DNA of 64,000 nt from Candidatus Giovannonibacteria bacterium RIFCSPHIGHO2_01_FULL_45_24 (GTDB lineage: Bacteria; Patescibacteriota; Minisyncoccia; UBA11713; 2-01-FULL-45-33), in assembly GCA_001778495.1 (NCBI GenBank), contig MFHE01000010.1, forward strand, positions 55,292 through 119,291, given 5' to 3'. A program made the position numbers and the translations under genes. Positions within the stretch are counted from its first letter, which is position 1. Each line of letters starts with the position of its first letter. The notes beneath the pieces are model-generated. The model saw nothing but the letters and a program-made list of their open reading frames with translations. It ran no database searches and was not told the DNA's origin. Below are positions 1-64,000 of the stretch, piece after piece.

Positions 1-275
1 CATGCTCTCCTTCTTTTGGATTGGCGGCCAAAAAACTGCCTGGCCGAACAATAACGCCCTTGCCAATACTGATTTTGGAAGGGCAAATAAAATAAGAGCC
101 GGGGCGCAATTCCGCGGTCGCGTCAAAATGCCTGAACTTCTTCTTACAAAGCGCGCGCATTGTGGAATTAAAATGCAGTTTCCAATGAGTCCATGGAATA
201 TCAGGCCCGATCCTGTCGGCCGTCCGCCAGAATTTTATCCGATTAAAACATTCTTGAATCTTCATGGCATGTCAT
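1..275 (-). CDS. Partial (runs off window edge) hexapeptide-repeat (LbH) sugar O-acetyltransferase, WcaF-like
   Basis: Minus-strand translation starting at rc(273-275)=ATG reads MKIQECFNRIKFWRTADRIGPDIPW...FDATAELRPGSYFICPSKISIGKGVIVRPGSFLAAN. It shows [LIV]-G-x4 hexapeptide periodicity. It is not in the ORF track because it is open at the window edge. An AT-rich divergent spacer separates it from the + gene at 322. Confidence 0.35.
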
Positions 276-321
276 ATATAATAACCACATTTAAAGCCCG
301 GTTGTTACATTAATTATAATC

Positions 322-1833
322 ATGAAAATTTGCTTTCTGGCCCAGCGGCGCTTTGCTTATATCGCGCATTGTTTGGCAATTACGCTTAAAGAAAAATACG
401 GCATAACCGAATTTTGCGGGTATACTTCGCTTAGGACGAGCCATGATTTTTTGACGAACCAAAAAGAGATTAAATACAGCGCATTAATCTTTGACGAGGA
501 AATCCATGAGCGGTACAAAACAGAGCTGTTGGATTTGGCGTATTTAAATTGGCTGGAGCGCGCCTACGGGATTCCAAATCTCTGGCCGTACATAGCCATT
601 GATAGGGTCGTAATGTTTAACCAGCTGGTGCGCGAGTATCCATACGCCGCTCCACCCTATACTCACGAAGAAATGATGCGCATCCTTCAAGTGAGGGCCA
701 AAGCGATTATTGAATTTTTGGACAAAGAAAAGCCCGATGCTTTGGTGTTTTCGGTGCTCGGCGGCATGGGAGGATATCTTTTGCACGAGATAGCCGCGAA
801 AAAAGGAATCCAGCCGATAGCGATTTTGCCCGGATACACAAAAAATAAAACCATAATCAGCAAAAGATACGACCGCTTTACGGAGGTGGAGGAGATAGCA
901 AAACAAATTATAGCGGCCGGAGATGTGGCAAGGCGATGCCAAAAAGCATCTGATTTTCTGCGCAATTTCAGGAACGCGCCGCATCCCTACTATGACGGAG
1001 TGGACATTAAAAAGCTGGCCGTGAAGAGAGCAAGTCACTTTAATTTTTTAAAACCAAAAAATTTTGTAAGATTCATCAAGGTTTACTCAAAAGAGCTTTA
1101 TGACTACACCGCTAAAATGGATAGAAACGACTATACCTATATTAATCCCTTGTATTCTCTTTATGACCGGCTAAAGCGCAAAATAAGAAATCTCATCGGC
1201 GTGGAAGACCTATACGACGCTTTTAATCCGGACGTGGATTTCGCCTATTACACCCTGCAGATGGAGCCGGAAATTTCCACGCTCCTCCACGCGCCTTTCC
1301 ACGCCAACCAGCTGGTATTGGTCCGGCAAATCGCGCGCTCTTTGCCAGTGCATTTCACGCTTTACGTAAAAGAGCACCCGCAAATGGTGCCTTTCCGGCC
1401 GCGTTCCTATTATAAAGAGCTTAAAAAAATTCCGAATGTTAAATTGCTTGCTCCGTCAATCACAAGTTTTGAGATATTACCGAAAGCAAAGCTGGTGCTA
1501 ACCATCACGAGCACTGCCGGCTGGGAAGCGCTTTTTCTGGGAAAACCGGTCATCACCTTCGGCGACCAATTTTACAACGCCATATCAATGGTAAAAAAAT
1601 GCGAGCAGATAGACCTGTTGCCGTATATCGTAGAAGACCAGCTCCGGCGGTTTAACTTTGATGAAAAAGAGCTTTTGGCGTACATCCAAGGAATGTTGGA
1701 AGACGCCGCTCCGCTGGATCTGTCATATATCTGGGAACATGAAGCGGATTTGGAGAAAAAGCGGGCCGTACTGGAGCCGCTGGCCGATCTCTTGGCAAAA
1801 AAAATCAAGCTGTATGCTGAAAAAAATATATAG
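322..1833 (+). CDS. Capsule polysaccharide biosynthesis protein family (KpsS/LpsZ-like, Capsule_synth)
   Basis: 503-aa ORF with motifs YYTLQMEPEISTLLHAPFHANQLVLVRQIA and LYVKEHPQM, typical of the KpsS/KpsC capsule-synthesis family. Confidence 0.5.
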   Translation: MKICFLAQRRFAYIAHCLAITLKEKYGITEFCGYTSLRTSHDFLTNQKEIKYSALIFDEEIHERYKTELLDLAYLNWLERAYGIPNLWPYIAIDRVVMFNQLVREYPYAAPPYTHEEMMRILQVRAKAIIEFLDKEKPDALVFSVLGGMGGYLLHEIAAKKGIQPIAILPGYTKNKTIISKRYDRFTEVEEIAKQIIAAGDVARRCQKASDFLRNFRNAPHPYYDGVDIKKLAVKRASHFNFLKPKNFVRFIKVYSKELYDYTAKMDRNDYTYINPLYSLYDRLKRKIRNLIGVEDLYDAFNPDVDFAYYTLQMEPEISTLLHAPFHANQLVLVRQIARSLPVHFTLYVKEHPQMVPFRPRSYYKELKKIPNVKLLAPSITSFEILPKAKLVLTITSTAGWEALFLGKPVITFGDQFYNAISMVKKCEQIDLLPYIVEDQLRRFNFDEKELLAYIQGMLEDAAPLDLSYIWEHEADLEKKRAVLEPLADLLAKKIKLYAEKNI

Positions 1834-2650
1834 AGCGCTGTTTTTGCATAAGTTGTTTGACGCTCTGGTTAATGTTTACACTTTTTTTGCCGGATACCAT
1901 TTCCCGAAAAATTATATCAGGCGCTGGAAGTTGGATATGCTCTGCGACCTCTATGAGCAGGAAACAATTTCTCTTTTTAAAAAAATCGTAAAGCCCGGCA
2001 TAGCGGTGGCTGATATCGGAGCTCACATCGGCTATTACACCAGGGTTGCTTCAGGATTGGTTGGAAGCGGCGGAGCGGTTTACGCTTTTGAGCCAGACCC
2101 GGAAAATTTTAAGCTGCTCCAAAAAAATATCGGGCGTATGAAAAACGTAAAACCATACCAGCTTGCCGTATCCGACAAAACCGGCCGGATTGATTTTTAC
2201 CATTACGACGCGCGGAGCGGGGTTCACAGCACACTGCCCAACGTCCCGCTGGATTTTCAAAAAAAGAAAATAAGCGTTGAGGCCACCGACCTTGATTCGT
2301 TTTTTGCTAAATTAGGCGTTTCAAAAATTGACATCATAAAGATGGACATAGAGGGCGGGGAATACGCGGCCCTTCAGGGAATGAAAAAAATACTTTCAGA
2401 AAACAGGAATCTGGTGTTAATCGTTGAATTCGCTCCCGCTTGGGTTCTAGCAGCCGGAAATACTCCGTTAAAATTTTTAAATTTCATAGAATCTTTCGGG
2501 TTTGAAATTTTCGCCATCACAAAACAGGGCTTGTCAAAATTAAGCCCGGCGGCGAACGACGCCGATTACGCGAAATTCATACCCAAATCCGCCAGCGGCA
2601 CCAATTTCGGCGAATTCGTGAATTTATACTGCGTCAAATCAGAGATTTGA
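1814..2650 (+). CDS. FkbM-family SAM-dependent methyltransferase
   Basis: VADIGAHIGYYT...YAFEPDPENF...IDIIKMDIEGGEYAALQG matches the Methyltransf_21 (FkbM) pattern. The start is moved to the ATG at 1814, just inside the end of the upstream ORF. Confidence 0.7.
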   Translation: MLKKIYRALFLHKLFDALVNVYTFFAGYHFPKNYIRRWKLDMLCDLYEQETISLFKKIVKPGIAVADIGAHIGYYTRVASGLVGSGGAVYAFEPDPENFKLLQKNIGRMKNVKPYQLAVSDKTGRIDFYHYDARSGVHSTLPNVPLDFQKKKISVEATDLDSFFAKLGVSKIDIIKMDIEGGEYAALQGMKKILSENRNLVLIVEFAPAWVLAAGNTPLKFLNFIESFGFEIFAITKQGLSKLSPAANDADYAKFIPKSASGTNFGEFVNLYCVKSEI

Positions 2651-3818
2651 GCTTTTCATTCCAAATCGGGATTTGTTTTTGGTAATTCATTGAATCTTCG
2701 CGGATGCGCTTGTAGCAATTTCTGGAAAGCTCGGCGCGGAGGTCGTAGTCGCCAGCCAGTTTTTCTATGGCGCGCGCCAAATCATCGTGAGCGCCGTTTT
2801 TGACGTAGATAGCTGTATCTTTCGCCTGCCACTCAAGCCCTCCGCCGCCGGGCAAAATGGACGGCACTCCGAAAGCCATCGCATAGAGCTGGGAGATAGA
2901 AGTACCTTCCGGCTTCCAGCCCACTTGTATGTAAATATCCGCCTCCTTGTTGTATTGAAGCAGGCGCGGCCACGAAACCCATCCCGGAAACTCCACGTAT
3001 TTTTCTATCCTCAAATCTTTCGCAATTTTTTTGAGCGTCTCCGCTTCCGGCCCGGTGCCGGTCAAAACCATTTTAAAATTTTCTTTGTTTCTGACTCTGG
3101 CGAACCCGTGAAGCAGCAAATCAAACCCCTTTCCGCGGATCATCCGGCTTGAGTAAAAAAGAAGAAAGGGCCCAGCGCGCTTGTTGCGGTTAAGATAAGT
3201 ATCTTCCGAAATTCCGTTTTCCAGCATTATTTTTCCGAAATCAATCAAATCTCCTATCACAAAAGTGTTCGGGTCCTTTCGCAACCCAAAATCCTCGTAT
3301 ACCGTTTTGAGATTCGGGCTCACGAAAGCAAAAACATCAATGCGGTTGGCGAGCGGCATGCCGATGTATTTTTCAATCAGCCAGCGTATTTTCTTTTTTG
3401 CGCGGACAAAAATGTTTTCTTTCGGCTGCAGGGCCATGCTTATCGCTGTGTCGTCCCAGCACATCAGGTAATAATTAAAATACGCCGCCACCGGAATTCT
3501 CCCGCCCAGAAGCTTATAAAGCCCGGCGCCGTATAAAAAAATATGGCCGTCAATGTGGAAAATGTCGGCCATTTTTTCGTACTTCTTTAAAATTTTATAA
3601 AGCTGCCAGGCAATGCCAAAAAGGCGCTTTGAAGTGATTTGCTCCTCTATGACTTCGTACGGGCGTTTTTCCAAAATGACATTACTGGCGGAAAAAGCGG
3701 TTATTGTTTTGACGTCGTTGCCCAGATTCTGCAGGGTCTGCATAAGCAAATCCAGCTCCTCAATTGAGCCGCCGGCGGTTTTGAAATTCAGCTTGGAAGT
3801 TATAAATAAAATTCGCAT
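2634..3818 (-). CDS. GT4 (GT-B fold, family 1) glycosyltransferase
   Basis: C-terminal Rossmann region GFDLLLHGF...VLTGTGPE...PGWVSW...YIQVGW...SISQLYAMAFGVPSILP has the GT4 E-x7-E region layout. Confidence 0.75.
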   Translation of the reverse strand: MRILFITSKLNFKTAGGSIEELDLLMQTLQNLGNDVKTITAFSASNVILEKRPYEVIEEQITSKRLFGIAWQLYKILKKYEKMADIFHIDGHIFLYGAGLYKLLGGRIPVAAYFNYYLMCWDDTAISMALQPKENIFVRAKKKIRWLIEKYIGMPLANRIDVFAFVSPNLKTVYEDFGLRKDPNTFVIGDLIDFGKIMLENGISEDTYLNRNKRAGPFLLFYSSRMIRGKGFDLLLHGFARVRNKENFKMVLTGTGPEAETLKKIAKDLRIEKYVEFPGWVSWPRLLQYNKEADIYIQVGWKPEGTSISQLYAMAFGVPSILPGGGGLEWQAKDTAIYVKNGAHDDLARAIEKLAGDYDLRAELSRNCYKRIREDSMNYQKQIPIWNEKLKSLI

Positions 3819-3842
3819 GTTGCACGTTTCGTGTTTTATGCT

Positions 3843-4433
3843 TCATGCTTTGCGACCATTTGGATACCCGAGCTTGGCGGCGTATTCCAGCATTGTTTCT
3901 TTGGGCCTTTTTTTAACCGGCCTAGCGGGGCTCCCGGCGTAAATCGTCCATGGCTCCGTATCCTTGGTGACAACCGCGCCAGCGCCGACAACCGAACCCT
4001 CGCGCAATGTCACTCCCGGCAAAATAATCGCCCCAGCGCCGACATTGGCGAAATTTTCAAAAACAACGGGCGCGATTTTAAATCTCCGGAATTCTTCGGG
4101 AATCCCCTGCGCCCCGATTAGCCCGTCGCCTAAAAAAGTGTCGGATACGCAAATAATTCTTCCGCCAACCGCGATATTGGTAAAATTGCCCATTTTCAAA
4201 AGTCCCGGTTTGCCGCCGATTACCGCGACATAAGGGCCGATATGTATATAATCTCCCAACTCGGCTTGGGTGGTAAGGTAAAATCCAGAATCAATGTCAA
4301 CATTGCTGCCCAAAGACACCAGCTGCGGCCTTCTGATTTCCACACTCGCGCTTATAAAAACATTCTTGCCAACCGATTTGAGCAAGGATTTATCGTATTG
4401 CGGAGAATTTAATTGATTGGAATTTTTATTCAT
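3843..4433 (-). CDS. Left-handed beta-helix (hexapeptide) acyl/acetyltransferase, sugar N/O-acetyltransferase-like
   Basis: Runs of [LIV]GxxxxI hexapeptides (IAVGGRIICVSDTFLGDGLIGAQGI, VGAGAIILPGVTLREGSVVGAGAVV). Confidence 0.7.
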   Translation of the reverse strand: MNKNSNQLNSPQYDKSLLKSVGKNVFISASVEIRRPQLVSLGSNVDIDSGFYLTTQAELGDYIHIGPYVAVIGGKPGLLKMGNFTNIAVGGRIICVSDTFLGDGLIGAQGIPEEFRRFKIAPVVFENFANVGAGAIILPGVTLREGSVVGAGAVVTKDTEPWTIYAGSPARPVKKRPKETMLEYAAKLGYPNGRKA

Positions 4434-4440
4434 ACGCTTA

Positions 4441-5253
4441 TTATATCAATTTTAATAAATAATGATTGGTCTCGTGAAGTTTAAAGCCAACCTTTTGATA
4501 AAGAGCGTTTGCTGCAATCCTTTTGGGATTGGTTGTTAACTCAACCACCTCTACTCCGTTAGATTTTGCCCACCTTAAAAGATCAAGCAAAATTTTTTCG
4601 CCTAATCCTTTGCCGCGATACCTGTCGTCAACAATCATATCTTCAATTACAGCTTGACGCCGCAACATGGTTTGCCGAGGAAAAATCCAGCCCATGCCGA
4701 TAAATTCGCCGCCTTCTTCAACCGTGCTCACATAGCCATCAAGTATCGCCTTATAGAGCGACTGCTCATTCAATACGGCGGTTGAATCAAGCTGGGAAAC
4801 AAGCTCTCGCGCCTTGTTTAAATCATAAGTAAATTTATTTTTTATAAATTCCAGTATTTTTTGGTTTGAATCAAAAGCAATGTCTATTTCGTCTGGACGA
4901 AGCCAAGCGTATTCCGAATTTTCCTCGTTGAGTTTTATTTCTCCTTTCAATTCAACAAAATAGGCGAAGCACAAAGTCGGATATTCGTACTTTTTATAAA
5001 AACCAACCCCAGTGAAAACCCCGATGTAAAAAAGGGATTCAGCATCAATATTTAATTCTTCTTTAATCTCGCGCCTTAAAGCTTCTTCGGGAGTTTCGTT
5101 CTTCTCAATGTACCCACCCATAAAATCCCACTTATTTTGAAAGGGAGGAATATTTCGCTTCAGCACCAAAAGCCGGCCATTTTTTATGAAAATAGCGGTA
5201 GCGGTGGGTTTTGGGTTCTCAAAAGCGCAAAGCTCGCAGCCAGTGTTTTTCAT
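4441..5253 (-). CDS. NUDIX hydrolase - GNAT acetyltransferase fusion protein
   Basis: N-terminal half carries a canonical Nudix box GYIEKNETPEEALRREIKEELNI (G-x5-E-x7-REUxEE). C-terminal half carries the GNAT motif RYRGKGLGEKILLDLLRWAKSNGVEVVELTTNP...LYQKVGF. Confidence 0.65.
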   Translation of the reverse strand: MKNTGCELCAFENPKPTATAIFIKNGRLLVLKRNIPPFQNKWDFMGGYIEKNETPEEALRREIKEELNIDAESLFYIGVFTGVGFYKKYEYPTLCFAYFVELKGEIKLNEENSEYAWLRPDEIDIAFDSNQKILEFIKNKFTYDLNKARELVSQLDSTAVLNEQSLYKAILDGYVSTVEEGGEFIGMGWIFPRQTMLRRQAVIEDMIVDDRYRGKGLGEKILLDLLRWAKSNGVEVVELTTNPKRIAANALYQKVGFKLHETNHYLLKLI

Positions 5254-5257
5254 ATAT

Positions 5258-5283
5258 TAAAAACCCGCCAGCAGGGCTGGCGG
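5258..5283 (-). terminator. Rho-independent terminator retained downstream of the IMPase gene remnant
   Basis: Minus-strand CCGCCAG-cccug-CUGGCGG followed by GUUUUUAAUAU. Confidence 0.45.
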
Positions 5284-5298
5284 TTGCGTCCATGTATA

Positions 5299-5490
5299 TT
5301 ATCGCAGATGGCGGATGACTTGCCATGCCAAATCAATATTCGCCGCGCTGATGACCGGGAGCGCTTCTTTCTGTCCCCACTCCAGAAATTTTTTTGTTCC
5401 GATGTCGTTTCCGTCAATATCCACCATTACGCCACCGGCCTCTTTGATAATGCCGTAGGCCACGCCGATTTCTAGATTTCCTTCTGTAAA
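5299..5490 (-). pseudogene. 3' remnant of an inositol-monophosphatase-family (SuhB/IMPase/FBPase) gene; no start codon
   Basis: The minus-strand frame reads FTEGNLEIGVAYGIIKEAGGVMVDIDGNDIGTKKFLEWGQKEALPVISAANIDLAWQVIRHLR*. This resembles the IMPase C-terminal WDxAAG...EAGG...D.dG region. An in-frame stop lies immediately upstream, there is no Met, and an intact terminator follows. Confidence 0.35.
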
Positions 5491-5525
5491 ACTACATTCT
5501 AACGTGATAGGTTATACTAATACTC

Positions 5526-6746
5526 ATGAAATGTCAAATCTGCGGGAATAAAAATCTGGAGTCGGTTCTGGATTTGGGGCATCAGCCGATTGTGCAGGCG
5601 TATCTTACAAAAAAGCAGCTCCACGAGCCGGAGGTGACTTATCCGCTGCATTTATGCCGCTGCGCGAAATGCGGCCTTTTGCAACTGGATTCAATAATTG
5701 CTCCGGAGCTTGTTTTCCCGAAAAACTACCCTTACCGCACCGGACTTACTAACATGCTTATCAGAAATTTCCGCGAGCTCGCTGGCTCTTTAGAAACAAA
5801 ATATAATCTTTCCAAAAATGACTTAATCATAGATATCGGTTCAAACGACGGAACGCTCCTTCAGAGTTTTAAAGAAAAGGGCATGCGCGTTTTGGGAGTT
5901 GAACCAACGGACGCCGCGAAAGCCGCGAACAAAAACGGCATTTCCACAATACAAGAATATTTCACAAAAAGCACAGCGAAGAAAATATTAAAAAAATACG
6001 GCAAGGCAAAAATCGTAACTGCAACCAACACTTTTGCGCATATCCCCAACCCAGTAGAACTTACGAAAAACATCAAAAGCGCGCTCGCGCCGGACGGAGT
6101 GTTTGTTTCCGAATCTCAATATCTCATGGACATAGTAGAAAAGTTTGAGTTTGACACAATTTACCACGAGCACCTGCGTTTTTATTCTCTCAAGCCCTTA
6201 ATCAAGCTTTTTGCCCTTGCCGGGATGAGCTTGATTGACGCGGAGCGCATATCGTCCTCTGGCGGCTCAATCAGAATTTTTGCAAAACCCGGTCGGCATA
6301 AAATGAGCGCGGGCGCAAGAAATCTCATGGCCGCTGAGGAGAGGGCGGGGCTTTACAACAAAGCAAAACTCCACAAATTTGCGCAAAAAGCAATAATCGC
6401 GAAAAATAATCTGCTGAAACTTTTGATTGAATTAAAACAAAAAGGCGCGAAAATAGCGGGGATAACAAGCTCCGCGCGCTCCAATACTCTTCTGGGCTTT
6501 ACAAAAATAGACAGCCAGATTCTTGACTACTCCGTGGAAAAAGCCGGGTCGCCGAAAATCGGGCTTTTCACCCCCGGAACGCATATCCCCGTGCTTGAGG
6601 AGGATAAATTATTCAAGGACCAGCCGGACTACGCCTTAGTGCTTTCCTGGCATATCGGAGAAGAGCTTATGAAAATACTTCGCAAAAACGGATATAAGGG
6701 CAAATTTATAATGCCGCTTCCAAAAGCAAGAATTTATGGAAAATAA
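5526..6746 (+). CDS. NDP-hexose C-methyltransferase-like SAM methyltransferase (TylCIII/NovU-type: Zn-ribbon Methyltransf_13 plus C-methyltransferase Methyltransf_14)
   Basis: N-terminal CQICGNKNLESVLDLGHQPIVQAYL...CRCAKCGLLQL double CxxC zinc ribbon, then class-I MTase IIDIGSNDGTLL...VLGVEPT and a C-terminal domain. Confidence 0.7.
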   Translation: MKCQICGNKNLESVLDLGHQPIVQAYLTKKQLHEPEVTYPLHLCRCAKCGLLQLDSIIAPELVFPKNYPYRTGLTNMLIRNFRELAGSLETKYNLSKNDLIIDIGSNDGTLLQSFKEKGMRVLGVEPTDAAKAANKNGISTIQEYFTKSTAKKILKKYGKAKIVTATNTFAHIPNPVELTKNIKSALAPDGVFVSESQYLMDIVEKFEFDTIYHEHLRFYSLKPLIKLFALAGMSLIDAERISSSGGSIRIFAKPGRHKMSAGARNLMAAEERAGLYNKAKLHKFAQKAIIAKNNLLKLLIELKQKGAKIAGITSSARSNTLLGFTKIDSQILDYSVEKAGSPKIGLFTPGTHIPVLEEDKLFKDQPDYALVLSWHIGEELMKILRKNGYKGKFIMPLPKARIYGK

Positions 6747-7827
6747 AAAAATCCCCTGGTGGCAGCCGCAGGTTGAGAAAGAAGATTATGAATTTATCAA
6801 GCGAGCGCTTGACGCCAATTTTGTAAACGAAGGCCCGCTTACGGAAGAATTTGAAAAAAAAATCGCTTATTTTGTCGGGGCAAAACATGCCGTAGCGACT
6901 ACTAGCTGCACGGCCGCGATTTTTTTGTCTTTAAAAGCCGTAGGAGTCGGGCAGGGAGATGAAGTCATCGTGCCGGACGCGACTTTTATAGCGACAGTCA
7001 ATGCAGTTGAGCTTGCAGGCGCGAAACCCGTATTAGTAGATATTGACCCTGAAACACTGGCAATAAGCGTTGAGGCAATAAAAAAAGCAATAACGCCAAA
7101 AACCAAAGCGATAATCCCGGTGCATGTCACCGGAAGAGGTGCCAATATGGAGGCGATTTTAGACATTGCCAAAAAAAATAATATTTTCGTGATAGAAGAC
7201 GCCGCCGAAGCGCTTGGCTCAAAGCACAAAGGAAAATTTCTGGGAACTTTGGGGAGTGCGGGTTGTTTTTCTTTCGCCGCGAATAAAACCCTGGCAACCG
7301 GGCAGGGCGGGATGATTGTGACCGATAGCGACGAGGTTTTTAAAAAATTGCGCCCGTTAAAAGACCATGGCAGGCCAGTCCACGGAACGGGAGGAGACGA
7401 TACGCACGATACTATCGGCTACAATTTCCGCATGACCGATTTGCAGGCCGCCGTAGGGCTTGGGCAATTCGCGCATTTAAAAGAGCGACTCCAGAGAATG
7501 AAAAAAAATTACCAGCTTTACGCCGAAAATTTAAAAGACATTAAAGAGATAAAAATTTTCCACTCCCGAAGCGAGGAGATGCCCCAATGGACGGACGTCG
7601 CAACGGACAAACGGGACGAGCTTGAAAAATATCTTCGCGGAAAAAATATTGATTGCCGAAAATACTGGCATCCTATCCACCGCCAGCTCCCCTACAAGCT
7701 CCCTGATGAAAACTTTCCGGTGAGCTCCGCGCTCCTGCCGAAATCCCTCTGGCTTCCATCCGCTTTCACGCTGACGGATGAAGATGTTTTGCGAGTTTGC
7801 GACGAGATAAAAAAGTTTTTTTGGTAA
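6736..7827 (+). CDS. DegT/DnrJ/EryC1/StrS-family PLP-dependent sugar aminotransferase
   Basis: HAVATTSCTAAIFLSLKAVGVGQGDEVIVPDATFIATVNA...IIPVH..G...FVIEDAAEALGS...GCFSF..NKTL has the PLP-lysine region of DegT-family enzymes. Confidence 0.8.
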   Translation: MENKKIPWWQPQVEKEDYEFIKRALDANFVNEGPLTEEFEKKIAYFVGAKHAVATTSCTAAIFLSLKAVGVGQGDEVIVPDATFIATVNAVELAGAKPVLVDIDPETLAISVEAIKKAITPKTKAIIPVHVTGRGANMEAILDIAKKNNIFVIEDAAEALGSKHKGKFLGTLGSAGCFSFAANKTLATGQGGMIVTDSDEVFKKLRPLKDHGRPVHGTGGDDTHDTIGYNFRMTDLQAAVGLGQFAHLKERLQRMKKNYQLYAENLKDIKEIKIFHSRSEEMPQWTDVATDKRDELEKYLRGKNIDCRKYWHPIHRQLPYKLPDENFPVSSALLPKSLWLPSAFTLTDEDVLRVCDEIKKFFW

Positions 7828-7930
7828 GTAAAACATTGGTCAACCTGCCAGGTTGACCCATTAGAACTCGCCAGCAAAATCATTTTGGATTTTCACGACG
7901 AGTTATTTGCGCCGTAAATTCAAAAATGAG

Positions 7931-7960
7931 AAATAAAAACGGGGAGCGTTGCTCCCTTTT
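7931..7960. terminator. Bidirectional rho-independent terminator between convergent genes
   Basis: GGGAGC-guu-GCUCCC is flanked by AAAUAAAAAC on one side and UUUUCGG on the other. Confidence 0.5.
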
Positions 7961-7976
7961 CGGCGTATCTCGCCTT

Positions 7977-8393
7977 CTACTTGAAAAATATGTTCATCGA
8001 TTCGACGACGAGATCTTTCGGGTCAAATTCCGGAATCGTCGAGGCGATTTGCAGAATTGTATCAGTCTTAAAACGCAGTTCGTGTCTCACGCCTGGCGGG
8101 ATAAGCACCCAAACGCCTTTCTCAAATTCAAAGACGTCTGATTGCGGCCCATTATCTTCCCCCCACCTGCCAGGCTCGTAAAGCGCCATCGTTCCATTGC
8201 CCGAGAGCCCGAAGTAAAGCTCCCATTGCCGGGGATGATAGTGCCCCCCGATTCCGTGTCCGGCATTCCCCCAAAAAGCTGTCACTTTTGGAAATGAGAG
8301 CCCTTGCGGCAAACTTCCCTTAATCCAATCGTTGAGCTCCCTTCTATGATCTTTGTGATTCGGCGGCAGAACCTTTCTCTCCCATCTAGGCAT
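7977..8393 (-). CDS. Cupin-fold sugar epimerase/ketoisomerase-like protein (RmlC/WxcM-like)
   Basis: GHGIGGHYHPRQWELYFGLSGNG...VLIPPGVRHELRF matches the cupin pattern. It is paralogous to 18521..18940 through the shared GGHYHP motif. Confidence 0.5.
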   Translation of the reverse strand: MPRWERKVLPPNHKDHRRELNDWIKGSLPQGLSFPKVTAFWGNAGHGIGGHYHPRQWELYFGLSGNGTMALYEPGRWGEDNGPQSDVFEFEKGVWVLIPPGVRHELRFKTDTILQIASTIPEFDPKDLVVESMNIFFK

Positions 8394-8468
8394 TATTTTG
8401 TCCCCTTTCTTCTTTTTTCTATTCTAAAAAGAATGCTAGCACGAGGAGATTAAATTTGTCAACGCGCC

Positions 8469-9470
8469 CTATTTCTTTTCCGGATTCACCAAATACCAGT
8501 CGTAGGTGCGCTTGAGACCCTCGTCCAAAGGTACTTCGGGTTTCCAGCCTGTCAGAAGTTGAAGTTTTGACACGTCCGCCAAGCGGCGTTTTACGCTTCC
8601 GGGAGGGGCTGTTTTGATGTCCAGCGTTTTCGGCTTCCAGCCGGTAATTTCAAACAGCTTCTCGGCAAGCCCGCGCATCGTGATTTCATGAAAATCGCCG
8701 ATATGCACAGTTTCAATCGGCTGGCCGTCGGTTTTCGGCGAATCCATCAACATCCGCATCGCACGCACAGCATCGGAGATGTAGCAGAAAGTCCTCGTCT
8801 CGTCCGCGCCGTAAATCGGAAACGGATCCACTTTGGCCGCGATTCTTTCTGAAAAATCTGGTATGACATGGCCGTGATACCCCGCGCGCGGGCCGTAAAA
8901 ATTATGCGGCCTCACGATAAGCGCCCGGAAGTTGTATGCTTTGGCGTAATGGATAACGAAGAGTTCCCCGACAAGCTTGGTGGAAGCGTACGACCAGCGC
9001 GCGTTGTAGGGGTCATCAATCACCAAAGGGACTTTCTCCGGCGTGGGAATCGGCAATTTACCGAAAGCGGAGAGAGCGCTGGCATAGGCCTCGTTGGACG
9101 AAGTAAAGCAAAATTTGCCCTTGGCACTATGCTTGCGGAACCACTCCAGCATGTAGATAAGCGAGAGCGCGTTGATGCGCAAAACCTCCTGCGGCATTTC
9201 GTAAAAAAGCTTCGTCCCGTTGATCGCGGCCAGATGATAAACGTGGTCGTAATCCGCGCCAATCCTGGCGTAAGAAGCAGGGTCAGTAAGGTCAAGGTTC
9301 AAAAATATTATCCGTTTATCTTCCAAAAGCTTTTTAAAATCATCGTCCATCCTGCCGCGCTGGAGATTGTCAACCAAAACAAGCTCAACATCGCCGTAAG
9401 TATCCAAAAGATGCCTAGACAAATGGCATCCAATAAACCCCGCTCCGCCTGTAATGAGAATTTTTTTCAT
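8469..9470 (-). CDS. Extended-SDR NAD-dependent nucleotide-sugar epimerase/dehydratase
   Basis: [17 protein letters not shown] Rossmann start, YxxxK region (YASTKLVGE), about 330 aa. Confidence 0.8.
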   Translation of the reverse strand: MKKILITGGAGFIGCHLSRHLLDTYGDVELVLVDNLQRGRMDDDFKKLLEDKRIIFLNLDLTDPASYARIGADYDHVYHLAAINGTKLFYEMPQEVLRINALSLIYMLEWFRKHSAKGKFCFTSSNEAYASALSAFGKLPIPTPEKVPLVIDDPYNARWSYASTKLVGELFVIHYAKAYNFRALIVRPHNFYGPRAGYHGHVIPDFSERIAAKVDPFPIYGADETRTFCYISDAVRAMRMLMDSPKTDGQPIETVHIGDFHEITMRGLAEKLFEITGWKPKTLDIKTAPPGSVKRRLADVSKLQLLTGWKPEVPLDEGLKRTYDWYLVNPEKK

Positions 9471-9506
9471 ATTTTTTCCTCCATTAGCAATATAACACTG
9501 GTTTTT

Positions 9507-11123
9507 TTATTTTGCAAGCCATATCCATAAACTTTTAGAATCTTCTATTTCGTGCTTAATAAATTTAAAACCGGCGGTCTCTGCAATCTGTTTTGCTTCG
9601 GCGGGCGTTACCGAGACGCCATACGCCCAATGCCATTTGTAAGGGCCTCGGCCCGTCCGCAAATGCAATTTAGCAATTCCGCCGGGCTTTAATGTTCTAT
9701 AAATTTCTTTGAATTTAGCCGCCAAAATTCCGCGCGCGGGAATATGCTGAAGCGTCTGGTACGAAAAAACGAAATTAAAATGATTGTCTGGAAAAGCAAT
9801 AATTTTGCCGTCAGATATTTTAAAATCTATATTTTTCGTGTCCGCCAACCTTTTTTTGGCGCTTTCCACCATAACGTCGGAAATATCAATAGCGCAGGTT
9901 TTGGCAAAATGCCGCGGGAAAAACTCAGTCATCCGCCCCAGCCCGCAGCCGATTTCCAAAGTGCTTGAGGGATTAGATTTCGCCAAAACCCGCGCAAGCA
10001 GCGCGTCCCCCGCGACATATTTTTCATAATCCGCCAAACCGGTTTCCCGCAGTTCAAATTCGTTTACGTCCCGTCCGCTCGGCGTTTTTGTATTAGCGTA
10101 ATATCTCGCGTTCTTCTTCGCCAGACCGTTCCAAATTTCCCTAACCTCGCCAAAAGACCTCTCCGGAACAGCGCGCGAGGCGGCGTTCACCAAAAACCTC
10201 AATTTTCTGCGCGCTGATTGGACAGGCGGCGCTGAATTAAATTTATTCCACAAAAAATCCCACGCTCGCATATCGCCAAGTGTCCGCCGCTCCTCCTCCC
10301 AAGATGAAAACCACTCCGGCAGAGAATCGTGCACTGCCTCGTTTTTTTTATGGCGCTCGTTGCTTAAATATGCCGCGCGCATAAGCTCTATGTTATTTTT
10401 ATCCGCCGCATGCGCGCTCCAAAACGCGAAAAGGTCCTTGGGCAAGCAATGCCCGCCAAACGCCTGCCCATATCTTAAGTAATTTTTTTTCTCAAAGACA
10501 AAATCAATAACTGCTTCGTCGCGCGCCAAGTCTCCAAATTCGTTTATAAAAGCGACTCTGGCCGCGTTCCAAAGATTGGAGAGATATTTAACATAGGATG
10601 CCTGTTCCGGCGTACCTTTAAAAACTTTTCTGGCGCGAAGCTGCCACGCCGAAAGGAAACTCGGCTCCGAAAGCCGCCCTTGCCCCTTGCCCAAAACAAA
10701 ATAATGCGGGTTTAAACATTCTTCAACGGCGTGGCGTTCATGCAGAAACTCCGGAACGTAAAAATCAAAATCCAGCGCCTTTAAATTTTGCGGCAAAACG
10801 GTTGAGCGCAAAACAACTCTTCCGCGGGCAGGTTTCAGCGAATCCAGCGATTTTTTTATAAGCGTCACGTCTTGCGAGCCGTCTTCCCTCACCGTGTCGC
10901 CCACGGCGACAATATACCAGGTATTTTGGCCGTCCTTCTCCAAAACTTTTTGGAGGGGGGCTATTTCCGCGTAAAGATTCTGATATTTATCGCCATAGCG
11001 CAAAACCGGCGGCGCGATGTCATAATAAAAAACCGGATATCCCATCCGAGTCAGCGCCAAAGCGTTTGCCTGCCCCACCCAGCCATAGCCAATGATTACG
11101 ATGATTTCTCTGCTACTCTGCAT
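9507..11123 (-). CDS. Fusion: nucleotide-sugar dehydrogenase-like N-terminal domains plus C-terminal class-I SAM methyltransferase
   Basis: N-terminal IIVIIGYGWVGQANALAL NAD-binding start and FGGHCLPKD, the UDP-glucose/GDP-mannose dehydrogenase catalytic-Cys signature GG.C.PKD. C-terminal LEIGCGLGRMTEFF...IDISDVMVE...FNFVFSYQTLQHIP (Methyltransf_11/23). Confidence 0.6.
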   Translation of the reverse strand: MQSSREIIVIIGYGWVGQANALALTRMGYPVFYYDIAPPVLRYGDKYQNLYAEIAPLQKVLEKDGQNTWYIVAVGDTVREDGSQDVTLIKKSLDSLKPARGRVVLRSTVLPQNLKALDFDFYVPEFLHERHAVEECLNPHYFVLGKGQGRLSEPSFLSAWQLRARKVFKGTPEQASYVKYLSNLWNAARVAFINEFGDLARDEAVIDFVFEKKNYLRYGQAFGGHCLPKDLFAFWSAHAADKNNIELMRAAYLSNERHKKNEAVHDSLPEWFSSWEEERRTLGDMRAWDFLWNKFNSAPPVQSARRKLRFLVNAASRAVPERSFGEVREIWNGLAKKNARYYANTKTPSGRDVNEFELRETGLADYEKYVAGDALLARVLAKSNPSSTLEIGCGLGRMTEFFPRHFAKTCAIDISDVMVESAKKRLADTKNIDFKISDGKIIAFPDNHFNFVFSYQTLQHIPARGILAAKFKEIYRTLKPGGIAKLHLRTGRGPYKWHWAYGVSVTPAEAKQIAETAGFKFIKHEIEDSKSLWIWLAK

Positions 11124-11124
11124 A

Positions 11125-12861
11125 TCAATATATAACCCTGTAAAGGTCTATATTGTTGTGCGCAATGAGAAGCTCGAGATTAAGAAAAGACAAATCCCAT
11201 TCGGGATTTTTGTTTTTGTCCCACACAATATACTTGACGCCGTATTTATTCAACAGACCGGCTACCCCGCCATTGGCCGTCAATTGAGAATATTTTTGGC
11301 TAAGCTCTGAAATCAGCCGCTCCCTATGCGGACCTATAACGTTTTTATCGGCTTTCGCCTTATAAATATAATCGTAATAATCCATACCGGAGGAAAACCC
11401 CTCTATAAATCCGTAAAGGCCTTTGTAAAAAGAGTAGTCGGCTCCATCGCTCATCACGCCGCGCAAGTAGCCGGCAAAGTTACCGCGCGCCTCTTTATTT
11501 AAATATGCGTAAACATAAAGCATATCTGAAAAACGTGAAAAAGGTATTATGGTTTGCGAAGCCGCTCCCGCCCAAAACAAATCATGATTAGTATAAATCG
11601 TAGTAAGATAAGCCAAATGATCGTCCGCAGCTAATACAACTCCGGGATTAGCATCTTTTTTTAATTCCGCGATTATCGGCTGATATGATTGCTCGTATTC
11701 CTTCCCCGGCAAAGTTGTCCAAAAAGACCGATATTGCCCGAAGGCGCCGTGCAAAAATACGACAACCAGCATAGACGCAAACAGCTGCCTCCGCAACGCA
11801 AAACCATCCAGCAGTTCCCATAACATGTACAAACCCGTGAGAATGGAAAGCGGGACAATAAAATACCAGTAGTAATGCCCGATCTCAACCGCCTTGCCGG
11901 TGATTATTTGCTGGTTTAAAGAAATCCATCCGGCCAGAACCAGCGCGAAAATCAGAATAATATTCGCATTATCCCTCTTTCGATGCCAAAACAACGCGAA
12001 GAGTAAAAGCATGGCGGCGCCGATTTTACTGAAAATCGGCAGATGCGTGCGGCTTGACCAATGAAAATATGCAATCTGCGCGCCGATGTCGGATTGAAAA
12101 AGCGCCCACATCTGAAAAAGATTATAAAACCCGATCAGCATGCCGACCGCGGAAATAAAGACCAGCGATTTTGCGGGCGCCCATTCACGTTTTAGAAAAT
12201 ACAGCAAAAACAGCGCTCCGTTGAAAGCCAAAGCGAAAGTCCAGGCAAAAAAGTATATGTAAAAAAGCGAACCAAGCGCAACGGCGGAGAAAAATCCGGA
12301 AATAAATTTTTTCGTCCTAAGCCATAAGATTAAAAGGTTTAAATACGCGAAAAAAGCCAGAGAGCTCACGTAAGGAAACATCGGCCGACCGTAAATGTTA
12401 AAGTCGTTGTAAAGAAATTGTCTGTAGACGACATGATATCCGCCAATCGCGGACACGGCCGCGACGGCGGATAAAAGCCTGCTTCCCGAAAGTTGCCAAA
12501 CGAAAAAATAAGCCAGCAGAACCAAAGCAAAAATCCCGATAAAATTATAGATGTTATACAGAGTTATAACATTGATTCTATCGACAAACCCCAGAAACCT
12601 TATCGGCGCAGTAAATACGCGCTCGTTATACATAAACATAATGTCTTGCCGCTCCTTGCCATCGCGCAGCCACGGATTGCCCATGCCGCGCCCTTCCAGC
12701 GCTTCTTTTGCTCGGCTTAAATAAAAATGCGAATCGGTGCCGAAATGTGGGATATTGATGCCTTGATAATTTTTTGAGACAAAAGGAAACACCAAAATCG
12801 GCGCCTCAATCAAAAGAGTCAGTAGCAACCCTAAAATGATAATCAAGCGGTGTTCACGCAT
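11125..12861 (-). CDS. Polytopic membrane protein, GT-C-like glycosyltransferase candidate (paralog family A, member 1)
   Basis: More than 10 predicted TM helices. Acidic first-loop motif (HFGTDSHFY...EGRGMGN). C-terminal soluble domain ending YIVWDKNKNPEWDLS, shared with 25346..27166 and 27171..28907. Confidence 0.45.
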   Translation of the reverse strand: MREHRLIIILGLLLTLLIEAPILVFPFVSKNYQGINIPHFGTDSHFYLSRAKEALEGRGMGNPWLRDGKERQDIMFMYNERVFTAPIRFLGFVDRINVITLYNIYNFIGIFALVLLAYFFVWQLSGSRLLSAVAAVSAIGGYHVVYRQFLYNDFNIYGRPMFPYVSSLAFFAYLNLLILWLRTKKFISGFFSAVALGSLFYIYFFAWTFALAFNGALFLLYFLKREWAPAKSLVFISAVGMLIGFYNLFQMWALFQSDIGAQIAYFHWSSRTHLPIFSKIGAAMLLLFALFWHRKRDNANIILIFALVLAGWISLNQQIITGKAVEIGHYYWYFIVPLSILTGLYMLWELLDGFALRRQLFASMLVVVFLHGAFGQYRSFWTTLPGKEYEQSYQPIIAELKKDANPGVVLAADDHLAYLTTIYTNHDLFWAGAASQTIIPFSRFSDMLYVYAYLNKEARGNFAGYLRGVMSDGADYSFYKGLYGFIEGFSSGMDYYDYIYKAKADKNVIGPHRERLISELSQKYSQLTANGGVAGLLNKYGVKYIVWDKNKNPEWDLSFLNLELLIAHNNIDLYRVIY

Positions 12862-13927
12862 TTAAGATTTTGGCTATCCGCGCCACCTCTCTTGTTTTCA
12901 AAAACGGGTGCATTGGCAAAGAGAAAATTTCTTTGGAATGTTTTTCGGCGTTGGGGAATTTGCCTTTATAATTAAAAACCGGCTGGCGGTGCAAAAGAAG
13001 CGGATAATGAATCATTGTTTGAATGCCATTTTTTTTCAAGTCCGCCATTAAAGCATCACGGTTTTGGACGCGCGCGACAAAGAGATGATAAACGTGTTCG
13101 TTTTCGTTATTTATTGCAGGTAGAATAATATTCTTGTTACTGACCAGTTTTTCATATAATTTAGCGATATCTCTTCTTTTTTGATTCCACTTATCCAAAT
13201 ATTTCAATTTAACGCTTAAAATCGCCGCTTGTTTTTCATCCAAACGGCTGTTGATGCCGAACATCGCGCTTGTTACCCGGTCGTGCGCCCCATAAAAACG
13301 CAATGCCAGCAGTTTTTTATAATAATCCTCGCTATTTGTGGTAATGGCGCCGCCATCCCCGTAAGCGCCAAGATTTTTCGTCGGATAAAAACTAAAACAG
13401 CCAAAATCTCCCCAGCCGCCGACTTTTCTGCCGTTCCATTCCGCTCCGCTGGCTTGGGCGCAATCTTCTATTAAAAATATCTTATGCGCTTTCGCGAGAG
13501 CTTTTAGCTTTTCCATATCGCAGGCGCACCCGTAAAGATGCACAGGCATTATCGCTTTTGTCCTTTTATTTATAAGCGCAGGAATTTTATTTGCGTCTAT
13601 CAAAAAATTCTCATCAGAGTCGCAAAAAACCGGGTTCGCTCCGCTCATCTTAACCGCCATGGCGGTGGCCAAGGCAGTGTTTACGGGCACAATTACTTCA
13701 TCTCCTCGACCGATGCCCAAAGCAAGCAAGCTTAAATAGAGCGCGTCTGTTCCGGATGCGACTCCGACGGCATATCGGACGCCGCAATATTTCGCGAATT
13801 TTTTTTCAAAATTTTCCACTTCCGGTCCCAAAATAAAAAACCCGCGCCGCAACACCCTGCTGATTGCGGCGTCAATTTCTTTTTTGATCAATCGATATTC
13901 GCGATTGAAGTTAACGAAATGTATCAT
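12854..13927 (-). CDS. DegT/DnrJ/EryC1/StrS-family sugar aminotransferase
   Basis: YAVGVASGTDALYLSLLALGIGRGDEVIVP...IMPVHLYG...FLIEDCAQASG...FSFYPTKNLGAYGDGGAI. Confidence 0.8.
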   Translation of the reverse strand: MIHFVNFNREYRLIKKEIDAAISRVLRRGFFILGPEVENFEKKFAKYCGVRYAVGVASGTDALYLSLLALGIGRGDEVIVPVNTALATAMAVKMSGANPVFCDSDENFLIDANKIPALINKRTKAIMPVHLYGCACDMEKLKALAKAHKIFLIEDCAQASGAEWNGRKVGGWGDFGCFSFYPTKNLGAYGDGGAITTNSEDYYKKLLALRFYGAHDRVTSAMFGINSRLDEKQAAILSVKLKYLDKWNQKRRDIAKLYEKLVSNKNIILPAINNENEHVYHLFVARVQNRDALMADLKKNGIQTMIHYPLLLHRQPVFNYKGKFPNAEKHSKEIFSLPMHPFLKTREVARIAKILNA

Positions 13928-13949
13928 AAAATATTTTCATACGCCCACT

Positions 13950-14711
13950 TTATAATTTTTTAGCCAAGCACACAATTGATAAGCCAAAAGGCAAATTTAT
14001 ATAAGGTAACAATCCTGCTTCCGCCGCCAATACATAATATAACCACCGATCCAACCAATATGGCACGTTGAACAAGCTTTTTGTATGATCGTTGCAAGAA
14101 GGAAAAGGCCGTTCCAATAATCTAATCACTAACGCAACAGGAAAAAGAAAAAAATTAACATAACTGGCTTTCATGACTATAAATCCATTATCTTCTAATT
14201 TCTTAATCAATTCTTTTCTAGTATATCGGTGTTTGGTCCAAACCATTCTGTCGTGATGGCTTTGCAGCCAATCAAACGCCGGTTCGCGCAACAATAGCAA
14301 GCCGCCGCGGCGTAATACCCTGGCAAATTCCCGCAAAACCGCTTTGTCGTCGCTAATCGAACTGTGGTATAACACATCGTTGCAGTTCACTAAATCGTAA
14401 GACGCACTCTTGCAAGGCAATTTCTCCAAATTCCCTTCCAGTATCGTGGCTTTCTTCCTAAGATTGGCATATAAAACTGCTTTCGGATTAATATCTACGC
14501 CCGTAACGGTGCCGTAGCGCCCAAGAAGGTCTAGCATACCTCCTGTACCGCACCCTGCATCTAAAATATTATTATCTACACCTCTCACGTATTTATCCAA
14601 AATAATCTTGCTGATTTTTCTCATTCCGCGATACCACCAAAAAGCATCCTCGTGAGCATAAATATCATCGTATACCCTGCTTTCCATAAACAAGTTTACT
14701 TCTTCCTGCAA
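13950..14711 (-). CDS. Class-I SAM-dependent methyltransferase
   Basis: ILDAGCGTGGMLDLL...GVDINPKA...YDLVNCNDVLYH...RVLRRGGLLLL. The N-terminal WWYRG motif is shared with 29650..30447. Confidence 0.7.
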   Translation of the reverse strand: MQEEVNLFMESRVYDDIYAHEDAFWWYRGMRKISKIILDKYVRGVDNNILDAGCGTGGMLDLLGRYGTVTGVDINPKAVLYANLRKKATILEGNLEKLPCKSASYDLVNCNDVLYHSSISDDKAVLREFARVLRRGGLLLLREPAFDWLQSHHDRMVWTKHRYTRKELIKKLEDNGFIVMKASYVNFFLFPVALVIRLLERPFPSCNDHTKSLFNVPYWLDRWLYYVLAAEAGLLPYINLPFGLSIVCLAKKL

Positions 14712-15529
14712 ATAATTGTTTGCATCATGCCGCCGCCGAAAACCGCAGTAAGCGTAAAAACAGCGGCTACTCCGGCGCGATAAACGGCTTCTAAAACCGC
14801 ATTGCTTTTTGGCACATCTAAAGCGGCTAGCGGGAAATTATGATTTCTTTGCAAAAGAATTTCAAATCCGCAGTTTTCCAAAAGTTTTTTCAAAGACGCG
14901 TTTGTATAATGCTGCAGATGCGCGTGGTCATAAAGCCTGTCATACGGACCCATAATGCCAAGCGCTTTCAATAAGTCGGCTAAACGATAAATTAGGCCAT
15001 TGCTGTTAATCGTCGCAACAACAGCTATGCCCTCGCGCCCCAAAGCGCTGAAAATATTTTTAGTAAATAAAACAGGATTTTCCATATGCTCAATAGCCAT
15101 AAGACTGGTAACAACATCAAAATTTTGCTTGAGCTCCATTGTATTAAAATCGCCGTGCATAAAAGAAATGTTTGCGTCTTCAAAAAGCCGGGCGATGTCA
15201 ACTCCATACAGCGCAGTTTTTTTTCGGTAATTGGCAAAAAACTTTAAAAAATCTCCATTTCCGCAGCCAACATCCAAAAGCGCAATATTTTTATGGCCGA
15301 AATGCGCATTGACTTGATCCGCTATAAACCGAAAAAGTTTCGTGTTCGGATTTTTAAACCAATTCTCGTGTTCTTTGGAAAAATAATCATGATTATATTT
15401 TTTTTGCCGGGCCGCAGGTATAACAGTAAACACATGGCTACATAAAGAGCATTCGTAAATGGAGAGCTCGGCATCTTTAGTCAGATTATTGGCGGCGTTG
15501 CTACATATTGTGCATCTGGCTTGATTCAT
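14696..15529 (-). CDS. Class-I SAM-dependent methyltransferase with N-terminal Cys4 zinc ribbon
   Basis: CTICSN...CSLCSH, then LLDVGCGNGDFLKFF...GVDIA...FDVVTSLMAIEHMENP. Confidence 0.65.
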   Translation of the reverse strand: MNQARCTICSNAANNLTKDAELSIYECSLCSHVFTVIPAARQKKYNHDYFSKEHENWFKNPNTKLFRFIADQVNAHFGHKNIALLDVGCGNGDFLKFFANYRKKTALYGVDIARLFEDANISFMHGDFNTMELKQNFDVVTSLMAIEHMENPVLFTKNIFSALGREGIAVVATINSNGLIYRLADLLKALGIMGPYDRLYDHAHLQHYTNASLKKLLENCGFEILLQRNHNFPLAALDVPKSNAVLEAVYRAGVAAVFTLTAVFGGGMMQTIICRKK

Positions 15530-15930
15530 ATTTTTACAAACTTCAAAAACTCGTCGTAATCCCTGATATAATCGCTTGCGTCTTCAAAATCGTCAGCCAC
15601 GACAAGTATAACGCAATCCTTTGAAAAATCCGTCATTGAATGCCACACCCTTTTTTTAAGCCGCATGCCGCGCGCCGGGTCATTCATAGCAACGCTCCAT
15701 TTTTTGTTTCCGTCATCCATATGGAGCGTGAATGAGCCCAGCAGGCAAAAAATTACCTGCTCCCGCTTTTTATGCGCGTGCATCCCGCGCGCGATTTTGC
15801 CGTCCGGGACGTTCCGTATAAAATAAAACTCTTTTATGGCAAACGGTATTTGCTCATAAATCTTGCCGGCGTATAATTCGCCGACTGGACCTTTAATGGA
15901 TTTTAAAATAATTTCGTCTGGATTTGCCAT
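15526..15930 (-). CDS. FdtA/WxcM-type cupin, dTDP-sugar 3,4-ketoisomerase-like
   Basis: FYFIRNVPDGKIARGMHAHKKREQVIFCLLGSFTLHMDDG...WHSMTDFSKDCVILVVADDFEDASDYIRDYDEF closely follows the FdtA family pattern. Confidence 0.7.
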   Translation of the reverse strand: MANPDEIILKSIKGPVGELYAGKIYEQIPFAIKEFYFIRNVPDGKIARGMHAHKKREQVIFCLLGSFTLHMDDGNKKWSVAMNDPARGMRLKKRVWHSMTDFSKDCVILVVADDFEDASDYIRDYDEFLKFVKI

Positions 15931-15942
15931 ATGTTAGCGGCA

Positions 15943-16683
15943 TTATTTTTTTGGATAAGTTTTTAGCAATTTTCTCATTTTGAAAAACAGCTTTACGTCG
16001 CCAATCAGCTTCTCTTTAAGAAGCGTAAAAGCGGTATAACTTGATTTGCCATATTCCCGTTCATAATGATTTACATAAACTTCCGCGAATCTGGCGCCGG
16101 CCAGCTCCAATTTTTTAATCATTTCCGGCAAAATTGAGGCGTTTCCGGACTCCAGAACAATTTTGTCCATAACGCTTTTCCTAATTAAACGAAAATCGCA
16201 ATCAACATCTCTTATTGGCAGTTGAAAGAAGAAGCGTGCCAACACAGCATAACTCTTGCTTAAAAAATCCCGCAAAAAACCATATCTCCTATCTTTTTTA
16301 TAACCGTTAACAACATCTGCGCCTGTTTCTTTGTATTTATTCACCAATTTTGGGAAATCGTCTTCCAAACGATACTGCGCGTCGCCGTCGGTATAAAAAA
16401 CAAATTCTTTGGAGCAAGCCGCAAAACCATATTTAATGACAGCGTATCCTTCCGTGTTGTCCCTTTTATCAACAATTTTGAGCTGTGGAAATTTTTCCTT
16501 CATCTCTAAAATCTTTTTAAATGTCCCGTCTTTTGATGGACCGCCGTGAAGGGCAATAACCTCCAAATCATTTGTGAATTTTAAACCAACCTCGTAAGCG
16601 CTAGCAATCATTTTTTCAACATTGCCTTCTTCGTTATAAAAAGGAAAAAAAATTGAAAGGGAGGATAGTTTACTTTCCGCCAT
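15943..16683 (-). CDS. GT2 glycosyltransferase (paralog of the GT2 domain of the upstream fusion)
   Basis: SIFFPFYNEEGNVEKM...FVFYTDGDAQY.. has the GT2 DxD architecture. The start is moved to the internal MAESK Met. Confidence 0.65.
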   Translation of the reverse strand: MAESKLSSLSIFFPFYNEEGNVEKMIASAYEVGLKFTNDLEVIALHGGPSKDGTFKKILEMKEKFPQLKIVDKRDNTEGYAVIKYGFAACSKEFVFYTDGDAQYRLEDDFPKLVNKYKETGADVVNGYKKDRRYGFLRDFLSKSYAVLARFFFQLPIRDVDCDFRLIRKSVMDKIVLESGNASILPEMIKKLELAGARFAEVYVNHYEREYGKSSYTAFTLLKEKLIGDVKLFFKMRKLLKTYPKK

Positions 16684-18436
16684 GTCGTTTGAGTCCGTCT
16701 TTAAATAAAACCGTCTCCGTCCACAGGCGCATAAGGCGCCAAGCAACCAAAAAAAGGCGCGGAAAATTTAGCGCTTCAGATTTGCCGTAAGTCCTGAAAT
16801 AATGGCTGACTCCGGCTTCGGCATAGCGGAAACCGGCGTTATGCGCTTTTTTAAGCATCTCTATAGAAAGCACGCCGGAGTTATGCGTCAGCTCCAAAGA
16901 ATCAAGGACTTTTTTCCTAAACAGCCGAAACTCGCAATCGGGATCGCTAATCGGCATCCGGAAAAACCATCTTATAAACCTTCTGTAGGCCTCGCTGATA
17001 ATAATTCTGTGCATTGGCTCCATTTGTTTTGAATGATAACCAACCACAATATCCACGTCATCATTTAAACTTTTCACCAAGGCCGGCAAATCTCCAACAT
17101 CATACTGGCCGTCGCCGTCGGTGTAAAAAATAAAATCCTTCGTCGCCGTACTAAAGGCGCTCTTGAGAGCTGCGCCGTAGCCCATTTTCTTTTCATGGAA
17201 AACCAGTTTTAATTCCGGAATGCTTTTTTGAAGTTCTAAAAGAAACTCACGACTTCCGTCAGAAGAATAATCGTCCGCGACGATAATTTCAAAATCATCA
17301 GTAAATGTCTGTGCAACCCTTCTTCCTTCCAAAATCATGGTTGAAATTGTCCCTTTCATATTAATACAGGGAAAAATCATAGATAAAGACGCAACAGACA
17401 AGCCCGCAAAAGCCCTTTTTCTGATGTCCGCGGACGAGCGTCTCATTTGCTCGCTTGTGCTTTCATATTTTCTTAAAGCGCCATTAAGCCATGCATGATT
17501 TTCTTTATACCAATCAATGGTCACCGGGATATGGCTGTCCAGCGAATGCCGCGGGCGCCATCCTAAAGCGAGCAACTTTGACGGATTAACCGCATACCTC
17601 CTGTCATTTGCCGGACGGTCTTCAACGAAAGTAATCAGATTTTCCCGCTTGTTTAAAATTTTTAATATTTTTCCGGCAATATCCATGTTTGAGCATTCTT
17701 CATCTGCGGAAACTCCGTATGTCTCCCCATAAGGGGCTTTTTCCAAAAGAGCGAGAACAGCGCGGGTGTGGTCGTCTACGTGAATCCACGACCGCACATT
17801 CAAACCGCTGCCGTGAATCGGCAAGGGCTTGTTGTCCATTGCCAGCATGGCGAAAAACGGAATTACTTTTTCCGGATGCTGCCTCGGCCCAAAATTATTG
17901 ACCGAACGCGAAATAATCACCGGCAGGCCGTAGGTCTTTTGATAAGCGCGCACCAGCATCTCTCCTGCGGCCTTGGAAGCGGCGTACGGGGAATTCGGCT
18001 TAAGCGGCGACTCTTCGGTGAACTTCTCATGCGACTTAAAATGCAAGTCGCCCCAGACCTCGTCCGTTGAGATATGAACCATTTTTTTAACGTTGGGCGA
18101 GCCCCTCAACGCCTTTAAAAGCGAGTGGACGCCGACGACGTTGGTATGCACAAAATCGTCGGCGTCGGAATGGATTGACCTGTCCACATGGCTCTCGGCA
18201 GCAAAGTTTACTACAAAGTCGGATTCCAGCATCAGCTTTTTTACGAGCTCCGTGTCGCAAATGTCCCCTTTCACAAACCGGTATCTGGACGGCGGCACGC
18301 CGCGAAGATTTTCTTCGTTCCCGACGTAAGTCAAAAGGTCAAGATTTATGACGAAACTTTCGGGGAAATTATCCAAAATATAATGGATAAAATTAGACCC
18401 CATAAACCCGCACCCTCCCGTAACAAGAAAAGTCAT
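16670..18436 (-). CDS. Fusion: dTDP-glucose 4,6-dehydratase (RmlB-like) N-terminal domain plus GT2 glycosyltransferase C-terminal domain
   Basis: MTFLVTGGCGFMGSNFIHYIL...ISTDEVWGDL...YAASKAAGEMLV is the RmlB/extended-SDR signature. The last ~250 aa are IIVADDYSSDGSREFL...FIFYTDGDGQYDVGDL (GT2). Confidence 0.75.
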   Translation of the reverse strand: MTFLVTGGCGFMGSNFIHYILDNFPESFVINLDLLTYVGNEENLRGVPPSRYRFVKGDICDTELVKKLMLESDFVVNFAAESHVDRSIHSDADDFVHTNVVGVHSLLKALRGSPNVKKMVHISTDEVWGDLHFKSHEKFTEESPLKPNSPYAASKAAGEMLVRAYQKTYGLPVIISRSVNNFGPRQHPEKVIPFFAMLAMDNKPLPIHGSGLNVRSWIHVDDHTRAVLALLEKAPYGETYGVSADEECSNMDIAGKILKILNKRENLITFVEDRPANDRRYAVNPSKLLALGWRPRHSLDSHIPVTIDWYKENHAWLNGALRKYESTSEQMRRSSADIRKRAFAGLSVASLSMIFPCINMKGTISTMILEGRRVAQTFTDDFEIIVADDYSSDGSREFLLELQKSIPELKLVFHEKKMGYGAALKSAFSTATKDFIFYTDGDGQYDVGDLPALVKSLNDDVDIVVGYHSKQMEPMHRIIISEAYRRFIRWFFRMPISDPDCEFRLFRKKVLDSLELTHNSGVLSIEMLKKAHNAGFRYAEAGVSHYFRTYGKSEALNFPRLFLVAWRLMRLWTETVLFKDGLKRHGGK

Positions 18437-18470
18437 ATCCCTTATAACTTAGCAGACGAACTCAAGGTTT

Positions 18471-18501
18471 AGCAAATAAAATAGCGCGCAGGGCGCGCTA
18501 T
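18471..18501 (-). terminator. Rho-independent terminator downstream of the cupin gene
   Basis: Minus strand: AUAGCGCGC-ccu-GCGCGCUAU followed by UUUAUUUGCU. Confidence 0.5.
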
Positions 18502-18520
18502 CTATGAGGTATTCCGGACG

Positions 18521-18940
18521 CTATAGCTTTTTACAGGCACAAGACGGAAGACTTGAAATCGATTCCGCGGGATTGTAATTTGTTGAAGCAATGCAGATTA
18601 AAACAGTGCCTGGATCGAGCCGGGCATCATGCCAAACATCGCCCGGTATAAAAAGAGCCCGATCGCGGCTATCCAAAACCACCTCTTGGCATTCTTTCGC
18701 ACTATGAAGGTTTGTCGTGACTCTTCCCACGGGGACGAGCCAGATCTCTTGTTTCCCTCCATGAGGATGGTAGTGCCCGCCACGTTTAATAGCATCTCCA
18801 GTGTTGTTGACGATGTAATAAACCCTGCGAGCGGCCTCGAAAGCGCCATTTGTATCTCTAATAACTTCGGACGCCACCAATACCCCGCCGCGCTTTTGAT
18901 CAACGAATTCCAAAAATTTGACAACGGCCCATTTAGTCAT
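18521..18940 (-). CDS. Cupin-fold sugar epimerase/ketoisomerase-like protein (WxcM/RmlC-like)
   Basis: RGGHYHPHGGKQEIWLVPVGRV...ALFIPGDVWHDARL. Paralogous to 7977..8393. Confidence 0.5.
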   Translation of the reverse strand: MTKWAVVKFLEFVDQKRGGVLVASEVIRDTNGAFEAARRVYYIVNNTGDAIKRGGHYHPHGGKQEIWLVPVGRVTTNLHSAKECQEVVLDSRDRALFIPGDVWHDARLDPGTVLICIASTNYNPAESISSLPSCACKKL

Positions 18941-18975
18941 TGTTTGCGCCTCTCCTTTCTGGTTACAAAGCTATA

Positions 18976-19662
18976 TTACTTTATTGGCTTAGTCAAGAGC
19001 AGGTGGAATGTATTAAAATATAACGGACGAAGTAATGTAAAATATAAAACAAAAAACGGCAAGCGCGTAGCGCCGAAGAATTTTCTGATTTTTTCTTTTC
19101 GAATGTCTTCTGCGGAAAAACCGGCGGCGCGGACAAGCTTCGCGGCGCGGCTATAAGTGTAATAATGCATCGTAGTCAGTTTCTGGCGGCCGGCGGAGCC
19201 GTCCTCTTTTTGTTTTCCTAAAAATTTTAAAATCGGCCCGGTCCACGCTCTTGGCATCCAATTAATAAAATGCAAATGATAATGGTAATCGTAGACGCCC
19301 CAGCGGTTGTGGAAACTTATGTAGCATCTGCAGCCGGGCTTCAATACGCGGAAAATTTCCTGAAGCATGCGCGCCGGATTATCTACGTGCTCGCTGACCT
19401 CGGCGCAATTGACAAAATCAAAATGATTATCTGGAAACGGCAAATTTTCCGCGCTTGCTCGGACAACTTTTCCGCCTATGGCGGAAAAAACGCGCTCTGG
19501 GCTTGACTCCACTCCGTACGCATCAAATCCCAAGCCGGCCATCTCGCGCAAAAAATTTCCTTTGCCGGAGCCCACGTCCAAAACCTTGCCGCCAATCGGA
19601 ACAAATTGTCCGCAATATTCAGCGTGGCTCATTTTTATTAAAAACAAAAAACTTATAGCCAA
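18976..19662 (-). CDS. Class-I SAM-dependent methyltransferase
   Basis: VLDVGSGKGNFL...GVESSPE...FDFVNCAEVSEHVDNP...RVLKPGCRCYISF. Confidence 0.65.
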   Translation of the reverse strand: MAISFLFLIKMSHAEYCGQFVPIGGKVLDVGSGKGNFLREMAGLGFDAYGVESSPERVFSAIGGKVVRASAENLPFPDNHFDFVNCAEVSEHVDNPARMLQEIFRVLKPGCRCYISFHNRWGVYDYHYHLHFINWMPRAWTGPILKFLGKQKEDGSAGRQKLTTMHYYTYSRAAKLVRAAGFSAEDIRKEKIRKFFGATRLPFFVLYFTLLRPLYFNTFHLLLTKPIK

Positions 19663-20224
19663 GGAAGTTACCCATGGCGGATGCCGGTATCAGAACCAAA
19701 AGCGCGAGATTCGCCCAAACTTTCAAATCAAAACCGGAGGGAGCGCCGATGGTGTTTATCATCAAGTGCATAAATAAGAGCCCCAAAAGGGATGTGGCAA
19801 TCGTTATGCTGAAAAATTTTGCGTACTGGGCGTGCGCGCTGTCCAAATCGTTCGCCTTAAAAATCCAGAATTTATTCCACAAAAAACTTTGCGTTATCGT
19901 TATCGCAAAAGCCATGATTATAAAAACGTCCACCAGCCAGCCGCTGGCAACGCCCGTAATCAAAATGAAAAAGTTGAAAATGCCCGCGTCCAGAAAAAAA
20001 TTGAAGCATCCGACGAGGCCGTATTTTCCCAGCTCCAGCAAGACAGGCCGCCTCGCCGACATCAAATAAATCAAATAAAAACCGGCGGACACTGCTGCGG
20101 GCATGAAAATCAGCCAGACGACGACAAATGCCGGCTCAAAAAAATTTATATTTTTTAACGTCGGCAAAGTCAAAAGCGCGATAGCTTCCCCAACGATTGC
20201 TACCCTCAAAAGTTCAAGCCGCAT
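19619..20224 (-). CDS. GtrA-family membrane protein (polyprenyl-phosphate-sugar translocase/flippase-like)
   Basis: GKYGLVGCFNFFLDAGIFNFF...FLWNKFWIFK...NFLGYKFFVF has the GtrA four-TM pattern. The true start may be an internal Met near 20104. Confidence 0.6.
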   Translation of the reverse strand: MRLELLRVAIVGEAIALLTLPTLKNINFFEPAFVVVWLIFMPAAVSAGFYLIYLMSARRPVLLELGKYGLVGCFNFFLDAGIFNFFILITGVASGWLVDVFIIMAFAITITQSFLWNKFWIFKANDLDSAHAQYAKFFSITIATSLLGLLFMHLMINTIGAPSGFDLKVWANLALLVLIPASAMGNFLGYKFFVFNKNEPR

Positions 20225-20227
20225 AAC

Positions 20228-21271
20228 TCAAAAAAAATGCTTAGCGATTTTTAAAATCCCCTGTTTCCACGGGACGCGGTGGGATACTCCGGTCTGTCCC
20301 TTGAATTTATCCACGTTAGCCAAATACCATTCATAGTTGCGGACGAGCGCTTCTTTGTTGGAATATTTTGGGCGGAACCCCAAAATTCGTTCAGCTTTCT
20401 CCACTGACACAAAAGAGTCCTTGCCTGCGGTTTCATAAACCCATCTGTAAAGCGGCGAAAGCTTTAAAAGCTCCAAAAATCTCAAAGTCCAAATCATGAG
20501 AGAGGCCGGAAAACCGATGATTTTTTTCCCGTATCCGGCGCGGTCTAAAACCGCCTGGTAATCTTCGCGCATGGTAGCAAATTCTTTCGCGCCGATATTA
20601 AAGACGCCATTTGTTTTTTCTTTCGGCAAAGTCGCCGAAAGCCAAATCGCCTCGCATAGGTCTTCCACATCCAAAAGCTGGTAGCGGTTTTTGCCGTTGC
20701 CGATCATCGGGAAGCCGTGCCCCGTGCTCACCCAATCGTAAAAAAGCGCAAATACTCCCAGGCGCTCGGGCCCCACAAAAGATTTCGGCCGCAAAATGGT
20801 TACGCGTAGTCCGCGCTTCCGCGCCTCTTCGCAAATACGCTCTGCCAAAATTTTCGCCTCGCCGTATGGTCCCACCCCTTGCAATTTATCATTTTCGTAA
20901 ATCGGGTGATGGTCTGGAATTCCATAAACCGCCGTGCTGGAAATATGTATGAATCTGTCAACGTTGCGCCGCCTGGCGCTTTCTAAAACATTTTTCGTCC
21001 CGTCCACTTCCGTGGAGTATATATCTTTTTTAGAATACAGCGGCAATGCGGCCGCCGTATGGACAACGATGTCAATTCCATCCATCGCTTTATCAACGTC
21101 CGATTTATCTCTTGTGTCCCCGACCAGCGCCTCAACATTGTTTTTTTCAGGGTAGTCAAACGAGGCTAAATCCAGAATTCTTACTTTCTGCCCTTTTTTG
21201 AGCAAAAAACGCGCGAGGTTAATTCCCAAAAACCCGGCGCCTCCGGTGATTAAATATTTTTTTGCTTCCAT
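20228..21271 (-). CDS. Extended-SDR NAD-dependent epimerase/dehydratase
   Basis: [19 protein letters not shown]...VVHTAAA...ISSTAVYG...YGEAKILAE. Confidence 0.75.
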
Positions 21272-21663
21272 AATATAGATGAAATAAAATCGTCAATTAA
21301 ATATGTGACTTTAACAAAAAAATTCTCCCGGCCGGAAATTTTTCTTCGGACTTTAATGAATTCGGCTCCGATATTCTTCGCGAACAGCCCGTCTGTCAAA
21401 AATTTATCGCCTATCACCACAACTTTTTTGCCGGCTATGTCAACACCCTCGGCAGCTTCGCGGCTCGGCTTTTTTGCGCCGTTGCTTTTATTGCTGATTA
21501 AATGAACTTCGTTTTTGGCCTTAAGCTCCGCCAGCTTTTTTAGAACCTCCGGACTCATTTCCCGGTCTCCGTCCGGCCGCAAAGTGCCGTCAATGTCCAG
21601 AAAAATCGTAGCGCTTGACCACGGCGTATCCAGCTCCTCAAAAAACCTTTCACTATCCAGCAT
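21250..21663 (-). CDS. HAD-superfamily phosphatase (HAD-IIIA-like)
   Basis: [11 protein letters not shown] (DxDxT motif I)...HLISNKSNG...[12 protein letters not shown] (motif IV). Confidence 0.6.
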
Positions 21664-22519
21664 AAAGAATTATTGCGGCAGACACTGCCAGCCAGATAAA
21701 AACGGTGAGCGTCAAATTTTTGTCTGAAAGCAAATCGTCCGTCGGGCCGTCGTCGCTCCGCGTTTTTATATTTATCAAAAATAAATACCGAAAAAGCCCG
21801 TAAAGCACGATGGGGATTGTAATCATAAGAAGCTTGCTGTGCTCGGAGCTGAATGTATAAAAAGCGTAGGTGATAATCGTGGAGGGCAAAACAATCGCGT
21901 TCATCTGGTCAAGCAATGCAAGAGAATACCTGCCAAGCCCCTCGCGCGCTTCGGCCTCCTCCGCATGCATAAGCTCATTTTTTCTCTTGGAAATCGCCAA
22001 AAAAAGCGTCAGGAAAAAAGTCGCAAGAATCAACCATTCCGAGAACCGGACATTTATGGCAACGGCGCCGGCGATGACGCGAATCACAAACCCCAAAGCG
22101 ATTGTTATCACGTCAATTATCACGAAACGCTTGAGATAAAACGAATATAAAACATTAAGCGCCAGAAATCCGACGACGGTGAGCGCGAAAAAATTATTTA
22201 TGTAAAAACTCCAGAAAATGGATAATGCCCCAAAAACCACGGCGGCAAAAACGGCTGCGGATTCCGGAAGCTCTCCCGAAGCAATCGGCCTTAAGCGTTT
22301 TTGCGGATGCCTGCGGTCATACGGCGCATCCACCACGTCGTTGAGCAGATAAATAGCGCTTCCGGCGAGGCAGAAAATTATGAAGGCCTCAAAGACGGTT
22401 GCCAGCTTCTCAATATCAAAAAACTGCTTTACGAAAATTATGGCGGCAAAAAGAAACAGGTTTTTAACCCATTGCTTCGGCCGCATTGAGATTATCAAAT
22501 TTTTAGCTAAATCAATCAT
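21653..22519 (-). CDS. UbiA-family prenyltransferase, decaprenyl-phosphate phosphoribosyltransferase (DPPR synthase)-like
   Basis: YLLNDVVDAPYDRRHPQKRLRPIASGEL is the NDxxDxxxD...DR.HP.KR.RPIA.G signature shared with Rv3806c-type enzymes. Eight or more TM helices. Confidence 0.7.
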   Translation of the reverse strand: MIDLAKNLIISMRPKQWVKNLFLFAAIIFVKQFFDIEKLATVFEAFIIFCLAGSAIYLLNDVVDAPYDRRHPQKRLRPIASGELPESAAVFAAVVFGALSIFWSFYINNFFALTVVGFLALNVLYSFYLKRFVIIDVITIALGFVIRVIAGAVAINVRFSEWLILATFFLTLFLAISKRKNELMHAEEAEAREGLGRYSLALLDQMNAIVLPSTIITYAFYTFSSEHSKLLMITIPIVLYGLFRYLFLINIKTRSDDGPTDDLLSDKNLTLTVFIWLAVSAAIILYAG

Positions 22520-22522
22520 AAC

Positions 22523-24382
22523 TTATTTTAACCACTTTTCGCGCCAAAGCTGAAGCGCGATTAAATTCCATAATTCAATTCTGCGATCAACTTTTCCTTT
22601 TTGGTGCTCATTCCACAGTTTATCAATTTCCCTGCCGTTAAACCACATGCTTGTTTTAAGAGCGGAAATTTTTTCGGCTCCAAAACTATACAATTCATTT
22701 TTAAGCCACAAACCAAGCGGCATAGCGAAACCCTGTTTTTTTCTTTGGGCTATGCGTGGAGGGAAATATTTTGAAGCAACGCAGCGCAAAAGATATTTAG
22801 TTGTAAGGCCTCTGAGATGAAAATCTGTGGGCAACTTCAGAGCGTATTCTACCAAATTATGATTCAAAAGCGGAGAGCGCACCTCTAAAGAATTGGCCAT
22901 GCTGGCGCGGTCAATTTTGGCCAAAACCTGATCACCCAAATAAAACTTTCTGTAAAAAGCGATTATGCGCGCCCAGTCATTCAAGTACCCGCTGCGCGGC
23001 AGAGATTCATCAATCAGCTCCGTTACAGGATTCCCGGATAAGGCCGTGTGATGGATATCAGGAGAAAGAATCGCCGCAAGAGTGTCGGTGTGGTTATTAG
23101 CAAGCCATTGCTGATGCCTTAAAACCGCGTCCGATTCAGCAACTAAAAAAAACCTGCGAAGTTTAAAATCCAGCGGCATATACTTGTCCGATGCCGGTAT
23201 AAAGTCGGCTGCCGCCGCATACGCCATCCGCAATACCGGCATAAAAAACTTAAACTTCTGCCACAGCCTTTCAGCGATAAATGTCTGGTAACCCATGAAT
23301 ATTTCATCTCCGCCGTCCCCGCCGACCGCGACTTTTATTTTCGACCCGGCAAAGCAGGATAAAATAAAGGTTGGTATTATTGATGTGTCCGCCAAAGGCT
23401 CGTCAGAAATATCGGCAACTCGCGGGAGAAAGCCCAATACCTCTTCGGAGCCGATAACTTTTTCATTGTGGCGAGTCGCAAGAATGCCAGCGACTTCGCG
23501 CGCGTAAGAAGACTCGTCGAACGATTTTTCTTTGAATCCAATAGAAAAAGTTTCCAGTTCGGGATTTATTTGTTTCGCAAAACAGGCAACTAAACTGGAA
23601 TCTAGCCCGCCGGAAAGGAAAACGCCTAGCGGGACGTCGGCAACCATTGTTTTTTTAACACTGGCGGCAATTCTGCTTTCCAGTTCCTCTCCGGCCTTTT
23701 CCAAACTCAACTCAGAAAATTTTTTATTAAAATCCGGCTGCCAATATGTTTTTGCCGCGATTCTGCCGTCGTTCAACATCAATAACGTTCCGGCTTCCAG
23801 CTTTAGAATGTTTTTCAAAATAGATTTCGGCGCCGGCACTTGCCCGAAGGACAAATAAAGATATAAAGACTCTGGGTCAATTTCACGCCGGATTACTGGA
23901 ACCTCTAAGAGGCCTTTTAGTTCCGAAGCGAAAGCAAATAAATTTTTATCATGAAAATAGTATAAAGGTTTTTCTCCCATTCGGTCGCGCGCCAAAATCA
24001 ACGTTTTTGTTCTCCCGTCCCAAATTCCGATAGCGAACATTCCTTCCAGTTTGCCGAACACATCCAGCCCCCATTTTAAATAACCGCTTAAAATAACCTC
24101 GGTATCGCTTTTGGTTCCGAACCCGTATCCAAGTTCAAGCGTCTTTTTTAATTCCTGAAAATTATAAATCTCGCCGTTAAAAACCACGGCCACTTTGCCG
24201 TCCGGAGAAACCATGGGTTGGCGCCCGCCTTCAATATCAATAATTGAAAGGCGGCGATGCCCAAGCCAAATATTGTTATCTTGAAAAAAATTTTCGTCAT
24301 CGGGCCCGCGATGACGAAGCGCGGCAGTCATTGTTCTGATAGTTCTTTCGTCACCCCCGATTAAACCGGCAATACCGCACAT
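22523..24382 (-). CDS. asnB: Asparagine synthetase (glutamine-hydrolysing) family amidotransferase
   Basis: MCGIAG N-terminal Cys nucleophile...HRGPDD...SGGLDSS PP-loop...618 aa. Confidence 0.8.
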   Translation of the reverse strand: MCGIAGLIGGDERTIRTMTAALRHRGPDDENFFQDNNIWLGHRRLSIIDIEGGRQPMVSPDGKVAVVFNGEIYNFQELKKTLELGYGFGTKSDTEVILSGYLKWGLDVFGKLEGMFAIGIWDGRTKTLILARDRMGEKPLYYFHDKNLFAFASELKGLLEVPVIRREIDPESLYLYLSFGQVPAPKSILKNILKLEAGTLLMLNDGRIAAKTYWQPDFNKKFSELSLEKAGEELESRIAASVKKTMVADVPLGVFLSGGLDSSLVACFAKQINPELETFSIGFKEKSFDESSYAREVAGILATRHNEKVIGSEEVLGFLPRVADISDEPLADTSIIPTFILSCFAGSKIKVAVGGDGGDEIFMGYQTFIAERLWQKFKFFMPVLRMAYAAAADFIPASDKYMPLDFKLRRFFLVAESDAVLRHQQWLANNHTDTLAAILSPDIHHTALSGNPVTELIDESLPRSGYLNDWARIIAFYRKFYLGDQVLAKIDRASMANSLEVRSPLLNHNLVEYALKLPTDFHLRGLTTKYLLRCVASKYFPPRIAQRKKQGFAMPLGLWLKNELYSFGAEKISALKTSMWFNGREIDKLWNEHQKGKVDRRIELWNLIALQLWREKWLK

Positions 24383-24386
24383 ATAA

Positions 24387-25331
24387 TTATTGATTCACTA
24401 TTTTTTCCTTAATTAAAAAGTCCGTGTTTTTCTGCTCATCGCTTCTTTGACGCACAAAAATTTCGGCGAGCAATCCCATCAGTATAAATTGAACTCCAAT
24501 AATAGAGAAAATGGCTACAATTATCGGCAATGGAGTTGAAATAAAACTTTTATCGCCAAAATATTTGAAGTACACCATTCCCAAAAAAGAAATAAACGCC
24601 AGAAAAAAGCTGGCGAAGCCAATTCCTCCGAAAAAGTGAATTGGCCTTTCAGAATAACGATGGAAAAAGTTTAAAGCCAAAACATCAAGCAGAACTTTGA
24701 ATATTCGCATCATGCCGTATTTCGATTCGCCGAATTTCCGCGGCGAGTGTCGGACTTCCATCTCGGCCAATCGCGCCCCTAAAATATGAGCGTAAGCGGC
24801 AACAAGTCGGTGCTCTTCTCCTTTCAGTTTTATATGATCTAGCACTCCGCGTCGATACACCCTAAGAGTGCAGCCAAAATCATTCAATTTTGCCCCGGAC
24901 ACATAGGCAATCAATCTGTTAGCCAAGAGTGACGGAATTTTTCGCAAAAGCATCTGATTATTCCAACGGCTCTTGCGCCAGCCAGAAACGACGTCATGCC
25001 CATCCATTAACTTGGAAATCATATCCGGTATGTCTTCTGGGTAGTTTTCTAAATCGGCGTCAATTGTTACTATGACGTCTCCTTTGGCACTTTTTATCCC
25101 AGCGGCCAAAGCGGCGCTCTGCCCTGAATTTTTTCTTAACCTTAGCACCGTAACCGGCTGAAGATGTTTCATTTTCTCAAAAGTGCCGTCTGTTGAGTCG
25201 TCGTCAACAAAAATTATTTCATATTCCGATCCAATATTTTTTAAAACCATAACCAAACGATCATGGAGTTCATTGACAGTGTCTTGTTCGTTAAAAAGCG
25301 GCACGACAACAGATATAAGTTTGGGCTTCAT
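24387..25331 (-). CDS. GT2 polyprenyl-phosphate glycosyltransferase (ArnC/GtrB/Dpm1-like) with two C-terminal TM helices
   Basis: ISVVVPLFNEQDTV...IIFVDDDSTDGT...VTIDADLENYPEDIP, plus C-terminal hydrophobic helices, as in ArnC/GtrB. Confidence 0.75.
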   Translation of the reverse strand: MKPKLISVVVPLFNEQDTVNELHDRLVMVLKNIGSEYEIIFVDDDSTDGTFEKMKHLQPVTVLRLRKNSGQSAALAAGIKSAKGDVIVTIDADLENYPEDIPDMISKLMDGHDVVSGWRKSRWNNQMLLRKIPSLLANRLIAYVSGAKLNDFGCTLRVYRRGVLDHIKLKGEEHRLVAAYAHILGARLAEMEVRHSPRKFGESKYGMMRIFKVLLDVLALNFFHRYSERPIHFFGGIGFASFFLAFISFLGMVYFKYFGDKSFISTPLPIIVAIFSIIGVQFILMGLLAEIFVRQRSDEQKNTDFLIKEKIVNQ

Positions 25332-25345
25332 ATTAAAAAAGTACA

Positions 25346-27166
25346 CTATTTACTAAACGCATACAAATAAATATTGTTTGACGCGGCAACCTCTCTTAAA
25401 TTTTCAGAAAGGGGCGATAAATCCCATTCCGGATTTTTGTTTTTGTCCCAAACGATGTAATTGACCTCGCCCTTCTTCAAAATGCCCGCAATGCCTTCCG
25501 GACTGGCTACTTTTTGATATTCTCGGAAAAGCAAAGCAGACATTTCGGCCCTGCTTTTAATCACCGCCGGGTCGCCCTTAGCCAAACGAAAACCATATTC
25601 TTCGTAATCAAAACCGGAGTTAAAACCAGCCACAAAAAAGTAAATAAGCGGGTAAAAACTAGTCCCCCATTCGCCCCCGACTCCGTATCCGGCATCCACA
25701 TCGCGAAGCCGGCCCAAAAAATTGTCTCTCGCGTCCTTATCCAAATACATATACACGTATAGCGAGTCGGTAATTCTCTCCATTGGCGTGTTATAAACTA
25801 AAGCCGTAGCATGGCCCCAAAATAAATCATGATGCGTGTACACCGGAAATAACATTGCGTAGGGTAGGGATGACGCGAGAACAACTCCCGGTTCGGCGTC
25901 CGATTTCAATGCGTCAATAATCGGGCGGTAGTTCTGCCTGTATTCTTTGGCCTCCCGCGTAATCAGCGTCACCTGATACTGCCGCGAAGCCGCATTAAAA
26001 TAAGCGGCAATAATCAGCGCCGCCAAAAAAATGGTTCCGTATTTTCGCAACATTAATTTCCCGCGCTCCGCGCCACATACAAGCGCCCATCCGAGGTAAG
26101 CCCCGACGACGATAGAAGTTGGTATTGTAAAATACCAAAAATAGTGCATTAGTTGCGGGACTCGTCCGGTAATTACCTGCTGGTTCAATGCTATCCAATT
26201 TGCGAGAACAACAGACAAAAGCAGCGGAGCGTTCTTGCCCCATTTATTCCGGTACGCAAAAATAATGGACAAAATCAAAACCAAAAATAAAATTTTGCTG
26301 AACGGCGCCGGGGCATGATTCAAAGTAGTCCCATAATACAAAATCTGCTTGCCGATTTCGGAATACTGAAATGAAAATGTTTTAAAAAGAGTGTAAGCGC
26401 CAACGGCAAGCCCGATGGCTGAAACCCAAAAAACTTTTTTCGCTGATTCCCAATCGCGCAGACAAAGATAAATCAAAAACAAGCTCCCTGTCAGCGCCGA
26501 GGCGAAAGTCCATGTGTAGGGGTAAACGTAAAACAGCGCTCCGAATGCAATGCCGGACCAAAGAACATGTTTTCTCTCCGATGATTTCAAACTTCTTGCA
26601 AGCAAATTAATGTAAATAAAAAGCGCAAGAAGCCCGTAAACTGGCATTATTGGCCGGGAAAATATGTTGGGGTCCGGATTGGTTGCAGTAATCGGCACAT
26701 GATAAAGCTTCACTAAACTGTAGCCGCCTATGGTAAATAGCGCTATCGCCGCGGACAGCAACTTATGCGCGGAGAGGCGCAGTATGAAAAAGTAAATAGA
26801 GAAAATCAAAAGAACAACGCCCAAAAAAGCGTAAAGAGTGTATACAGGAACAATATAATCTACCGCTGCGCGAGAAAGCCCCAGCAGTTTAACCGGCGCG
26901 AGAAGAAGATATTCTATATAAACCTGGTGCGGGTCGGACGAATCGTTTTTGCCGATTTTAAGAAAAATATTGCCCAAAGAGTGGCCTTCCAGAATTTCCC
27001 TGCCTTTGGCGATATAGTGGAAGTCGTCCGACCACTCGCCAATATTTATGCCCTTATACGCATCGCCGGCCATAAACGGGAAAAGCAGGGCCGGCGATAT
27101 CACCAAAAGCGCCAAACCGACGGCGGAGCTCAATATAAATTTATGTTCGGTAAAAAAATTAGACAT
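25346..27166 (-). CDS. Polytopic membrane protein, GT-C-like glycosyltransferase candidate (family A, member 2)
   Basis: About 60% identical to the adjacent 27171..28907. GEWSDDFHYIAKGREILEGHSLGN first-loop acidic motif. C-terminal ...YIVWDKNKNPEWDLSPL. Confidence 0.45.
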   Translation of the reverse strand: MSNFFTEHKFILSSAVGLALLVISPALLFPFMAGDAYKGINIGEWSDDFHYIAKGREILEGHSLGNIFLKIGKNDSSDPHQVYIEYLLLAPVKLLGLSRAAVDYIVPVYTLYAFLGVVLLIFSIYFFILRLSAHKLLSAAIALFTIGGYSLVKLYHVPITATNPDPNIFSRPIMPVYGLLALFIYINLLARSLKSSERKHVLWSGIAFGALFYVYPYTWTFASALTGSLFLIYLCLRDWESAKKVFWVSAIGLAVGAYTLFKTFSFQYSEIGKQILYYGTTLNHAPAPFSKILFLVLILSIIFAYRNKWGKNAPLLLSVVLANWIALNQQVITGRVPQLMHYFWYFTIPTSIVVGAYLGWALVCGAERGKLMLRKYGTIFLAALIIAAYFNAASRQYQVTLITREAKEYRQNYRPIIDALKSDAEPGVVLASSLPYAMLFPVYTHHDLFWGHATALVYNTPMERITDSLYVYMYLDKDARDNFLGRLRDVDAGYGVGGEWGTSFYPLIYFFVAGFNSGFDYEEYGFRLAKGDPAVIKSRAEMSALLFREYQKVASPEGIAGILKKGEVNYIVWDKNKNPEWDLSPLSENLREVAASNNIYLYAFSK

Positions 27167-27170
27167 GTAT

Positions 27171-28907
27171 TTATTTCAACGCATACAAATAAATATTGTT
27201 TGACGCGGCAATTTCTTGAAGTTTGTCGGCAAGCGGGGAGAGGTCCCACTCCGGATTGGTATTCTTGTCCCAGACAATGTAATTAACGTCAGCTTTCTTT
27301 AAAATATTAATGATTCCTTCGGGGTCGTCAACTATCTTTTTGTATTCGCCGGAAAGCAAATCTATGGTTTTCTCTCTGCTTAAAGCGGCATAGATTGATG
27401 AGTAGTGGCGCCCATATGCTTTTTTAATCCCGCCGGCGTCTATCTTATAAAGCGCGCCGGCAAAGTCGCCTCTGGCCTCCTTATCCAAATACGCGTACAC
27501 ATAAAGCGCGTCTTTCATTCTTTCTGCAGGGGTAGCGAAATTGAACGCGTGCATGGCCCAAAATAAATCATGGTCGGTATAGACTGAAAAAAATCTTCCA
27601 TAAAAAAGATCGGAACTTAAAATGACCCCGGGCGCGGTATCGCGGTTTAATGCGTCAATAATCGGGCGGTAGTTTTGCGCGTATTCTTTGGCATCCCAAA
27701 TCACAAGCATTCTAGCGTATTGCCGGCTGGCAGTATTTAAAAAAGCGATGACGATTACAATGCCGAGCAAAGCGCTTCCGTATTTTCGCAATATTAATTT
27801 CCCGCGCTCCGCGCCCCACACAAGCGCCCACGAAACATAAGACCCCACCACAATGGAAGTAGGAATGGTAAAGTACCAAAAGTAATGGTCAACGCCTTGC
27901 GGATCGCGCCCGGTAATTACCTGCTGATTCAGAGCTATCCAGCTGGCTAGAATAATCGCCAAAAGAATCGGGTAATCTTTTTTGCCGCGGTTTCTGAAAG
28001 CGTAAATAATTGCCATAATCAAAATCAAAAAAGAGAGCTTGCTGAAGGGCGCGGGGGCGTGAGAAATAAACGTTGTAAAGCCGGCGATTTGTTTGCCGAT
28101 TTCCGAAGACATAAGCAACGCTAATAAAACAAGGGCGTAAGACCCGATGGCAAGCCCGATGGCTGAAACCCAAAAAACTTTTTTCGCTGATTCCCAATCG
28201 CGCAGACAAATATAAATCAAAAACAAGCTCCCTGTCAGCGCGGCGGCAAACGTCCATGTAAAAGGATAGACGTAAAACAACGCGCCGAAAGAAATTCCCG
28301 CCCAAAAGACGCGCCTCCATCCCGATTCACGCAAACTTTTTGCCAGTAAATTTATATAAATAAAAAGCGCAAGAAGCCCGTAAACGGGCATTATTGGTCG
28401 GGAAAATATGTTGAAATTATAGGCGACGGCGGTAACTGGAAGGTGGTAAAGCTTTACTAACTCATAGCCGCCCACTGTAAATAAAGCGGCGGCGGCTGAC
28501 AGCAATTTATTGTCGGACAAATGCAGAATAAAAAAATAAATAAATAAAACCAACAAAGCAACTCCCAAAAAAGTATAAAAGCCGTAAAGCACCACGATAT
28601 GATTTTTCGCGACGCCGGAAAGCCCCAATAGTTTTACCGGCGCCAGCAATAGGTAGTCTATATAAGTCTGGTGCGGGTCGGACGAATCGTTTTTGCCGAT
28701 TTTCAAAAAAGTATTTCCCAAAGAATGGCCTTCCAGAATTTCCCTTCCTCTGGCGATGTATGCCGCGTCGTCGTCCCATTCGCCAAGATTGATGCCATTA
28801 TACGCATCGCCGGCCATAAACGGGAACATCCACGAAGGCAAGAGGATTAAAAACGCAAGCAAAATCGCGCAAACAAAAATAAATTTATGCTCTGTAAAAA
28901 ATTTCAT
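27171..28907 (-). CDS. Polytopic membrane protein, GT-C-like glycosyltransferase candidate (family A, member 3; tandem paralog)
   Basis: GEWDDDAAYIARGREILEGHSLGN. C-terminal NYIVWDKNTNPEWDLSPL. A 93-nt near-identical tract is shared with member 2. Confidence 0.45.
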   Translation of the reverse strand: MKFFTEHKFIFVCAILLAFLILLPSWMFPFMAGDAYNGINLGEWDDDAAYIARGREILEGHSLGNTFLKIGKNDSSDPHQTYIDYLLLAPVKLLGLSGVAKNHIVVLYGFYTFLGVALLVLFIYFFILHLSDNKLLSAAAALFTVGGYELVKLYHLPVTAVAYNFNIFSRPIMPVYGLLALFIYINLLAKSLRESGWRRVFWAGISFGALFYVYPFTWTFAAALTGSLFLIYICLRDWESAKKVFWVSAIGLAIGSYALVLLALLMSSEIGKQIAGFTTFISHAPAPFSKLSFLILIMAIIYAFRNRGKKDYPILLAIILASWIALNQQVITGRDPQGVDHYFWYFTIPTSIVVGSYVSWALVWGAERGKLILRKYGSALLGIVIVIAFLNTASRQYARMLVIWDAKEYAQNYRPIIDALNRDTAPGVILSSDLFYGRFFSVYTDHDLFWAMHAFNFATPAERMKDALYVYAYLDKEARGDFAGALYKIDAGGIKKAYGRHYSSIYAALSREKTIDLLSGEYKKIVDDPEGIINILKKADVNYIVWDKNTNPEWDLSPLADKLQEIAASNNIYLYALK

Positions 28908-29635
28908 TTGTAAAACCCTCTTAATTGGTTAATTTTTATTTGCATAAGTTCTTTCAAAGAAATAACAATGTCACGGGCGGCTCTTACTTTTGAATCATCA
29001 TCATGCGACCATTCTACCGGCATCTGGCGGATAGGTATGCGTTTTAATTTTGCGACATATAGAAGCTCCGTGTCAAACGCCCATCTGTTTATCCGCGCAA
29101 TAGGGAAAATCTCCGCGGCCGCCTCGCGGGAAAAACATTTAAACCCGCAGGTAAAATCGGCTACCTCGCGAACGAAAACGCGGGACAGCGCGCTGAATCC
29201 GGCGCCGAGAAATTCGCGCAGCCAATGCTCGCGCTTGTTTATGCGCGAATCCGTCATCCGGCGGCTGCCGATAACTATTTGATCGCCGTCCGAAACGAAA
29301 GATTTAAAATGCTGGAACTCGCTTAAGGGAACCGCCAAATCAATGTCAAAAAAAATTATCCAGCGCCCGCTGGCCCCGAGGGTGCCTTGTCTTACCGCAT
29401 AACCCTTCCCGCGATTTTTGCCGTATTTTATGATTTTAAAATCATGCTTTCCCTGATAACTTTCCAGAACTTTTTCCGTGTCATCAGTGGACCCGTCGTT
29501 AACAAAAATCACCTCCACCGCATCTCCGCAGCTATTAAAAAAATTGAAAATTTGGTCTATACTTCTCGGTATGCGCTTCGCTTCATTATACACCGGCACT
29601 ATGATGGAAAAATCGGTTTTTGGCATAACAATCAA
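28904..29635 (-). CDS. GT2 Dpm1-like polyprenyl-phosphate sugar synthase
   Basis: FSIIVPVYNEAKRI...VIFVNDGSTDDT...IIFFDIDLAVP...VIGSR. Confidence 0.7.
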   Translation of the reverse strand: MIVMPKTDFSIIVPVYNEAKRIPRSIDQIFNFFNSCGDAVEVIFVNDGSTDDTEKVLESYQGKHDFKIIKYGKNRGKGYAVRQGTLGASGRWIIFFDIDLAVPLSEFQHFKSFVSDGDQIVIGSRRMTDSRINKREHWLREFLGAGFSALSRVFVREVADFTCGFKCFSREAAAEIFPIARINRWAFDTELLYVAKLKRIPIRQMPVEWSHDDDSKVRAARDIVISLKELMQIKINQLRGFYK

Positions 29636-29649
29636 AATAAAATTATAGC

Positions 29650-30447
29650 ATGGAAAGAGCCCAATATATAGAGCTTTATAACACTGAAAAAGACCATTGG
29701 TGGTTCCGCGGCCGCCGCAGGATTATCTCCGAATGCTTGCGATTATTCTGCCCTCAAAAAGTTGAAAGAGCCCTGGACATCGGCTGCGGCACGGGTTTTA
29801 ACGCCGTCCTCCTTGGCAATTTCTCAAAAAACGTTTTTGGGCTTGATTTTTCTGACGTTGCCGCTGATCTCGCAAAAAAGCTAAACCCGGACTTTACGTT
29901 AATTAAAGGCGAGTTTCCCGAAATCAAACTGGATGAACAATATAACGTCATCACTCTGCTGGACGTTTTGGAGCACATTGAAGACGACGTCGCGGCGCTC
30001 AAACGGATAGAAGAACTGCTCGCGCCCGGCGGATTGGCGCTTATAACCGTGCCCGCATTTGATTTTTTATGGACCGAGCACGATAAACTGCTTCATCATA
30101 AACGCCGATACGCAAAACCGGGCCTGATGAGCTTAATACGCTCCAGAACAAATCTGACCATAAAAAAAATAAGTTATTTTAACGCGTTTATGTTCCTGCC
30201 GATACTTGTTTTCAGATATTTAAGAAGGGCGTTTAATTTGGGCGAGGGTGAGTCTGACTTCTTTATGCTGCCTAAACCGCTGAATTACGCTCTTGAGAAA
30301 ATTTTTTCTCTGGAGGCGAAGATTCTTCGCCTGGCGAACTTCCCTTTCGGCGTTTCAATAATCTGCGTGCTCCAAAAACCGGCGCGAAGCTCACCAATAA
30401 GTGTAAAACAGAATCTGCAAAGTAATAATCTGAAAAAACAACAATGA
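29650..30447 (+). CDS. Class-I SAM-dependent methyltransferase
   Basis: HWWFRGRR...ALDIGCGTGFNAVLL...GLDFSD...YNVITLLDVLEHIEDD...LAPGGLALITVP. Confidence 0.65.
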   Translation: MERAQYIELYNTEKDHWWFRGRRRIISECLRLFCPQKVERALDIGCGTGFNAVLLGNFSKNVFGLDFSDVAADLAKKLNPDFTLIKGEFPEIKLDEQYNVITLLDVLEHIEDDVAALKRIEELLAPGGLALITVPAFDFLWTEHDKLLHHKRRYAKPGLMSLIRSRTNLTIKKISYFNAFMFLPILVFRYLRRAFNLGEGESDFFMLPKPLNYALEKIFSLEAKILRLANFPFGVSIICVLQKPARSSPISVKQNLQSNNLKKQQ

Positions 30448-31830
30448 CAAAAGCGCGTTAAACCGCAAGGGCTCCCAATCTTTTACTATTTTCATCAGCG
30501 GCAAAATGAAAAGCGGGGTCAAAAAGAGCCATATTCTCTCAACCTCGCCCTGGAAAATACCCATGAGCAAAAAAAGCCCTACCATGATAAATCCGAGCGA
30601 TGCGGCCAAATTCTCGCGCCGCCAAAATTCCTTAATCCGCCCGACCAGCAAAAAAACGTTCGGGAGACCTAGATAGACGGCAAATGCAGATAAATTCATA
30701 AAAAAGTAAACAAAATATATCAAGAGCGATTCAAAGTTGCTTTTGATTTCCGCATTTTGCGCGGCGCGCGAAACCCAAAAATTTTCCCAAATTGAATAAT
30801 CGTAAACCAAATAAAGGGCCGCAAAAAAAAGCGCGAGGCCGGCAACAGCCGCGGCGGTTCTGAAAATCAAGCGCTTGGCCTCACCGCTTTTTCCGTAAAC
30901 CATAAAAAGCAGAATCAAAAAGAGCGGGGCAGCGAGCAAAAACAAATAATTTAAAAATAGCGCGGCGGCGGCGGCCACCCCGCCCAAAAAAGATAAAACC
31001 GCGCTTCTCATCCAGCCGGCATAGATTAAAAATATGGCGATCCAAACAAAAAACAAAAAAACCGCGTCCATTGAAGTCGCGCTCATCATCGCAAAACTTG
31101 GGAAAAAGACAAAAAGCTCAAGTCCCCTTCTTGTTTCCCTCTCGGTGGCAAAATTCTTTAAAAAATAGTAAAGTGGGAAAACGGCAAGCCCGCCGAGCAT
31201 AACCGTAAGCGCCGCCATACCGCCGAAACCCGCGTGCAAGTATTTCTGGAAAAAATAAAGAATAAGTGTATACCCCGGCGGATGTATGCGGGTGTGTATT
31301 GACAAGGACTGGCTTAAATCAATGAAGTTCTTCAGAAAATCAGATGTGTTTCTTATCAAATAAAGATTCCCGGTGTACTCAAAATGAGTGCGGGTAAACG
31401 GCTCATAAACGCTAAAAAAACCTTCGCGCACGGCCGCCACGCCGATGCTGAAAAATACAAAAAAAACGTAGAGCGCGAAGAGGAATTTAAAAACAGCAAC
31501 TCGCTCCATCCTCTCCCGAAAACGCAAAAATAGCATGAAAAGGAGCGTAGTGCCGGCCAGCCACAGCCACCCAAGCGCCTTGGGCGAAGGGATGGCGTAA
31601 AAAACCAGCCGATCGGCGATGTAATTATAAGGATACATATAAAAAATTACGAGCTTTAGGAACGCAAGCGCAAAAAGCGAGATCGCGGAAATGTAAAAAA
31701 GTTTTTTAGAAAATTGGTCGTTCCTAAAATAGCCGAAGTAAAAAAGAGCAAAAATAACAGCAAATAAAAAAGCAACAATGCCCCCCCAAAAAGCAACCGC
31801 AAGCTTAGCGCCGGAGATTTCTATCATCAT
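30391..31830 (-). CDS. GT-C-type membrane glycosyltransferase (ArnT/PMT_2-like)
   Basis: Polytopic. IHPPGYTLILYFFQKYLHAGFGGMAALTVMLGGLAVFPLYYFL matches the GT-C HPPL...fG pattern. Confidence 0.5.
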   Translation of the reverse strand: MMIEISGAKLAVAFWGGIVAFLFAVIFALFYFGYFRNDQFSKKLFYISAISLFALAFLKLVIFYMYPYNYIADRLVFYAIPSPKALGWLWLAGTTLLFMLFLRFRERMERVAVFKFLFALYVFFVFFSIGVAAVREGFFSVYEPFTRTHFEYTGNLYLIRNTSDFLKNFIDLSQSLSIHTRIHPPGYTLILYFFQKYLHAGFGGMAALTVMLGGLAVFPLYYFLKNFATERETRRGLELFVFFPSFAMMSATSMDAVFLFFVWIAIFLIYAGWMRSAVLSFLGGVAAAAALFLNYLFLLAAPLFLILLFMVYGKSGEAKRLIFRTAAAVAGLALFFAALYLVYDYSIWENFWVSRAAQNAEIKSNFESLLIYFVYFFMNLSAFAVYLGLPNVFLLVGRIKEFWRRENLAASLGFIMVGLFLLMGIFQGEVERIWLFLTPLFILPLMKIVKDWEPLRFNALLSLLFFQIITLQILFYTYW

Positions 31831-32521
31831 TCCAGTTTATAACGATGCCGCCCACATCGGCAAGAGCGTGGAGGCGCTGATGAATTTTATCCAGAGCGAA
31901 AATTTAAACGCTGAAGTTTTGATAATAAATGACGGAGGCAAAGACGCCACGGCAAAAATAGTTGAAGAGAAATTAAAAAAATATCCGGCGATCCGTTTTA
32001 TAAATAGGGCAAAAAATATAGGCAAAGGCGCGAGTGTGCGCGAAGGCATCGCCACCTCCTCCGGTAACGTCATTATTTTTACCGACGCAGATTTGCCGTA
32101 CGGCACAAAGCATTTTAAAGAAATGATTGAGTTTCTGCGTTCATGGAAAGCTGATTTGGTTATCGCAAACCGCCACCTGTGGTCAACCTGGCAGGTTGAC
32201 CAATTTGGCATTAGCACTGTAAGACGTCTTACTCATTGGAGCTTCGGGTTTTTAGTCCGAAATCTTTTGCATTTGAGATTTTCAGACACCCAAGCGGGAC
32301 TTAAAGGAATGAGTCATAAAGCGGCGGGGGTGATTCTCCCGAAATTAAATATCAACGGCTTTGCTTTTGATTTGGAGCTTTTGGTTGAAGCCCAAAAAGC
32401 CGGCCTAAAAATCCAGGAGGTTCCGGTGGTTTTGGAAAACGCCGGCCAGTCAAATATCAAAATAGCCAGAGATTCTCTCCGGATGCTTATAGATATAATT
32501 AAAATCTGGCTTAGCTACTGA
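31778..32521 (+). CDS. GT2 Dpm1-like polyprenyl-phosphate sugar synthase
   Basis: ISIIIPVYNDAAHI...VLIINDGGKDAT...IIFTDADLPYG...VIANRH. Confidence 0.7.
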   Translation: MPPQKATASLAPEISIIIPVYNDAAHIGKSVEALMNFIQSENLNAEVLIINDGGKDATAKIVEEKLKKYPAIRFINRAKNIGKGASVREGIATSSGNVIIFTDADLPYGTKHFKEMIEFLRSWKADLVIANRHLWSTWQVDQFGISTVRRLTHWSFGFLVRNLLHLRFSDTQAGLKGMSHKAAGVILPKLNINGFAFDLELLVEAQKAGLKIQEVPVVLENAGQSNIKIARDSLRMLIDIIKIWLSY

Positions 32522-33909
32522 CTAAGTTTTCTATATAAAGAGTAGTGGCCGATTTGTTTTTGTATTTCGTAATCAGACTCTAGAGTATTGACGAATATAT
32601 CAACTGGCGCGCTTTGAACAGCAACATAATTATAATTTTCTATATCGGTTTTTCCAAAAGACAAAACAGGGTTTATTCGCAGATACTGATAAACTTGCCG
32701 GCTTTCAATCAAAAAAGCTGCGCTTGAGGCGTTGATAATAAAAATTTTATCATCTAGTGTGGTTGTTTCCATGACATATTTGGAAAAAATTTCAGTTTCA
32801 TCGGAATAATATAAACTGGAGTTCCGCTGGCTTATGGTGTAGGAGGTCTGGAAAATAAAAAGCAGGGCGATCAGAGAGACGGCGGCTTTTCTGCCAATCA
32901 AGCGGAGTGCGGCGGCCGGAAAGACCAGAAACAAAACCATATGCGCGGGGAAAAAGTAGCGGTACCAGCCCGGGGTTTTGAGGTAAAAAGCCAGGACCAG
33001 CAAAATAAAAGCAGCTAAAATAATTTCAACTTTTTTTACATCTTCGCCTTTTTTGTTTTTCCAAAAAATGAACGCGGCGGACGCCAAAAAAAGCAATAAG
33101 AAATGAATTGGCGTGGACTCCGTGAAAAATCTCAAAAAATTCGCGGAAATCAGGTCGCCGAAATTAACAGAAGCGTAGGAATTTGAATAATAGTTAAACG
33201 CTGGAAAAAGTCCGGCTAAAGAAAAACTCGGCAAAATCGTGTATAGCCAAAAAATCAGCGGAAACAGGGCTCCGGAGGCAATGAGCAAGAACCGTTTCAG
33301 CAAAATTTTAAAATCGTTTTTATAGTAGACGATTTCGCCAACCAAAACCGCCGCAGGAACAATCAAAAAAACCGGCTTGGCGGCGGCGGAGAGGCCGGTG
33401 AAAAGTCCGGCTAAAAACAATTTGTTAAAATTAAATTCCGGCGCGAGCAGCAGCAATGCGCATAAAAAGTAAAACAACCCCGGAATTTCCCCCAAAACGG
33501 CTTTACCATTGCCGTAAAAAGGCGTAAAAGATACAATCAGTGCGACGCTCATAAGAGCCGCAGTTTTTCCGTAAAGCATTTTTACTAAAAAATAGGCGGC
33601 GAGCGAGAATAAAAACAAAAACAAAACCATAGGCGCTCTGGCGGCAACCAAATTAAAGCCGAATAATTTCATTGATAAAGCCGCCGGCAGCAAAACAGGA
33701 TAATTGCTGGTAATCAAAAATTGGCGCGTCTCAACAAATTCGCCGGGCGCAATCTCCAAACTAAAAACTCCGTGATTTATTAATCCTTTGGCAATGCCTA
33801 AATTAATCCCCTCGTCAAACCAAGTGGCAGGGCTGTAAGGCAAGCGCCATACGCCAAACAAAATCAAAATGACAAATAGAAAAGTTAAAATCAGGTTATC
33901 TCGCGGCAT
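32515..33909 (-). CDS. GT-C-type membrane glycosyltransferase
   Basis: WFDEGINLGIAKGLINHGVF (first-loop DE motif)...ARAPMVLFLFLFSLAAYFLVKMLYG. More than 10 TM helices. Confidence 0.5.
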   Translation of the reverse strand: MPRDNLILTFLFVILILFGVWRLPYSPATWFDEGINLGIAKGLINHGVFSLEIAPGEFVETRQFLITSNYPVLLPAALSMKLFGFNLVAARAPMVLFLFLFSLAAYFLVKMLYGKTAALMSVALIVSFTPFYGNGKAVLGEIPGLFYFLCALLLLAPEFNFNKLFLAGLFTGLSAAAKPVFLIVPAAVLVGEIVYYKNDFKILLKRFLLIASGALFPLIFWLYTILPSFSLAGLFPAFNYYSNSYASVNFGDLISANFLRFFTESTPIHFLLLFLASAAFIFWKNKKGEDVKKVEIILAAFILLVLAFYLKTPGWYRYFFPAHMVLFLVFPAAALRLIGRKAAVSLIALLFIFQTSYTISQRNSSLYYSDETEIFSKYVMETTTLDDKIFIINASSAAFLIESRQVYQYLRINPVLSFGKTDIENYNYVAVQSAPVDIFVNTLESDYEIQKQIGHYSLYRKLSQ

Positions 33910-35134
33910 ATTTTTTATAAATAAAATTAAATCCGGCGCCGGCGAATAAAAGAATAAAAGGCGTCAAAGGCAGCATATACCTGCTCATGTCCGCGCCCAA
34001 CCCTAAAGCTCCTACCGAAGCGGCATTTACCAAAAAAAAGAGAAAGATCAAATAAAACCAAATCCTCGCTTTTTTTTCAAAAAAAAGCAAGAGCGCAAAC
34101 GCGTAAAGCAGCGCCCAGAATGCCCAAACCGCCGCGGCGGCGGCAAAAATCCACTTTCCAAAATTCTCGTCAAAAAGCTGCGGCAATTTCGGTTTTAAAA
34201 CATAATTAGTGAGATAAAAGTACGGATTTTTAGAAAGCGACTCCAGAACCACAGAGGCGTAAAATTTGGCGTAGGCCCATGGCCTTTCTTTAAAAATTTC
34301 AAAAAAATGCCTCTGGTAAAATGGGATATTTGCCGGATCGTAAGGCGGAAGTTGCGGGCGCGGCAGTATAAACCCTTCTCTATCCGCGAATATCGACGTA
34401 ACAACGCCGTAAAGGTTATACCACGAAGCGGAAGATAATTGCCACGTATCAAAAACAATTTTATTGCGAAGCATCCATGGGAAAAGCACGGCCAAAAACA
34501 GCGTGGTGGACACAATAATTTTTTTCAAGCCGATCTGTCTCCAAAACATCATAATTAGAAATAGCGGGAAAAAGTATATGCCAACGGAGCGCGTAAGCGT
34601 TGCCAAACCAAAAAATAGAGTAAACTGGTAATAACGCCTTAAAACAAAATAATAAAAGGCCAGAATAAACAAAAAGGCAAACAAATAATCTGACATCAAA
34701 AGATTATTCCAATAAACAGACATTGGCTCAACACTCATAAAAACTGCCGCAAAAAAGCCCACATTCCGCGAATTAAAAATTAAAATGCCGATGCGGTAAA
34801 CTAAAACCGCCATGAACCCGGCCAAGACATTTTGCGCGAAAACAATTGCAAAAATCGGCAACTTAAACCACAAAAACGATGCCAAAAAAAGCGGATAGAG
34901 AGGCGTGCGATAGGCGTCGGGCACGTACGGCGGGGCCGCACTCATGCTGAAAATATGATTTTCGACTAGATTCTTCGCCAGAGGAAGATAAAAAGAAAAA
35001 GCGTCCGAGTAAGCCAGAAATCCCTGCGATCCAAATTTAACCTGCACAGAAACCGCGTACAAGAACCTGACCCCGAACGCCAGAAAAAAAATCCAAATCT
35101 CGGTTTTATGATTTTTGAGCCAGCTCAAAATCAA
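33896..35134 (-). CDS. GT-C-type membrane glycosyltransferase
   Basis: YVPDAYRTPLYPLFLASFLW...NVLAGFMAVLVYRIGILIF. Polytopic. Confidence 0.5.
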   Translation of the reverse strand: MILSWLKNHKTEIWIFFLAFGVRFLYAVSVQVKFGSQGFLAYSDAFSFYLPLAKNLVENHIFSMSAAPPYVPDAYRTPLYPLFLASFLWFKLPIFAIVFAQNVLAGFMAVLVYRIGILIFNSRNVGFFAAVFMSVEPMSVYWNNLLMSDYLFAFLFILAFYYFVLRRYYQFTLFFGLATLTRSVGIYFFPLFLIMMFWRQIGLKKIIVSTTLFLAVLFPWMLRNKIVFDTWQLSSASWYNLYGVVTSIFADREGFILPRPQLPPYDPANIPFYQRHFFEIFKERPWAYAKFYASVVLESLSKNPYFYLTNYVLKPKLPQLFDENFGKWIFAAAAAVWAFWALLYAFALLLFFEKKARIWFYLIFLFFLVNAASVGALGLGADMSRYMLPLTPFILLFAGAGFNFIYKKYAAR

Positions 35135-35835
35135 TCAAATAAATTAAATCTGATAATAGCCGAGATGGCGTAAAGGCCGTCACGCCAGCCGATTTTTTTC
35201 CCTTCGGCGTAAGTCCGGCCGCTGTAGGAAATACCAACCTCGTAAACGCGGAGTTCGGCCTTGGCGACTCTGGCGACGATTTCCGGTTCAATGCCGAACC
35301 TGCTGCTTTTGAGTTTCGGCAGGATTTTCAAGAGCGCCGTGCGCCTGAAAGCTTTATACCCCGTCTCCATATCGGTTAAATTGAGGTCCGTAAAAATATT
35401 GGAAAGCGTAGTCAGAATTTTATTGCCGACATAGTGCCAGAAAAATAAAACCCGGTGCGCCGAGGCACCCATAAAACGCGAGCCGAAAACCACGTCAGCC
35501 CGACCGTCCAAAAGCGGAGCCAGCAAAATTTTATATTCGTTGGGATCATATTCCAAATCTGCGTCTTGAACAATAATAAAGTCGCCGAGAGCTTCCTGAA
35601 ACCCGCGCCGGAGAGCCGCGCCCTTGCCTTTATTTTTATCCTGGTAAAGTATTCTGTATTTGCCTGTTTTTTCTAAATGTTTTAAAACTTCGCGCGTGCC
35701 ATCGCTTGAGCCGTCATCAACAACCACAATTTCTTTTTGCGATTCGCCGACATCAGCGCCCTCCGCGCGTTTCAAAATCTCCGCAATAGTATTTTTCTCG
35801 TTGTACGCTGGGACAATAATGGAAAGTTTAAACAT
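35131..35835 (-). CDS. GT2 Dpm1-like polyprenyl-phosphate sugar synthase
   Basis: LSIIVPAYNEKNTI...VVVDDGSSDGT...IIVQDADLEYDP...VFGSRF. Confidence 0.75.
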   Translation of the reverse strand: MFKLSIIVPAYNEKNTIAEILKRAEGADVGESQKEIVVVDDGSSDGTREVLKHLEKTGKYRILYQDKNKGKGAALRRGFQEALGDFIIVQDADLEYDPNEYKILLAPLLDGRADVVFGSRFMGASAHRVLFFWHYVGNKILTTLSNIFTDLNLTDMETGYKAFRRTALLKILPKLKSSRFGIEPEIVARVAKAELRVYEVGISYSGRTYAEGKKIGWRDGLYAISAIIRFNLFD

Positions 35836-35879
35836 GCTATGGATTATAACCTAAATTTTCTATATAGTTAAATGTAATT

Positions 35880-37499
35880 ATGAACTTGAGAACATGGCTT
35901 ATTTCTATTTTGGCTTTGGCGTTTCTGATAAGAATCGCTGGTGTAAGCTATGGGCTTCCTCTTTGGCTAGTTGATGATGAACCTCCTTTCGTATTGGCAG
36001 CGCTTAAAATGCTTGAACTAAAAACTCTGTTGCCGGCGCTCCATTTTGCTGATTTTAAGACCGTTCTTTACTATCCGCCGTATCTCGCCTATTTATATTT
36101 GCCGTTTTTTGCGGCACTTGCCGCGGTAAAATTTTTATTCTATAAAGGCGCGGCGAATCTTTTCGCGGCGTATTTATTGAGCGACCTCTCTGGATTTTTT
36201 ATAATCGCGCGAGTAATAAATATTCTCTTGGGCGTCGCATCGGTTTATTTAATTTATAAAATAGCAAAAAATATTTTCACAGACGAAACTCCAGCTCTGT
36301 TTACCGCCTTTTTTGTTTCAACCAGTTTAATCCATACCGCGCTATCCATGACTAGCAGGCACTGGCTTTCCGTTTTTTTCTTCTCCGCACTCACTCTTTT
36401 TTGGCTTTCTCATCAAAAAGTCTCCGACAAAAAGAGATATCTGCTAGCAGCTCTTAGCGCGGGCGTCGGCGTGGGTTTTGCGATAACAAATATCCTTTCG
36501 GCCCTACTTATTGTCTTTTGGTACCTACTTTACGAAAAAAAATCTATTTTAGGGTTGTTAAAAGAAAAATTTTTCTACGGTTTATGCGCCCTTTTTGCGG
36601 TGCTGGCCATGCTCCCCTACTTGCTTTACCCAGGAAGCCTGGGTTTCAGAGCGGATACAACAGAGAGTGCCGCAAAAACTGTCCGGGGGCTCATTTCAAG
36701 CCCATTTTACTTCGCAAAAACCATTGCCGCCTCGGAGTTTGTGTTAATCGCGTTCGCTACGGCGGGCCTGGCTTTCGCGTTTAAAAAATCGCGCGGCGTT
36801 TTCTGGGCTTTCGCCGCGTTCATCTGCGCCTACAGCGTGATTTTTTATCTAATTTTCCGTTTTGAGCCGCGATTTTTCATGGGAATACTGCCAATCTTCA
36901 TAATTCTCGCTGGGTATGGGTTTTATGAAACACAAAAAAAAATGTCTTCCGCCGCCTTATCAAAATCGCTTATGATCCTGCTACTGCTCCCTCTTATTTT
37001 CTCGTTGCGGCTCGGCTGGTTGGCCTTAAAAAATGACTCGCGCACCATGGCGCGCTCTTGGGCTGAAGCAAACCTACCCGCCGGGGCAAAAATAATAACG
37101 CTGGCTCGGCTCACACGTTTTTCCACAAACAAAAGCGCCGTTGATGAGCAGAGGAAAATAGATTCATCTTCTTTAAGAAAAGTTGACTTAGCGGACGCGG
37201 AGCTGGGGAGGCCGAATTTTCACGCCCTGAACTTATTTGACGCCAACAATCAAAATTTCTACGAAAACTTGGAAAACTATGTTAAAGAAAACAACTACGA
37301 ATACGTGATTATTCAGCCGAACTATCGCAATGGCCAATATTTTAAAAAGGCGATGGGGAACGGAAAGCTTATAAAAACTTTCGGCTCCGGCGAATCGGAT
37401 ATGTCCGTGGCTGAAAGTCAATTTTTAAAGAATCCCTTGGCCTTGTTTCAAATAAAAGAATTTGGGCCAAAAATAGAAATATATAAATTAAACCGGTGA
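35880..37499 (+). CDS. GT-C-type membrane glycosyltransferase (ArnT/PMT-like)
   Basis: LPLWLVDDEPPFVLAA...RVINILLGVASVYLIYKIAKNIF. Large C-terminal soluble domain. Confidence 0.6.
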   Translation: MNLRTWLISILALAFLIRIAGVSYGLPLWLVDDEPPFVLAALKMLELKTLLPALHFADFKTVLYYPPYLAYLYLPFFAALAAVKFLFYKGAANLFAAYLLSDLSGFFIIARVINILLGVASVYLIYKIAKNIFTDETPALFTAFFVSTSLIHTALSMTSRHWLSVFFFSALTLFWLSHQKVSDKKRYLLAALSAGVGVGFAITNILSALLIVFWYLLYEKKSILGLLKEKFFYGLCALFAVLAMLPYLLYPGSLGFRADTTESAAKTVRGLISSPFYFAKTIAASEFVLIAFATAGLAFAFKKSRGVFWAFAAFICAYSVIFYLIFRFEPRFFMGILPIFIILAGYGFYETQKKMSSAALSKSLMILLLLPLIFSLRLGWLALKNDSRTMARSWAEANLPAGAKIITLARLTRFSTNKSAVDEQRKIDSSSLRKVDLADAELGRPNFHALNLFDANNQNFYENLENYVKENNYEYVIIQPNYRNGQYFKKAMGNGKLIKTFGSGESDMSVAESQFLKNPLALFQIKEFGPKIEIYKLNR

Positions 37500-38233
37500 A
37501 AATAATAACGATTATACCAACTTATAACGAAAGCGAATTAATAGGCCAGCTTTTGGACGCGCTTTTTGAGAAAACATTTAAAGATATCCAGAACCACCAA
37601 ATGGGAGTGTTAGTCGTGGATGGGAATTCCCCCGACGGAACCGCGGAAATCGTAAAAACAAAATCGGCGAAATATCCGAATCTCAATTTAATAGTTGAAA
37701 AAGAAAAGCGCGGCATCGGCGCCGCGTATATCGCGGGCATAAAATACGCTATAGAAAAATTAAGAGCTGACGCGGTGATAGAGTTTGACGGCGACTGGCA
37801 GCACAATCCGGAGGATATAAAAAGATTGGTTGCCGAATTTGATAAAGGATACGATTACGTAATCGGCTCGCGCTATGTCGCGGGCGGCTCCATTCCGAAA
37901 GAATGGGCGCTTTGGAGAAAATCTTTAAGCCGACTTGGCGGTTTAACCGCCAAATTTGTTTTAGGGCTTCCGGTAAACGACGCGACCTCCGGCTTCAAGC
38001 TTTCCCGCGTAAAAAATTTCGCGGAACGCCTGCCGCTTGATGAAAGCAGGATTTTATCAAAATATTACGCCTATAAAATCCAGTTTCTCTACGAAATGCT
38101 GCGCCTGGGCGCAAAAACCAAAGAAATCTCGATTAAATTTCTGGAGCGCCGAGGCGGCTCCTCAAAAAGCACCCTCCGCGATATTTTTGACTCGCTTTAC
38201 GTGGTGCTCGCGCTCCGCTTTAGGAAAAAATAA
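37496..38233 (+). CDS. GT2 Dpm1-like polyprenyl-phosphate sugar synthase
   Basis: ITIIPTYNESELI...VLVVDGNSPDGT...VIEFDGDWQHNPEDI...VIGSRY. Overlaps the upstream GT-C gene by 4 nt. Confidence 0.75.
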   Translation: MKIITIIPTYNESELIGQLLDALFEKTFKDIQNHQMGVLVVDGNSPDGTAEIVKTKSAKYPNLNLIVEKEKRGIGAAYIAGIKYAIEKLRADAVIEFDGDWQHNPEDIKRLVAEFDKGYDYVIGSRYVAGGSIPKEWALWRKSLSRLGGLTAKFVLGLPVNDATSGFKLSRVKNFAERLPLDESRILSKYYAYKIQFLYEMLRLGAKTKEISIKFLERRGGSSKSTLRDIFDSLYVVLALRFRKK

Positions 38234-38268
38234 AAATAGCCGGGAGTGAGTTGTTCACTCAACCGGCT
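38225..38268. terminator. Hairpin terminator between convergent GT2 (+) and GT4 (-) genes; stem overlaps both stop regions
   Basis: AGCCGG-GAGUG-aguuguu-CACUC-aa-CCGGCU nested hairpin. On the minus strand it is followed by AUUUUUAUUUU. Confidence 0.45.
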
Positions 38269-39413
38269 AAATTGACTATAAAGTCAAGTGCCCGTCTTGC
38301 TCGCTTTGCCCAAGTGTAATTTTGGGCTTTTCGGAGGGCGTTGCGGGAAAGTTCTTCGGCAAATGAGACGTTTTCTAAAACCTTTTTTATCGCGCGTGTT
38401 AAGTCCATAGAATCGTTAGGTCTAAAAAACTCCGCTTCTTTTTCGGTTAAAATCTCGCGGAGAGACGGCAAATTGGAAGCGACAATCGGCCTGCCGGAGA
38501 CCATATATTCAAAAAGTTTCAATGGCGAAGTATGCTGCTCCGACATTTTGTGCCCTGCTTTATTCGGCAATACCAAAACATCGGCGGATTTCAGATAATA
38601 CGGAATTTCAGTGTAGGGTTTATGCTCCGTCAGCAGAACATTGCTTAAATTATTATATTTAGATTTTATTTGCTCAATTTCTTCGCCACTTCCGCCGACA
38701 AAAAGAAACAAAAAATCTTCGCCGAAATTTTTAGCCGATTCCAACAAAATATCTACTCCCTTCCAATCATAAAGATAAAAACTCCCGGTGTAGAGAATTA
38801 TTTTTTTATCTTGCGGCAAGCCAAGTTTTCTCCTTGCCTCTTCTTTAGAGATTTTTATGTCAAATTTTGCTAAATCCACCGCGTCAGGGAGAACAAGAAC
38901 CTTATTTTCCGGCACTCCGAATTTAACAAGTTCGTTTTTAATAAAACTCGTCAAAACCAAAAGCGCCCTAGCTCTTCGCCACGCTTTTTTATGAAAAAAA
39001 TTTGGCTTCGCCGGCAAAGAGTGAATCTCCAGCACTATGTTTCTGAAAAATAGCCCAGCCAGCCATTCGCGAGTGTACAAAATATCGTATTTTCCGAAAA
39101 GCAGACAAATCGTTGATGAAATTAAAAACAATATCGTTTCAATGAAAAACCCCAAGCTCCCGAATCCAAAGGTAATTAAATCCAGTGTTGGCAATCTTGT
39201 AATCTTAAAATTTCGGCGAACACCATAATAGTCAAACGGGTCTTGTTTGATGGGATTTAGGCGCCGAGGCACTAATAATTCAATTTCCCCGCCTTCGCCA
39301 AGGCTTCGGCGGGCAAGCAACTCTCCAAAACTTTCGCACATTTTCATAATCTGGATACCGTGCGCTTTTTCGGTGGGAATGCGAGCATTGGCTATGTAAA
39401 TTAATTTTTTCAT
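38259..39413 (-). CDS. GT4 glycosyltransferase
   Basis: KKIILYTGSFYLYDWKGVDILLES...LFVGGSGEE...LVLPNKAGHKMSEQHTSPLKLFEYMVSGRPIVAS. Confidence 0.7.
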   Translation of the reverse strand: MKKLIYIANARIPTEKAHGIQIMKMCESFGELLARRSLGEGGEIELLVPRRLNPIKQDPFDYYGVRRNFKITRLPTLDLITFGFGSLGFFIETILFLISSTICLLFGKYDILYTREWLAGLFFRNIVLEIHSLPAKPNFFHKKAWRRARALLVLTSFIKNELVKFGVPENKVLVLPDAVDLAKFDIKISKEEARRKLGLPQDKKIILYTGSFYLYDWKGVDILLESAKNFGEDFLFLFVGGSGEEIEQIKSKYNNLSNVLLTEHKPYTEIPYYLKSADVLVLPNKAGHKMSEQHTSPLKLFEYMVSGRPIVASNLPSLREILTEKEAEFFRPNDSMDLTRAIKKVLENVSFAEELSRNALRKAQNYTWAKRARRALDFIVNLAG

Positions 39414-41194
39414 AATTTAATTTTATAAAGTTTCGCCCAAACCTGGAAATTTATCAGCGCCCATAAAATCGTGAGATTGTATCTTTTGCCTTCAACGTGG
39501 CCCTTTAAAATTTCCTCAATATTTTTCCAATTAAATACCGGCGCGGTCTCTGTGTAATAATTTTGGGAGAGAATGTTTTGAACGGCGGCGTGAATTTTGG
39601 GGGCTCTTAACCATTTTGCCGCAGGAGAGAACCATCCGCGCTTGGGCTGGTGCAACAAAAAATCAGGAATCCGGCCGCGAAACGCTTCTTTTAAGATAAT
39701 TTTTGTGTTAAACGCGCCTAGCTTATATTTTCTAGGGATTTTCGCCGCGAATTCAACAAGATTTTTGTCCAAAAGCGGCACTCTCGCCTCAACCGCAGAA
39801 AACATGGACATCTTGTCCGTGCGCAAAAGCGACTCGTCTACAAGCCATGACTGCCTGTCCACGGACATGAAAAGCTCCTCAAAAGTTTTGGACTGGTTGT
39901 TGCGAAAATAATTTTTTGAAAAAAAAGATTTTGTAATGTTTCTTTCAAAAAATTCTTTCTGCAAGACCTCGCTTAAAATCGGATTTTTTTGAAACATGAA
40001 TCGCGCGAATCTGTCCGTTTCTTTCGGCAGAAAAAACTTCGGCAAAAAACTCAAAATTCTGCTCAAGCGGTATCTTTCGTACCCGCCGAAGAGCTCGTCT
40101 CCGCCGTCTCCACCCAAGACCACATCCACCCCCCCGCTTTTGGTAAATTCAGCCAGCTTCATCATCGGAATAGCGGTTGGGTTGGCAATCGGCTCGTCCA
40201 ACTGGTAAAAAACTTTTTCCAAAAAATCAGGAATTGCTTCCTCTTTGAGCAAAACTTCGTGGTGGCGCGCGCCGTAGCGCGCAGCGGTGCGCTTTGCCAG
40301 ATAAAAATCCTGGTTGAATTTTTCTTCGTCATTTTTATTGGGCAGAGTGAACCCGATGGAAAAAGTGTCTATGTTCCCGCGGGCCGCGCTCATCGCGTCC
40401 AGTACGGCGCTGGAATCAATCCCGCCGGAAAGGTAAAGCCCTACGGGGCGGTCGGAAACCAGTTGTCGCTCTACGCTTTTCAAGATTTCTCCGCGCAAAT
40501 CTTCCGCCAAATCTTGAAGCGGCTTATCAAAATATCTTATTTCCGGAATCCTCCAATATTTAGTAAGTTTAAGCTTGCCGTCCCCGAAAACGCCGTAATG
40601 CGCCGGCGGAAATTTATAAATCCATTCAAACATAGTAAGCGGCTCCGGCGCGTATAAAGCCCTAAAATAAACACTAAATGCCGCGCGGTTTAATTTTCCG
40701 GGGACATCGTGTTTCAGAATGGCCTTTATTTCGGAAGAGAAAATAAATTTGGAACCGTCCGAATAATAATACAATGGCTTTATGCCAATATGGTCCCGTG
40801 CTAAAAACAATTCTTGTTTTAATTTATCCCAAATCGCGAAGGCAAAAATCCCGTTAAATTTCTTCACCGTGCCATATCCCCATTTTTGATAAGCCGCCAA
40901 AATCACCTCGGTATCGCTTGAGGTTTTAAAATTATAAGAGCCGGCAAGCTCATGTTTTAATTCTTTAAAATTATAAATCTCGCCGTTAAAAATAATCACT
41001 AAATTTCCATCCGCGCTTGTCATGGGCTGCGCGGCCGCATCGCTTAGGTCAATGATGCTTAGACGGTTATGCCCCAAAGAAATTTTGTCGTCCAAAAAAA
41101 TTCCGGTGCCGTCGGGCCCCCTGTGGCGCGTTGCCTGATTCATCTTTAAAATCAGCCTTTCGTCTTTGAAATTAAAGCCGTTTACTGCGCACAT
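39410..41194 (-). CDS. asnB: Asparagine synthetase family amidotransferase (second copy)
   Basis: MCAVNG...HRGPDG...LSGGIDSS...594 aa. Confidence 0.8.
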   Translation of the reverse strand: MCAVNGFNFKDERLILKMNQATRHRGPDGTGIFLDDKISLGHNRLSIIDLSDAAAQPMTSADGNLVIIFNGEIYNFKELKHELAGSYNFKTSSDTEVILAAYQKWGYGTVKKFNGIFAFAIWDKLKQELFLARDHIGIKPLYYYSDGSKFIFSSEIKAILKHDVPGKLNRAAFSVYFRALYAPEPLTMFEWIYKFPPAHYGVFGDGKLKLTKYWRIPEIRYFDKPLQDLAEDLRGEILKSVERQLVSDRPVGLYLSGGIDSSAVLDAMSAARGNIDTFSIGFTLPNKNDEEKFNQDFYLAKRTAARYGARHHEVLLKEEAIPDFLEKVFYQLDEPIANPTAIPMMKLAEFTKSGGVDVVLGGDGGDELFGGYERYRLSRILSFLPKFFLPKETDRFARFMFQKNPILSEVLQKEFFERNITKSFFSKNYFRNNQSKTFEELFMSVDRQSWLVDESLLRTDKMSMFSAVEARVPLLDKNLVEFAAKIPRKYKLGAFNTKIILKEAFRGRIPDFLLHQPKRGWFSPAAKWLRAPKIHAAVQNILSQNYYTETAPVFNWKNIEEILKGHVEGKRYNLTILWALINFQVWAKLYKIKL

Positions 41195-42002
41195 GAGCGA
41201 CTCTCGTTTTTATGAATAAATATAAAAGATAAAAATGGTACCACAAAGTCAGAAACTGAATCCGCGCCGGCATGGAATCTTCAAATCCGTAAAGCAGATA
41301 CATTTTGGGAATTCGATACAGATATCCGGCGATTATGCGAAGCCGGCGCCAGACGCACCAGTAGAGAAACGGCCCTAGCGGACCATATTCTAAAAGCTCC
41401 GTTTCCCAGCTTGCGTACATTTTCAAGTATTGCCAGTAATTTTCGGCGCGTTCCCGCGACCAGTGAAAATCGTAATAGCTTTGAAGTTCGCCCACTTTAT
41501 ATCTTGCGCGGTCAAACTTCAGACGCTCGTGCACCTTCCCCTTAAAATACGGATTGATTTTTCGGTTTATCAATCTTATTTGATACGAAGGGTAGCTCGC
41601 TTCGTGTTTTATTTCTTTGCTGTCTATAAAAATCCTTGTGGGCATGCGGTAAACAAAAAATTCCGGACGTGGATTCGCGGCTATCTTTTTAATTTCTTCA
41701 ACAACTTCCGCGGATAAAGCATCGTCTGAATCCATAAAAAAATACCAATCGTAAGAAGCCGCGTCCATATTTTTTTGCCGGACATTCGCCTTGTCTTTGA
41801 CGCAACGCAAATTGGGCTCGTCCGAATCGTATTGCTTTACTATTTTGGCTCCGTATTCGCGGGCAATTTCCAAAGTACTATCGGTGCTGTTGCCGTCACA
41901 AATTACAATCTCCGCGAAGGCCTTGAGCGAATCCAAGCAGCGGCGCAATGTGGCGCCGGAGTTCAGAGTCAGTATTCCAACGGAGCATGGTATTTTATTC
42001 AT
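41172..42002 (-). CDS. GT2 glycosyltransferase
   Basis: SVGILTLNSGATL...VICDGNSTDST...FFMDSDDALS. Confidence 0.6.
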   Translation of the reverse strand: MNKIPCSVGILTLNSGATLRRCLDSLKAFAEIVICDGNSTDSTLEIAREYGAKIVKQYDSDEPNLRCVKDKANVRQKNMDAASYDWYFFMDSDDALSAEVVEEIKKIAANPRPEFFVYRMPTRIFIDSKEIKHEASYPSYQIRLINRKINPYFKGKVHERLKFDRARYKVGELQSYYDFHWSRERAENYWQYLKMYASWETELLEYGPLGPFLYWCVWRRLRIIAGYLYRIPKMYLLYGFEDSMPARIQFLTLWYHFYLLYLFIKTRVAHVRSKRL

Positions 42003-42997
42003 CTCATATTGGCGATAATTGTTTCAATCAGGTTTTCAAGATTGTGATTTTTTATAACCAACTCGCGCAAAGCCAAATTTTTTCCGGCGCCGGCCGTTTG
42101 AACAATTTTTCCCGCAATCACTGCGGCGTCCTTCGGCAAAACTGCAAGCAGACTTTTAAACGCTTCGCTGGTGGTTATTATCGGAAGCCCGCAGGACATT
42201 GCTTCCAGCACCACCTTGTCCATGCTGCCGGTTTCGCTCGCATGAAGCAAAATATCGTGGCTGTTGTAGATATCCTGCATTTCGTCTTGATTCTTTGCGC
42301 CCAAAAATATAACTCTGCCGCGCAAATTTTTCTCCAAAACCAGCATTTCCAGCTTCCTTTTATATGTAACGTCCGCCTTTGTAATTGGTTCCCCAACTAT
42401 ATCTAAAACCGCATTCCCGCTTGCTAAACTAACAACTTCAAGAATAAACTCGTAATCTTTGGATGGAGTAATCCTCCCCACGCTAAGAAGTTTAAGCGCC
42501 CCGGTTTTCAGCATATTTTTCGGCTTAAAACGCTCGGTATCAATGCCGTGTCCAGTGACCATAATTTTTTTAGAGCGGAGCCGGCAGCTTTCCGGCGAAG
42601 CCGTGAAAATTTTTGCAACTAGTTTTTCGGCGAGCCGCAAAGAAGATGTCACTGATTTGTGAGTATACCATAAATATATTTTTTTTTTGAAAATCGCCGC
42701 CGCAGGCCAAGCGAGAATAACCCAGATTTGGATCATATGCACAAACACGGCGTCGGCTTTTGGCAGTGCAGAAAACAGATATTTATAAAAATTTATATAG
42801 CGCATGATTCTGCCAATTTTCTTTTCTTTTCCCAAAGAAAAAACTTGAACGTTAGCCGGCAAGCTGTATTTGCCAATAAAATTCGCCACGACAAAAACTT
42901 TGTCGGCTCTTTCTGCAAGCTCCTCCAGCCAGCGATGGAAAAATCCTAAATTGTCGTCCTCCTTATCAACTTTTTGAGTGAAAATTAAAAGATTCAT
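41999..42997 (-). CDS. GT4 glycosyltransferase
   Basis: C-terminal ...FLGAKNQDEMQDIYNSHDILLHASETGSMDKVVLEAMSCGLPIITT. Confidence 0.65.
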   Translation of the reverse strand: MNLLIFTQKVDKEDDNLGFFHRWLEELAERADKVFVVANFIGKYSLPANVQVFSLGKEKKIGRIMRYINFYKYLFSALPKADAVFVHMIQIWVILAWPAAAIFKKKIYLWYTHKSVTSSLRLAEKLVAKIFTASPESCRLRSKKIMVTGHGIDTERFKPKNMLKTGALKLLSVGRITPSKDYEFILEVVSLASGNAVLDIVGEPITKADVTYKRKLEMLVLEKNLRGRVIFLGAKNQDEMQDIYNSHDILLHASETGSMDKVVLEAMSCGLPIITTSEAFKSLLAVLPKDAAVIAGKIVQTAGAGKNLALRELVIKNHNLENLIETIIANMR

Positions 42998-44019
42998 TTT
43001 TTATGCGCGCATACTTCAAAACTGCTTTTATATAACCTTAAATAATCTTCTTTTGTTTGAGAAACAAGCGGCTTGGGGGGAGGCAATTTCAGGTTTAAAG
43101 CCGAGCTCAATTTTTCGGCCAAATCGCTTTTGTCGCCGACTTTGAAAACACATTCCGACTCCAAAATTTCCGACGCGATACCGACATCGCTTGATACAAT
43201 TTTTGCACCCGCAGCAGCGGCCTCAACCAGCGTGCGCCCATACCCTTCGTAATTGGAAGTTAGCAAAAATAAATCACAAGTTTTGTAGTAAGAAACAAGG
43301 TCGGGGGCGTGAGGTTCAAATTTAACATTTCTTTCCAACTTTTCACTTTGAACTTTTAACTTTAAACTTTCTAGCTCCGGCCCGTTTCCGACAATAAGAA
43401 GTAGGGAGCTTAAGGGGTGGGTTATTAGCCCCCCCACCGCCTCAATCGCCAATCCGATATTTTTTTCTTTTGTTATCCGCGAAGCCATTAAAATTATGAA
43501 CCGCCCGGGATATTTTTTATAGAGGTCTGTTTTGATAAGCGCGTTTCTTATTTTTTCAATATCAACAAAAATTGGTAAAGCGGTGATGTTAGAAATTAGA
43601 AATTGGAAATTAGAAATTAGCGAAAGTTTAATTCTTTCTGAAACAACTCTTATGCAGTCCGCCCTCGGAATCAAAAACTTCGCCAACGCCACCCTCAATT
43701 TGTTCAAAACCGAGCTTTCAACAAATTGATGGCTAAAAATATCGGCGTGTATTTGCATTTGAAATGGAACCTTAAAAAATTTTGAAAACGCCCACGCCAG
43801 AAGCGCGTGTTCAACATCCTGCGCCGTAATCACATCGTATTTTTTATGCCAAAGTTTCTTAAAACCGGAAAAAACTGCGCCAATAAATCTAAAAATGTTT
43901 CCGTAAGCGAGCAAAACATCCAGCCCGCCGAGCGTTTTGCGATATTCTTCCATTCTTTTGCACGCTTCTGACCGCGGATTTACAATACTCGGGTCTCCAC
44001 TTATCATTAGGACTTTCAT
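42994..44019 (-). CDS. GT4 glycosyltransferase containing two internal heptanucleotide tandem arrays
   Basis: IVGNGPELESLKLKVQSEKLERNVKFEP...LLTSNYEGYGRTLVEAAAAGAKIVSSDVG (GT4 EX7E region). Confidence 0.6.
   Translation of the reverse strand: MKVLMISGDPSIVNPRSEACKRMEEYRKTLGGLDVLLAYGNIFRFIGAVFSGFKKLWHKKYDVITAQDVEHALLAWAFSKFFKVPFQMQIHADIFSHQFVESSVLNKLRVALAKFLIPRADCIRVVSERIKLSLISNFQFLISNITALPIFVDIEKIRNALIKTDLYKKYPGRFIILMASRITKEKNIGLAIEAVGGLITHPLSSLLLIVGNGPELESLKLKVQSEKLERNVKFEPHAPDLVSYYKTCDLFLLTSNYEGYGRTLVEAAAAGAKIVSSDVGIASEILESECVFKVGDKSDLAEKLSSALNLKLPPPKPLVSQTKEDYLRLYKSSFEVCAHKK
43336..43370. repeat. Imperfect heptanucleotide tandem array (NNACTTT x5) inside a GT4 coding sequence
   Basis: caacttt tcacttt gaacttt taacttt aaacttt. 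The 7-nt period is incompatible with codon periodicity. Confidence 0.55.
43590..43617. repeat. Heptanucleotide tandem array TAGAAAT x4 (one unit TGGAAAT) inside a GT4 coding sequence
   Basis: tagaaat tagaaat tggaaat tagaaat. Encodes LISNFQFLISN on the minus strand. Confidence 0.6.
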
Positions 44020-46241
44020 AATAATATTTTAATAGTTTTATTAATCATCCTCTCTTTTGAAAATTCGCTGGATTTTTGGGAGGCAGCTTCGCTAAGTTTT
44101 TTGGCAAATTCAGGATTTTTCAAAATATCCAGAATTTTTGTTTTTAGTGCCTCCTTATCATTGAATTTTACCAAAAAACCTTCTTTGTTGTTTTCAATAA
44201 GCTCCGGATTGCCGCCGGCGTCAGTAGTCACAATGGGAACGCCGAGTGCCATCGCTTCTAAAATCTGGTGTGAAAATCCTTCGTAGGCGGTGTTGAGCGT
44301 AAAAATATCGGCGGTGCAGAGATATTCCAAAACTTTTTCGCGAGGAAGATTGCCAGCAAGAATAACGGTTTTTTGTAATTTGTAATTTGTAATTTGTAAT
44401 TTGAGCTTCTCATGCTCCGGCCCATCACCAACTATTACCAATTTTGCATCCGGCGCTTCTTTTAAAATCTCCGGCATAATCTCAAGTAAAGCGTCAAACC
44501 CTTTCCATGGAACAAGACGGCCGGCTGAAACAATCAACTTAGACGTCGGACGTCTAAGTTGATGTCCGGCGCCTTCAAAATCAAACGCATTATAAATAAC
44601 ATGAATCTTTTTTGGATTTACGCCCCACGCCGTAACAACCTTTTTTAAATACTCGCTCGGCACAATGACTTTCTCTGCACGATTTGCAACAAATTTTTGG
44701 ATTTTACGCAAAAGCTCAACTTCCCACCGATACTTATTTTTCGAAAAATCATCTAAAACTTCCTTCACTCCAAATCGCTGAACCCCCTGCTCCCAAGCGT
44801 AATCGCCGACGATTTTGAGCAAAAACTTCTTGCGCAAGATTTTAGCGGCGAGCGCGGCCGGTAATCCAACGCTCGCCGGGTCCTGTGCGAAAATAATATC
44901 TGCATTTCTGCCGCAAGCCATAAGCTTCAAGCCGTAGATAAAATGGCGAATTATTTTCGGCCAGCGCCGAACTGACCTGAAATTTAAAATCCTCGCTCCA
45001 AAGTTTTTTTTTGGCAGCTCATCCAATAAAGTTTTGCTGTAAGTTGCAGGTCCTCCAACTTCCGGCGGGAAAATGCCGGTCGCAATCAAAACTCGTTTTT
45101 TAATATTAAACTCATGATTAAAAATGTCCGCGTAATTTTTTGCGATTTTACCCCAAGAAAATCTTTCCTCAATCATTTTTCTGCCGTTTGCGATAATTTT
45201 TTGTACCAGCGCTCTATCCTCCAGCAAAATTTTTATTTTACCCGCCAAATCTTTCGGGTCATCAACTTTGGCAAATAATCCAGTTTCGCCATCTTTTATA
45301 ATATCCGAAATCCCTCCGACAGGCGTGCCGATAATCGGCAACCCTGCGGCCAGCGCCTCCACAAATGCGTTGCCCATCCCTTCCGAGCGCGACGGGCGCG
45401 CGAAAACATCGGCTTGGGCGAGGCATTTCGGTAAATCATCATAAGGAACTTCGTCGAAAAACTCTACATCTGCCTTAAGCTTTAAGCCATACGTCATATG
45501 CTCAAGCCGTTTACGCTCCGGGCCGTCGCCAATTATATGCAGCTTAACAGCCAGAGTGTCTTTTTTGAGTTCGGCAACCGCCTTAATTAAAATGTCCACG
45601 CCGTTTTTCGGAACAAGCCGGCCGACGGTGATTATCGTTTTAAAATTTGCTTGAAATTTGGAATTTAAATTTTGGAATTTTCGTATATCTACTCCGTTAT
45701 GTATTACCGCCCCATCGCCGATATAACCGTATTGCTTGCACAAATTAAGCAAATAATTTGATATTGCAGTGACATAGTCCGCTTGCATTAAAATAAGCCG
45801 AAACGCCAAATTCATAAGCCCGAGTCTGCCCTTAGTCACTCTTTCCTCTCCGTAGCCGTACTGAATTGTAAAAACTAAGGGGATTTTTGAATAAAAAACT
45901 TTCAGAAGTCCGGCTGTAGCGGCTCCGAAGGAAAAATCCACAACCCAAAAAATTATTCTGCCGCGGTGTTTTTTCGCCTCTCGTAAGACCCTAAACCACC
46001 CAAAAAACAAAAGCCAAAATTTATCAAAGCGATTTCCAAATCCAACTCTAACCACCAATCCCTCATCTCTCACTTCCCTTTTCGGCAAATCACGGCGCAT
46101 GCTGGAAGTAAAAATTATAAAATCAAACCTGTCTTTGAGTCTTTTCGCAACTTGTTCAATCGCAACCTCCGCTCCGCCGATGAACGGCAAATAGGCAGTA
46201 GAAAAAACAAAAATCACGGGCTTTTTGAGCTCATCTTTCAT
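44016..46241 (-). CDS. Double GT4 glycosyltransferase (two tandem GT-B/GT4 modules in one 741-aa protein)
   Basis: Two complete GT4 units, each with ...GRLVP.KG...GDGPE...EGF...EA.A.G.PI. patterns. Confidence 0.7.
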   Translation of the reverse strand: MKDELKKPVIFVFSTAYLPFIGGAEVAIEQVAKRLKDRFDFIIFTSSMRRDLPKREVRDEGLVVRVGFGNRFDKFWLLFFGWFRVLREAKKHRGRIIFWVVDFSFGAATAGLLKVFYSKIPLVFTIQYGYGEERVTKGRLGLMNLAFRLILMQADYVTAISNYLLNLCKQYGYIGDGAVIHNGVDIRKFQNLNSKFQANFKTIITVGRLVPKNGVDILIKAVAELKKDTLAVKLHIIGDGPERKRLEHMTYGLKLKADVEFFDEVPYDDLPKCLAQADVFARPSRSEGMGNAFVEALAAGLPIIGTPVGGISDIIKDGETGLFAKVDDPKDLAGKIKILLEDRALVQKIIANGRKMIEERFSWGKIAKNYADIFNHEFNIKKRVLIATGIFPPEVGGPATYSKTLLDELPKKNFGARILNFRSVRRWPKIIRHFIYGLKLMACGRNADIIFAQDPASVGLPAALAAKILRKKFLLKIVGDYAWEQGVQRFGVKEVLDDFSKNKYRWEVELLRKIQKFVANRAEKVIVPSEYLKKVVTAWGVNPKKIHVIYNAFDFEGAGHQLRRPTSKLIVSAGRLVPWKGFDALLEIMPEILKEAPDAKLVIVGDGPEHEKLKLQITNYKLQKTVILAGNLPREKVLEYLCTADIFTLNTAYEGFSHQILEAMALGVPIVTTDAGGNPELIENNKEGFLVKFNDKEALKTKILDILKNPEFAKKLSEAASQKSSEFSKERMINKTIKILL
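44373..44400. repeat. Perfect heptanucleotide tandem array TTGTAAT x4 inside the double-GT4 coding sequence
   Basis: ttgtaat x4, preceded by tttt. Encodes KLQITNYKLQ on the minus strand, in the GT4 C-domain upstream of the EX7E motif. Confidence 0.65.
44532..44562. repeat. 31-nt perfect palindrome ATCAACTTAGACGTC-G-GACGTCTAAGTTGAT inside the double-GT4 CDS (copy 1 of 2)
   Basis: Arms of 15 nt around one central base. The 24-nt core is identical to 58597..58620. Confidence 0.6.
45651..45678. repeat. Imperfect heptanucleotide array (TTGAAAT/TTGGAAT-like x4) inside the double-GT4 CDS
   Basis: ttgaaat ttggaat ttaaatt ttggaat. Confidence 0.4.
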
Positions 46242-46261
46242 CTAGTTAATTATATAACGCT

Positions 46262-47773
46262 CTAAGCCCAATATCGTTTGCCCAAAAAGAAAATGAGAGC
46301 CGCCACTACGCCGACGCCGAGTCCAGCGAAAAGCCAGAAGTAATCTCTGCCCCAAAAAGCTCGCGTGCCTCCTGGGTTCTCAATATTTATTACGGAAGCT
46401 GTTTGGGAAAGCGGACTTTTGAGCGCGTCCGCCGGCTTTGCTGCCGAAGCAATGGGCGCTGTTTTTTTGGCGATTTCATTCTTTGCCCCAGGAGTTGCGC
46501 GAGCCACAATCCAAGCGTTGTTTTCAAAATTTAAGCTTTCCTCCTTAGCAAGCGCCAAAACCGGGTAATTTAAAGAAGACATAATGGAACCGTTTGGATA
46601 AATAAATTTTACTTCTCCCCCGTAAGCAGGTAGCAAGAAGCCGAGAGTGGTGGTGCCCAAAACCAGCGCCGCGTAAGGGGCAACAAATGTATTTTCTGAA
46701 AATGTAAATACTTTATCTCCGCATGAGAGGCCAAATCTTGATATTTCAATTTTCCGCGAGGAATTATTTTTGATTTCAATCCAGCCATCCGGCCCAGTTT
46801 TAATTTCTGAAATCGTGAGCGGGCTCGCCATGACAGCAATATTGACCGTATCCATTGCAGAATACTCGCCCGACGAAACATTCAAAGAAACTGTGTATAC
46901 GCCCGGATAAAGAAAAACGTGTCCAATTTTTTCGCCGTCTAAAATAGGCGAGCCATCACCGAAATTCCACGAAAATCTTGCGCCGTCCAAAGGCTCGCCG
47001 GCAAGGCCCTCCGCAAACCCGTCAAAAAATATTGTTGCCCCGGCTATCGCCGAGCGGTCCTCTCCCGCATAGGCCTTGATTTGCGCAACCGGCCTGGGCG
47101 CAACCGAACCACTGGTTTGAGTTTCAGAAACGGACGCGTCCGTAGCGTCGCTTTCTTCCGCTGGCGGCGTTGAGTCCGGAGCCGGATCGGATATAGTCCA
47201 GCCGATTATGCTTGCGCGCTGATTGAAATCGTTTAACTTTAAAACTTTTCCTTCGTATCCCCCGGAAATATCAATGAAAGCCCCGGCAGTCCAGATACCA
47301 GCGCTTGCGGCAGTTGTCTCCCAAGTTTTTTTTTCGGAACTCCCGGGATTATGGTATCTTACATAAGAAACAATTGTGTCCTTGGAATGAGTCGTGCTTG
47401 AAAAAAGCGCAAGCGAGCCGGAGGAATTTCCCATATTGCCGGAAGCGGCCGGAAAATATAAATTTGCGTCGTCGTCCGCGCCGCTTGCGCGGAGGTGGAT
47501 TTCAACTGACGCCCCGGCGTTCAAAACAAAGTCCGGAAAGGCAAAATAGCCAATGCCGTCCGGATATAAATGCCAGCCGGATAGATTTATCTGCGAAGCG
47601 CCAAAATTTTTTACGACAACGTATTCCAAACTCGTATCATTTACTCCAGCCGGGTCAGATAAGATTTCATATATCGCCACATCGCCAGCGGCCCCAAAAG
47701 CAAAATCTGCTCCGCCAAGCAACGCCATAACCAACAAAAACCGCCACCGTTTCATTACCGATGAGTTTAACAT
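46262..47773 (-). CDS. Secreted, membrane-anchored surface protein: signal peptide, lamin-tail domain (LTD), Ser/Thr/Pro-rich linker, PKD domain, second LTD, C-terminal TM anchor
   Basis: N-terminal signal peptide MKRWRFLLVMALLGGADFAFGAAG. VAIYEILSDP...EYVVVKNFGASQINLSGWHL and LTISEIKTGPDGWIEIKNNSSRKIEISRFGL are LTD-like. FSWNFGDGSPILDGEKIGHVFLYPGVYTVSLNV is PKD-like. The linker is DPAPDSTPPAEESDATDASVSETQTSGSVAPRP. C-terminal WLFAGLGVGVVAALIFFLGKRYWA. Confidence 0.6.
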   Translation of the reverse strand: MLNSSVMKRWRFLLVMALLGGADFAFGAAGDVAIYEILSDPAGVNDTSLEYVVVKNFGASQINLSGWHLYPDGIGYFAFPDFVLNAGASVEIHLRASGADDDANLYFPAASGNMGNSSGSLALFSSTTHSKDTIVSYVRYHNPGSSEKKTWETTAASAGIWTAGAFIDISGGYEGKVLKLNDFNQRASIIGWTISDPAPDSTPPAEESDATDASVSETQTSGSVAPRPVAQIKAYAGEDRSAIAGATIFFDGFAEGLAGEPLDGARFSWNFGDGSPILDGEKIGHVFLYPGVYTVSLNVSSGEYSAMDTVNIAVMASPLTISEIKTGPDGWIEIKNNSSRKIEISRFGLSCGDKVFTFSENTFVAPYAALVLGTTTLGFLLPAYGGEVKFIYPNGSIMSSLNYPVLALAKEESLNFENNAWIVARATPGAKNEIAKKTAPIASAAKPADALKSPLSQTASVINIENPGGTRAFWGRDYFWLFAGLGVGVVAALIFFLGKRYWA

Positions 47774-47790
47774 AGCAAAATTTTACAATC

Positions 47791-47825
47791 AATAAAAAAA
47801 CGCTCGGGGGTTACTCCCTCAAGCG
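47791..47825 (-). terminator. Rho-independent terminator downstream of secD
   Basis: Minus strand: CGCUUGAGGG-aguaa-CCCCCGAGCG (9/10 bp) followed by UUUUUUUAUUG. Confidence 0.5.
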
Positions 47826-47888
47826 CATGAGATCAAAAAACTACATGCTAGCAAAAATCAATGTTGGCGTCAAGCTCTCCAGCCAAAA

Positions 47889-49160
47889 CTATTTTGAAAG
47901 TCCAGCGCTGAAGAGGAAGCGGGTCAGGCGGCCGGTGCCGGTATGCGGCAAAGAGCGCAAAAAATAGCGGGAGGCGGTAATTGCTGAAAACATACTTACC
48001 AAAATTCCCAGCCCCAGAGTTAATGCGAACCCGCGCACCAAGCTTGTGCCGAAATAATAAAGAATCGCGGCGGTAATCAAACTGGAAACATTTGAGTCGC
48101 GTATGGACGTCCATGCCCGGCGGAAGCCCTCGGCCATCGCCGTATCCAGCGACCGCCCGGAACGGAGCTCCTCTTTCATGCGCTCAAATATCAAAATATT
48201 GGCGTCCACCGCCATACCCACCGACAAAATAAATCCGGCAATGCCCGCGGACGAAAGCGTCACCGGAATCAATTTAAACAAAAGCAAAGTAATCGCGCCG
48301 TAAACGCCGAGCGCCAAAACCGAGATGACGCCGGGAAGCCGGTACCATAAAATCATAAAGAGCATGACGGCGAGCGTCCCGTAAATCGCGGCGCGCAGGC
48401 TTTTTATAAGCGCGTCCTTGCCCAAAGAAGCGCCGACGCTTTCCTGCGAAAGCAAGGTGATTGGAACCGGCAGCGCTCCGGCGTTAAACCGTCTAACCAG
48501 CTGTTTCGCTTCCTCCAGAGTGAATCGCCCGGTTATCTGCGCCTGGCCGCCGCTAATGCGCTCCTGCACCACCGGCGCGCTGATTGGAGCGCCGTCCAAA
48601 AAAATAGCCACTGGGCTGCCGACATTTTTCTCGGTAATCCTTTCAAATATTTCCGCGCCCTCGTCGTTAAACTCCAAAAAAATCTGCGGCTCGCCCAAAT
48701 TTTGCTCAAAACTCAAAGAGGCGCGCTTTAAATACCTGCCGGTCAGATTCGTGGCCACGAAACCTTCCCCTTTTAATTCCCTAAATTCCAAATAGGGCGT
48801 TTCGCCAATCGCTTTTATGGCCTCTTTTATGTCAAAAACGCCCGCAAGCTCCACAATGAGCCGCCGCTCTCCTCCGACGTTTTCCGTCTGCACAACCGGT
48901 TCGGAGACGCCGAAAAGATTTACGCGCCTTTCAATAACATCCCGCACTCCGGCCATAGCCTCGCTGGCTTCGGCGGAAGAAACCAAAGATATGTCCGCGC
49001 GGTAAACCAAGTGCGCTCCGCCCTGCAAATCCAGCCCCAGCCGGAACGGCCACCGCAAAAAATCCGGCAAAAACCGTGCCTGCCTGCCGGCAGGTAGGTC
49101 GTAAAGCCCCGCCAAAACGCCGAGAAGTAAAATGATTAATGCCAAAACACGAATTTTCAT
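47889..49160 (-). CDS. secD: Protein translocase subunit SecD
   Basis: GLDLQGGAHLVY signature, periplasmic domain, six C-terminal TM helices (...LSVGMAVDANILIFERMKEE...). Confidence 0.8.
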   Translation of the reverse strand: MKIRVLALIILLLGVLAGLYDLPAGRQARFLPDFLRWPFRLGLDLQGGAHLVYRADISLVSSAEASEAMAGVRDVIERRVNLFGVSEPVVQTENVGGERRLIVELAGVFDIKEAIKAIGETPYLEFRELKGEGFVATNLTGRYLKRASLSFEQNLGEPQIFLEFNDEGAEIFERITEKNVGSPVAIFLDGAPISAPVVQERISGGQAQITGRFTLEEAKQLVRRFNAGALPVPITLLSQESVGASLGKDALIKSLRAAIYGTLAVMLFMILWYRLPGVISVLALGVYGAITLLLFKLIPVTLSSAGIAGFILSVGMAVDANILIFERMKEELRSGRSLDTAMAEGFRRAWTSIRDSNVSSLITAAILYYFGTSLVRGFALTLGLGILVSMFSAITASRYFLRSLPHTGTGRLTRFLFSAGLSK

Positions 49161-49234
49161 ATATCTTGATAATTTACAGCAAGTTTGCTAATTTGCCAAT
49201 AGAAGAAAATTTACAAAGAGAGGAGAAACAAGTA

Positions 49235-49762
49235 ATGGATATGGGTATAAAAATTTCCATAATCGTTGCGATGGCAAAAAATAGCAAGGTGATCGGGCAA
49301 TCCGGAGAAGTCCCTTGGCGTCTGTCTGCCGACCTTAAGCGCTTTAAAGAGTTGACCTTGGGGCACGCGGTGATAGTCGGGAGAAAAACACATGAATCGA
49401 TACTGAAGCGGCTTGGTAAACCCCTGCCTAACCGAAAAACCATTGTGCTGACCAGGCAACAGGGCCGGCACGCCGGCGGATGCCTAGTTGCGCATTCATG
49501 GAAAGAGGCGCTGAAGCTGGCCGAGGGCGAAGAAGAAATATTCGTCATCGGCGGAGCGGAAATATATAAGCTGGCGCTTCCCTACACCGACACTATTCAC
49601 TTAACACTGGTGCATGCCGACGTAGCCGGCGACGTTTTTTTCCAGAACTTTAACGCGCTGGAGTGGGAGTGGACCGACTACGAACCGCGGCCAAAAAACG
49701 AAAAGAACGAATACAATTTCACTTGGTGGCGTCTCAAAAGAAAATATAGGAAAGGAGAATAA
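49235..49762 (+). CDS. folA: Dihydrofolate reductase
   Basis: ISIIVAMAKNSKVIGQSGEVPWRLSADLKRFKELTLGHAVIVGRKTHESI is the classic DHFR N-terminus. AGGAGA Shine-Dalgarno 8 nt upstream of the ATG at 49235. The track ORF starts at 49139, but the internal Met with an RBS is preferred. Confidence 0.8.
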   Translation: MDMGIKISIIVAMAKNSKVIGQSGEVPWRLSADLKRFKELTLGHAVIVGRKTHESILKRLGKPLPNRKTIVLTRQQGRHAGGCLVAHSWKEALKLAEGEEEIFVIGGAEIYKLALPYTDTIHLTLVHADVAGDVFFQNFNALEWEWTDYEPRPKNEKNEYNFTWWRLKRKYRKGE

Positions 49763-49764
49763 AG

Positions 49765-50364
49765 ATGCGCAAGATTAAGAAACCTAACTTCCAGAACAAT
49801 TCCTTGTCAGACCTGGTTCTCACCCTTCAGAAAAAGGTCGTTCGCGATTACCGAACCCTCACAAAAATCGTGGACGGGCTCCGCGCGGCCGGCTATAAAA
49901 TAGTGCTCACGATCGGTTCCTGGGATATGCTCCATATCGGGCATGTCCGCTATCTCATCGCCGGAAAAAATAGAGGAAATATCCTGGTGGTGGGGACCGA
50001 CAGCGACCGCATAGTTAAAAAAACCAAGGGCGCGCACCGCCCCATCATTCCTGAAGAGGAACGGATGGAAATGTTGAGTTATCAGCTCCCCGTTGACTTT
50101 GTAACGCTGCTTGATGACATGGATGAGCAAGGGAGATGGAAATGCGACCTTTTGAAGTGCATCCGGCCAGATGTGTTCATAGCGGTTAAGGGAAACAGCT
50201 ATTCAGCGAAGCAGAAGCGGGAGATAAAGAAATACTGCCGCAAGCTGATAGTGCTCCCGAGGCAAGCGGAAAACACCTCCAGCACTACCATCATCCAAAA
50301 CGCTTTTAAAAAAAATCTCTCCGGCTTGATGGAAATTTTAGACACGAGAGGGGGCAAGCCATGA
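49765..50364 (+). CDS. Cytidylyltransferase-like nucleotidyltransferase (TagD/RfaE-domain-II-like HxGH fold)
   Basis: KIVLTIGSWDMLHIGHVRYL...ILVVGTDSD matches G.FD..H.GH....vgv.sD. Confidence 0.55.
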   Translation: MRKIKKPNFQNNSLSDLVLTLQKKVVRDYRTLTKIVDGLRAAGYKIVLTIGSWDMLHIGHVRYLIAGKNRGNILVVGTDSDRIVKKTKGAHRPIIPEEERMEMLSYQLPVDFVTLLDDMDEQGRWKCDLLKCIRPDVFIAVKGNSYSAKQKREIKKYCRKLIVLPRQAENTSSTTIIQNAFKKNLSGLMEILDTRGGKP

Positions 50365-51173
50365 AAACCCTCCTTGTGCTTTACATTCCGGTCATCCACC
50401 AGGGCTATATCAAGCTCTTTGAGAAATACTCCAGACAAGTTGACGGGCTCATGGTTCTTGGAGAAACCCTGGTAGAAGAATGTAAATTTCTGGAACGGGA
50501 AATCCGCGCACTTGACCCTTTGACGATGAGGAGAATCATCGCGAGCATGGGGTTTTTTAAAAAAGTGGAAATTCTGGAGGATTACGCGGTAAAACTGCTG
50601 GAAGGCTCCGAAGTCATCACAAGCAGGGAATGCATCACCAGGCGCTTCGCCGAAAAATACCTGACCGCAAGCCGAGTTCGCTATGATTCCTCATTCCTGC
50701 GCTGGGATGAAAGCCACATTGTCTCTCGAACAGACATAAAATACGACAGAAAGTCCGCGGATCCTTTTGACCGAGAGATTGTGCGCCAAGCGACAGAGGA
50801 AGGCGAGAAAAGCCCGGATTGGTGGCGCCAAGTGGGAGCAGTGGCAGTAAAAAATGGGGTGGTGATTGGAAAAGCCCATAACAAAGACCCTATAAGCGAA
50901 TACAGACCTTATGCTTTCGGAAACATAAGGGACTTCGTTGAAGCCGGCCAGCATAGCGAAATCACTCCGACAATCCACGCGGAACAAGTTTTGGCGGCGA
51001 AGGGCGGAATAAAAGAAGCTGATATTTACGTGTCTGTGTTCCCGTGCATCACCTGTTCCGGCATACTTGCCGAAGCCGGCATCAAACGATGCTTCTTCGC
51101 CTCCGGAAACGCCTATCTGGATGTTGAGAACATCCTTAAAGCCAGAGGCATTGAACTGATTTTTGTGAAATAA
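50361..51173 (+). CDS. dCMP/cytidine deaminase-family zinc enzyme with an ~130-aa N-terminal extension of unknown function
   Basis: C-terminal VGAVAVKNGVVIGKAHN...HAEQVLAAKGG...FPCITCSGILAEAGIK has the H-A-E / P-C-x-x-C zinc motifs. 4-nt ATGA overlap with the upstream gene. Confidence 0.6.
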   Translation: MKTLLVLYIPVIHQGYIKLFEKYSRQVDGLMVLGETLVEECKFLEREIRALDPLTMRRIIASMGFFKKVEILEDYAVKLLEGSEVITSRECITRRFAEKYLTASRVRYDSSFLRWDESHIVSRTDIKYDRKSADPFDREIVRQATEEGEKSPDWWRQVGAVAVKNGVVIGKAHNKDPISEYRPYAFGNIRDFVEAGQHSEITPTIHAEQVLAAKGGIKEADIYVSVFPCITCSGILAEAGIKRCFFASGNAYLDVENILKARGIELIFVK

Positions 51174-51220
51174 AAAAAGCCCGGCCAGCTGCAGCGCAGC
51201 CGCCGGGTCGTTTTATTTTT
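51172..51220. terminator. Bidirectional rho-independent terminator between convergent genes
   Basis: AAAAAAA-GCCCGGC-cagcugcagcgcagc-GCCGGGU-cgUUUUAUUUUU. Confidence 0.5.
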
Positions 51221-51223
51221 GCT

Positions 51224-51661
51224 TCAACCAATCGGGAAATTCACCACAAGCGCCTTGCCTCTTCTACCCAATTTAGGAACTATAAGATGAAAGTGGAGAT
51301 GGCGTACAGTCGCCCCCGTGTGAGCCGTGTCCCCGAAGCGCAGACTTAGCGCGCCGCCAGCTATGCCAAATCTCTTAATGGCCCAACGGAGGAGGAAAAG
51401 TATGTCGTGAAAATCCACGGCCGTTAATCTCTGCACCTTATCCGTGTGCTTTCCTCCAATAATGAGAAAGTGGAATTTGGCATTTTTATAAGGCCAGGCT
51501 GCTTCCGTGATTAACCATCTGCCGTAACGCCGCAGAAGCGGCTTTCTGTGCCACCTAAAATTCTTCGGGCAAAATGGGCATTTGCCTCCGGCAGCAATTT
51601 CTTTAAGGACGGCGCGGTAGTCCTCACTTCTGGCGTTTTTCGGGTCAACAACATCTCCCAT
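51224..51661 (-). CDS. HIT-family nucleotide hydrolase/transferase
   Basis: GATVRHLHFHLIVP is a histidine-triad HxHxHxx motif. N-terminal CPFCP. Confidence 0.6.
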   Translation of the reverse strand: MGDVVDPKNARSEDYRAVLKEIAAGGKCPFCPKNFRWHRKPLLRRYGRWLITEAAWPYKNAKFHFLIIGGKHTDKVQRLTAVDFHDILFLLRWAIKRFGIAGGALSLRFGDTAHTGATVRHLHFHLIVPKLGRRGKALVVNFPIG

Positions 51662-51701
51662 TAATGCATTTTATCACATCGATTGCCATCTTACATATGA
51701 A

Positions 51702-52535
51702 TCACACCCCCACTGGAATCCCTTTGATGGGCGGGTGCGGGTCATAGCCATCCAGCGTGAAATCCTCAAACCTAAATGAAAACAGATCCTTTGTTTCCTG
51801 GTTCAACTTTACCCGCGGAAGCGGCCGGGGATCACGCGAGAACTGAAGTTTGGCAAACTCAACCTGGTCAAAGTAAATATGGACGTCGGAGAGATGATGC
51901 ACAAACTCTATCGGCTTCAAACCCACGACCTGCGCTACCATCCGAAGCAAAAGCGCGTACTCGGCAATGTTAAAAGGTACGCCAACGAGAAGATCGGCGC
52001 TCCGTTGCCAGAGATTCAGGTAAAGCCCGCCCTCCGCCACGGTAAATTTGAATATCACATGGCATGGAGCAATAAACACTTTATCAATATCTTCTGGGTT
52101 CCAGGCCGTGACCGTCATGCGCTTTGAATCCGGAAAATTTGTGATCTCGTGGAGTACATTACTGATTTGGTCAATCTCGCCGCCATCCCGCGTTCTCCAA
52201 TGACGCCATTGAGGCCCATAAATCGGGCCGAGTTTCCTCGGCCCAAGACCATAACGAGCGCATATCTCCGGAGCTGCCCAAGAATCCCAAAGGTGAACCC
52301 CGTTTTTATGCAGCTCGGAGACGTCATCAGAGCCAGACAAAAACCATAAAAGTTCGTGTACCATCGCTTTCCAAGAACCCTTCAAGCTTCTTGTGGTAAT
52401 AAGCGGAAAACCATCCTCCATCCGAAAACGCATCTCATACCCCGGGTATACGATAGTGCCTGGCCCTTGGACGCTCGACATTCTTTTCTTCCCTTTGGTC
52501 AGAACCGTGTCAATCAAATTCAGAAACTGCTCCAT
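51702..52535 (-). CDS. thyA: Thymidylate synthase (ThyA-type)
   Basis: LGPIYGPQWRHWR, FIAPCHVIFKF (catalytic Cys) and SADLLVGVPFNIAEYALL are canonical ThyA motifs. Confidence 0.85.
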   Translation of the reverse strand: MEQFLNLIDTVLTKGKKRMSSVQGPGTIVYPGYEMRFRMEDGFPLITTRSLKGSWKAMVHELLWFLSGSDDVSELHKNGVHLWDSWAAPEICARYGLGPRKLGPIYGPQWRHWRTRDGGEIDQISNVLHEITNFPDSKRMTVTAWNPEDIDKVFIAPCHVIFKFTVAEGGLYLNLWQRSADLLVGVPFNIAEYALLLRMVAQVVGLKPIEFVHHLSDVHIYFDQVEFAKLQFSRDPRPLPRVKLNQETKDLFSFRFEDFTLDGYDPHPPIKGIPVGV

Positions 52536-52578
52536 GATTTATTCCTCCTATATTTCAGCAGCGTTGGCATTCGGTTAG

Positions 52579-52609
52579 AAATCTAAAAATCTTTTCAAAT
52601 CCTAGCAAA
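52579..52609 (-). promoter_or_regulatory. Conserved upstream motif (minus strand TTTGCTAGGATTTGAAAAGATTTTTAGATTT) 5' of thyA; copy 1 of 4
   Basis: Similar blocks recur 5' of the Nudix-like gene, the Tmk-like gene and gyrB. Confidence 0.3.
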
Positions 52610-52613
52610 TTTT

Positions 52614-52652
52614 AAATAAAAAAACAAGCCCCGCTACAACAGCACGGGCTTG
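52614..52652 (-). terminator. Rho-independent terminator whose stem includes the last codons (IKPVLL*) of the Nudix-like gene
   Basis: Minus strand: CAAGCCC-gugcuguuguagcg-GGGCUUG followed by UUUUUUUAUUUAA. Confidence 0.5.
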
Positions 52653-53266
52653 ATGGATTGGAGATGCAGAAGTAAAATCTGCGACCAAGATTCAAGAGAT
52701 TTTTTCTTTTTCAAAACCTCCGGAAGCGCAACGAACCGCCCGCCCCTCTCGGCCAACTCTTCGCCGACTCCCTCAAACCCATCGATCTCTATTTTATAAA
52801 CCAACCCAAGATGCACCCTGTCCACCGGCGGGTCGCTGCTGCAGATGAATCCTGCGAAGCTTCGGGAAATCAGATTTTGGAAGTGAAGCTCCTCGCAAAG
52901 TTCCCGATCTGCGCCGGCGACAAGCCCCTCGTATGAAGGATCGCCGTTGTTGAATTCAAAAAAATCTTTTCGCTCAATATGTCCGCCGACTCCTACGGAA
53001 AAAAGCCCTGAAAGCCGCTTCTCTCCAATATTTTCTCCGCGCTGATAGATGAAAATCCTTCCCCGCTGGTCAAATACGAGCTGGTAAGAGATAAAATGCC
53101 TCCAGCTTTCGTCTGCCTCAAGCGCGTCGTTGCGCACGCGGAAGCTGGCTACTTTCAAAAGTTTCTTCAGCGTCGCTTCAGTTCCTTCAGAGAATGGGCT
53201 GGAAATCAAATACGCTTTTAGTATTTGAACATCAACTCCAATAATAGGTTGCCCTTTGCTAGACAT
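52634..53266 (-). CDS. NUDIX-like hydrolase with an atypical Nudix box
   Basis: GDPSYEGLVAGADRELCEELHF reads G-x4-E-x7-RE-L-x-EE-L-H-F, one residue short in the first spacer and with H for the conserved G. AAAGGAG RBS. Confidence 0.4.
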   Translation of the reverse strand: MSSKGQPIIGVDVQILKAYLISSPFSEGTEATLKKLLKVASFRVRNDALEADESWRHFISYQLVFDQRGRIFIYQRGENIGEKRLSGLFSVGVGGHIERKDFFEFNNGDPSYEGLVAGADRELCEELHFQNLISRSFAGFICSSDPPVDRVHLGLVYKIEIDGFEGVGEELAERGGRFVALPEVLKKKKSLESWSQILLLHLQSIKPVLL

Positions 53267-53294
53267 AATTTGCTCCTTTCACTCAAAATAACGC

Positions 53295-53319
53295 AAATCT
53301 TATTCAAACTTAGCAAACC
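53295..53319 (-). promoter_or_regulatory. Conserved upstream motif (TTTGCTAAGTTTGAATAAGATTT) 5' of the Nudix-like gene; copy 2
   Basis: See 52579..52609. Confidence 0.3.
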
Positions 53320-53369
53320 TATTCCGCAATATCAATGCCCATTGAGCAGGCTGTGCCTTCGATAATTTT
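53319..53369 (-). pseudogene. Duplicated, degenerate 3'-end fragment of rplK (last ~16 codons)
   Basis: Minus frame KIIEGTACSMGIDIAE* versus the true rplK end [16 protein letters not shown]. About 73% nt identity over 51 nt, followed by the same downstream motif. Confidence 0.4.
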
Positions 53370-53370
53370 T

Positions 53371-53407
53371 TAAATAAAAAAACAAGCCCTGTTAGAGCAA
53401 GGGCTTG
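53371..53407 (-). terminator. Rho-independent terminator whose stem includes the last codons (IKPLL*) of the Tmk-like gene
   Basis: CAAGCCC-uugcucuaaca-GGGCUUG followed by UUUUUUUAUUUAA. Confidence 0.5.
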
Positions 53408-53943
53408 ATGGCGGCGATGGCCGAGGAAAGCACTTCTTCCCAGGACACACCATCGAAGTTGATCACATGAATATTGCCAAAACATTTTGCCTCGGCAAGC
53501 CGGATATAATTAGAATCCTCCGGCGCGTCTAAAATTATAGAAAGATGCGGGAAAATCATTTCTTCGCCGATAATCTCCCGATGCAATTGCAGGCATTGTT
53601 CCAAAGAGCCGTCCAACATCCCGTGAGCGAGCGTGGAAAGCCAATATCCGACAGAGAGCACGCAGTTCCCCAGCAGAATATGGGGCCGGATGCAGGTTTT
53701 GATGTGTTCAAGCCGGTCTTCAACGCACAGCCGCCGAAACTCATAATTTGTCTTGGGCGCGGGCAGTTTTCCGTCAATAATTTTCCGAATACGATGTCCA
53801 ATAATCCCGTCGCTCGGCTCTTTTACCGCCACGGCGGCCAAACCCAGCTCAACGGCAAAGTAAACCTCCAGCTCATCTGAAAGTGCTTTTTGGGCAACGT
53901 TACTAACTCCTTCAATAGCGACAAACAGCGGAGTTTTTTTCAT
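53392..53943 (-). CDS. Thymidylate kinase (Tmk) homolog with degenerate P-loop and DRY motifs
   Basis: FVAIEGVSNVAQKA, where Tmk has IEGxDGxGKST. EFRRLCVEDRLEHIKTCIRPHILLGNCVLSVGYWLSTLAHG aligns with the Tmk LMFAADR..H....I.PAL..G..VI.DRH..ST.AYQ block, but DR(H/Y) is replaced by GYW. The start is moved to the ATG at 53941-53943, preceded by GGAGGA (the track uses an upstream TTG). Confidence 0.55.
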   Translation of the reverse strand: MKKTPLFVAIEGVSNVAQKALSDELEVYFAVELGLAAVAVKEPSDGIIGHRIRKIIDGKLPAPKTNYEFRRLCVEDRLEHIKTCIRPHILLGNCVLSVGYWLSTLAHGMLDGSLEQCLQLHREIIGEEMIFPHLSIILDAPEDSNYIRLAEAKCFGNIHVINFDGVSWEEVLSSAIAAIKPLL

Positions 53944-53958
53944 ATATCCTCCGATTAG

Positions 53959-53983
53959 GAATCTCTGAATAAATTCTAGCAAA
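53959..53983 (-). promoter_or_regulatory. Conserved upstream motif (TTTGCTAGAATTTATTCAGAGATTC) 5' of the Tmk-like gene; copy 3
   Basis: See 52579..52609. Confidence 0.3.
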
Positions 53984-53984
53984 T

Positions 53985-54410
53985 CTACTCCGTAACCTCA
54001 ATCCCCATGTTGCGGGCGGTGCCTTCTATGATTTTCATGGCCGCCTCAACGTCATTGGCGTTTAGGTCTTCCATTTTCCGTTCCGCAATCTCGCGGATTT
54101 TAGCGCGCGAAACTTTGCCGACTTTGCCCGCAAGAGAATTTGCCGCGCCTTTTTCAACCCCTGCGGCTTTGCGCAAAAGGTCGGAGGCCGGCGGCGTCTT
54201 TAATTTAAAATCAAAAGTCCGGTCTTGGTAGATTGTAATTTCCGCGGGGATGATGTCACCTCCCATTTGGGCGGTGGCTGCGTTGAATTTGCTGACGAAC
54301 TCTCCAATGTTCACTCCGTGCTGGCCCAGCGCCGGGCCCAAAGGAGGAGCAGGGGTGGCTTTGCCCGCCGGCAGCTGAATTTTTATTATTGTTTTTATTG
54401 CTTTTGCCAT
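53985..54410 (-). CDS. rplK: 50S ribosomal protein L11
   Basis: [43 protein letters not shown]... is unmistakable L11. Confidence 0.9.
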
Positions 54411-54465
54411 AATATAATACTAATCTACAAATTTATGCGAATGATACAAATATTAAGAATAAAAA

Positions 54466-54918
54466 TCAAGCTTCCAAAAATGGGTCTTCCTGCGTCAGCG
54501 CGCTATTTATGTTTTTCCAAAAAACACTTTGTAATCTTTTAGGAAAAACTTTAATGCCCCGAATTTCTTCTTTATCAAACCAGCGCACATCTCCTACTCG
54601 GCCGTCATCGTTGTCTTGGGCACCAACCCCATTGAAATTGGCGTTGGCTTGAGGCCACCCTAACCAAAATATCTCAAATGAGATAGAATCTGGCTTGTCA
54701 TGAAATTCCTGAACATAAAGCAACCGCCCAATGTTAACATTTAAACTGGTTTCCTCTTTAACCTCTCGCTTTGCGCCTTGAATAATACGTTCTGTCTCAT
54801 ATTCCCATCCTCCGCCTGGCGGATACCAAAAATTTTGACCCCTATTGCGTACGAGTAAAACTTTATTACTATTGTTGTCATAAACCACAACACGATTTGC
54901 TATCCTCAATTTTTTCAT
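54466..54918 (-). CDS. NUDIX hydrolase
   Basis: GGGWEYETERIIQGAKREVKEETSL is a canonical Nudix box. Confidence 0.75.
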   Translation of the reverse strand: MKKLRIANRVVVYDNNSNKVLLVRNRGQNFWYPPGGGWEYETERIIQGAKREVKEETSLNVNIGRLLYVQEFHDKPDSISFEIFWLGWPQANANFNGVGAQDNDDGRVGDVRWFDKEEIRGIKVFPKRLQSVFWKNINSALTQEDPFLEA

Positions 54919-54925
54919 AAATTTC

Positions 54926-55312
54926 TTAATTCAGAATCCGCTTTGGGCTTAAGTATTTTTGCCTAAAATTAACTATAAGTCCTAGTTTCTTTCCGCTAGC
55001 TGTTAAATATCTTTTCATTTGAAAATAATCTTCTTTTGAAACTATTCTTTTGGCTTTTAAATCAACTACAACCCTGTCTTCTATCATAAAATCTGGAATA
55101 TTTCTTCTCTCATTTTCTCCCTCAAACGATGCGCCTAACGATTTCTCTCGCTGATAAGACATTCCGGCTGTTTTTAACGCCTCTTCCAAAGCATCCGTAT
55201 ATGATTTCTCACTTCTAAATTGGCCTAAATCGTTATGTATTTTAAAGCACAAACCGCAAATTTTGTACGATAGTTCCGGATATATTACTTTATCCATTCG
55301 TTGCATTCGCAT
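54926..55312 (-). CDS. GxxExxY-family protein (PD-(D/E)xK-like fold)
   Basis: About 125 aa. Pattern ...DFMIEDRVVVDLKAKRIVSKEDYFQMKRYLTASGKKLGLIVNF typical of the GxxExxY family. Confidence 0.45.
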   Translation of the reverse strand: MRMQRMDKVIYPELSYKICGLCFKIHNDLGQFRSEKSYTDALEEALKTAGMSYQREKSLGASFEGENERRNIPDFMIEDRVVVDLKAKRIVSKEDYFQMKRYLTASGKKLGLIVNFRQKYLSPKRILN

Positions 55313-55353
55313 ATTTGCAGCATTCGAATATTATTCGCAGATTTGTATTATAT

Positions 55354-55899
55354 TTATAACTTCTTCACTTGCAGGAAATCCAGCTCCACGGGGGTCTCGC
55401 GCCCGAAAACGGAAACGAACACCTTGACTTTGCCGCGCGCCTCGTCAATCTCCCCGACTTTGCCCTCAAAATCCTTGAACGGCCCGTCTATGATTCTAAC
55501 CGGCTCGCCCACGCCGACGTCAATTTTATGCGTCGGCTCTTCTTTGCCCATTCTAGCGAAAAGCGAATCAATTTCCTCTTTCTCCAGAGGCACCGGGGTC
55601 GTTCCCGAGCCCACAAAACCGGTGACCCGCGGCGTGTTGCGGACAATATACCACGAAGCGTCGGTTACAATCATCTCAACCAGAACATATCCCGGATAGA
55701 TTTCCTCTTCAACCACCCGGCGCTTGCCGCTTTTGATTTTTATCTTTTTTTCTTTGGGCACCACAACCTGAAAAATCTGGTCCTCCATCCCCAAAGATTC
55801 AATGCGCTGGCGCAAATTGCGGGCGACCGCGTCTTCGTAGCCGGAGTAGGTGTGCACCGCATACCAATTTTTTCCGAATTCGGATGTTTGCTTCGGCAT
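55354..55899 (-). CDS. nusG: Transcription termination/antitermination factor NusG
   Basis: WYAVHTYSGYE...NGN and KOW domains (GEPVRIIDGPFKDFEGKVGEID). Confidence 0.9.
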   Translation of the reverse strand: MPKQTSEFGKNWYAVHTYSGYEDAVARNLRQRIESLGMEDQIFQVVVPKEKKIKIKSGKRRVVEEEIYPGYVLVEMIVTDASWYIVRNTPRVTGFVGSGTTPVPLEKEEIDSLFARMGKEEPTHKIDVGVGEPVRIIDGPFKDFEGKVGEIDEARGKVKVFVSVFGRETPVELDFLQVKKL

Positions 55900-55911
55900 A
55901 AATTTAAAAAA

Positions 55912-56094
55912 TTAAATAAATATCCTGATTACGCGCGAAAATATAAAATCAAACGCGCCCAAAACCGCGGCCACGGCCAAAGAAACCGCGATTACAGTAA
56001 TGGTATATCGCAATGTTTCCTGCCTCGTCGGCCAGTTCACCTTTTTCATCTCCAGCCGGGTTTCTTTAAAATAATTTGTTAACTTCGTAAACAT
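55912..56094 (-). CDS. secE: Preprotein translocase subunit SecE
   Basis: 60 aa. ...ETRLEMKKVNWPTRQETLRYTITVIAVSLAVAAVLGAFDFIF single TM. Immediately upstream of nusG. Confidence 0.75.
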   Translation of the reverse strand: MFTKLTNYFKETRLEMKKVNWPTRQETLRYTITVIAVSLAVAAVLGAFDFIFSRVIRIFI

Positions 56095-56131
56095 AATACT
56101 AATTTACAAACGTGAATTTGTGTTATTTACC

Positions 56132-56156
56132 ATTTTTAAAAGCCCCGCGGGGCTCT
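56132..56156 (-). terminator. Rho-independent terminator downstream of gyrB
   Basis: Minus strand: AGCCCCG-CGGGGCU palindrome followed by UUUAAAAAUGG. Confidence 0.45.
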
Positions 56157-56189
56157 TACATTTCAATAATACTCCGCGCGCGAAATATG

Positions 56190-58169
56190 TCAAATGTCCA
56201 GATTCTTCACCGCTTTGGCGTGGGTTTGAATAAAAAGTTTCCTCGGCTCCACTTCATCACCCATCAAAACGTCAAAAATATGGTCGGCCGCTTTGGCGTC
56301 TTCAATAGTCACCTGCTTAAGCACCCTTCGCGCCGGGTCCATGGTCGTCTCCCAAAGCTGCTCGGCGTTCATCTCGCCCAAACCCTTGTAGCGCTGGATG
56401 TTTTGCCCGTCAACTCCTTTCGTCATTTTGTTTTTTTCTTCTTCGGCGTAAGCGTATTTTACATCCTTGCCTTTTTGGATTTTATAAAGCGGCGGCTGGG
56501 CAATATAAACATATCCTTGCTGAACCAGCGGCAGGTAGTATCTGTAAAAAAGCGTTAAAAGTAGCGTCCGTATGTGCGCGCCGTCCACGTCCGCGTCCGT
56601 CATAATCACAACGCGGTGGTAGCGGAGCTTGGATATGTCAAAGCTCTCCGCGATTGCCGCGCCCAAGGCAATCACCAGCGCTTTGATCTCCTGCGAGGTC
56701 AGCATCTTGTCCAGACGCGCTTTCTCAACGTTTAAGATTTTGCCACGCAGAGGCAAAATCGCCTGGAATCTTCTGTCTCTGGCCTGCTTGGCCGTGCCCC
56801 CGGCGGAATCTCCCTCAACTATGAAAATTTCCGACTCGGCGGCGTTCTTGGACTGGCAATCCGCCAGTTTTCCGGGGAGCGCCAGGCCCTCCAAAGCGCC
56901 TTTCCGCAAAATAGTGTCTTTGGCCGCCTTGGCCGCCTTGCGCGCCTTGAGAGCCAAGATGACTTTTTCCAAAATCGCCCGCGCGTCCTGCGGCTGCTCT
57001 TCCAAAAACGCGTCAAATGCTTTCCCGAATACGTCTTCCACCGCCGTGCGCGCCTCGGGGTTGCCGAGTTTCGCTTTAGTTTGCCCTTCAAACTGCGGAT
57101 TTTTAAGTTTTACGGAAATTACGGAAGTCAGCCCCTCGCGGACGTCCTCCCCAGTCAGATTTTCTTCGGATTCCTTAAGATACCCGTTTTTGCGGGCGTA
57201 TGAATTCAAAGAGCGCGTCAGCGCCGTCCGAAAACCGGTTGCGTGCTGGCCGCCTTCCTGGTTTAAAATATTATTTGCGAAAGCGAGCTCCCTCGTTTGA
57301 AGGTCGTCAACATACTGCAAAGCAATTTCAACCATAATTCCTTCGGATTCTTTTTGGGTATAAAAAATTGTGTCGTGCTTGGGCTGGAAATCCTCGTTAA
57401 GGTACGTCACGTAAGAAGCCACGCCGCCTTCAAAGTAAAAGGCATAGGATTTATGCTCCGTTTTGTCTTTGGCGCGCTCGTCATGCACGGAAATTTTTAT
57501 GCCCTTGGTAAGATAGGCCTGCTGGCGCATGCGCTCCAAAATCCTTTTCCAGTCAAATTCCGGAATCTTGCCTCCGCCGGCTGGCGGATTTACCGGCATA
57601 AAAATTTCCGTGTCCGGCTCAAAAGTAACGGCTGTGCCGATACGCGAGCATCTGCCTACTTTCTGAACTTTGGTTTTTGGTTTGCCTCTTTGGTATTCCT
57701 GCGCCCACTGCTCGCCCTCGCGGCAAACCTCCACGCGCATCCAGGAAGACAAAGCGTTGACCACGGAAACTCCGACTCCGTGTAGCCCCCCTGAAACTTT
57801 ATACCCCGCTCCGCCGAATTTTCCTCCGGCGTGGAGCATCGTCATTACGGTTTCCAGCGCAGATTTTTTGGTATGCTTATGGATTTCAATGGGTATTCCC
57901 CGGCCGTCGTCAATAACGCGGACGTGGTGAGCCGGCAGCAAAGTTACGGCGATATTTTTGGCGTACCCGGCCATCGCCTCGTCAATGGAGTTGTCCACCA
58001 CCTCCCAAATCAAGTGATGAAGCCCGTCCGGGCCGGTTGAGCCGATATACATCCCCGGGCGCTTCCTGACGGGCTCCAAACCCTCCAATACAAAAATGTC
58101 TTTGGCGGTATAACTCCCTCCCTTTCCCTCCGTATTTTGGGGCTTTGTTTTTGGCACTTTTTTAGGCAT
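56190..58169 (-). CDS. gyrB: DNA gyrase subunit B
   Basis: GHKL ATPase ...LHGVGVSVVNALS..., Toprim ...IVEGDSAGG..., C-terminal ...GLGEMN... Confidence 0.9.
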   Translation of the reverse strand: MPKKVPKTKPQNTEGKGGSYTAKDIFVLEGLEPVRKRPGMYIGSTGPDGLHHLIWEVVDNSIDEAMAGYAKNIAVTLLPAHHVRVIDDGRGIPIEIHKHTKKSALETVMTMLHAGGKFGGAGYKVSGGLHGVGVSVVNALSSWMRVEVCREGEQWAQEYQRGKPKTKVQKVGRCSRIGTAVTFEPDTEIFMPVNPPAGGGKIPEFDWKRILERMRQQAYLTKGIKISVHDERAKDKTEHKSYAFYFEGGVASYVTYLNEDFQPKHDTIFYTQKESEGIMVEIALQYVDDLQTRELAFANNILNQEGGQHATGFRTALTRSLNSYARKNGYLKESEENLTGEDVREGLTSVISVKLKNPQFEGQTKAKLGNPEARTAVEDVFGKAFDAFLEEQPQDARAILEKVILALKARKAAKAAKDTILRKGALEGLALPGKLADCQSKNAAESEIFIVEGDSAGGTAKQARDRRFQAILPLRGKILNVEKARLDKMLTSQEIKALVIALGAAIAESFDISKLRYHRVVIMTDADVDGAHIRTLLLTLFYRYYLPLVQQGYVYIAQPPLYKIQKGKDVKYAYAEEEKNKMTKGVDGQNIQRYKGLGEMNAEQLWETTMDPARRVLKQVTIEDAKAADHIFDVLMGDEVEPRKLFIQTHAKAVKNLDI

Positions 58170-58203
58170 AAATCTTATCCAAATTTGTACTTAAATCTTA
58201 GCA
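58170..58203 (-). promoter_or_regulatory. Upstream motif (minus strand GTGCTAAGATTTAAGTACAAATTTGGATAAGATTT) abutting the gyrB start; copy 4
   Basis: Shares GCTAAG...TTTG.ATAAGATTT with the three motifs near thyA. Confidence 0.25.
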
Positions 58204-58209
58204 CAATTA

Positions 58210-58731
58210 TCACCCGATTACCACTACCTTTCCTTTCCAGATTTTTAGAAATTCCGACAGATTTAAAAACTTAAATTCGCCGTCTTTGCGGGTATAGGCG
58301 TTTGGGTCGTGAATATAAAATCCCTCCGGAACATCACCGCCCTCTTCCAGCCCGACAATCAAAACAAGGTGCCCCCCGCCAGTGTTTTTCATGGAAGCCA
58401 AAACCGGAATTTCTTTTTTTAAAAATTCAGCCAGATATTTTACGGCTTCATTCTTTTTGTCCTCCGCCCATTCTTTCCTAAACGAATTTTCAAATCCGTG
58501 TTTTTTGGCAAGCTCCACCAACCCCTGATGAATCCAGCCGACACCGTTTAAATACGCGCCGGATGCAAGCCCTTCTTTTATTAAATCATCCAAATTCCCT
58601 AACTTAGACGTCGGACGTCTAAGTGAATCCATAGCCATCGCAAGCGCGCAAATCCCGCAGCTGCGCCATTTCCATTCGGGGTCTAAGATGTCCAAACGTT
58701 GGGAATAATATGGCGCGCCGAGTTTCATCAC
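58210..58731 (-). CDS. Peptidase C39-like (papain-fold) domain protein
   Basis: PYYSQRLDILDPEWKWRSCGICALAMAM matches the Peptidase_C39_2 pattern (YYQ...CGpaslaM). Confidence 0.55.
   Translation of the reverse strand: MMKLGAPYYSQRLDILDPEWKWRSCGICALAMAMDSLRRPTSKLGNLDDLIKEGLASGAYLNGVGWIHQGLVELAKKHGFENSFRKEWAEDKKNEAVKYLAEFLKKEIPVLASMKNTGGGHLVLIVGLEEGGDVPEGFYIHDPNAYTRKDGEFKFLNLSEFLKIWKGKVVVIG
58597..58620. repeat. 24-nt palindromic core AACTTAGACGTC-G-GACGTCTAAGT inside the C39-like peptidase CDS (copy 2 of 2)
   Basis: Identical to the core of 44532..44562. Both copies encode LRRPTSKL in frame. Confidence 0.6.
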
Positions 58732-59855
58732 CTCACTTCGGCGTTAAATTGCTTTTGTGTTTCGGAGTAGATTTTGGGCATTATCTCATCAACCTCGCCA
58801 GAGGTTAAAGTTCTGTCGTTGCTTCGGAAAACTATCCGGTAAGCATAGCTGGTTTTTGCTTCCCCGAACTTTTCGGGGTTTTCATATTTATCAATCAGCT
58901 TAACTTCCTCAACCAAATCGCCGCCCAAGTCGCGTATCAGGTCAAAATAATTATTTGGGATAAAATCTTTTGAAACCACAAAAGATATGTCGCGGGTAAT
59001 CGGCGGGTATTTGCTCACCGGAATATATTTATTGCCGAGTTTGAGCTGCTTTTTGATGCGCGGGTCTTCCGACCATAAAAGCCGGATGTCGGGCAGACTC
59101 ATAGAAGCCATAGCCAGCCTCTCTAAACCAAAACCAAAAGCCCAACCGTGGTATCCGGTGAGCCCAAAATTTGCCAGTACGCTCTTTCTGGCCATGCCGG
59201 AGCCGAGCATTTCTATCCACTCACCGCCAATTTCTGCCTCCATCTCAAAACTTGGATCCGTGTAAGGAAAATTATGATCGTAAAATCTAAAGTTAATGTT
59301 TCCAAAAATACTTCTGGCAACTTCTGAAAGAGCATTTTTTAAGTCCTCCGGCGTTATGTTTTTTTTGTCGTCAGGCCCAATATAAAGCCCCCCAAACTGG
59401 TGGAATACGTTCATGTGGCTCCGGTCAATTTCGTCTTTTCGATATACTTTTCCATAACAAATTACGCCCAAGGTTTCCTTGTTTTCGATTCTTTTTTTAA
59501 TTTCCGGGTGATTTAAATAATAGTACCAAAATACCGTATCGTGGGTTCTCAACACATAACCGTCGCCGATATAATAAGTATCTGATTTGCTGCGGGCAGG
59601 ATGCCCCGGCGGCATATTAAATAGATCAAACAAAATATTGGTGGGTATAATTTCCGGAATTTGGATTATATCGAATTCCTCAAGGCTTTTGACCTTTGAG
59701 GCTCTCTCAACTATTTCTTTGAGCGGACTCCCTTCGGTGCGCGACAAATCCGGCATATTCAAAAAGTGCAAAATCCGCCTTGCTTCGGCGTCTTCCCGCG
59801 CCTCAAGCGCTTTTTTCAATTTCGCCTCCTCCGGCGATTTGATTTCAATATTCAT
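58728..59855 (-). CDS. pheS: Phenylalanine--tRNA ligase alpha subunit
   Basis: ...PPGHPARSKSDTYY...FRKDEIDRSHMNVFHQFGG...AFGFGLERLAMA are class-II motifs 1 to 3. Confidence 0.8.
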   Translation of the reverse strand: MNIEIKSPEEAKLKKALEAREDAEARRILHFLNMPDLSRTEGSPLKEIVERASKVKSLEEFDIIQIPEIIPTNILFDLFNMPPGHPARSKSDTYYIGDGYVLRTHDTVFWYYYLNHPEIKKRIENKETLGVICYGKVYRKDEIDRSHMNVFHQFGGLYIGPDDKKNITPEDLKNALSEVARSIFGNINFRFYDHNFPYTDPSFEMEAEIGGEWIEMLGSGMARKSVLANFGLTGYHGWAFGFGLERLAMASMSLPDIRLLWSEDPRIKKQLKLGNKYIPVSKYPPITRDISFVVSKDFIPNNYFDLIRDLGGDLVEEVKLIDKYENPEKFGEAKTSYAYRIVFRSNDRTLTSGEVDEIMPKIYSETQKQFNAEVR

Positions 59856-60304
59856 TTGATTATCCGCTTAACCACGATAAGAGGTCCGTATTTTTTTATG
59901 ACATAATTCAAATCTTTTTCTTCAACCTCGCCGCGCTCCGCGACTTCCGGATTTTCTTGGATTCTTTCGGAAGCTGCGTGGATGGCTTTGCCGTCCCCCG
60001 CGTATAAAACCACGTGCCCAACGCCAGCCGGAAATTTTTTGTTGTAAAAACCGCGCTCGCCGTGGAGAAATATTAAATCCCCCGGCTGGATGTTTTCCAA
60101 ATCAACCTCCGCCCCTTCGTCTGCCTGCAGTATCGTGCTTCGCGGGATGTCCACGTCAACCTGCTTAAAAACGTATTGAGTAAAAAGCGAGCAGTCAAAA
60201 AAGTCCGGGGCTTCATCCGTATTCGCCCCATATTTGTATGGTTTCCCAACCAAACTTTTAGCAATTTTAACAAGCCGGGAAATTTTATTTTCTTTTTCCG
60301 CCAT
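59852..60304 (-). CDS. NlpC/P60 (C40) family peptidoglycan endopeptidase
   Basis: YKYGANTDEAPDFFDCSLFTQYVF...GHVVLYAGDGKAIHAA is the Cys-His catalytic layout. Confidence 0.7.
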   Translation of the reverse strand: MAEKENKISRLVKIAKSLVGKPYKYGANTDEAPDFFDCSLFTQYVFKQVDVDIPRSTILQADEGAEVDLENIQPGDLIFLHGERGFYNKKFPAGVGHVVLYAGDGKAIHAASERIQENPEVAERGEVEEKDLNYVIKKYGPLIVVKRIIK

Positions 60305-60360
60305 TTCTTAAAATAATAATACAAAAAAAATCCCGAATCAAGCGCAGAAAAATTCACACA

Positions 60361-61038
60361 TTATGTTCCATTGCGGCGTTCGCGCTTTTTGTATTCGTTT
60401 ACGATGTTTTCAAACTCTTCTTTGGTAAATTCCGGCCAGAAAGTTTTCGGGAAAAAAAGCTCGCTGTAAGCCGCCTGCCACAAAAGAAAATTGGAGAGGC
60501 GCTGCTCGCCGCCAGTGCGGATGATAATATCGGGGTCCGGCATTCCTGCAGTCCACAAATTGCGCGCTAAAGATTCTTCGCTTACGGCTTCACCTTTTTT
60601 GGCGAGAGCGCCCGCCGCTTGGGCAATATCCGCCCGCCCGCCGTAGGAAAGCAATATCCAGATTGTGATTTTTGGGTCAGCGGGGCTTTTTTCTTCCGTC
60701 TCGCGCATCAATTTTTGGAGATTTTCGGAAAAGCGCCGAAGCTGGCCCACAAAGCGGACTCTGGCTCCTTCTTTTGCAAGCCGGCTGGCTTTGTCTTTGG
60801 CCATTGTCTCAAAAAGCGACATGAGCATGGAAACTTCTTCCTCGGGCCTCTCCCAGTTTTCGGTGGAGAAAGCGTAGAGAGCCAAATGCTTTATCCCCAT
60901 GTCGCGCGCGGCAAGCGCTATCGGCTCAACGTTGTTAAGCCCTTGCCGGTGGCCTTCAAAAAATGGGAGCCCGCGCTCCTTTGCCCAACGGCGGTTTCCG
61001 TCCAAAATAATGCCCACGCATAACGGCGTATCCTGCAT
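60361..61038 (-). CDS. uppS: Isoprenyl transferase (undecaprenyl-diphosphate synthase)
   Basis: GIILDGNRRWAKERGL...HLALYAFSTENWERP...IIIRTGGEQRLSNFLLWQAAYSELFF. Confidence 0.85.
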   Translation of the reverse strand: MQDTPLCVGIILDGNRRWAKERGLPFFEGHRQGLNNVEPIALAARDMGIKHLALYAFSTENWERPEEEVSMLMSLFETMAKDKASRLAKEGARVRFVGQLRRFSENLQKLMRETEEKSPADPKITIWILLSYGGRADIAQAAGALAKKGEAVSEESLARNLWTAGMPDPDIIIRTGGEQRLSNFLLWQAAYSELFFPKTFWPEFTKEEFENIVNEYKKRERRNGT

Positions 61039-61115
61039 ATATAGGTATAATCTTAATACAGAATTATAAAGTCACTATATTTCCTTTGTTTCAATACGCC
61101 ACCCGTCTGGCGCAT

Positions 61116-61523
61116 TCACAACATTCCAATATTCTCAAGAATGTTGGAATGTTGTTTTGGGCGATAAGTAACGGCGTGGCCGGCTTCCCCGACTTGTTCT
61201 ATTTTGCCTTCTTTCTCTAGCTCGTCCAGATAGCGCACGGCGGTGCGCGAGGATACGCCGAGCGCCTTGCGGATTTCGGCGTTGGAGAGCTTCTTTGTCT
61301 CGCCGGAGCCCTGCGCGGAGGCGGACGGCTTTTCAAAAAGCTCAATAATCTTTTGTTTGCGGGCTTCTTTTTGCGAAGCCGTTTCAAGCGCTGACTTGCA
61401 AATGCCGACAAATTCCTCGCCAACAGCCGTGCCATGCTTCCCCGCCTCCCTACGCGACACCACCAACACAAAACCGACAATGATAATAACCAGCGCGATT
61501 ATGAATAATAGTATTTGCCCCAT
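61116..61523 (-). CDS. Membrane-anchored winged-helix (HTH) protein
   Basis: N-terminal TM ILLFIIALVIIIVGFVLVV. C-terminal LSNAEIRKALGVSSRTAVRYLDELEKEGKIEQV is a winged-helix motif. Confidence 0.4.
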   Translation of the reverse strand: MGQILLFIIALVIIIVGFVLVVSRREAGKHGTAVGEEFVGICKSALETASQKEARKQKIIELFEKPSASAQGSGETKKLSNAEIRKALGVSSRTAVRYLDELEKEGKIEQVGEAGHAVTYRPKQHSNILENIGML

Positions 61524-61583
61524 AAATTTATTTTACCGCTTTTCGTTTTTTAAGCCAAAATCCCGCAAAAATCACGCAAAGAA

Positions 61584-61751
61584 CTACGCCTTTTTATTCT
61601 CCTCGGCGTGAGCGGTGATCTCAATATTGCAACTCTTATGCTCCCGGCACCACGCTTCGCATTTCTCTGCCCATTCTTTTTCGACATAATGAAAACCGCA
61701 CTCCTCGCATTGGTATAACTCTTGATTTTCTTTTTGAATAACTTTGACCAT
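61584..61751 (-). CDS. Small Cys-rich (putative zinc-ribbon) protein, 55 aa; not in ORF track
   Basis: MVKVIQKENQELYQCEECGFHYVEKEWAEKCEAWCREHKSCNIEITAHAEENKKA has CxxC...CxxxC...C spacing. Confidence 0.3.
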   Translation of the reverse strand: MVKVIQKENQELYQCEECGFHYVEKEWAEKCEAWCREHKSCNIEITAHAEENKKA

Positions 61752-61757
61752 ATTTGA

Positions 61758-61871
61758 TTAAAGAAAATCGGCGAGTTCTTCGCGCTCGTCTTCGTCAAAT
61801 TCGTCAGGATCAAGCCCCTCGCTTTCCAATTTTGCTCTTATTTCTTTTTGCCGGTCTTTTTCTTCGTCCAT
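61758..61871 (-). CDS. Small acidic ORF, 37 aa; not in ORF track
   Basis: MDEEKDRQKEIRAKLESEGLDPDEFDEDEREELADFL. Its stop lies 6 nt upstream of the zinc-ribbon ORF's start (minus strand). Confidence 0.2.
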   Translation of the reverse strand: MDEEKDRQKEIRAKLESEGLDPDEFDEDEREELADFL

Positions 61872-61954
61872 AATTTTATTTGCTTGCCCCGCCCTCCCCG
61901 TGCGCGCATTATGTATTTTTGCCGATTTAATAGATCGGCAAACTCCCTTTCTTC

Positions 61955-62653
61955 TTACAACTTACTGGCGACAGTCCAAATGCTGTCAAAATAACCTTTA
62001 AGTATCCTTCCAACGCCCTTGTCCACCTTAAAAATATATGACGACTTCTTACCGCCCAAAGAATGGAGTGATGTTCCGGCCGCAAAGTAGTCGCCATCTA
62101 TCATAAAAAAGCGGTCGTGAACAATATTGGATTTTCGCGCCTCAAATCCCGGAAACTCTTTTTTGAATCTGGGTAACCCCCTCATAAACTTCCCATAGGT
62201 GTTGTTTGTTAGCAGTTTAATTTTGGCTTTGGGGAAAACCGAGGATAAAATATCCAAAGTTCCTTCTTCTACATAGCCATCAAAAATTAGCATCTCCTTC
62301 TTGGTTTTAGAGAATAAACCCGTTAATACTTGATAGGCAGTAAAGGGTTTACTTGGGTCAAAAATAAAAGTGCTATTGCCTGTTAGCTTTGAATTACTCA
62401 ATGCTTTTCTAACGACCCAAAGATTTTTGAGCCATCGTTTCTTTACAAGCCGTTGATTGCTGACAGATTTAGATAAATACCTAAGAGCCGTAACTGCCTT
62501 TGGATGTCCAGATAAGGTGTTGGCTAATTCTTGGTGGTATTCATCAATCCAACTCTCGGCCGTATCCCGAACACTCTTTTCAGAGATTGTGGCTGAACTT
62601 TTAGAAATCACCTTTATCAATTCATCGGTCGCTTTAATAATTTCTTGGTGATT
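61955..62653 (-). CDS. Hypothetical protein with a PLD-like HxK-type motif variant (HDRx4Dx6GTS)
   Basis: ...NIVHDRFFMIDGDYFAAGTSLHSLGG... resembles the phospholipase-D/nuclease HxKx4Dx6GS signature with R for K. The start is moved to an internal Met to avoid overlapping the upstream gene; the track ORF extends to 62761. Confidence 0.35.
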   Translation of the reverse strand, partial: NHQEIIKATDELIKVISKSSATISEKSVRDTAESWIDEYHQELANTLSGHPKAVTALRYLSKSVSNQRLVKKRWLKNLWVVRKALSNSKLTGNSTFIFDPSKPFTAYQVLTGLFSKTKKEMLIFDGYVEEGTLDILSSVFPKAKIKLLTNNTYGKFMRGLPRFKKEFPGFEARKSNIVHDRFFMIDGDYFAAGTSLHSLGGKKSSYIFKVDKGVGRILKGYFDSIWTVASKL

Positions 62654-62663
62654 CATAAGGGTA

Positions 62664-63032
62664 TTAGTTTTTCTGTTTATATCGCCAAGGATGTTTTTTT
62701 GTCCCCTCGCCATCGCGTTGAAGGAGACCGTGGGCGGGACTGGCGAATCTCCTAAGAACATTAGATATGGAGGCGCGCTTGGCGGTTAATACTTGCTGTT
62801 TCAATTTCTTGACGACATCGTTGTCGGTTTTCCAATCACGAAAGAAACCGCTCTCAATCAATTTTTTTACTGGTGTCCCAAGGTCGGTTTTCACTCTCTT
62901 GGATTTCTTTCGTTTCTTTCCGGTAGCGGCCTCTGCTATCGTCGCGTCAGAATCGCCCCGCTCAAGTTTGGCAATTCTTGTCTCAATACCATCTAACCTT
63001 TTTAAGATTTTTTTGGCGATGTCGTTATTCAT
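62664..63032 (-). CDS. Small modular protein: N-terminal coiled coil, Lys-rich linker, C-terminal GFF domain
   Basis: MNNDIAKKILKRLDGIETRIAKLER...GKKRKKSKRVK...KKLIESGFFRDWKTDNDVVKKLKQQ...NVLRRF...HPWRYKQKN. Confidence 0.35.
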   Translation of the reverse strand: MNNDIAKKILKRLDGIETRIAKLERGDSDATIAEAATGKKRKKSKRVKTDLGTPVKKLIESGFFRDWKTDNDVVKKLKQQVLTAKRASISNVLRRFASPAHGLLQRDGEGTKKHPWRYKQKN

Positions 63033-63432
63033 ATACTTCCTTCCAAGCGTTTGTTAAGCAATAAGTCCCGTGTGCTTTAGAATCCGCCCAACCTTGGGTT
63101 TTTGCCTCATTGGGATAGAAGCGGTTAAACTTACCCAGTAAGTTTTTAGCACTCATTTTACTCCACTCGTTTCTAACTTTCTCTAACTCTACATCAACGC
63201 CGACCTCGCTTTTGGTTAAGAAAGCAAGAAGCAAAACAAATCTCTTTGGTCCGCTTTTTCCTGCGGCGTATCTTTTGACGAAGGCCCTGATGTTTAAGGA
63301 GAAATCGGGTTCTTGATGAGAACTCCCTTTTATTTTTGGCTTTGGACGGTTATTACCAAAGACGGCTTTTTTTAAGTCGGCTATATCTTTCTCTGCTTTT
63401 TCTACGCGGGTAATGAGTTGGTTGTCGTTCAT
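63025..63432 (-). CDS. Small modular protein: similar N-terminal coiled coil, different C-terminal domain
   Basis: MNDNQLITRVEKAEKDIADLKKAVFG... N-terminus parallels 62664..63032. 8-nt overlap with the downstream gene. Confidence 0.35.
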   Translation of the reverse strand: MNDNQLITRVEKAEKDIADLKKAVFGNNRPKPKIKGSSHQEPDFSLNIRAFVKRYAAGKSGPKRFVLLLAFLTKSEVGVDVELEKVRNEWSKMSAKNLLGKFNRFYPNEAKTQGWADSKAHGTYCLTNAWKEVYE

Positions 63433-63441
63433 AGTGATAAA

Positions 63442-63789
63442 TTATTTTCTTATTACATACTCCCAGTTTTTGGTTTCTTTATTTTTGAATCGGTTAAGGA
63501 TGCGGCGTTTGGTTAAGTTTAATAGATTCATAGCGACTGCCGGAGGGGTATGGTAATGCCCAACCTGCTTTAGCTTATCCATAATCGTAGATATCTCTTT
63601 GGGCGCATCAAAGAATCCTTCCTCAATAAGCATTGAGACCGCGCCAAATGCTCCTTTGGGAACTGAACGGGCGGCGACGCCTCGTGATGGCTTTAAGGAA
63701 GCTCGTGATGGTTGAACGCCGAGGGACGCTTCAAGTTCTGCTACAAGCTCTTTAATTCCGGCCATTATTACTTTCGGGCTTCTATTCAT
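63442..63789 (-). CDS. Small modular protein: different N-terminus, C-terminal GFF domain paralogous to 62664..63032
   Basis: ...SMLIEEGFFDAPKEISTIMDKLKQV...RILNRFKNKETKNWEYVIRK aligns with LIESGFFRDW...KLKQQ...NVLRRF...KHPWRYKQKN. Confidence 0.35.
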   Translation of the reverse strand: MNRSPKVIMAGIKELVAELEASLGVQPSRASLKPSRGVAARSVPKGAFGAVSMLIEEGFFDAPKEISTIMDKLKQVGHYHTPPAVAMNLLNLTKRRILNRFKNKETKNWEYVIRK

Positions 63790-64000
63790 AGTTTTAGTGG
63801 TTTAATGGTTAATCTTATTGAACAAGGTCATCTTATATCTTTTAGAAAACGGTGTCAAGCCCATAAGTAGGCACTTTTTCTGCTATAACCGGCCACCGCT
63901 ATAAATCAGCTTATTAAATGTCGGTTTATATGTCAATAGCTGACCCCCCAAAACGCCATAAAATAAAGGAAAAACGGCCATTTCTGCCGTTTAGTTTAAC

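Follow-up and report, generated by a model that had tools for sequence, protein, structure and literature searches.

The first 19,662 nt of the DNA analysed here form the left part of a supercluster of cell-envelope glycan genes in Candidatus Giovannonibacteria (CPR/Patescibacteria). In line with this origin, one protein has a 100% match to a Giovannonibacteria RIFCSPHIGHO2 protein. We refer to the whole stretch, 64,000 nt of contig MFHE01000010.1, as the window. With a probability of about 0.6, this supercluster combines at least two nucleotide-sugar tailoring branches with lipid-carrier export machinery. Its probable products are sugars with methyl branches, amino groups and acyl groups, destined for the cell envelope of this tiny uncultured groundwater bacterium rather than for an antibiotic. 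Some of its enzyme fusions, and one family of membrane transferases, are not annotated with a specific function in the sources searched.

Extent and conservation of the supercluster

Pfam scans showed that the glycan cluster reaches beyond the start of the window and has its other end at ~46.2 kb, thereby covering more than 46 kb of the window. It is rich in GT2, GT4 and GT-C transferases, and also encodes GtrA and a polyprenyl-phosphate phosphoribosyltransferase (Pfam and NCBIfam). To the right of position 19,619, it comprises:

19619..22519, minus strand: GtrA, SDR, HAD phosphatase and UbiA-type polyprenyl-phosphate phosphoribosyltransferase (Pfam; NF008977, 243 bits, cut-off 234)
22523..46241, no single strand: the remaining glycan supercluster (Pfam scans, paralogy)

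The genes of the first segment lie beyond the range covered by the original prediction, are co-directional with the array and are syntenic in a second Giovannonibacteria genome, CP066687.1. The second segment holds two AsnB-like amidotransferases, seven GT2, four GT4 (one a double-GT4 fusion) and two PMT_2 GT-C enzymes, together with two more paralogues of a Pfam-less GT-C family described below and the seventh methyltransferase of the cluster (29650..30447). The window encodes no RmlA (glucose-1-phosphate thymidylyltransferase), and we therefore have to assume that dTDP-glucose is supplied.

Within positions 1 to 19,662, Pfam and NCBIfam scans upheld the originally predicted inventory almost item by item, with some corrections. 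What the analysis shows directly is which domains the proteins have, their catalytic motifs and folds, and the synteny and co-occurrence of the genes. The gene order is matched in CP066687.1, with protein identities of 68–93%, mostly 81–93%, the value of 68% coming from a match truncated by the locus end (the RmlB–GT2 protein). Since the order repeats at such identities, the arrangement is not due to chance. The genes sort into at least two distinct sugar branches and several transcription units, which makes the single highly methylated sugar first envisaged unlikely.

An RmlB–FdtA–QdtB-like operon

The first branch is encoded by, or lies next to, the following genes:

18521..18940, minus strand: divergent FdtA-family cupin with an HYH motif (PF05523, 48.5 bits, cut-off 23)
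16670..18436, minus strand: RmlB (dTDP-glucose 4,6-dehydratase) fused to an ArnC-like GT2 (TIGR01181 and GT2)
15526..15930, minus strand: FdtA/QdtA-type 3,4-ketoisomerase (PF05523, 123.5 bits)
14696..15529, minus strand: class I methyltransferase, CxxC...CxxC segment at the N terminus (Methyltransf_23, 69 bits)
13950..14687/14711, minus strand: class I methyltransferase, WWYRG motif at the N terminus, hydrophobic tail at the C terminus (Methyltransf_11, 76 bits)
12854..13927, minus strand: DegT aminotransferase of the C-3 type, QdtB/DesV-like (PDB matches)
7977..8393, minus strand: small cupin with a GGHYHP motif (Cupin_2, 27.7 bits against a cut-off of 27.2, no other family reached)

An operon runs on the minus strand from 18436 to 7977, its genes being co-directional and either overlapping or separated by gaps of at most 36 nt. 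It is bounded by terminator-like hairpins at 18503–18479 and 7956–7942. The predicted RmlB-like 4,6-dehydratase proved to be the N-terminal half of the fusion protein, which scores 399 bits on TIGR01181 (cut-off 365) over residues 3–317 and carries the STDEVWG and YAASK motifs; the SDR at 8469..9470 falls far under that cut-off. GT2 occupies residues 348–575, and the fusion is also present in CP066687.1 (585 aa). The ketoisomerase matches FdtA (PDB 2pa7) at 7e-30 and has an HAH motif at residue 51, while the best PDB matches of the aminotransferase are QdtB (3frk, 1e-95), WlaRG (5u1z, 2e-92) and DesV (2oga, 1e-88).

From these genes we infer the substrates, the order of the steps, the position at which each methylation takes place and the acceptor that finally receives the sugars. 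In the first branch, the RmlB domain would produce dTDP-4-keto-6-deoxyglucose, FdtA would shift the keto group to C-3 and the QdtB-like DegT would aminate C-3, giving dTDP-3-amino-3,6-dideoxyhexose. This sugar may then be methylated, on N or O, by the two methyltransferases whose genes separate FdtA from DegT.

Three WxcM/FdtA-type cupins had been expected. The assignment holds for 15526..15930 and, more weakly, for 18521..18940, but 7977..8393 reaches Cupin_2 only. The last two are 28% identical and have the GGHYHP motif in common. The cupin at 18521..18940 is missing from CP066687.1, and that at 7977..8393 has no counterpart in any related locus.

A C-methyltransferase probably outside antibiotic pathways

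The second branch is centred on the following genes:

5526..6746, plus strand: NDP-sugar C-methyltransferase of the TylCIII/TcaB9/MtmC type (three Pfam domains above cut-offs)
6736..7827, plus strand: DegT aminotransferase of the C-4 type (Pfam DegT; PDB matches)
8469..9470, minus strand: extended SDR, presumed maker of an NDP-4-keto sugar (TIGR01181, 137 bits against a cut-off of 365)
3843..4433, minus strand: AntD-like hexapeptide N-acyltransferase, LbH (PDB AntD entries 3vbk, 3vbi and 3vbn)
2634..3818, minus strand: GT4 glycosyltransferase of the conserved module (Glycos_transf_1, 82 bits)
322..1833, plus strand: Capsule_synth (KpsC/KpsS-like) glycosyltransferase (PF05159, 52 bits)

The original prediction of a TylCIII-like enzyme had been staked on the C-terminal domain of 5526..6746, and that domain is present: the protein contains Methyltransf_13 (76 bits, cut-off 31.3), Methyltransf_23 and Methyltransf_14 (134.7 bits, cut-off 23.5). 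It matches MtmC (4rv9, 6e-72) and TcaB9 (3ndi, 3e-65) over their full length and can be aligned end to end with MtmC, TcaB9 and KijD1. The zinc cysteines are retained, as are the residues aligned to Tyr76, His181, Tyr222, Glu224 and His225 of TcaB9. Across 20 homologues, C3, C6, C46, C49, Y68, H172, Y213 and H216 are invariant and E215 is nearly so.

MtmC, TcaB9 and KijD1, the nearest characterised relatives, come from antibiotic pathways, and DesV is among the matches of the aminotransferase at 12854..13927. These likenesses would suit an antibiotic-type deoxysugar pathway whose sugars decorate a small-molecule aglycone, as the original prediction had leaned towards, yet we consider that reading highly improbable. 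The 64 kb contain no PKS, NRPS, terpene or other aglycone genes, no Pfam 2,3-dehydratase match and no match to a macrolide-type (GT1) glycosyltransferase. Instead, the genes are surrounded by GtrA, a polyprenyl-phosphate enzyme and about 20 genes of the GT2, GT4 and GT-C types, in an organism with a CPR-type genome (the complete genome of a close relative is 651 kb). Moreover, the C-methyltransferase family, with 3,578 clusters (50% identity) at E<=1e-30, is widespread in non-actinomycete bacteria and archaea, being common in Alphaproteobacteria and archaea. C-methyl sugars also occur in surface glycans: 3-C-methyl-rhamnose in Phyllobacterium, according to a work cited in PMC5644692, and virenose in Coxiella (PMC3539893).

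The C-methyl module and its possible routes

We compared 85 loci: 22 from close relatives, defined by a C-methyltransferase sharing 55% identity or more with that of the window, and 63 more distant ones fetched around C-methyltransferase homologues. Among the close relatives, the C-methyltransferase is accompanied by the GT4 gene in 18 of the 22 loci, the C-4-type DegT in 17, the SDR in 16 and Capsule_synth in 12. The more distant set includes Bradyrhizobiaceae, Xanthobacteraceae and archaea, and all but one of its loci (62 of 63) have the SDR beside the C-methyltransferase. We read the SDR, the C-methyltransferase, the C-4 aminotransferase and the AntD-like N-acyltransferase as a module conserved across CPR lineages.

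Both predicted DegT aminotransferases were recovered, with 376 bits for 6736..7827 and 391 bits for 12854..13927. The former overlaps the C-methyltransferase gene by 11 nt and is translationally coupled to it; in the PDB it is most similar to perosamine synthase (3bn1, 2e-65), ArnB (4e-54) and a Kdo8N transaminase. The hexapeptide protein matches the AntD entries with an E-value of 2e-29 over residues 15–179 (3vbn is AntD; PMC6031040). The SDR, not an RmlB by NCBIfam, scores 64 bits on the UDP-4-keto-pentose synthase model, and its PDB matches are about equal among dehydratases, epimerases and UDP-xylose synthase (UXS). Its 77 homologues keep the SS[NS]E.Y and YxxxK motifs. The SDR stays even where an aminotransferase uses up the 4-keto group, which argues that it generates this group and does not reduce it.

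With a C-4-type aminotransferase coupled to the C-methyltransferase and an AntD-like N-acyltransferase nearby, the C-methyl-branched, N-acylated amino sugar of the original prediction is a reasonable product. The SDR would supply an NDP-4-keto sugar, the TylCIII/TcaB9-type enzyme would methylate the carbon adjoining the keto group, most likely C-3, the coupled DegT would aminate C-4 and the AntD-like transferase would acylate the resulting amine, yielding an anthrose- or kansosamine-like 4-acylamino-3-C-methyl sugar. Whether it is a 6-deoxy sugar is uncertain, since its partner SDR differs from RmlB and has a dehydrogenase of the uronic-acid type linked to it:

9507..11123, minus strand: UDP-glucose-dehydrogenase-like N-terminal and central domains followed by a class I SAM methyltransferase (PF00984, PF03721, Methyltransf_11)

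The GGHCLPKD and PEFL motifs, K178 and N182 are invariant in 27 homologues of this fusion. Its fold matches UDP-glucose dehydrogenase (UGDH), the methyltransferase occupying the place of the UDP-binding domain. The family numbers ~383 clusters, all of its named matches come from CPR, and it is found in 12 of the 22 close-relative loci. In CPR loci it lies directly beside the SDR. We assign it to the C-methyl module, linkage being the sole guide to its presumed role.

A catalytically intact dehydrogenase-like domain so tightly linked to the SDR is easier to reconcile with a uronic-acid route than with one through a 6-deoxyhexose. The C-methyl module might thus begin from a uronic acid, by an Arn-like route, a tentative alternative that we regard as less likely. 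The dehydrogenase domain would oxidise an NDP-hexose to the uronic acid, and the SDR would oxidise C-4 and decarboxylate, like ArnA or UXS, giving an NDP-4-keto-pentose. This would be methylated by the C-methyltransferase, aminated at C-4 by the ArnB-like DegT and acylated on the amine by the hexapeptide transferase, the product being a C-methyl 4-acylamino-4-deoxy-pentose. Besides the invariant UGDH catalytic set and the match to ArnB, this route draws support from a Bradyrhizobium operon that comprises an SDR, a C-methyltransferase, a complete UGDH-family gene and a separate methyltransferase; homologues of the latter two occur in 37 and 31 of the 85 loci, respectively. Human UXS is among the close PDB matches of the SDR, whose SS[SN]E motif resembles the TSE motif of UXS and ArnA, and the two AsnB-like amidotransferases suggest uronic acids in the cluster. 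However, the dehydrogenase domain is without a UDP-sugar-binding C-terminal domain, the RmlB model gives the SDR 137 bits and the UDP-4-keto-pentose synthase model 64, and a pentose substrate is not known to us for any characterised C-methyltransferase of this family. Nor does this route, any more than the favoured one, account for the role of the fused methyltransferase.

Two other acyltransferase genes are found on this side of the window:

2..265, minus strand: hexapeptide-repeat acyltransferase, 5' 88 codons only, the gene running off the window (homologue in the relative)
4441..5253, minus strand: NUDIX hydrolase fused to a GNAT acetyltransferase (PF00293, 76 bits; PF00583, 62 bits)

Thus, of the two LbH acetyltransferases predicted, 3843..4433 is complete and the other is represented by its first 88 codons, 94% identical to residues 1–88 of a 183-aa Hexapep protein in CP066687.1. 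The NUDIX–GNAT protein is a third acyltransferase and has no counterpart in CP066687.1.

Methyltransferases and their substrates

As predicted, positions 1 to 19,662 encode six methyltransferases. They comprise 5526..6746, the C-terminal part of 9507..11123, 13950..14711, 14696..15529 and the following:

1814..2650 (ORF from 1658), plus strand: FkbM-family methyltransferase (PF05050, 91 bits; TIGR01444, 110 bits)
18976..19632/19662, minus strand: class I methyltransferase (Methyltransf_11, 76.5 bits)

The likely true start of the FkbM protein is the ATG at 1814, giving 278 aa, as in the relative. Five methyltransferases keep their position in CP066687.1, where the counterpart of 14696..15529 is 88% identical and that of 18976..19662 (222 aa) lies between GtrA and RmlB–GT2. 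Of the two copies of the WW(Y/F)RG motif predicted within this range, WWYRG is in 13950..14711, but the second, HWWFRG, belongs to 29650..30447, outside it; the two proteins are 34% identical.

The three free class I methyltransferases have only generic PDB matches (E 1e-10 or weaker), the best including phosphoethanolamine N-methyltransferases and UbiG, and none matches the sugar N,N-dimethyltransferase DesVI in the PDB. Several class I enzymes could then be merely co-located, acting on lipids (the polyprenyl carrier or membrane lipids), proteins or other metabolites. The protein at 13950..14711 has two hydrophobic segments, and its hydrophobic tail suggests a membrane-bound substrate; content also varies between strains, a 172-aa methyltransferase taking the place of this protein in CP066687.1. 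We nevertheless find non-sugar substrates unlikely. The methyltransferases are interleaved in tight operons (FdtA, methyltransferase, methyltransferase, DegT; GtrA, methyltransferase, RmlB), their positions are largely conserved in the relative, and one is joined to a sugar-dehydrogenase fold that accompanies the C-methyl module across CPR. Furthermore, an enzyme that methylates a sugar on its lipid carrier would still count as a sugar methyltransferase. No methyltransferase received a convincing rRNA or tRNA assignment; such matches as there are, to FtsJ or TRM5, are weak and fall on the SAM-binding part.

Probable lipid-linked export and a Pfam-less GT-C family

Two further genes of the array bear on the proposed export:

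15943..16683, minus strand: GT2, nearest to ArnC-type polyprenyl-phosphate glycosyltransferases (PF00535, 60 bits)
11125..12861, minus strand: GT-C-fold membrane glycosyltransferase, 578 aa (AF2 model and Foldseek)

ArnC is the best NCBIfam match of 15943..16683, below the cut-off, and the protein is 38% identical to the GT2 half of 16670..18436. More generally, the best NCBIfam matches of the GT2 domains are ArnC, PpgS and DPM-synthase, those of the ArnC type scoring far under the curated cut-offs. UppS is encoded within the window. Some products may be used by the cytoplasmic GT4 and Capsule_synth transferases, while the ArnC-like GT2 domains, including the one fused to RmlB, would load others on polyprenyl phosphate. 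GtrA-type proteins would flip the polyprenyl-phosphate sugars, and GT-C enzymes, the Pfam-less family included, would attach them outside the membrane. Loading on polyprenyl phosphate and transfer outside the cell by this Pfam-less family are probably the fate of these products.

The protein at 11125..12861 has no Pfam or NCBIfam match. Its AF2 model has a pLDDT of 92.5, and the top 27 Foldseek matches in the PDB are all GT-C enzymes. D42 is invariant among its homologues, some of which carry a GT2 fusion.

Two of the gene fusions in positions 1 to 19,662 are unusual: RmlB with GT2, and a UDP-glucose-dehydrogenase-like domain with a methyltransferase.

A surface-glycan locus that extends beyond the sugar-tailoring block

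Positions 1..19662 of the window had been described as an NDP-sugar tailoring block, an inventory that ORF listing and Pfam/NCBIfam scans bore out almost item by item. The genes relevant here are listed below; the relative used for comparison is another Giovannonibacteria genome (CP066687.1).

265..2, minus: Hexapep (LbH) fragment, with 94% identity to the relative's 183-aa Hexapep protein
ORF from 1658: FkbM-type methyltransferase; the ATG at 1814 gives 278 aa, as in the relative
3843..4433: complete hexapeptide (LbH) transferase
5526..6746, plus: C-methyltransferase
6736..7827: DegT aminotransferase
7977..8393, minus: small cupin
8469..9470, minus: SDR
9507..11123, minus: UGDH-like dehydrogenase fused to a C-terminal class I methyltransferase (DH-MT)
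11125..12861, minus: membrane protein of 578 aa
12854..13927, minus: DegT aminotransferase
13950..14711, minus: class I methyltransferase
14696..15529, minus: class I methyltransferase
15526..15930, minus: FdtA
16670..18436, minus: RmlB-GT2 fusion
18521..18940: FdtA-like cupin
18976..19662: class I methyltransferase
25346..27166 and 27171..28907: paralogues of the 578-aa membrane protein

Six methyltransferase genes were recovered in this stretch by Pfam/NCBIfam. Two methyltransferases sharing a WW(Y/F)RG motif do exist, as proposed, but the second copy lies outside the block, at 29650..30447. One of the two expected LbH acetyltransferases is complete, whereas the other is represented by its first 88 codons, cut by the window edge. 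A 103-aa ORF at 2..313 on the plus strand has no family match and overlaps this minus-strand fragment, and was taken as spurious.

The block is not self-contained, as glycan genes run on to about 46241. Among them are GtrA, an SDR, a HAD phosphatase, UbiA, two AsnB-like amidotransferases, seven GT2, four GT4 (one of them a double-GT4 fusion) and two PMT_2 GT-C proteins. Reading leftward from 29635 to 7977, twenty-one genes share one orientation, and no gap between them exceeds 84 nt. The right-hand third of the window is housekeeping (SecD, DHFR, ThyA, L11, NusG, GyrB, PheS and UppS), and a search of the window for tRNA genes was negative. The organism belongs to Candidatus Giovannonibacteria (CPR/Patescibacteria), its 9507..11123 protein matching one in a RIFCSPHIGHO2 Giovannonibacteria genome at 100% identity. 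In the relative, the cluster extends to the left of the window start, with CMP-sugar synthetase, HisH/HisF-like and GFO/IDH/MocA genes. Compared with it, the window carries both divergent cupins, an extra GT2, a NUDIX-GNAT fusion and everything beyond UbiA (~24 kb) as additions, as well as a longer WWYRG methyltransferase. Surface-glycan loci typically combine a conserved core with accessories that vary between strains. None of the ORFs scanned across the 64 kb matched a PKS, NRPS, terpene, 2,3-dehydratase, 3-ketoreductase or GT1-type Pfam family. The locus is a surface-glycan cluster and not a natural-product cluster.

Several neighbouring genes are worth recording. The AsnB-like amidotransferases (22523-24382 and 39410-41194) lie inside the cluster and may amidate uronic acid carboxyls. 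At the cluster edge, lamin-tail and PKD domains mark a 503-aa product (46262-47773) that may lie on the cell surface and be a substrate for glycosylation. Genes for dTTP supply (DHFR, dCMP deaminase, thymidylate synthase and a thymidylate-kinase-like protein, 49139-53982) directly adjoin the presumed dTDP-sugar cluster, which may be coincidence. Farther on, a C39-like peptidase (58210-58731) and an NlpC/P60 peptidase (59852-60304) flank the phenylalanyl-tRNA synthetase alpha-subunit gene.

A predicted sugar C-methyltransferase coupled to a candidate C-4 aminotransferase

The protein encoded at 5526..6746 has all three expected domains (zinc, SAM and Methyltransf_14) above the Pfam cut-offs. 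Methyltransf_13 (PF08421) scored 76 bits against a cut-off of 31.3, and the C-terminal Methyltransf_14 (PF08484), on which the original prediction had staked this assignment, occupies residues 245-399 with 134.7 bits against 23.5. Full-length alignments were obtained with MtmC (6e-72), TcaB9 (3e-65) and KijD1, the PDB matches of this family ranging from 6e-72 to 4e-62. In the MtmC and TcaB9 alignments, the zinc cysteines of the window protein (C3, C6, C46 and C49) coincide with the cysteine pairs of the two enzymes, and they are invariant in 20 homologues. Residues Y68, H172, Y213, E215 and H216 align with Tyr76, His181, Tyr222, Glu224 and His225 of TcaB9, active-site positions probed in the mutant structures 4e2w-4e33; in the same 20 homologues, E215 is nearly invariant and the other four are invariant. 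From its sequence, this is a predicted NDP-sugar C-methyltransferase of the TylCIII/TcaB9 type. TcaB9, KijD1, MtmC and TylCIII are C-3 methyltransferases that share the three-domain architecture and the zinc and active-site residues with the window enzyme. Their substrates are 2,6-dideoxy sugars of antibiotic pathways, whereas the window has no 2,3-dehydratase, the context is that of an envelope glycan and the partner SDR is not RmlB.

The C-methyltransferase gene overlaps that of the DegT aminotransferase at 6736..7827. The best named PDB matches of the latter are the C-4 enzymes perosamine synthase (224 bits, 2e-65) and ArnB (187 bits), followed by a modest margin to the C-3 enzymes DesV and QdtB (168-169 bits), and an SFAANK motif places a lysine at the expected PLP-binding position. 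Transcribed divergently from the C-methyltransferase, the hexapeptide transferase at 3843..4433 has as its best PDB match (2e-29) AntD, the N-acyltransferase of anthrose synthesis, which acylates dTDP-4-amino-4,6-dideoxyglucose. The simplest reading is that these genes make a 4-acylamino-3-C-methyl sugar, designed like anthrose or N-acyl-kansosamine. These sugars, from the exosporium of Bacillus and from Mycobacterium kansasii, respectively, belong to surface glycans and, as predicted for the window, involve a C-4 aminotransferase and an AntD-like acyltransferase acting on a 4-keto sugar. Kansosamine is, in addition, branched by a methyl at C-3 and O-methylated. In contrast to these systems, no enoyl-CoA hydratase or other acyl-donor gene was found in the window. 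Next to the acyltransferase lies the NUDIX-GNAT fusion (4441-5253) missing in the relative; stand-alone NUDIX genes recur beside the C-methyltransferase in other lineages (loci L004 and L034).

A partner SDR, a dehydrogenase-methyltransferase fusion and two possible routes

The RmlB-like dehydratase that had been proposed for the block is present as the N-terminal half of 16670..18436, but TIGR01181 does not class the separate SDR at 8469..9470 as RmlB (137 bits, below the cut-off of 365), and this SDR has SSNE in place of TDE. YxxxK and S-S-[NS]-E are kept in 77 SDR homologues. This glutamate is typical of 4,6-dehydratases and of UDP-glucuronate decarboxylases, both of which abstract the proton at C-5. 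Because the SDR is kept where an aminotransferase consumes the 4-keto group, we infer that it generates the 4-keto substrate rather than reducing it. Calling it a dehydratase or a decarboxylase from its motifs (SSNE and GPR) was not decisive, and an RmlB-based route to the C-methyl sugar is not established.

DH-MT contains the NAD-binding and central domains of UGDH (PF00984, 43 bits in Pfam), in which GYGWVG and the catalytic Cys, Lys, Asn and Asp (C225, K178, N182 and D229) are invariant. Its predicted fold superposes on UGDH with an rmsd of 3.8-3.9 Å over about 297 columns. The UDP-sugar-binding C-terminal domain (PF03720) was not matched in Pfam, and its position is filled by the class I SAM methyltransferase. 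The family comprises ~383 clusters, and all its named matches are from CPR; public databases annotate it as "class I SAM-dependent methyltransferase" or "hypothetical protein".

The linkage of this UGDH-like protein to the SDR keeps a different route in play, in which a uronic acid would be decarboxylated to a 4-keto-pentose before C-methylation, in the style of the Arn pathway. Ugd, ArnA and ArnB are indeed echoed by the UGDH-like enzyme, the SDR and the ArnB-like DegT. The window differs from Arn in having neither a formyltransferase nor a deformylase, in the C-methyltransferase that is added to the pathway, in a GT-C family that is new and in GT2 proteins that fall below the cut-offs, and lipid A is absent from the organism. 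We consider the pentose route rather unlikely. By this route, as by the 4-keto-sugar route of the simplest reading, the product would be a C-methyl, aminated and acylated sugar, although its being a 6-deoxyhexose is uncertain. Here and in the second route described below, the substrates, the methylation regiochemistry and the acceptor are those that we infer.

A proposed second amino-sugar route headed by an RmlB-GT2 fusion

Ten genes flanked by terminator-like hairpins (18503-18479 and 7956-7942) form an operon, in the order RmlB-GT2, second GT2, FdtA, two class I methyltransferases, DegT, the 578-aa membrane protein, DH-MT, SDR and small cupin. The RmlB domain (residues 3-317 of the 588-aa fusion) scores 399 bits with TIGR01181, above the cut-off of 365, and has the motifs STDEVWG at residue 123 and YAASK at residue 151. 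This fusion, also present in the relative (585 aa), couples the first committed step with the presumed lipid-loading step.

Of the three FdtA-type cupins expected, 15526..15930 is a clear FdtA (123.5 bits in Pfam; PDB 2pa7, 7e-30) with its His-x-His pair kept as HAH. The cupin at 18521..18940 is a weaker case, assigned to FdtA by the Pfam criterion only (48.5 bits, HYH), while 7977..8393 falls below the FdtA model and matches only Cupin_2. The last two are distant paralogues with GGHYHP in common. The operon's DegT aminotransferase (12854..13927) has its best PDB matches in QdtB (324 bits, 1e-95), then WlaRG and DesV, with C-4 enzymes at 197 bits or less, and its SFYPTK motif has a lysine at the expected PLP-binding position. 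Judged by these matches, it is a predicted sugar C-3 aminotransferase of the QdtB/FdtB/DesV clade, and the operon would yield a dTDP-3-amino-3,6-dideoxyhexose. The combination of RmlB, an FdtA-type isomerase and a QdtB-like aminotransferase in one operon is that of the dTDP-Fuc3NAc (FdtA/FdtB) and dTDP-Qui3NAc (QdtA/QdtB) pathways. Unlike these pathways, the operon has RmlB fused to GT2 and lacks the usual FdtC/QdtC N-acetyltransferase, in whose place stand the two class I methyltransferases, and its genes do not distinguish a galacto from a gluco configuration.

When the three class I methyltransferases were compared with the PDB as a concatenated query, only generic class I matches were retrieved, with no DesVI among them, and their assignment as N,N-dimethyltransferase orthologues was left unsupported. 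No RmlA-type nucleotidyltransferase was detected in any ORF scanned, the sole cytidylyltransferase-like protein (49765..50364) lying amid the housekeeping genes. Overall, the original interpretation is supported in part. C-methylation and N-acylated amino sugars are well-founded, but neither the idea of one heavily methylated sugar nor the likening to antibiotic pathways is established.

Probable lipid-linked delivery and a predicted new GT-C family

The GT2 domains best match ArnC, PpgS and a dolichyl-phosphate hexose transferase, at 48-59 bits against NCBIfam cut-offs of 370-529. The 578-aa protein and its two paralogues (about 580-606 aa) had no Pfam or NCBIfam match; named homologues of the 578-aa protein all come from CPR, some of them fused to GT2. 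Its AlphaFold model is confident (pLDDT 92.5), and GT-C enzymes make up all of its 27 best fold matches in the PDB, with probability 1.00 and TM 0.4-0.55, including STT3, PglB, AglB, DPY19, AftA, ALG9/12, ArnT and EmbB. GT-C enzymes carry an acidic residue in the first external loop, and here D42 in the first loop is invariant. On the strength of the model, 11125..12861 is a predicted GT-C glycosyltransferase of a new sequence family.

The GT2 matches and the GT-C fold, together with GtrA and UppS, support a mechanism in which finished sugars would be loaded on polyprenyl phosphate, flipped and attached outside the membrane. Arn (L-Ara4N) and Gtr-type lipid-linked systems have counterparts in the window for GtrA, GT-C and possibly the polyprenyl-phosphate GT2, and the mycobacterial DPA/Aft/Emb system for the UbiA-type phosphoribosyltransferase, phosphatase and SDR. 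The UbiA gene, in the region 19619-22519, matches the decaprenyl-phosphate phosphoribosyltransferase equivalog (243 bits, cut-off 234) and is followed by the HAD phosphatase, SDR and GtrA genes. This set, syntenic in the relative, mirrors the mycobacterial DPPR/DPA route in a CPR bacterium.

The C-methyl module in CPR and other lineages

Relatives of the C-methyltransferase formed 3578 clusters at 50% identity (E<=1e-30), and at least 579 loci were found in species-representative genomes. The best 120 matches were 62-87% identical, and eight or more candidate phyla of the CPR are represented in their names. Identity to relatives from other CPR lineages was 59-88%, unusually high for a glycan gene. 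We fetched 85 loci and split them by C-methyltransferase identity to that of the window. The 22 loci with at least 55% identity were mostly labelled Patescibacteria, while the 63 more distant ones include Bradyrhizobiaceae, Xanthobacteraceae, archaea and Omnitrophota; "uncultured Gammaproteobacteria" and "Saccharibacteria" labels on some CPR-like syntenic records were not relied on. Among the close relatives, GT4 was found in 18 out of 22 loci, a C-4-type DegT in 17, the SDR in 16, and Capsule_synth and DH-MT in 12 each. An SDR homologue directly adjoins the C-methyltransferase in 62 of the 63 more distant loci. UGDH co-occurrence counts are lower bounds, since tblastn with the CPR dehydrogenase domain missed a Bradyrhizobium UGDH gene found by Pfam. 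In this Bradyrhizobium sp. MAG (L034, 4388-12838), the operon encodes a methyltransferase, a UGDH-family dehydrogenase, GT2, NUDIX, GFO/IDH/MocA, SDR, the C-methyltransferase and a membrane protein, and homologues of its genes recur in 25-44 of the 85 loci, many of them non-CPR.

C-methyl sugars have also been described, or proposed, in surface glycans. In Coxiella burnetii, the TylCIII-like C-methyltransferase CBU_0691 lies in a surface-polysaccharide locus for the virenose of LPS, its proposed substrate being an NDP-4-keto-6-deoxyhexose (PMC3539893). Unlike the sugar predicted here, virenose is not aminated, and the Coxiella pathway is itself an in silico prediction. According to a reference cited in PMC5644692, 3-C-methyl-rhamnose is found in a Phyllobacterium surface glycan. 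Because of these surface sugars, and of the breadth of the family and its SDR linkage across lineages, the claim that surface glycans are a less typical setting for C-methyl chemistry than antibiotic pathways fails. TylCIII-type C-methyltransferases are not markers of antibiotic pathways: Alphaproteobacteria, archaea and CPR commonly have them, accompanied by the same SDR.

Taken together, these data led us to propose, with a probability of about 0.3, that CPR share an envelope-glycan cassette (SDR, the C-methyltransferase conserved across several candidate phyla, C-4 aminotransferase, AntD-like acyltransferase, the CPR-only-labelled UGDH-methyltransferase fusion, GT4 and Capsule_synth). The cassette would build a C-methyl 4-acylamino sugar, possibly via an unprecedented uronic acid/4-keto-pentose route, and hand it to the new GT-C family. 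The kind of system is already known; what is new are the two fusions, the GT-C family unmatched in Pfam and the CPR-wide C-methyl module. If the proposal is true, this would be a signature surface sugar of these uncultured episymbionts. To our knowledge, no sugar composition has been determined for the CPR cell envelope, which presumably mediates host attachment, and literature searches on C-methyl sugars or glycan clusters in CPR bacteria retrieved nothing specific. A conserved, recognisable cassette for a predicted C-methyl acylamino sugar can be pursued by mass spectrometry of glycans, with lectins or antibodies as probes and in enzyme assays, and the GT-C family and the RmlB-GT2 and UGDH-like-methyltransferase fusions are further concrete targets.

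Some CPR genomes hold a second, divergent C-methyltransferase. That of L004 (18571-19800) has its own SDR and cupin neighbours, and the L024 copy, on the same contig as L006, is 48% identical to the window's enzyme.

Follow-up and report, generated by a model that had tools for sequence, protein, structure and literature searches.

The closest described counterpart of the locus studied here is found in Citrobacter youngae O1/O2, whose pentofuranose glycosylation system has three components (Kelly, Duong, Nothof, Lowary and Whitfield, PNAS 2024; PMC11127046). There a UbiA-type synthase and a HAD phosphatase act together with one SDR epimerase, which turns ribofuranose into xylofuranose, and with a flippase and a GT-C glycosyltransferase; ORF15, ORF13, ORF14 and ORF12 were demonstrated by genetics, TLC/MS and NMR (PMC11127046). 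Pentofuranose systems were called widespread, and the supplement of the same paper includes one case of a stand-alone phosphatase, loci with several epimerases and GT-Cs, and two kinds of transporter, one of them of the GtrA/Rv3789 type; for the GtrA family, flippase activity has never been demonstrated directly (PMC11127046). The arabinofuranose systems described so far rely on DprE1/DprE2 (PMC11127046). Outside Actinobacteria, a DprE1/DprE2-containing locus with a polyprenyl-phosphate 5-phosphoribosyltransferase (PPPRS) is known from pilin arabinosylation in Pseudomonas aeruginosa (as cited in PMC11127046). For Rv3806c, 13 functional residues and the PRPP, Mg and lipid-phosphate ligands were defined by structure and mutagenesis (PMC10994848).

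The window, that is, the whole stretch of 64,000 nucleotides that was analysed, comes from an uncultured Candidatus Giovannonibacteria bacterium (CPR). Four tightly packed minus-strand genes were located at 19619-22519 in the ORF list (Table 1), inside a glycan island of 46 kb that encodes five or more GT-C enzymes. With a probability of about 0.65, the product of this operon is a pentofuranose linked to polyprenyl phosphate, which is exported to serve as the donor in an extracytoplasmic glycosylation; the operon would then be the CPR counterpart of the Citrobacter system. The initial annotation had already proposed a lipid-linked pentofuranose donor pathway outside Actinobacteria. The functional reading is supported by the UbiA, SDR and comparative-genomics results; the concept is not new, because the same logic was proven in Citrobacter and this kind of pathway was thus described in other bacteria in 2024 (PMC11127046). 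The operon would be the first CPR case found of this kind of pathway.

Gene layout and the UbiA-fold enzyme

Table 1. Features of the operon and of the surrounding glycan island (positions in the window)
Feature	Position	Strand	Size or evidence
UbiA-fold PPPRS (Rv3806c type)	21653-22519	-	288 aa
Small capless HAD phosphatase, candidate polyprenyl-P-ribose-5-phosphate 5'-phosphatase	21250-21663	-	137 aa
Extended SDR, NAD-type, candidate epimerase on polyprenyl-P-ribofuranose	20228-21271	-	347 aa
GtrA-family membrane protein, candidate flippase for lipid-linked pentose	19619-20224	-	201 aa
Class-I SAM methyltransferase, after GtrA	18976-19662	-	PF08241, 2.7e-21
ArnC-like GT2, pairs with GT-C 25346-27166	24387-25346		182 bits
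GT-C fold glycosyltransferase, Pfam-less CPR-restricted family	25346-27166	-	606 aa; AlphaFold/Foldseek
GT-C paralog, 64% identity to 25346-27166 protein	27171-28907	-	BLASTP
GT-C paralog, 41% identity to 25346-27166 protein	11125-12861	-	BLASTP
PMT_2 (GT39/GT83-like) GT-C	32515-33909	-	PF13231, 1.2e-6, 29.3 bits (cut-off 26.1)
PMT_2 GT-C	35880-37499	+	PF13231, 1.4e-8

The four genes had been annotated as consecutive and overlapping. Their boundaries and strand proved exact, and overlaps were found at two of the three junctions (11 nt for UbiA/HAD and 22 nt for HAD/SDR), whereas the SDR and GtrA genes are separated by a 3-nt spacer. The methyltransferase gene has a 72%-identical counterpart at the corresponding place in one related Giovannonibacteria contig (L094); in another (L096) it directly follows the SDR gene. 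It is co-conserved with the cassette in Giovannonibacteria and is possibly an accessory gene.

The first protein belongs to the UbiA superfamily (PF01040, 5.4e-28 in a Pfam search), which would also fit an aromatic or heme prenyltransferase in a coincidental neighbourhood. This is highly improbable, as the models of quinone, heme and chlorophyll prenyltransferases (UbiA, MenA, CyoE, ChlG) and of GGGP-synthase scored at most 42 bits against cut-offs of 180-390, whereas the curated cut-offs of two NCBIfam models, both titled decaprenyl-phosphate phosphoribosyltransferase, were passed (NF008977, 243 bits against 234; NF008978, 210.3 bits against 207). In a PDB sequence search no prenyltransferase structure was matched, the sole matches being M. 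tuberculosis Rv3806c (8j8j/8j8k; E 5.7e-41, full length). The Asp-rich motif NDVVDAPYDRRHPQKRLRPIASG, on which the first assignment had drawn, was found at residues 60-82; like Rv3806c, the protein lacks the second Asp-rich motif that true prenyltransferases have.

When the protein was aligned to Rv3806c, 10 of the 13 functional residues (PMC10994848), and also Asp81 of the Asp-rich motif, were identical (R13, K19, Y57, N60, D64, D68, K74, R77, Y125, K130 and K178), and the substitutions were Q135 to N122, Y157 to F144 and K208 to E193, the last of these not conserved. The alignment thus shows conservation of the residues that bind PRPP, Mg and the lipid phosphate. An aromatic or heme prenyltransferase identity, named beforehand in the initial annotation as the result that would count against it, is refuted by the model scores and the PDB search as far as sequence can do so; judged in this way, the protein is a phosphoribosyltransferase of the Rv3806c type and not a UbiA/MenA/CtaB enzyme. 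Many CPR homologs have already been named 'decaprenyl-phosphate phosphoribosyltransferase' by PGAP.

The remaining genes and the recurrence of the module

The HAD protein, which is not of the PRP (PF12710) type, gave weak HMM matches (PF13242, 5e-7; PF09419, PGP_phosphatase, 1.7e-6; TIGR01662, HAD-IIIA, 4e-11) and carries all four HAD motifs, D23-x-D25-G-T, S57, K64/K65 and G85-D86-x-x-x-D91, in the form DIDGT, ISN, KKP and GDKFLTD. Orthologs with 37-41% identity were detected in seven CPR modules, one of them, from a Peregrinibacteria locus (L053), being fused to a GtrA domain, and the protein is 71-81% conserved in L094 and L096. About 18 residues present between motifs II and III in the HADs of other CPR modules are missing here. 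The GtrA protein (PF04138, 1.4e-12, residues 67-195), in which hydropathy indicates two additional N-terminal TM helices, has a counterpart of 87% identity at the equivalent place in L094 and none in L096.

The SDR (PF01370, 1.4e-44) shows the motifs TGGAGFLG (residues 9-16), D34, S111-S112-T113, Y136 and K140. The Ser/Thr-Tyr-Lys catalytic triad is present and the Asp-Glu pair of dehydratases is absent, the sequence being HISSTAVYG where the RmlB of the same window reads HISTDEVWG. The score against the dTDP-glucose dehydratase model was 88 bits, with a cut-off of 365, and those against all named NDP-sugar enzyme models fell far under their cut-offs. A conventional NDP-sugar 4,6-dehydratase, which would have spoken against the initial reading, was therefore rejected on the missing pair and the 88 bits. 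The AlphaFold model (pLDDT 83) has GalE-type 4-epimerases as its closest PDB folds. A hydrophobic insertion of 20 aa (255-274) also occurs in PPPRS-linked SDRs from a phage-like contig and from a haloarchaeon, whereas the two NDP-sugar SDRs of the window lack it.

The module (PPPRS, HAD, SDR family, and GtrA or SMR/EamA) was found again in eight or nine CPR loci besides the window; in nine of these a UbiA gene adjoins the SDR gene, and one is labelled Synergistaceae. The combination of UbiA, HAD, SDR and a small 4-TM protein occurs, with the genes variously ordered, in Gracilibacteria, Peribacteria, Saccharibacteria, Peregrinibacteria, Parcubacteria and Kerfeldbacteria, and the gene order of the window is conserved in L094 (81-89% identity) and, without GtrA, in L096. 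Therefore, the association of the four genes is not due to chance. The flippase slot holds GtrA in L012 and L053 and SMR/EamA in L013, L056, L076, L079 and the phage-like L093, whereas the phosphatase slot is occupied by the capless HAD in the window, PHP in Haloterrigena, EEP in Streptomyces, and a PF12710 HAD in L021, Lactococcus, the phage-like contig and a rhizobial fusion. Across lineages these two slots thus swap families while the UbiA enzyme and the SDR family stay constant, in agreement with the non-orthologous replacements within one logic that had been suggested for this locus, and the filling of slots by differing families indicates the role of each.

Members of the SDR family adjoin the PPPRS in CPR, haloarchaea, Streptomyces, Nonomuraea and rhizobia. 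All nine PLSDB matches inspected (at least 34% identity to the SDR) had a PPPRS within ~7 kb or lay at a record edge; they include, at 35% identity, a locus of Rhizobium sp. CCGE531 named by Kelly et al. as a candidate pentofuranose system (PMC11127046). Among the 80 closest relatives of the SDR (66-73% identity), mostly from Chloroflexota but also from Ignavibacteria, Verrucomicrobiota and others, about 70 had neither a conserved neighbour nor a PPPRS at a distance of up to 8 kb, so the substrate of the family may be broader or different.

Proposed pathway and alternative readings

In the proposed pathway, the UbiA-fold PPPRS would convert PRPP and polyprenyl phosphate to polyprenyl-P-ribose-5-phosphate, a step that is well supported, and the small HAD would strip the 5'-phosphate to give polyprenyl-P-Ribf. 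The extended SDR, perhaps attached peripherally to the membrane through its hydrophobic insertion, would use bound NAD+ to oxidise and then re-reduce one ring hydroxyl, either at C3, giving xylofuranose, or at C2, giving arabinofuranose. The GtrA-family protein would flip the lipid-linked sugar across the membrane, and on the outer side one of the GT-Cs of the island may attach the pentofuranose to a glycan or protein of the cell surface. Candidates for the product are Ribf, Xylf or Araf; the first proposal of ribose or arabinose omitted the sugar made in Citrobacter, the sole single-SDR precedent, which is the C3 epimer xylofuranose.

The 606-aa GT-C had no match in Pfam, NCBIfam or PDB sequence searches. 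Its AlphaFold model (pLDDT 91.5) retrieved GT-C enzymes in all 22 Foldseek PDB matches with E<1e-3, among them STT3, PglB, AglB, AftA (TM 0.56), DPY19 and ArnT, and its 67 homologs, of which three are fused to a GT2 domain, all come from CPR where a taxon is named. No other GT-C upstream in this gene string is closer to the operon, and the protein is a candidate for the acceptor-side enzyme. With its two paralogs and the two PMT_2 neighbours, the operon does lie within an array of GT-C enzymes, as first described. Most of these are paired with their own GT2 polyprenyl-P-sugar synthase gene; by gene order, the 41%-identical paralog is the only GT-C of the island without an adjoining GT2 gene. 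A 37%-identical homolog of the plus-strand PMT_2 protein adjoins an SDR ortholog in L050.

The operon could end at polyprenyl-P-ribofuranose, the SDR being an ordinary nucleotide-sugar epimerase or reductase of another pathway of the island. This seems unlikely, although the fold neighbours are NDP-sugar 4-epimerases, the island is rich in NDP-sugar enzymes, most close SDR relatives are not beside a PPPRS, and PPPRS, HAD and GtrA modules without an SDR exist, as in Lactococcus pF27D. Against it stand the linkage of the SDR family to PPPRS in CPR, haloarchaea, two actinomycete genera and rhizobia, where other neighbours are unrelated, the model scores, the hydrophobic insertion and the 22 nt shared by the HAD and SDR genes. 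The SDR might instead be the reductase half of a two-enzyme 2'-epimerase, analogous to DprE2, with an unlinked flavoprotein as the oxidase and arabinofuranose as the product, as in mycobacteria. The rhizobial homolog does share an operon with a GMC flavoprotein oxidoreductase, and all arabinofuranose systems of Kelly et al. carry DprE1/DprE2 homologs (PMC11127046). However, the scanned ORFs of the window, which comprised most of those with at least 150 aa, included no VAO/GMC flavoprotein, none lies beside the CPR, haloarchaeal or Streptomyces modules, DprE2 is a classical and not an extended SDR, and one SDR suffices in Citrobacter (PMC11127046), all of which makes this quite improbable.

It is also quite improbable that the lipid-linked pentose is no donor for the neighbouring GT-Cs, being an end-product glycolipid or feeding an enzyme encoded elsewhere. 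Such a role would agree with the GT2 partners of most window GT-Cs, with the finding that no GT-C gene accompanies the cassette in both the window and L094, and with the absence of any sequence relationship between the window GT-Cs and the membrane proteins that other PPPRS modules include. Those included proteins are, however, large and polytopic, the operon has five or more GT-C genes within 16 kb to either side, and polyprenyl-P-pentofuranose is a GT-C donor in every characterised case (PMC11127046).

Comparison with known systems

Read as a pentofuranose donor module, the operon shares with Citrobacter a PRPP-using UbiA-type polyprenyl-phosphate phosphoribosyltransferase, a HAD-superfamily 5'-phosphatase, a small multi-TM flippase, a GT-C and, as an optional epimerase, a single cytoplasmic SDR (TGxxGxxG, YxxxK), ORF13 being likened to the window SDR by description. 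The window phosphatase is a separate, capless protein of the HAD-IIIA/PGP-phosphatase-like kind, whereas that of Citrobacter is a PF12710-type PRP domain fused to the synthase; the flippase is GtrA instead of the ORF14 (ArnE/F-like) type; and the GT-Cs come from a CPR-only family and PMT_2, with no DUF6044 or ORF12-like GT-C detected in the window. The host, a CPR bacterium, has no outer membrane or O antigen.

Compared with the mycobacterial DPA pathway (Rv3806c, Rv3807c, DprE1/DprE2, Rv3789, Aft/Emb), the first enzyme is a full-length homolog with conserved active-site residues, a GtrA-family protein is present, as Rv3789, and the consumers would be GT-Cs, the window model aligning to AftA. 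In contrast, a HAD replaces the PAP2 phosphatase, neither a DprE1-type flavoenzyme nor a classical-SDR DprE2 is present, and a lipid other than decaprenyl phosphate probably serves as the carrier. The DprE1/DprE2 loci outside Actinobacteria (Pseudomonas aeruginosa; Chondrinema litorale plasmid L005) likewise have a PPPRS beside GT-C (GT39-like) genes, but with an FAD oxidoreductase and a short SDR in place of one extended SDR.

The island also holds several GT2 and GT-C pairs of the kind found in the GtrA/GtrB/GtrV and ArnC/ArnE-F/ArnT hexose systems, such as the ArnC-like GT2 with the 606-aa GT-C. The logic of these systems is the same, a small flippase and a GT-C acting with a lipid-phosphate-sugar synthase, whereas the donor of the operon would be made from PRPP by a UbiA fold, not from a nucleotide sugar by a GT2, and would need an additional dephosphorylation.

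The four-gene cassette and its glycan island

The cassette genes, coding for a UbiA homolog, a HAD phosphatase, an extended SDR and a GtrA protein, were recovered in the ORF list on the minus strand with exactly the limits given in the initial annotation, and the same four genes were obtained when a gene caller was run on the public copy of the contig. The genes had also been described as overlapping, which holds for UbiA and HAD (11 nt) and for HAD and SDR (22 nt) but not for SDR and GtrA, which lie 3 nt apart. In the deposited record, the UbiA gene appears as 'hypothetical protein A2661_00560' and the SDR gene as 'epimerase'.

The cassette lies inside a glycan-biosynthesis island that spans about 0.3 to 46 kb of the window, contains GT2, GT4 and GT-C enzymes, methyltransferases, aminotransferases, FdtA-like isomerases and two AsnB-like amidotransferases, and is followed by the housekeeping genes secD, folA, thyA, gyrB and pheS. 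The lamin-tail/PKD protein at the island edge is likely a surface protein. Genes typical of dTDP-3-amino-3,6-dideoxyhexose synthesis and modification were found at 12854-16746 and 5526-7827. In the 588-aa ORF at 16670-18436, a dTDP-glucose 4,6-dehydratase, which scores 399 bits with TIGR01181 (cut-off 365), is joined to a GT2 domain like those of polyprenyl-phosphate-sugar synthases; in the related Giovannonibacteria contig L094 the matches to the two parts lie about 740 nt from each other, so the fusion may belong to this genome alone. The AsnB protein of 22523-24382 reached 503 bits with the XrtA/PEP-CTERM amidotransferase model, under its cut-off of 817, and both amidotransferases may have glycan uronic acids as their amidation targets. 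This AsnB gene and the ArnC-like GT2 gene were discarded as module parts, since they are not kept beside the cassette in L094 or in the other CPR loci; the second AsnB gene is not conserved with the cassette either.

Features of the window and of comparison loci (L numbers) discussed in the text
Feature	Location	Strand	Source
UbiA homolog (putative PPPRS)	21653-22519	-	ORF list
HAD phosphatase	21250-21663	-	ORF list
Extended SDR, 347 aa	20228-21271	-	ORF list
GtrA	19619-20224	-	ORF list
Class I methyltransferase	18976-19662
Second FdtA-like gene, weaker	18521-18940
Dehydratase-GT2 ORF, 588 aa	16670-18436
FdtA-like isomerase	15526-15930
Two methyltransferases	13950-15529
DegT aminotransferase	12854-13927
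Pfam-less membrane protein, candidate GT-C	11125-12861
ORF of 538 aa with UDP-glucose/GDP-mannose dehydrogenase-like domains and a C-terminal methyltransferase domain	9507-11123
Second DegT and C-methyltransferase	5526-7827
AsnB-type glutamine amidotransferases, two	22523-24382 and 39410-41194
ArnC-like GT2	24387-25346
Pfam-less membrane protein, 606 aa, candidate GT-C	25346-27166
Pfam-less membrane protein, candidate GT-C	27171-28907
Lamin-tail and PKD domain protein, island edge	46262-47773
Pfam-less polytopic membrane proteins	L056 9042-10745; L005 5217-6785; L014 5253-6725; L050 3913-5646

The UbiA homolog and the HAD phosphatase

The initial annotation had placed the UbiA homolog with the Rv3806c-type enzymes, and this placement was borne out. 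Two NCBIfam models, both named decaprenyl-phosphate phosphoribosyltransferase, gave it scores above their curated cut-offs (NF008977, 243 bits, cut-off 234; NF008978, 210.3 bits, cut-off 207), whereas the models for quinone, heme, chlorophyll and archaeal-lipid prenyltransferases gave at most 42 bits, the cut-off of the best one being 269. In the PDB, only two Rv3806c entries were matched at E<0.001, over the full length (5.7e-41), and a quinone or heme prenyltransferase was therefore rejected. The residues of Rv3806c that bind PRPP, Mg2+ and decaprenyl phosphate have been defined by structure (PMC10994848). In the PDB-search alignment, Arg22, Lys28, Tyr70, Asn73, Asp77, Lys87, Arg90, Tyr138, Lys143 and Lys191 are identical in the window protein (R13, K19, Y57, N60, D64, K74, R77, Y125, K130 and K178), as is Asp81 of the Asp-rich motif (D68), so that the N-D-x-x-D-x-x-x-D motif is present (N60, D61, D64 and D68). 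Gln135 and Tyr157 are conservatively changed to Asn and Phe, the latter change being also found in some mycobacteria (PMC10994848), and Lys208 is the sole mapped residue that is not conserved. The second Asp-rich motif is absent, as in Rv3806c. Its sequence gives good support for the UbiA homolog being a polyprenyl-phosphate 5-phosphoribosyltransferase (PPPRS) of the type of Rv3806c and of the C-terminal part of ORF15, the HAD-UbiA fusion of Citrobacter youngae, and many of its CPR homologs are named 'decaprenyl-phosphate phosphoribosyltransferase' by PGAP.

The HAD protein gave weak matches to PF13242 (HAD-like), PF09419 (PGP_phosphatase), TIGR01662 (HAD-IIIA) and YqeG, and all four catalytic HAD motifs are present (D23-x-D25-G-T, S57, K64/K65 and G85-D86-x-x-x-D91). 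It did not match PF12710, and no significant similarity (E > 0.03) was found to the PF12710 HADs of the phage-like contig L093 and of the comparison loci L004 and L007. Judged by these matches, it is a HAD-IIIA/PGP_phosphatase-like protein and differs from the phosphoribose phosphatases of the published systems, which are of the PF12710 type. Orthologs were found in seven other CPR modules. Between motifs II and III, the window protein is about 18 residues shorter than all six HADs of the other CPR modules; despite this, it is probably functional, as two related contigs conserve it at 71-81%.

The SDR and the modules in which it recurs

The SDR carries TGGAGFLG (residues 9-16), D34 at the end of beta-2, S111-S112-T113, Y136 and K140, all of them invariant across 40 orthologs, and D34 would indicate a preference for NAD. 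Two conventional assignments were weighed against these features. An NDP-sugar 4,6-dehydratase, the assignment that would have counted against the initial annotation, was rejected because the protein reads HISSTAVYG where the dTDP-glucose 4,6-dehydratase (RmlB) of the window reads HISTDEVWG, with S-T-A instead of T-D-E and thus without the Asp-Glu pair, and because it reached 88.5 bits with TIGR01181, for which the cut-off is 365. Nor is it a GalE ortholog, its score with TIGR01179 being 81.7 bits (cut-off 262). The nearest folds to its AlphaFold model (pLDDT 83, pTM 0.85) are those of GalE-type 4-epimerases (TM 0.69-0.76, identity 21-28%).

A hydrophobic insertion of 20 residues (255-274), common to the PPPRS-linked SDRs of Haloterrigena and of the phage-like contig and missing from both of the window's NDP-sugar SDRs, suggests that the protein is membrane-associated. 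This fits its best named-family matches (HpnA, OleD and the sterol-demethylation SDR, all far under cut-off), which are lipid-acting or lipid-pathway-associated.

The order UbiA-HAD-SDR-GtrA-methyltransferase is kept in another Giovannonibacteria contig at 72-89% identity, with different upstream genes; scanning metagenomes with the UbiA sequence gave three loci only, and this conservation is to be read as synteny between close relatives and not as statistics. When the GTDB species genomes were scanned with an alignment of the SDR, more than 597 relatives were found. In 9 of the best 80 loci a PPPRS gene adjoins the SDR, with a HAD gene also in seven of the nine; eight of these loci are from CPR (Gracilibacteria, Peribacteria, Saccharibacteria, Peregrinibacteria, Parcubacteria and Kerfeldbacteria) and the ninth, L015, is labelled Synergistaceae. 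In the CPR loci, the SDR is conserved at about 70% identity versus 32-41% for its operon partners. One Saccharibacteria module has a PF12710 HAD in the phosphatase slot, and the flippase slot is filled by a small 4-TM protein, which is GtrA in some loci and SMR/EamA in others. A 287-aa ORF of Candidatus Peregrinibacteria (L053, 7135-7998) fuses GtrA (7-127) to HAD (148-261) and lies between the PPPRS and SDR genes.

In the plasmid collection, all inspected SDR matches at 34% identity or more were beside a PPPRS gene, or at the edge of the record (M. japonicum). Four haloarchaeal plasmids carry an SDR with 48-52% identity, one inspected having PHP phosphatase and GT39 genes, and in Streptomyces and Nonomuraea an SDR with about 40% identity lies beside PPPRS. 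The SDRs of S. fredii NGR234 and of Rhizobium sp. CCGE531, whose locus is listed by Kelly et al., share 35% identity with that of the window; a HAD-UbiA fusion is encoded beside them, together with another SDR, a GMC oxidoreductase, a large membrane protein and two SMR proteins. PPPRS loci with this set of genes were seen on rhizobial symbiosis plasmids, in S. fredii NGR234 (L008, pNGR234a 299625-307690), a few kb from nodS/nodU, and in M. japonicum (L092, pMLa). The human-gut phage-like contig has consecutive genes for UbiA, HAD (PF12710), SMR, SDR (29% identity) and DUF6044; a distant blastn of this module against all complete E. coli genomes returned nothing. The SDR family is absent from the PPPRS-HAD-GtrA locus of Lactococcus and from that of Chondrinema, where PPPRS is found with DprE1-like and DprE2-like genes. 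Across these loci the synthase stays constant, phosphatases and flippases replace one another and the redox/epimerase module is optional, as expected of a lipid-linked pentofuranose pathway.

The family extends well beyond these modules. The best 80 relatives, at 66-73% identity, span at least ten phyla, among them Chloroflexota, many CPR classes, Ignavibacteria, Verrucomicrobiota, Kiritimatiellia and Planctomycetota, and relatives at 35-52% were found in haloarchaea, actinomycetes and rhizobia. For about 70 of the best 80, no PPPRS gene lies within 8 kb; a conserved neighbour was looked for in about 70 non-CPR loci and not found, the neighbours being valS, a Nudix gene, sucCD and pyrH. Most non-CPR orthologs (Chloroflexota, Ignavibacteria, Verrucomicrobiota, Kiritimatiellia and Phycisphaerae) are lone genes amid housekeeping genes. 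With PPPRS within 8 kb in few of the best 80 relatives, the window SDR is proposed with moderate confidence as a lipid-linked ribose epimerase. Its family is the leading candidate for an epimerase of lipid-linked pentoses with a wide distribution; that it is a general single-protein epimerase for polyprenyl-phosphate-ribofuranose across many lineages is a tentative idea, to which we give a probability of roughly 0.3. If it were true, many uncultured lineages, CPR episymbionts among them, would commonly have lipid-linked donors of xylofuranose or arabinofuranose and surfaces decorated with pentofuranose, and either furanose could be obtained without any DprE1-type flavoenzyme.

Proposed pathway and comparison with known systems

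PF04138 is clearly recognised in the GtrA protein (1.4e-12), which has two extra N-terminal helices. The class I methyltransferase gene that follows the cassette is co-conserved in related Giovannonibacteria; a methyltransferase gene comes directly after the SDR in the related contig L096, where GtrA is absent, and also after the SDR in L015. The window methyltransferase may modify the pentose.

The 606-aa neighbour had no Pfam, NCBIfam or PDB sequence match, and its AlphaFold model (pLDDT 91.5) matched GT-C structures only: STT3, PglB, AglB, AftA (TM 0.56), DPY19 and ArnT. Its two Pfam-less paralogs in the window, 27171-28907 (64% identity) and 11125-12861 (41%), are of similar size (all three about 580-606 aa), and the search returned 67 family members; every member named to a taxon is from CPR, and three of the 67 carry a fused GT2 domain. 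From the predicted fold, the three proteins look like an undescribed GT-C family. With two PMT_2 proteins, the island holds at least five GT-C proteins, any of which may be the consumer of the pentose donor, although most of their genes abut a GT2 gene of their own. Profile comparison revealed no relation between this family and the membrane proteins of the PPPRS modules L056 and L007, and BLASTP among 32 membrane proteins left the window GT-Cs unlinked to those of other modules, except for a PMT_2 homolog in L050. Another Pfam-less polytopic membrane family recurs beside PPPRS modules in Parcubacteria, Saccharibacteria and a Bacteroidota plasmid (L056, L005, L014 and L050 in the table); it has no sequence relation to the window GT-Cs and is a candidate pentofuranosyl-transferase.

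In the proposed pathway, the UbiA enzyme would form polyprenyl-P-Ribf-5-P from PRPP and polyprenyl-P, a step well supported by its sequence. The HAD protein would then dephosphorylate this product, as suggested by its motifs, the gene overlap and the logic of the slot. The SDR may epimerise the lipid-linked ribose at C2 or C3 via a keto intermediate, a step of moderate strength to which the recurrent linkage, the active-site features and the precedent of ORF13 point. GtrA may translocate the lipid-linked sugar, and a GT-C enzyme would transfer the pentose. The prediction is thus that a furanose pentose, delivered by a lipid carrier, is attached to a glycan or protein on the surface of the Giovannonibacteria cell. 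CPR are tiny episymbionts whose surface chemistry is almost unknown, and a pathway proven in Enterobacteria and mycobacteria would thereby be extended to a monoderm, reduced-genome lineage. The genes deposited as 'hypothetical protein' and 'epimerase' would receive a correct name, and three Pfam-less membrane proteins a putative place among the GT-C enzymes.

The functional reading of the cassette in the initial annotation is supported by the UbiA cut-offs, the SDR motifs and the recurrent modules with swapped phosphatases and flippases, but its concept was not new, as Kelly et al. (2024; PMC11127046) had already described such a system in Citrobacter. In C. youngae, ORF15 (an N-terminal HAD phosphatase plus a UbiA-type synthase) makes polyprenyl-P-ribofuranose from PRPP; ORF13, a lone cytoplasmic SDR, suffices to switch the side chain from ribofuranose to xylofuranose; and a small transporter and a GT-C, the founder of GT136, complete the system, which was explicitly likened to the mycobacterial pathway (PMC11127046). 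The GtrA/Rv3789-type fold is one of the two accepted transporter kinds (PMC11127046). Full-text literature searches returned no paper discussing a pentofuranose pathway in CPR. The evidence supports the window operon as a CPR instance of the kind of system described in 2024, the first in CPR as far as we found, and the known concept is unchanged by it.

Like the Citrobacter system, the window cluster combines a PPPRS gene with a HAD phosphatase gene (11-nt overlap, four HAD motifs), a small multi-TM transporter (GtrA, PF04138) and GT-C proteins, one (25346-27166) by predicted fold and two others as PMT_2, whereas its phosphatase is not a PRP-family HAD (capped, PF12710-like), as is the N-terminal part of ORF15. 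Compared to mycobacterial DPA synthesis, the phosphatase is a HAD instead of the PAP2-family Rv3807c, and a 347-aa extended SDR stands in place of the DprE1 (FAD oxidase) and DprE2 (classical SDR) pair, a scan that covered most window ORFs of at least 150 aa having returned no flavoprotein oxidase. With GalE-type epimerases, the SDR shares TGxxGxxG, the acidic end of beta-2 and the Ser/Thr-Tyr-Lys triad. The window system is set apart by its distinct HAD subfamily and by the SDR family to which its putative epimerase belongs.
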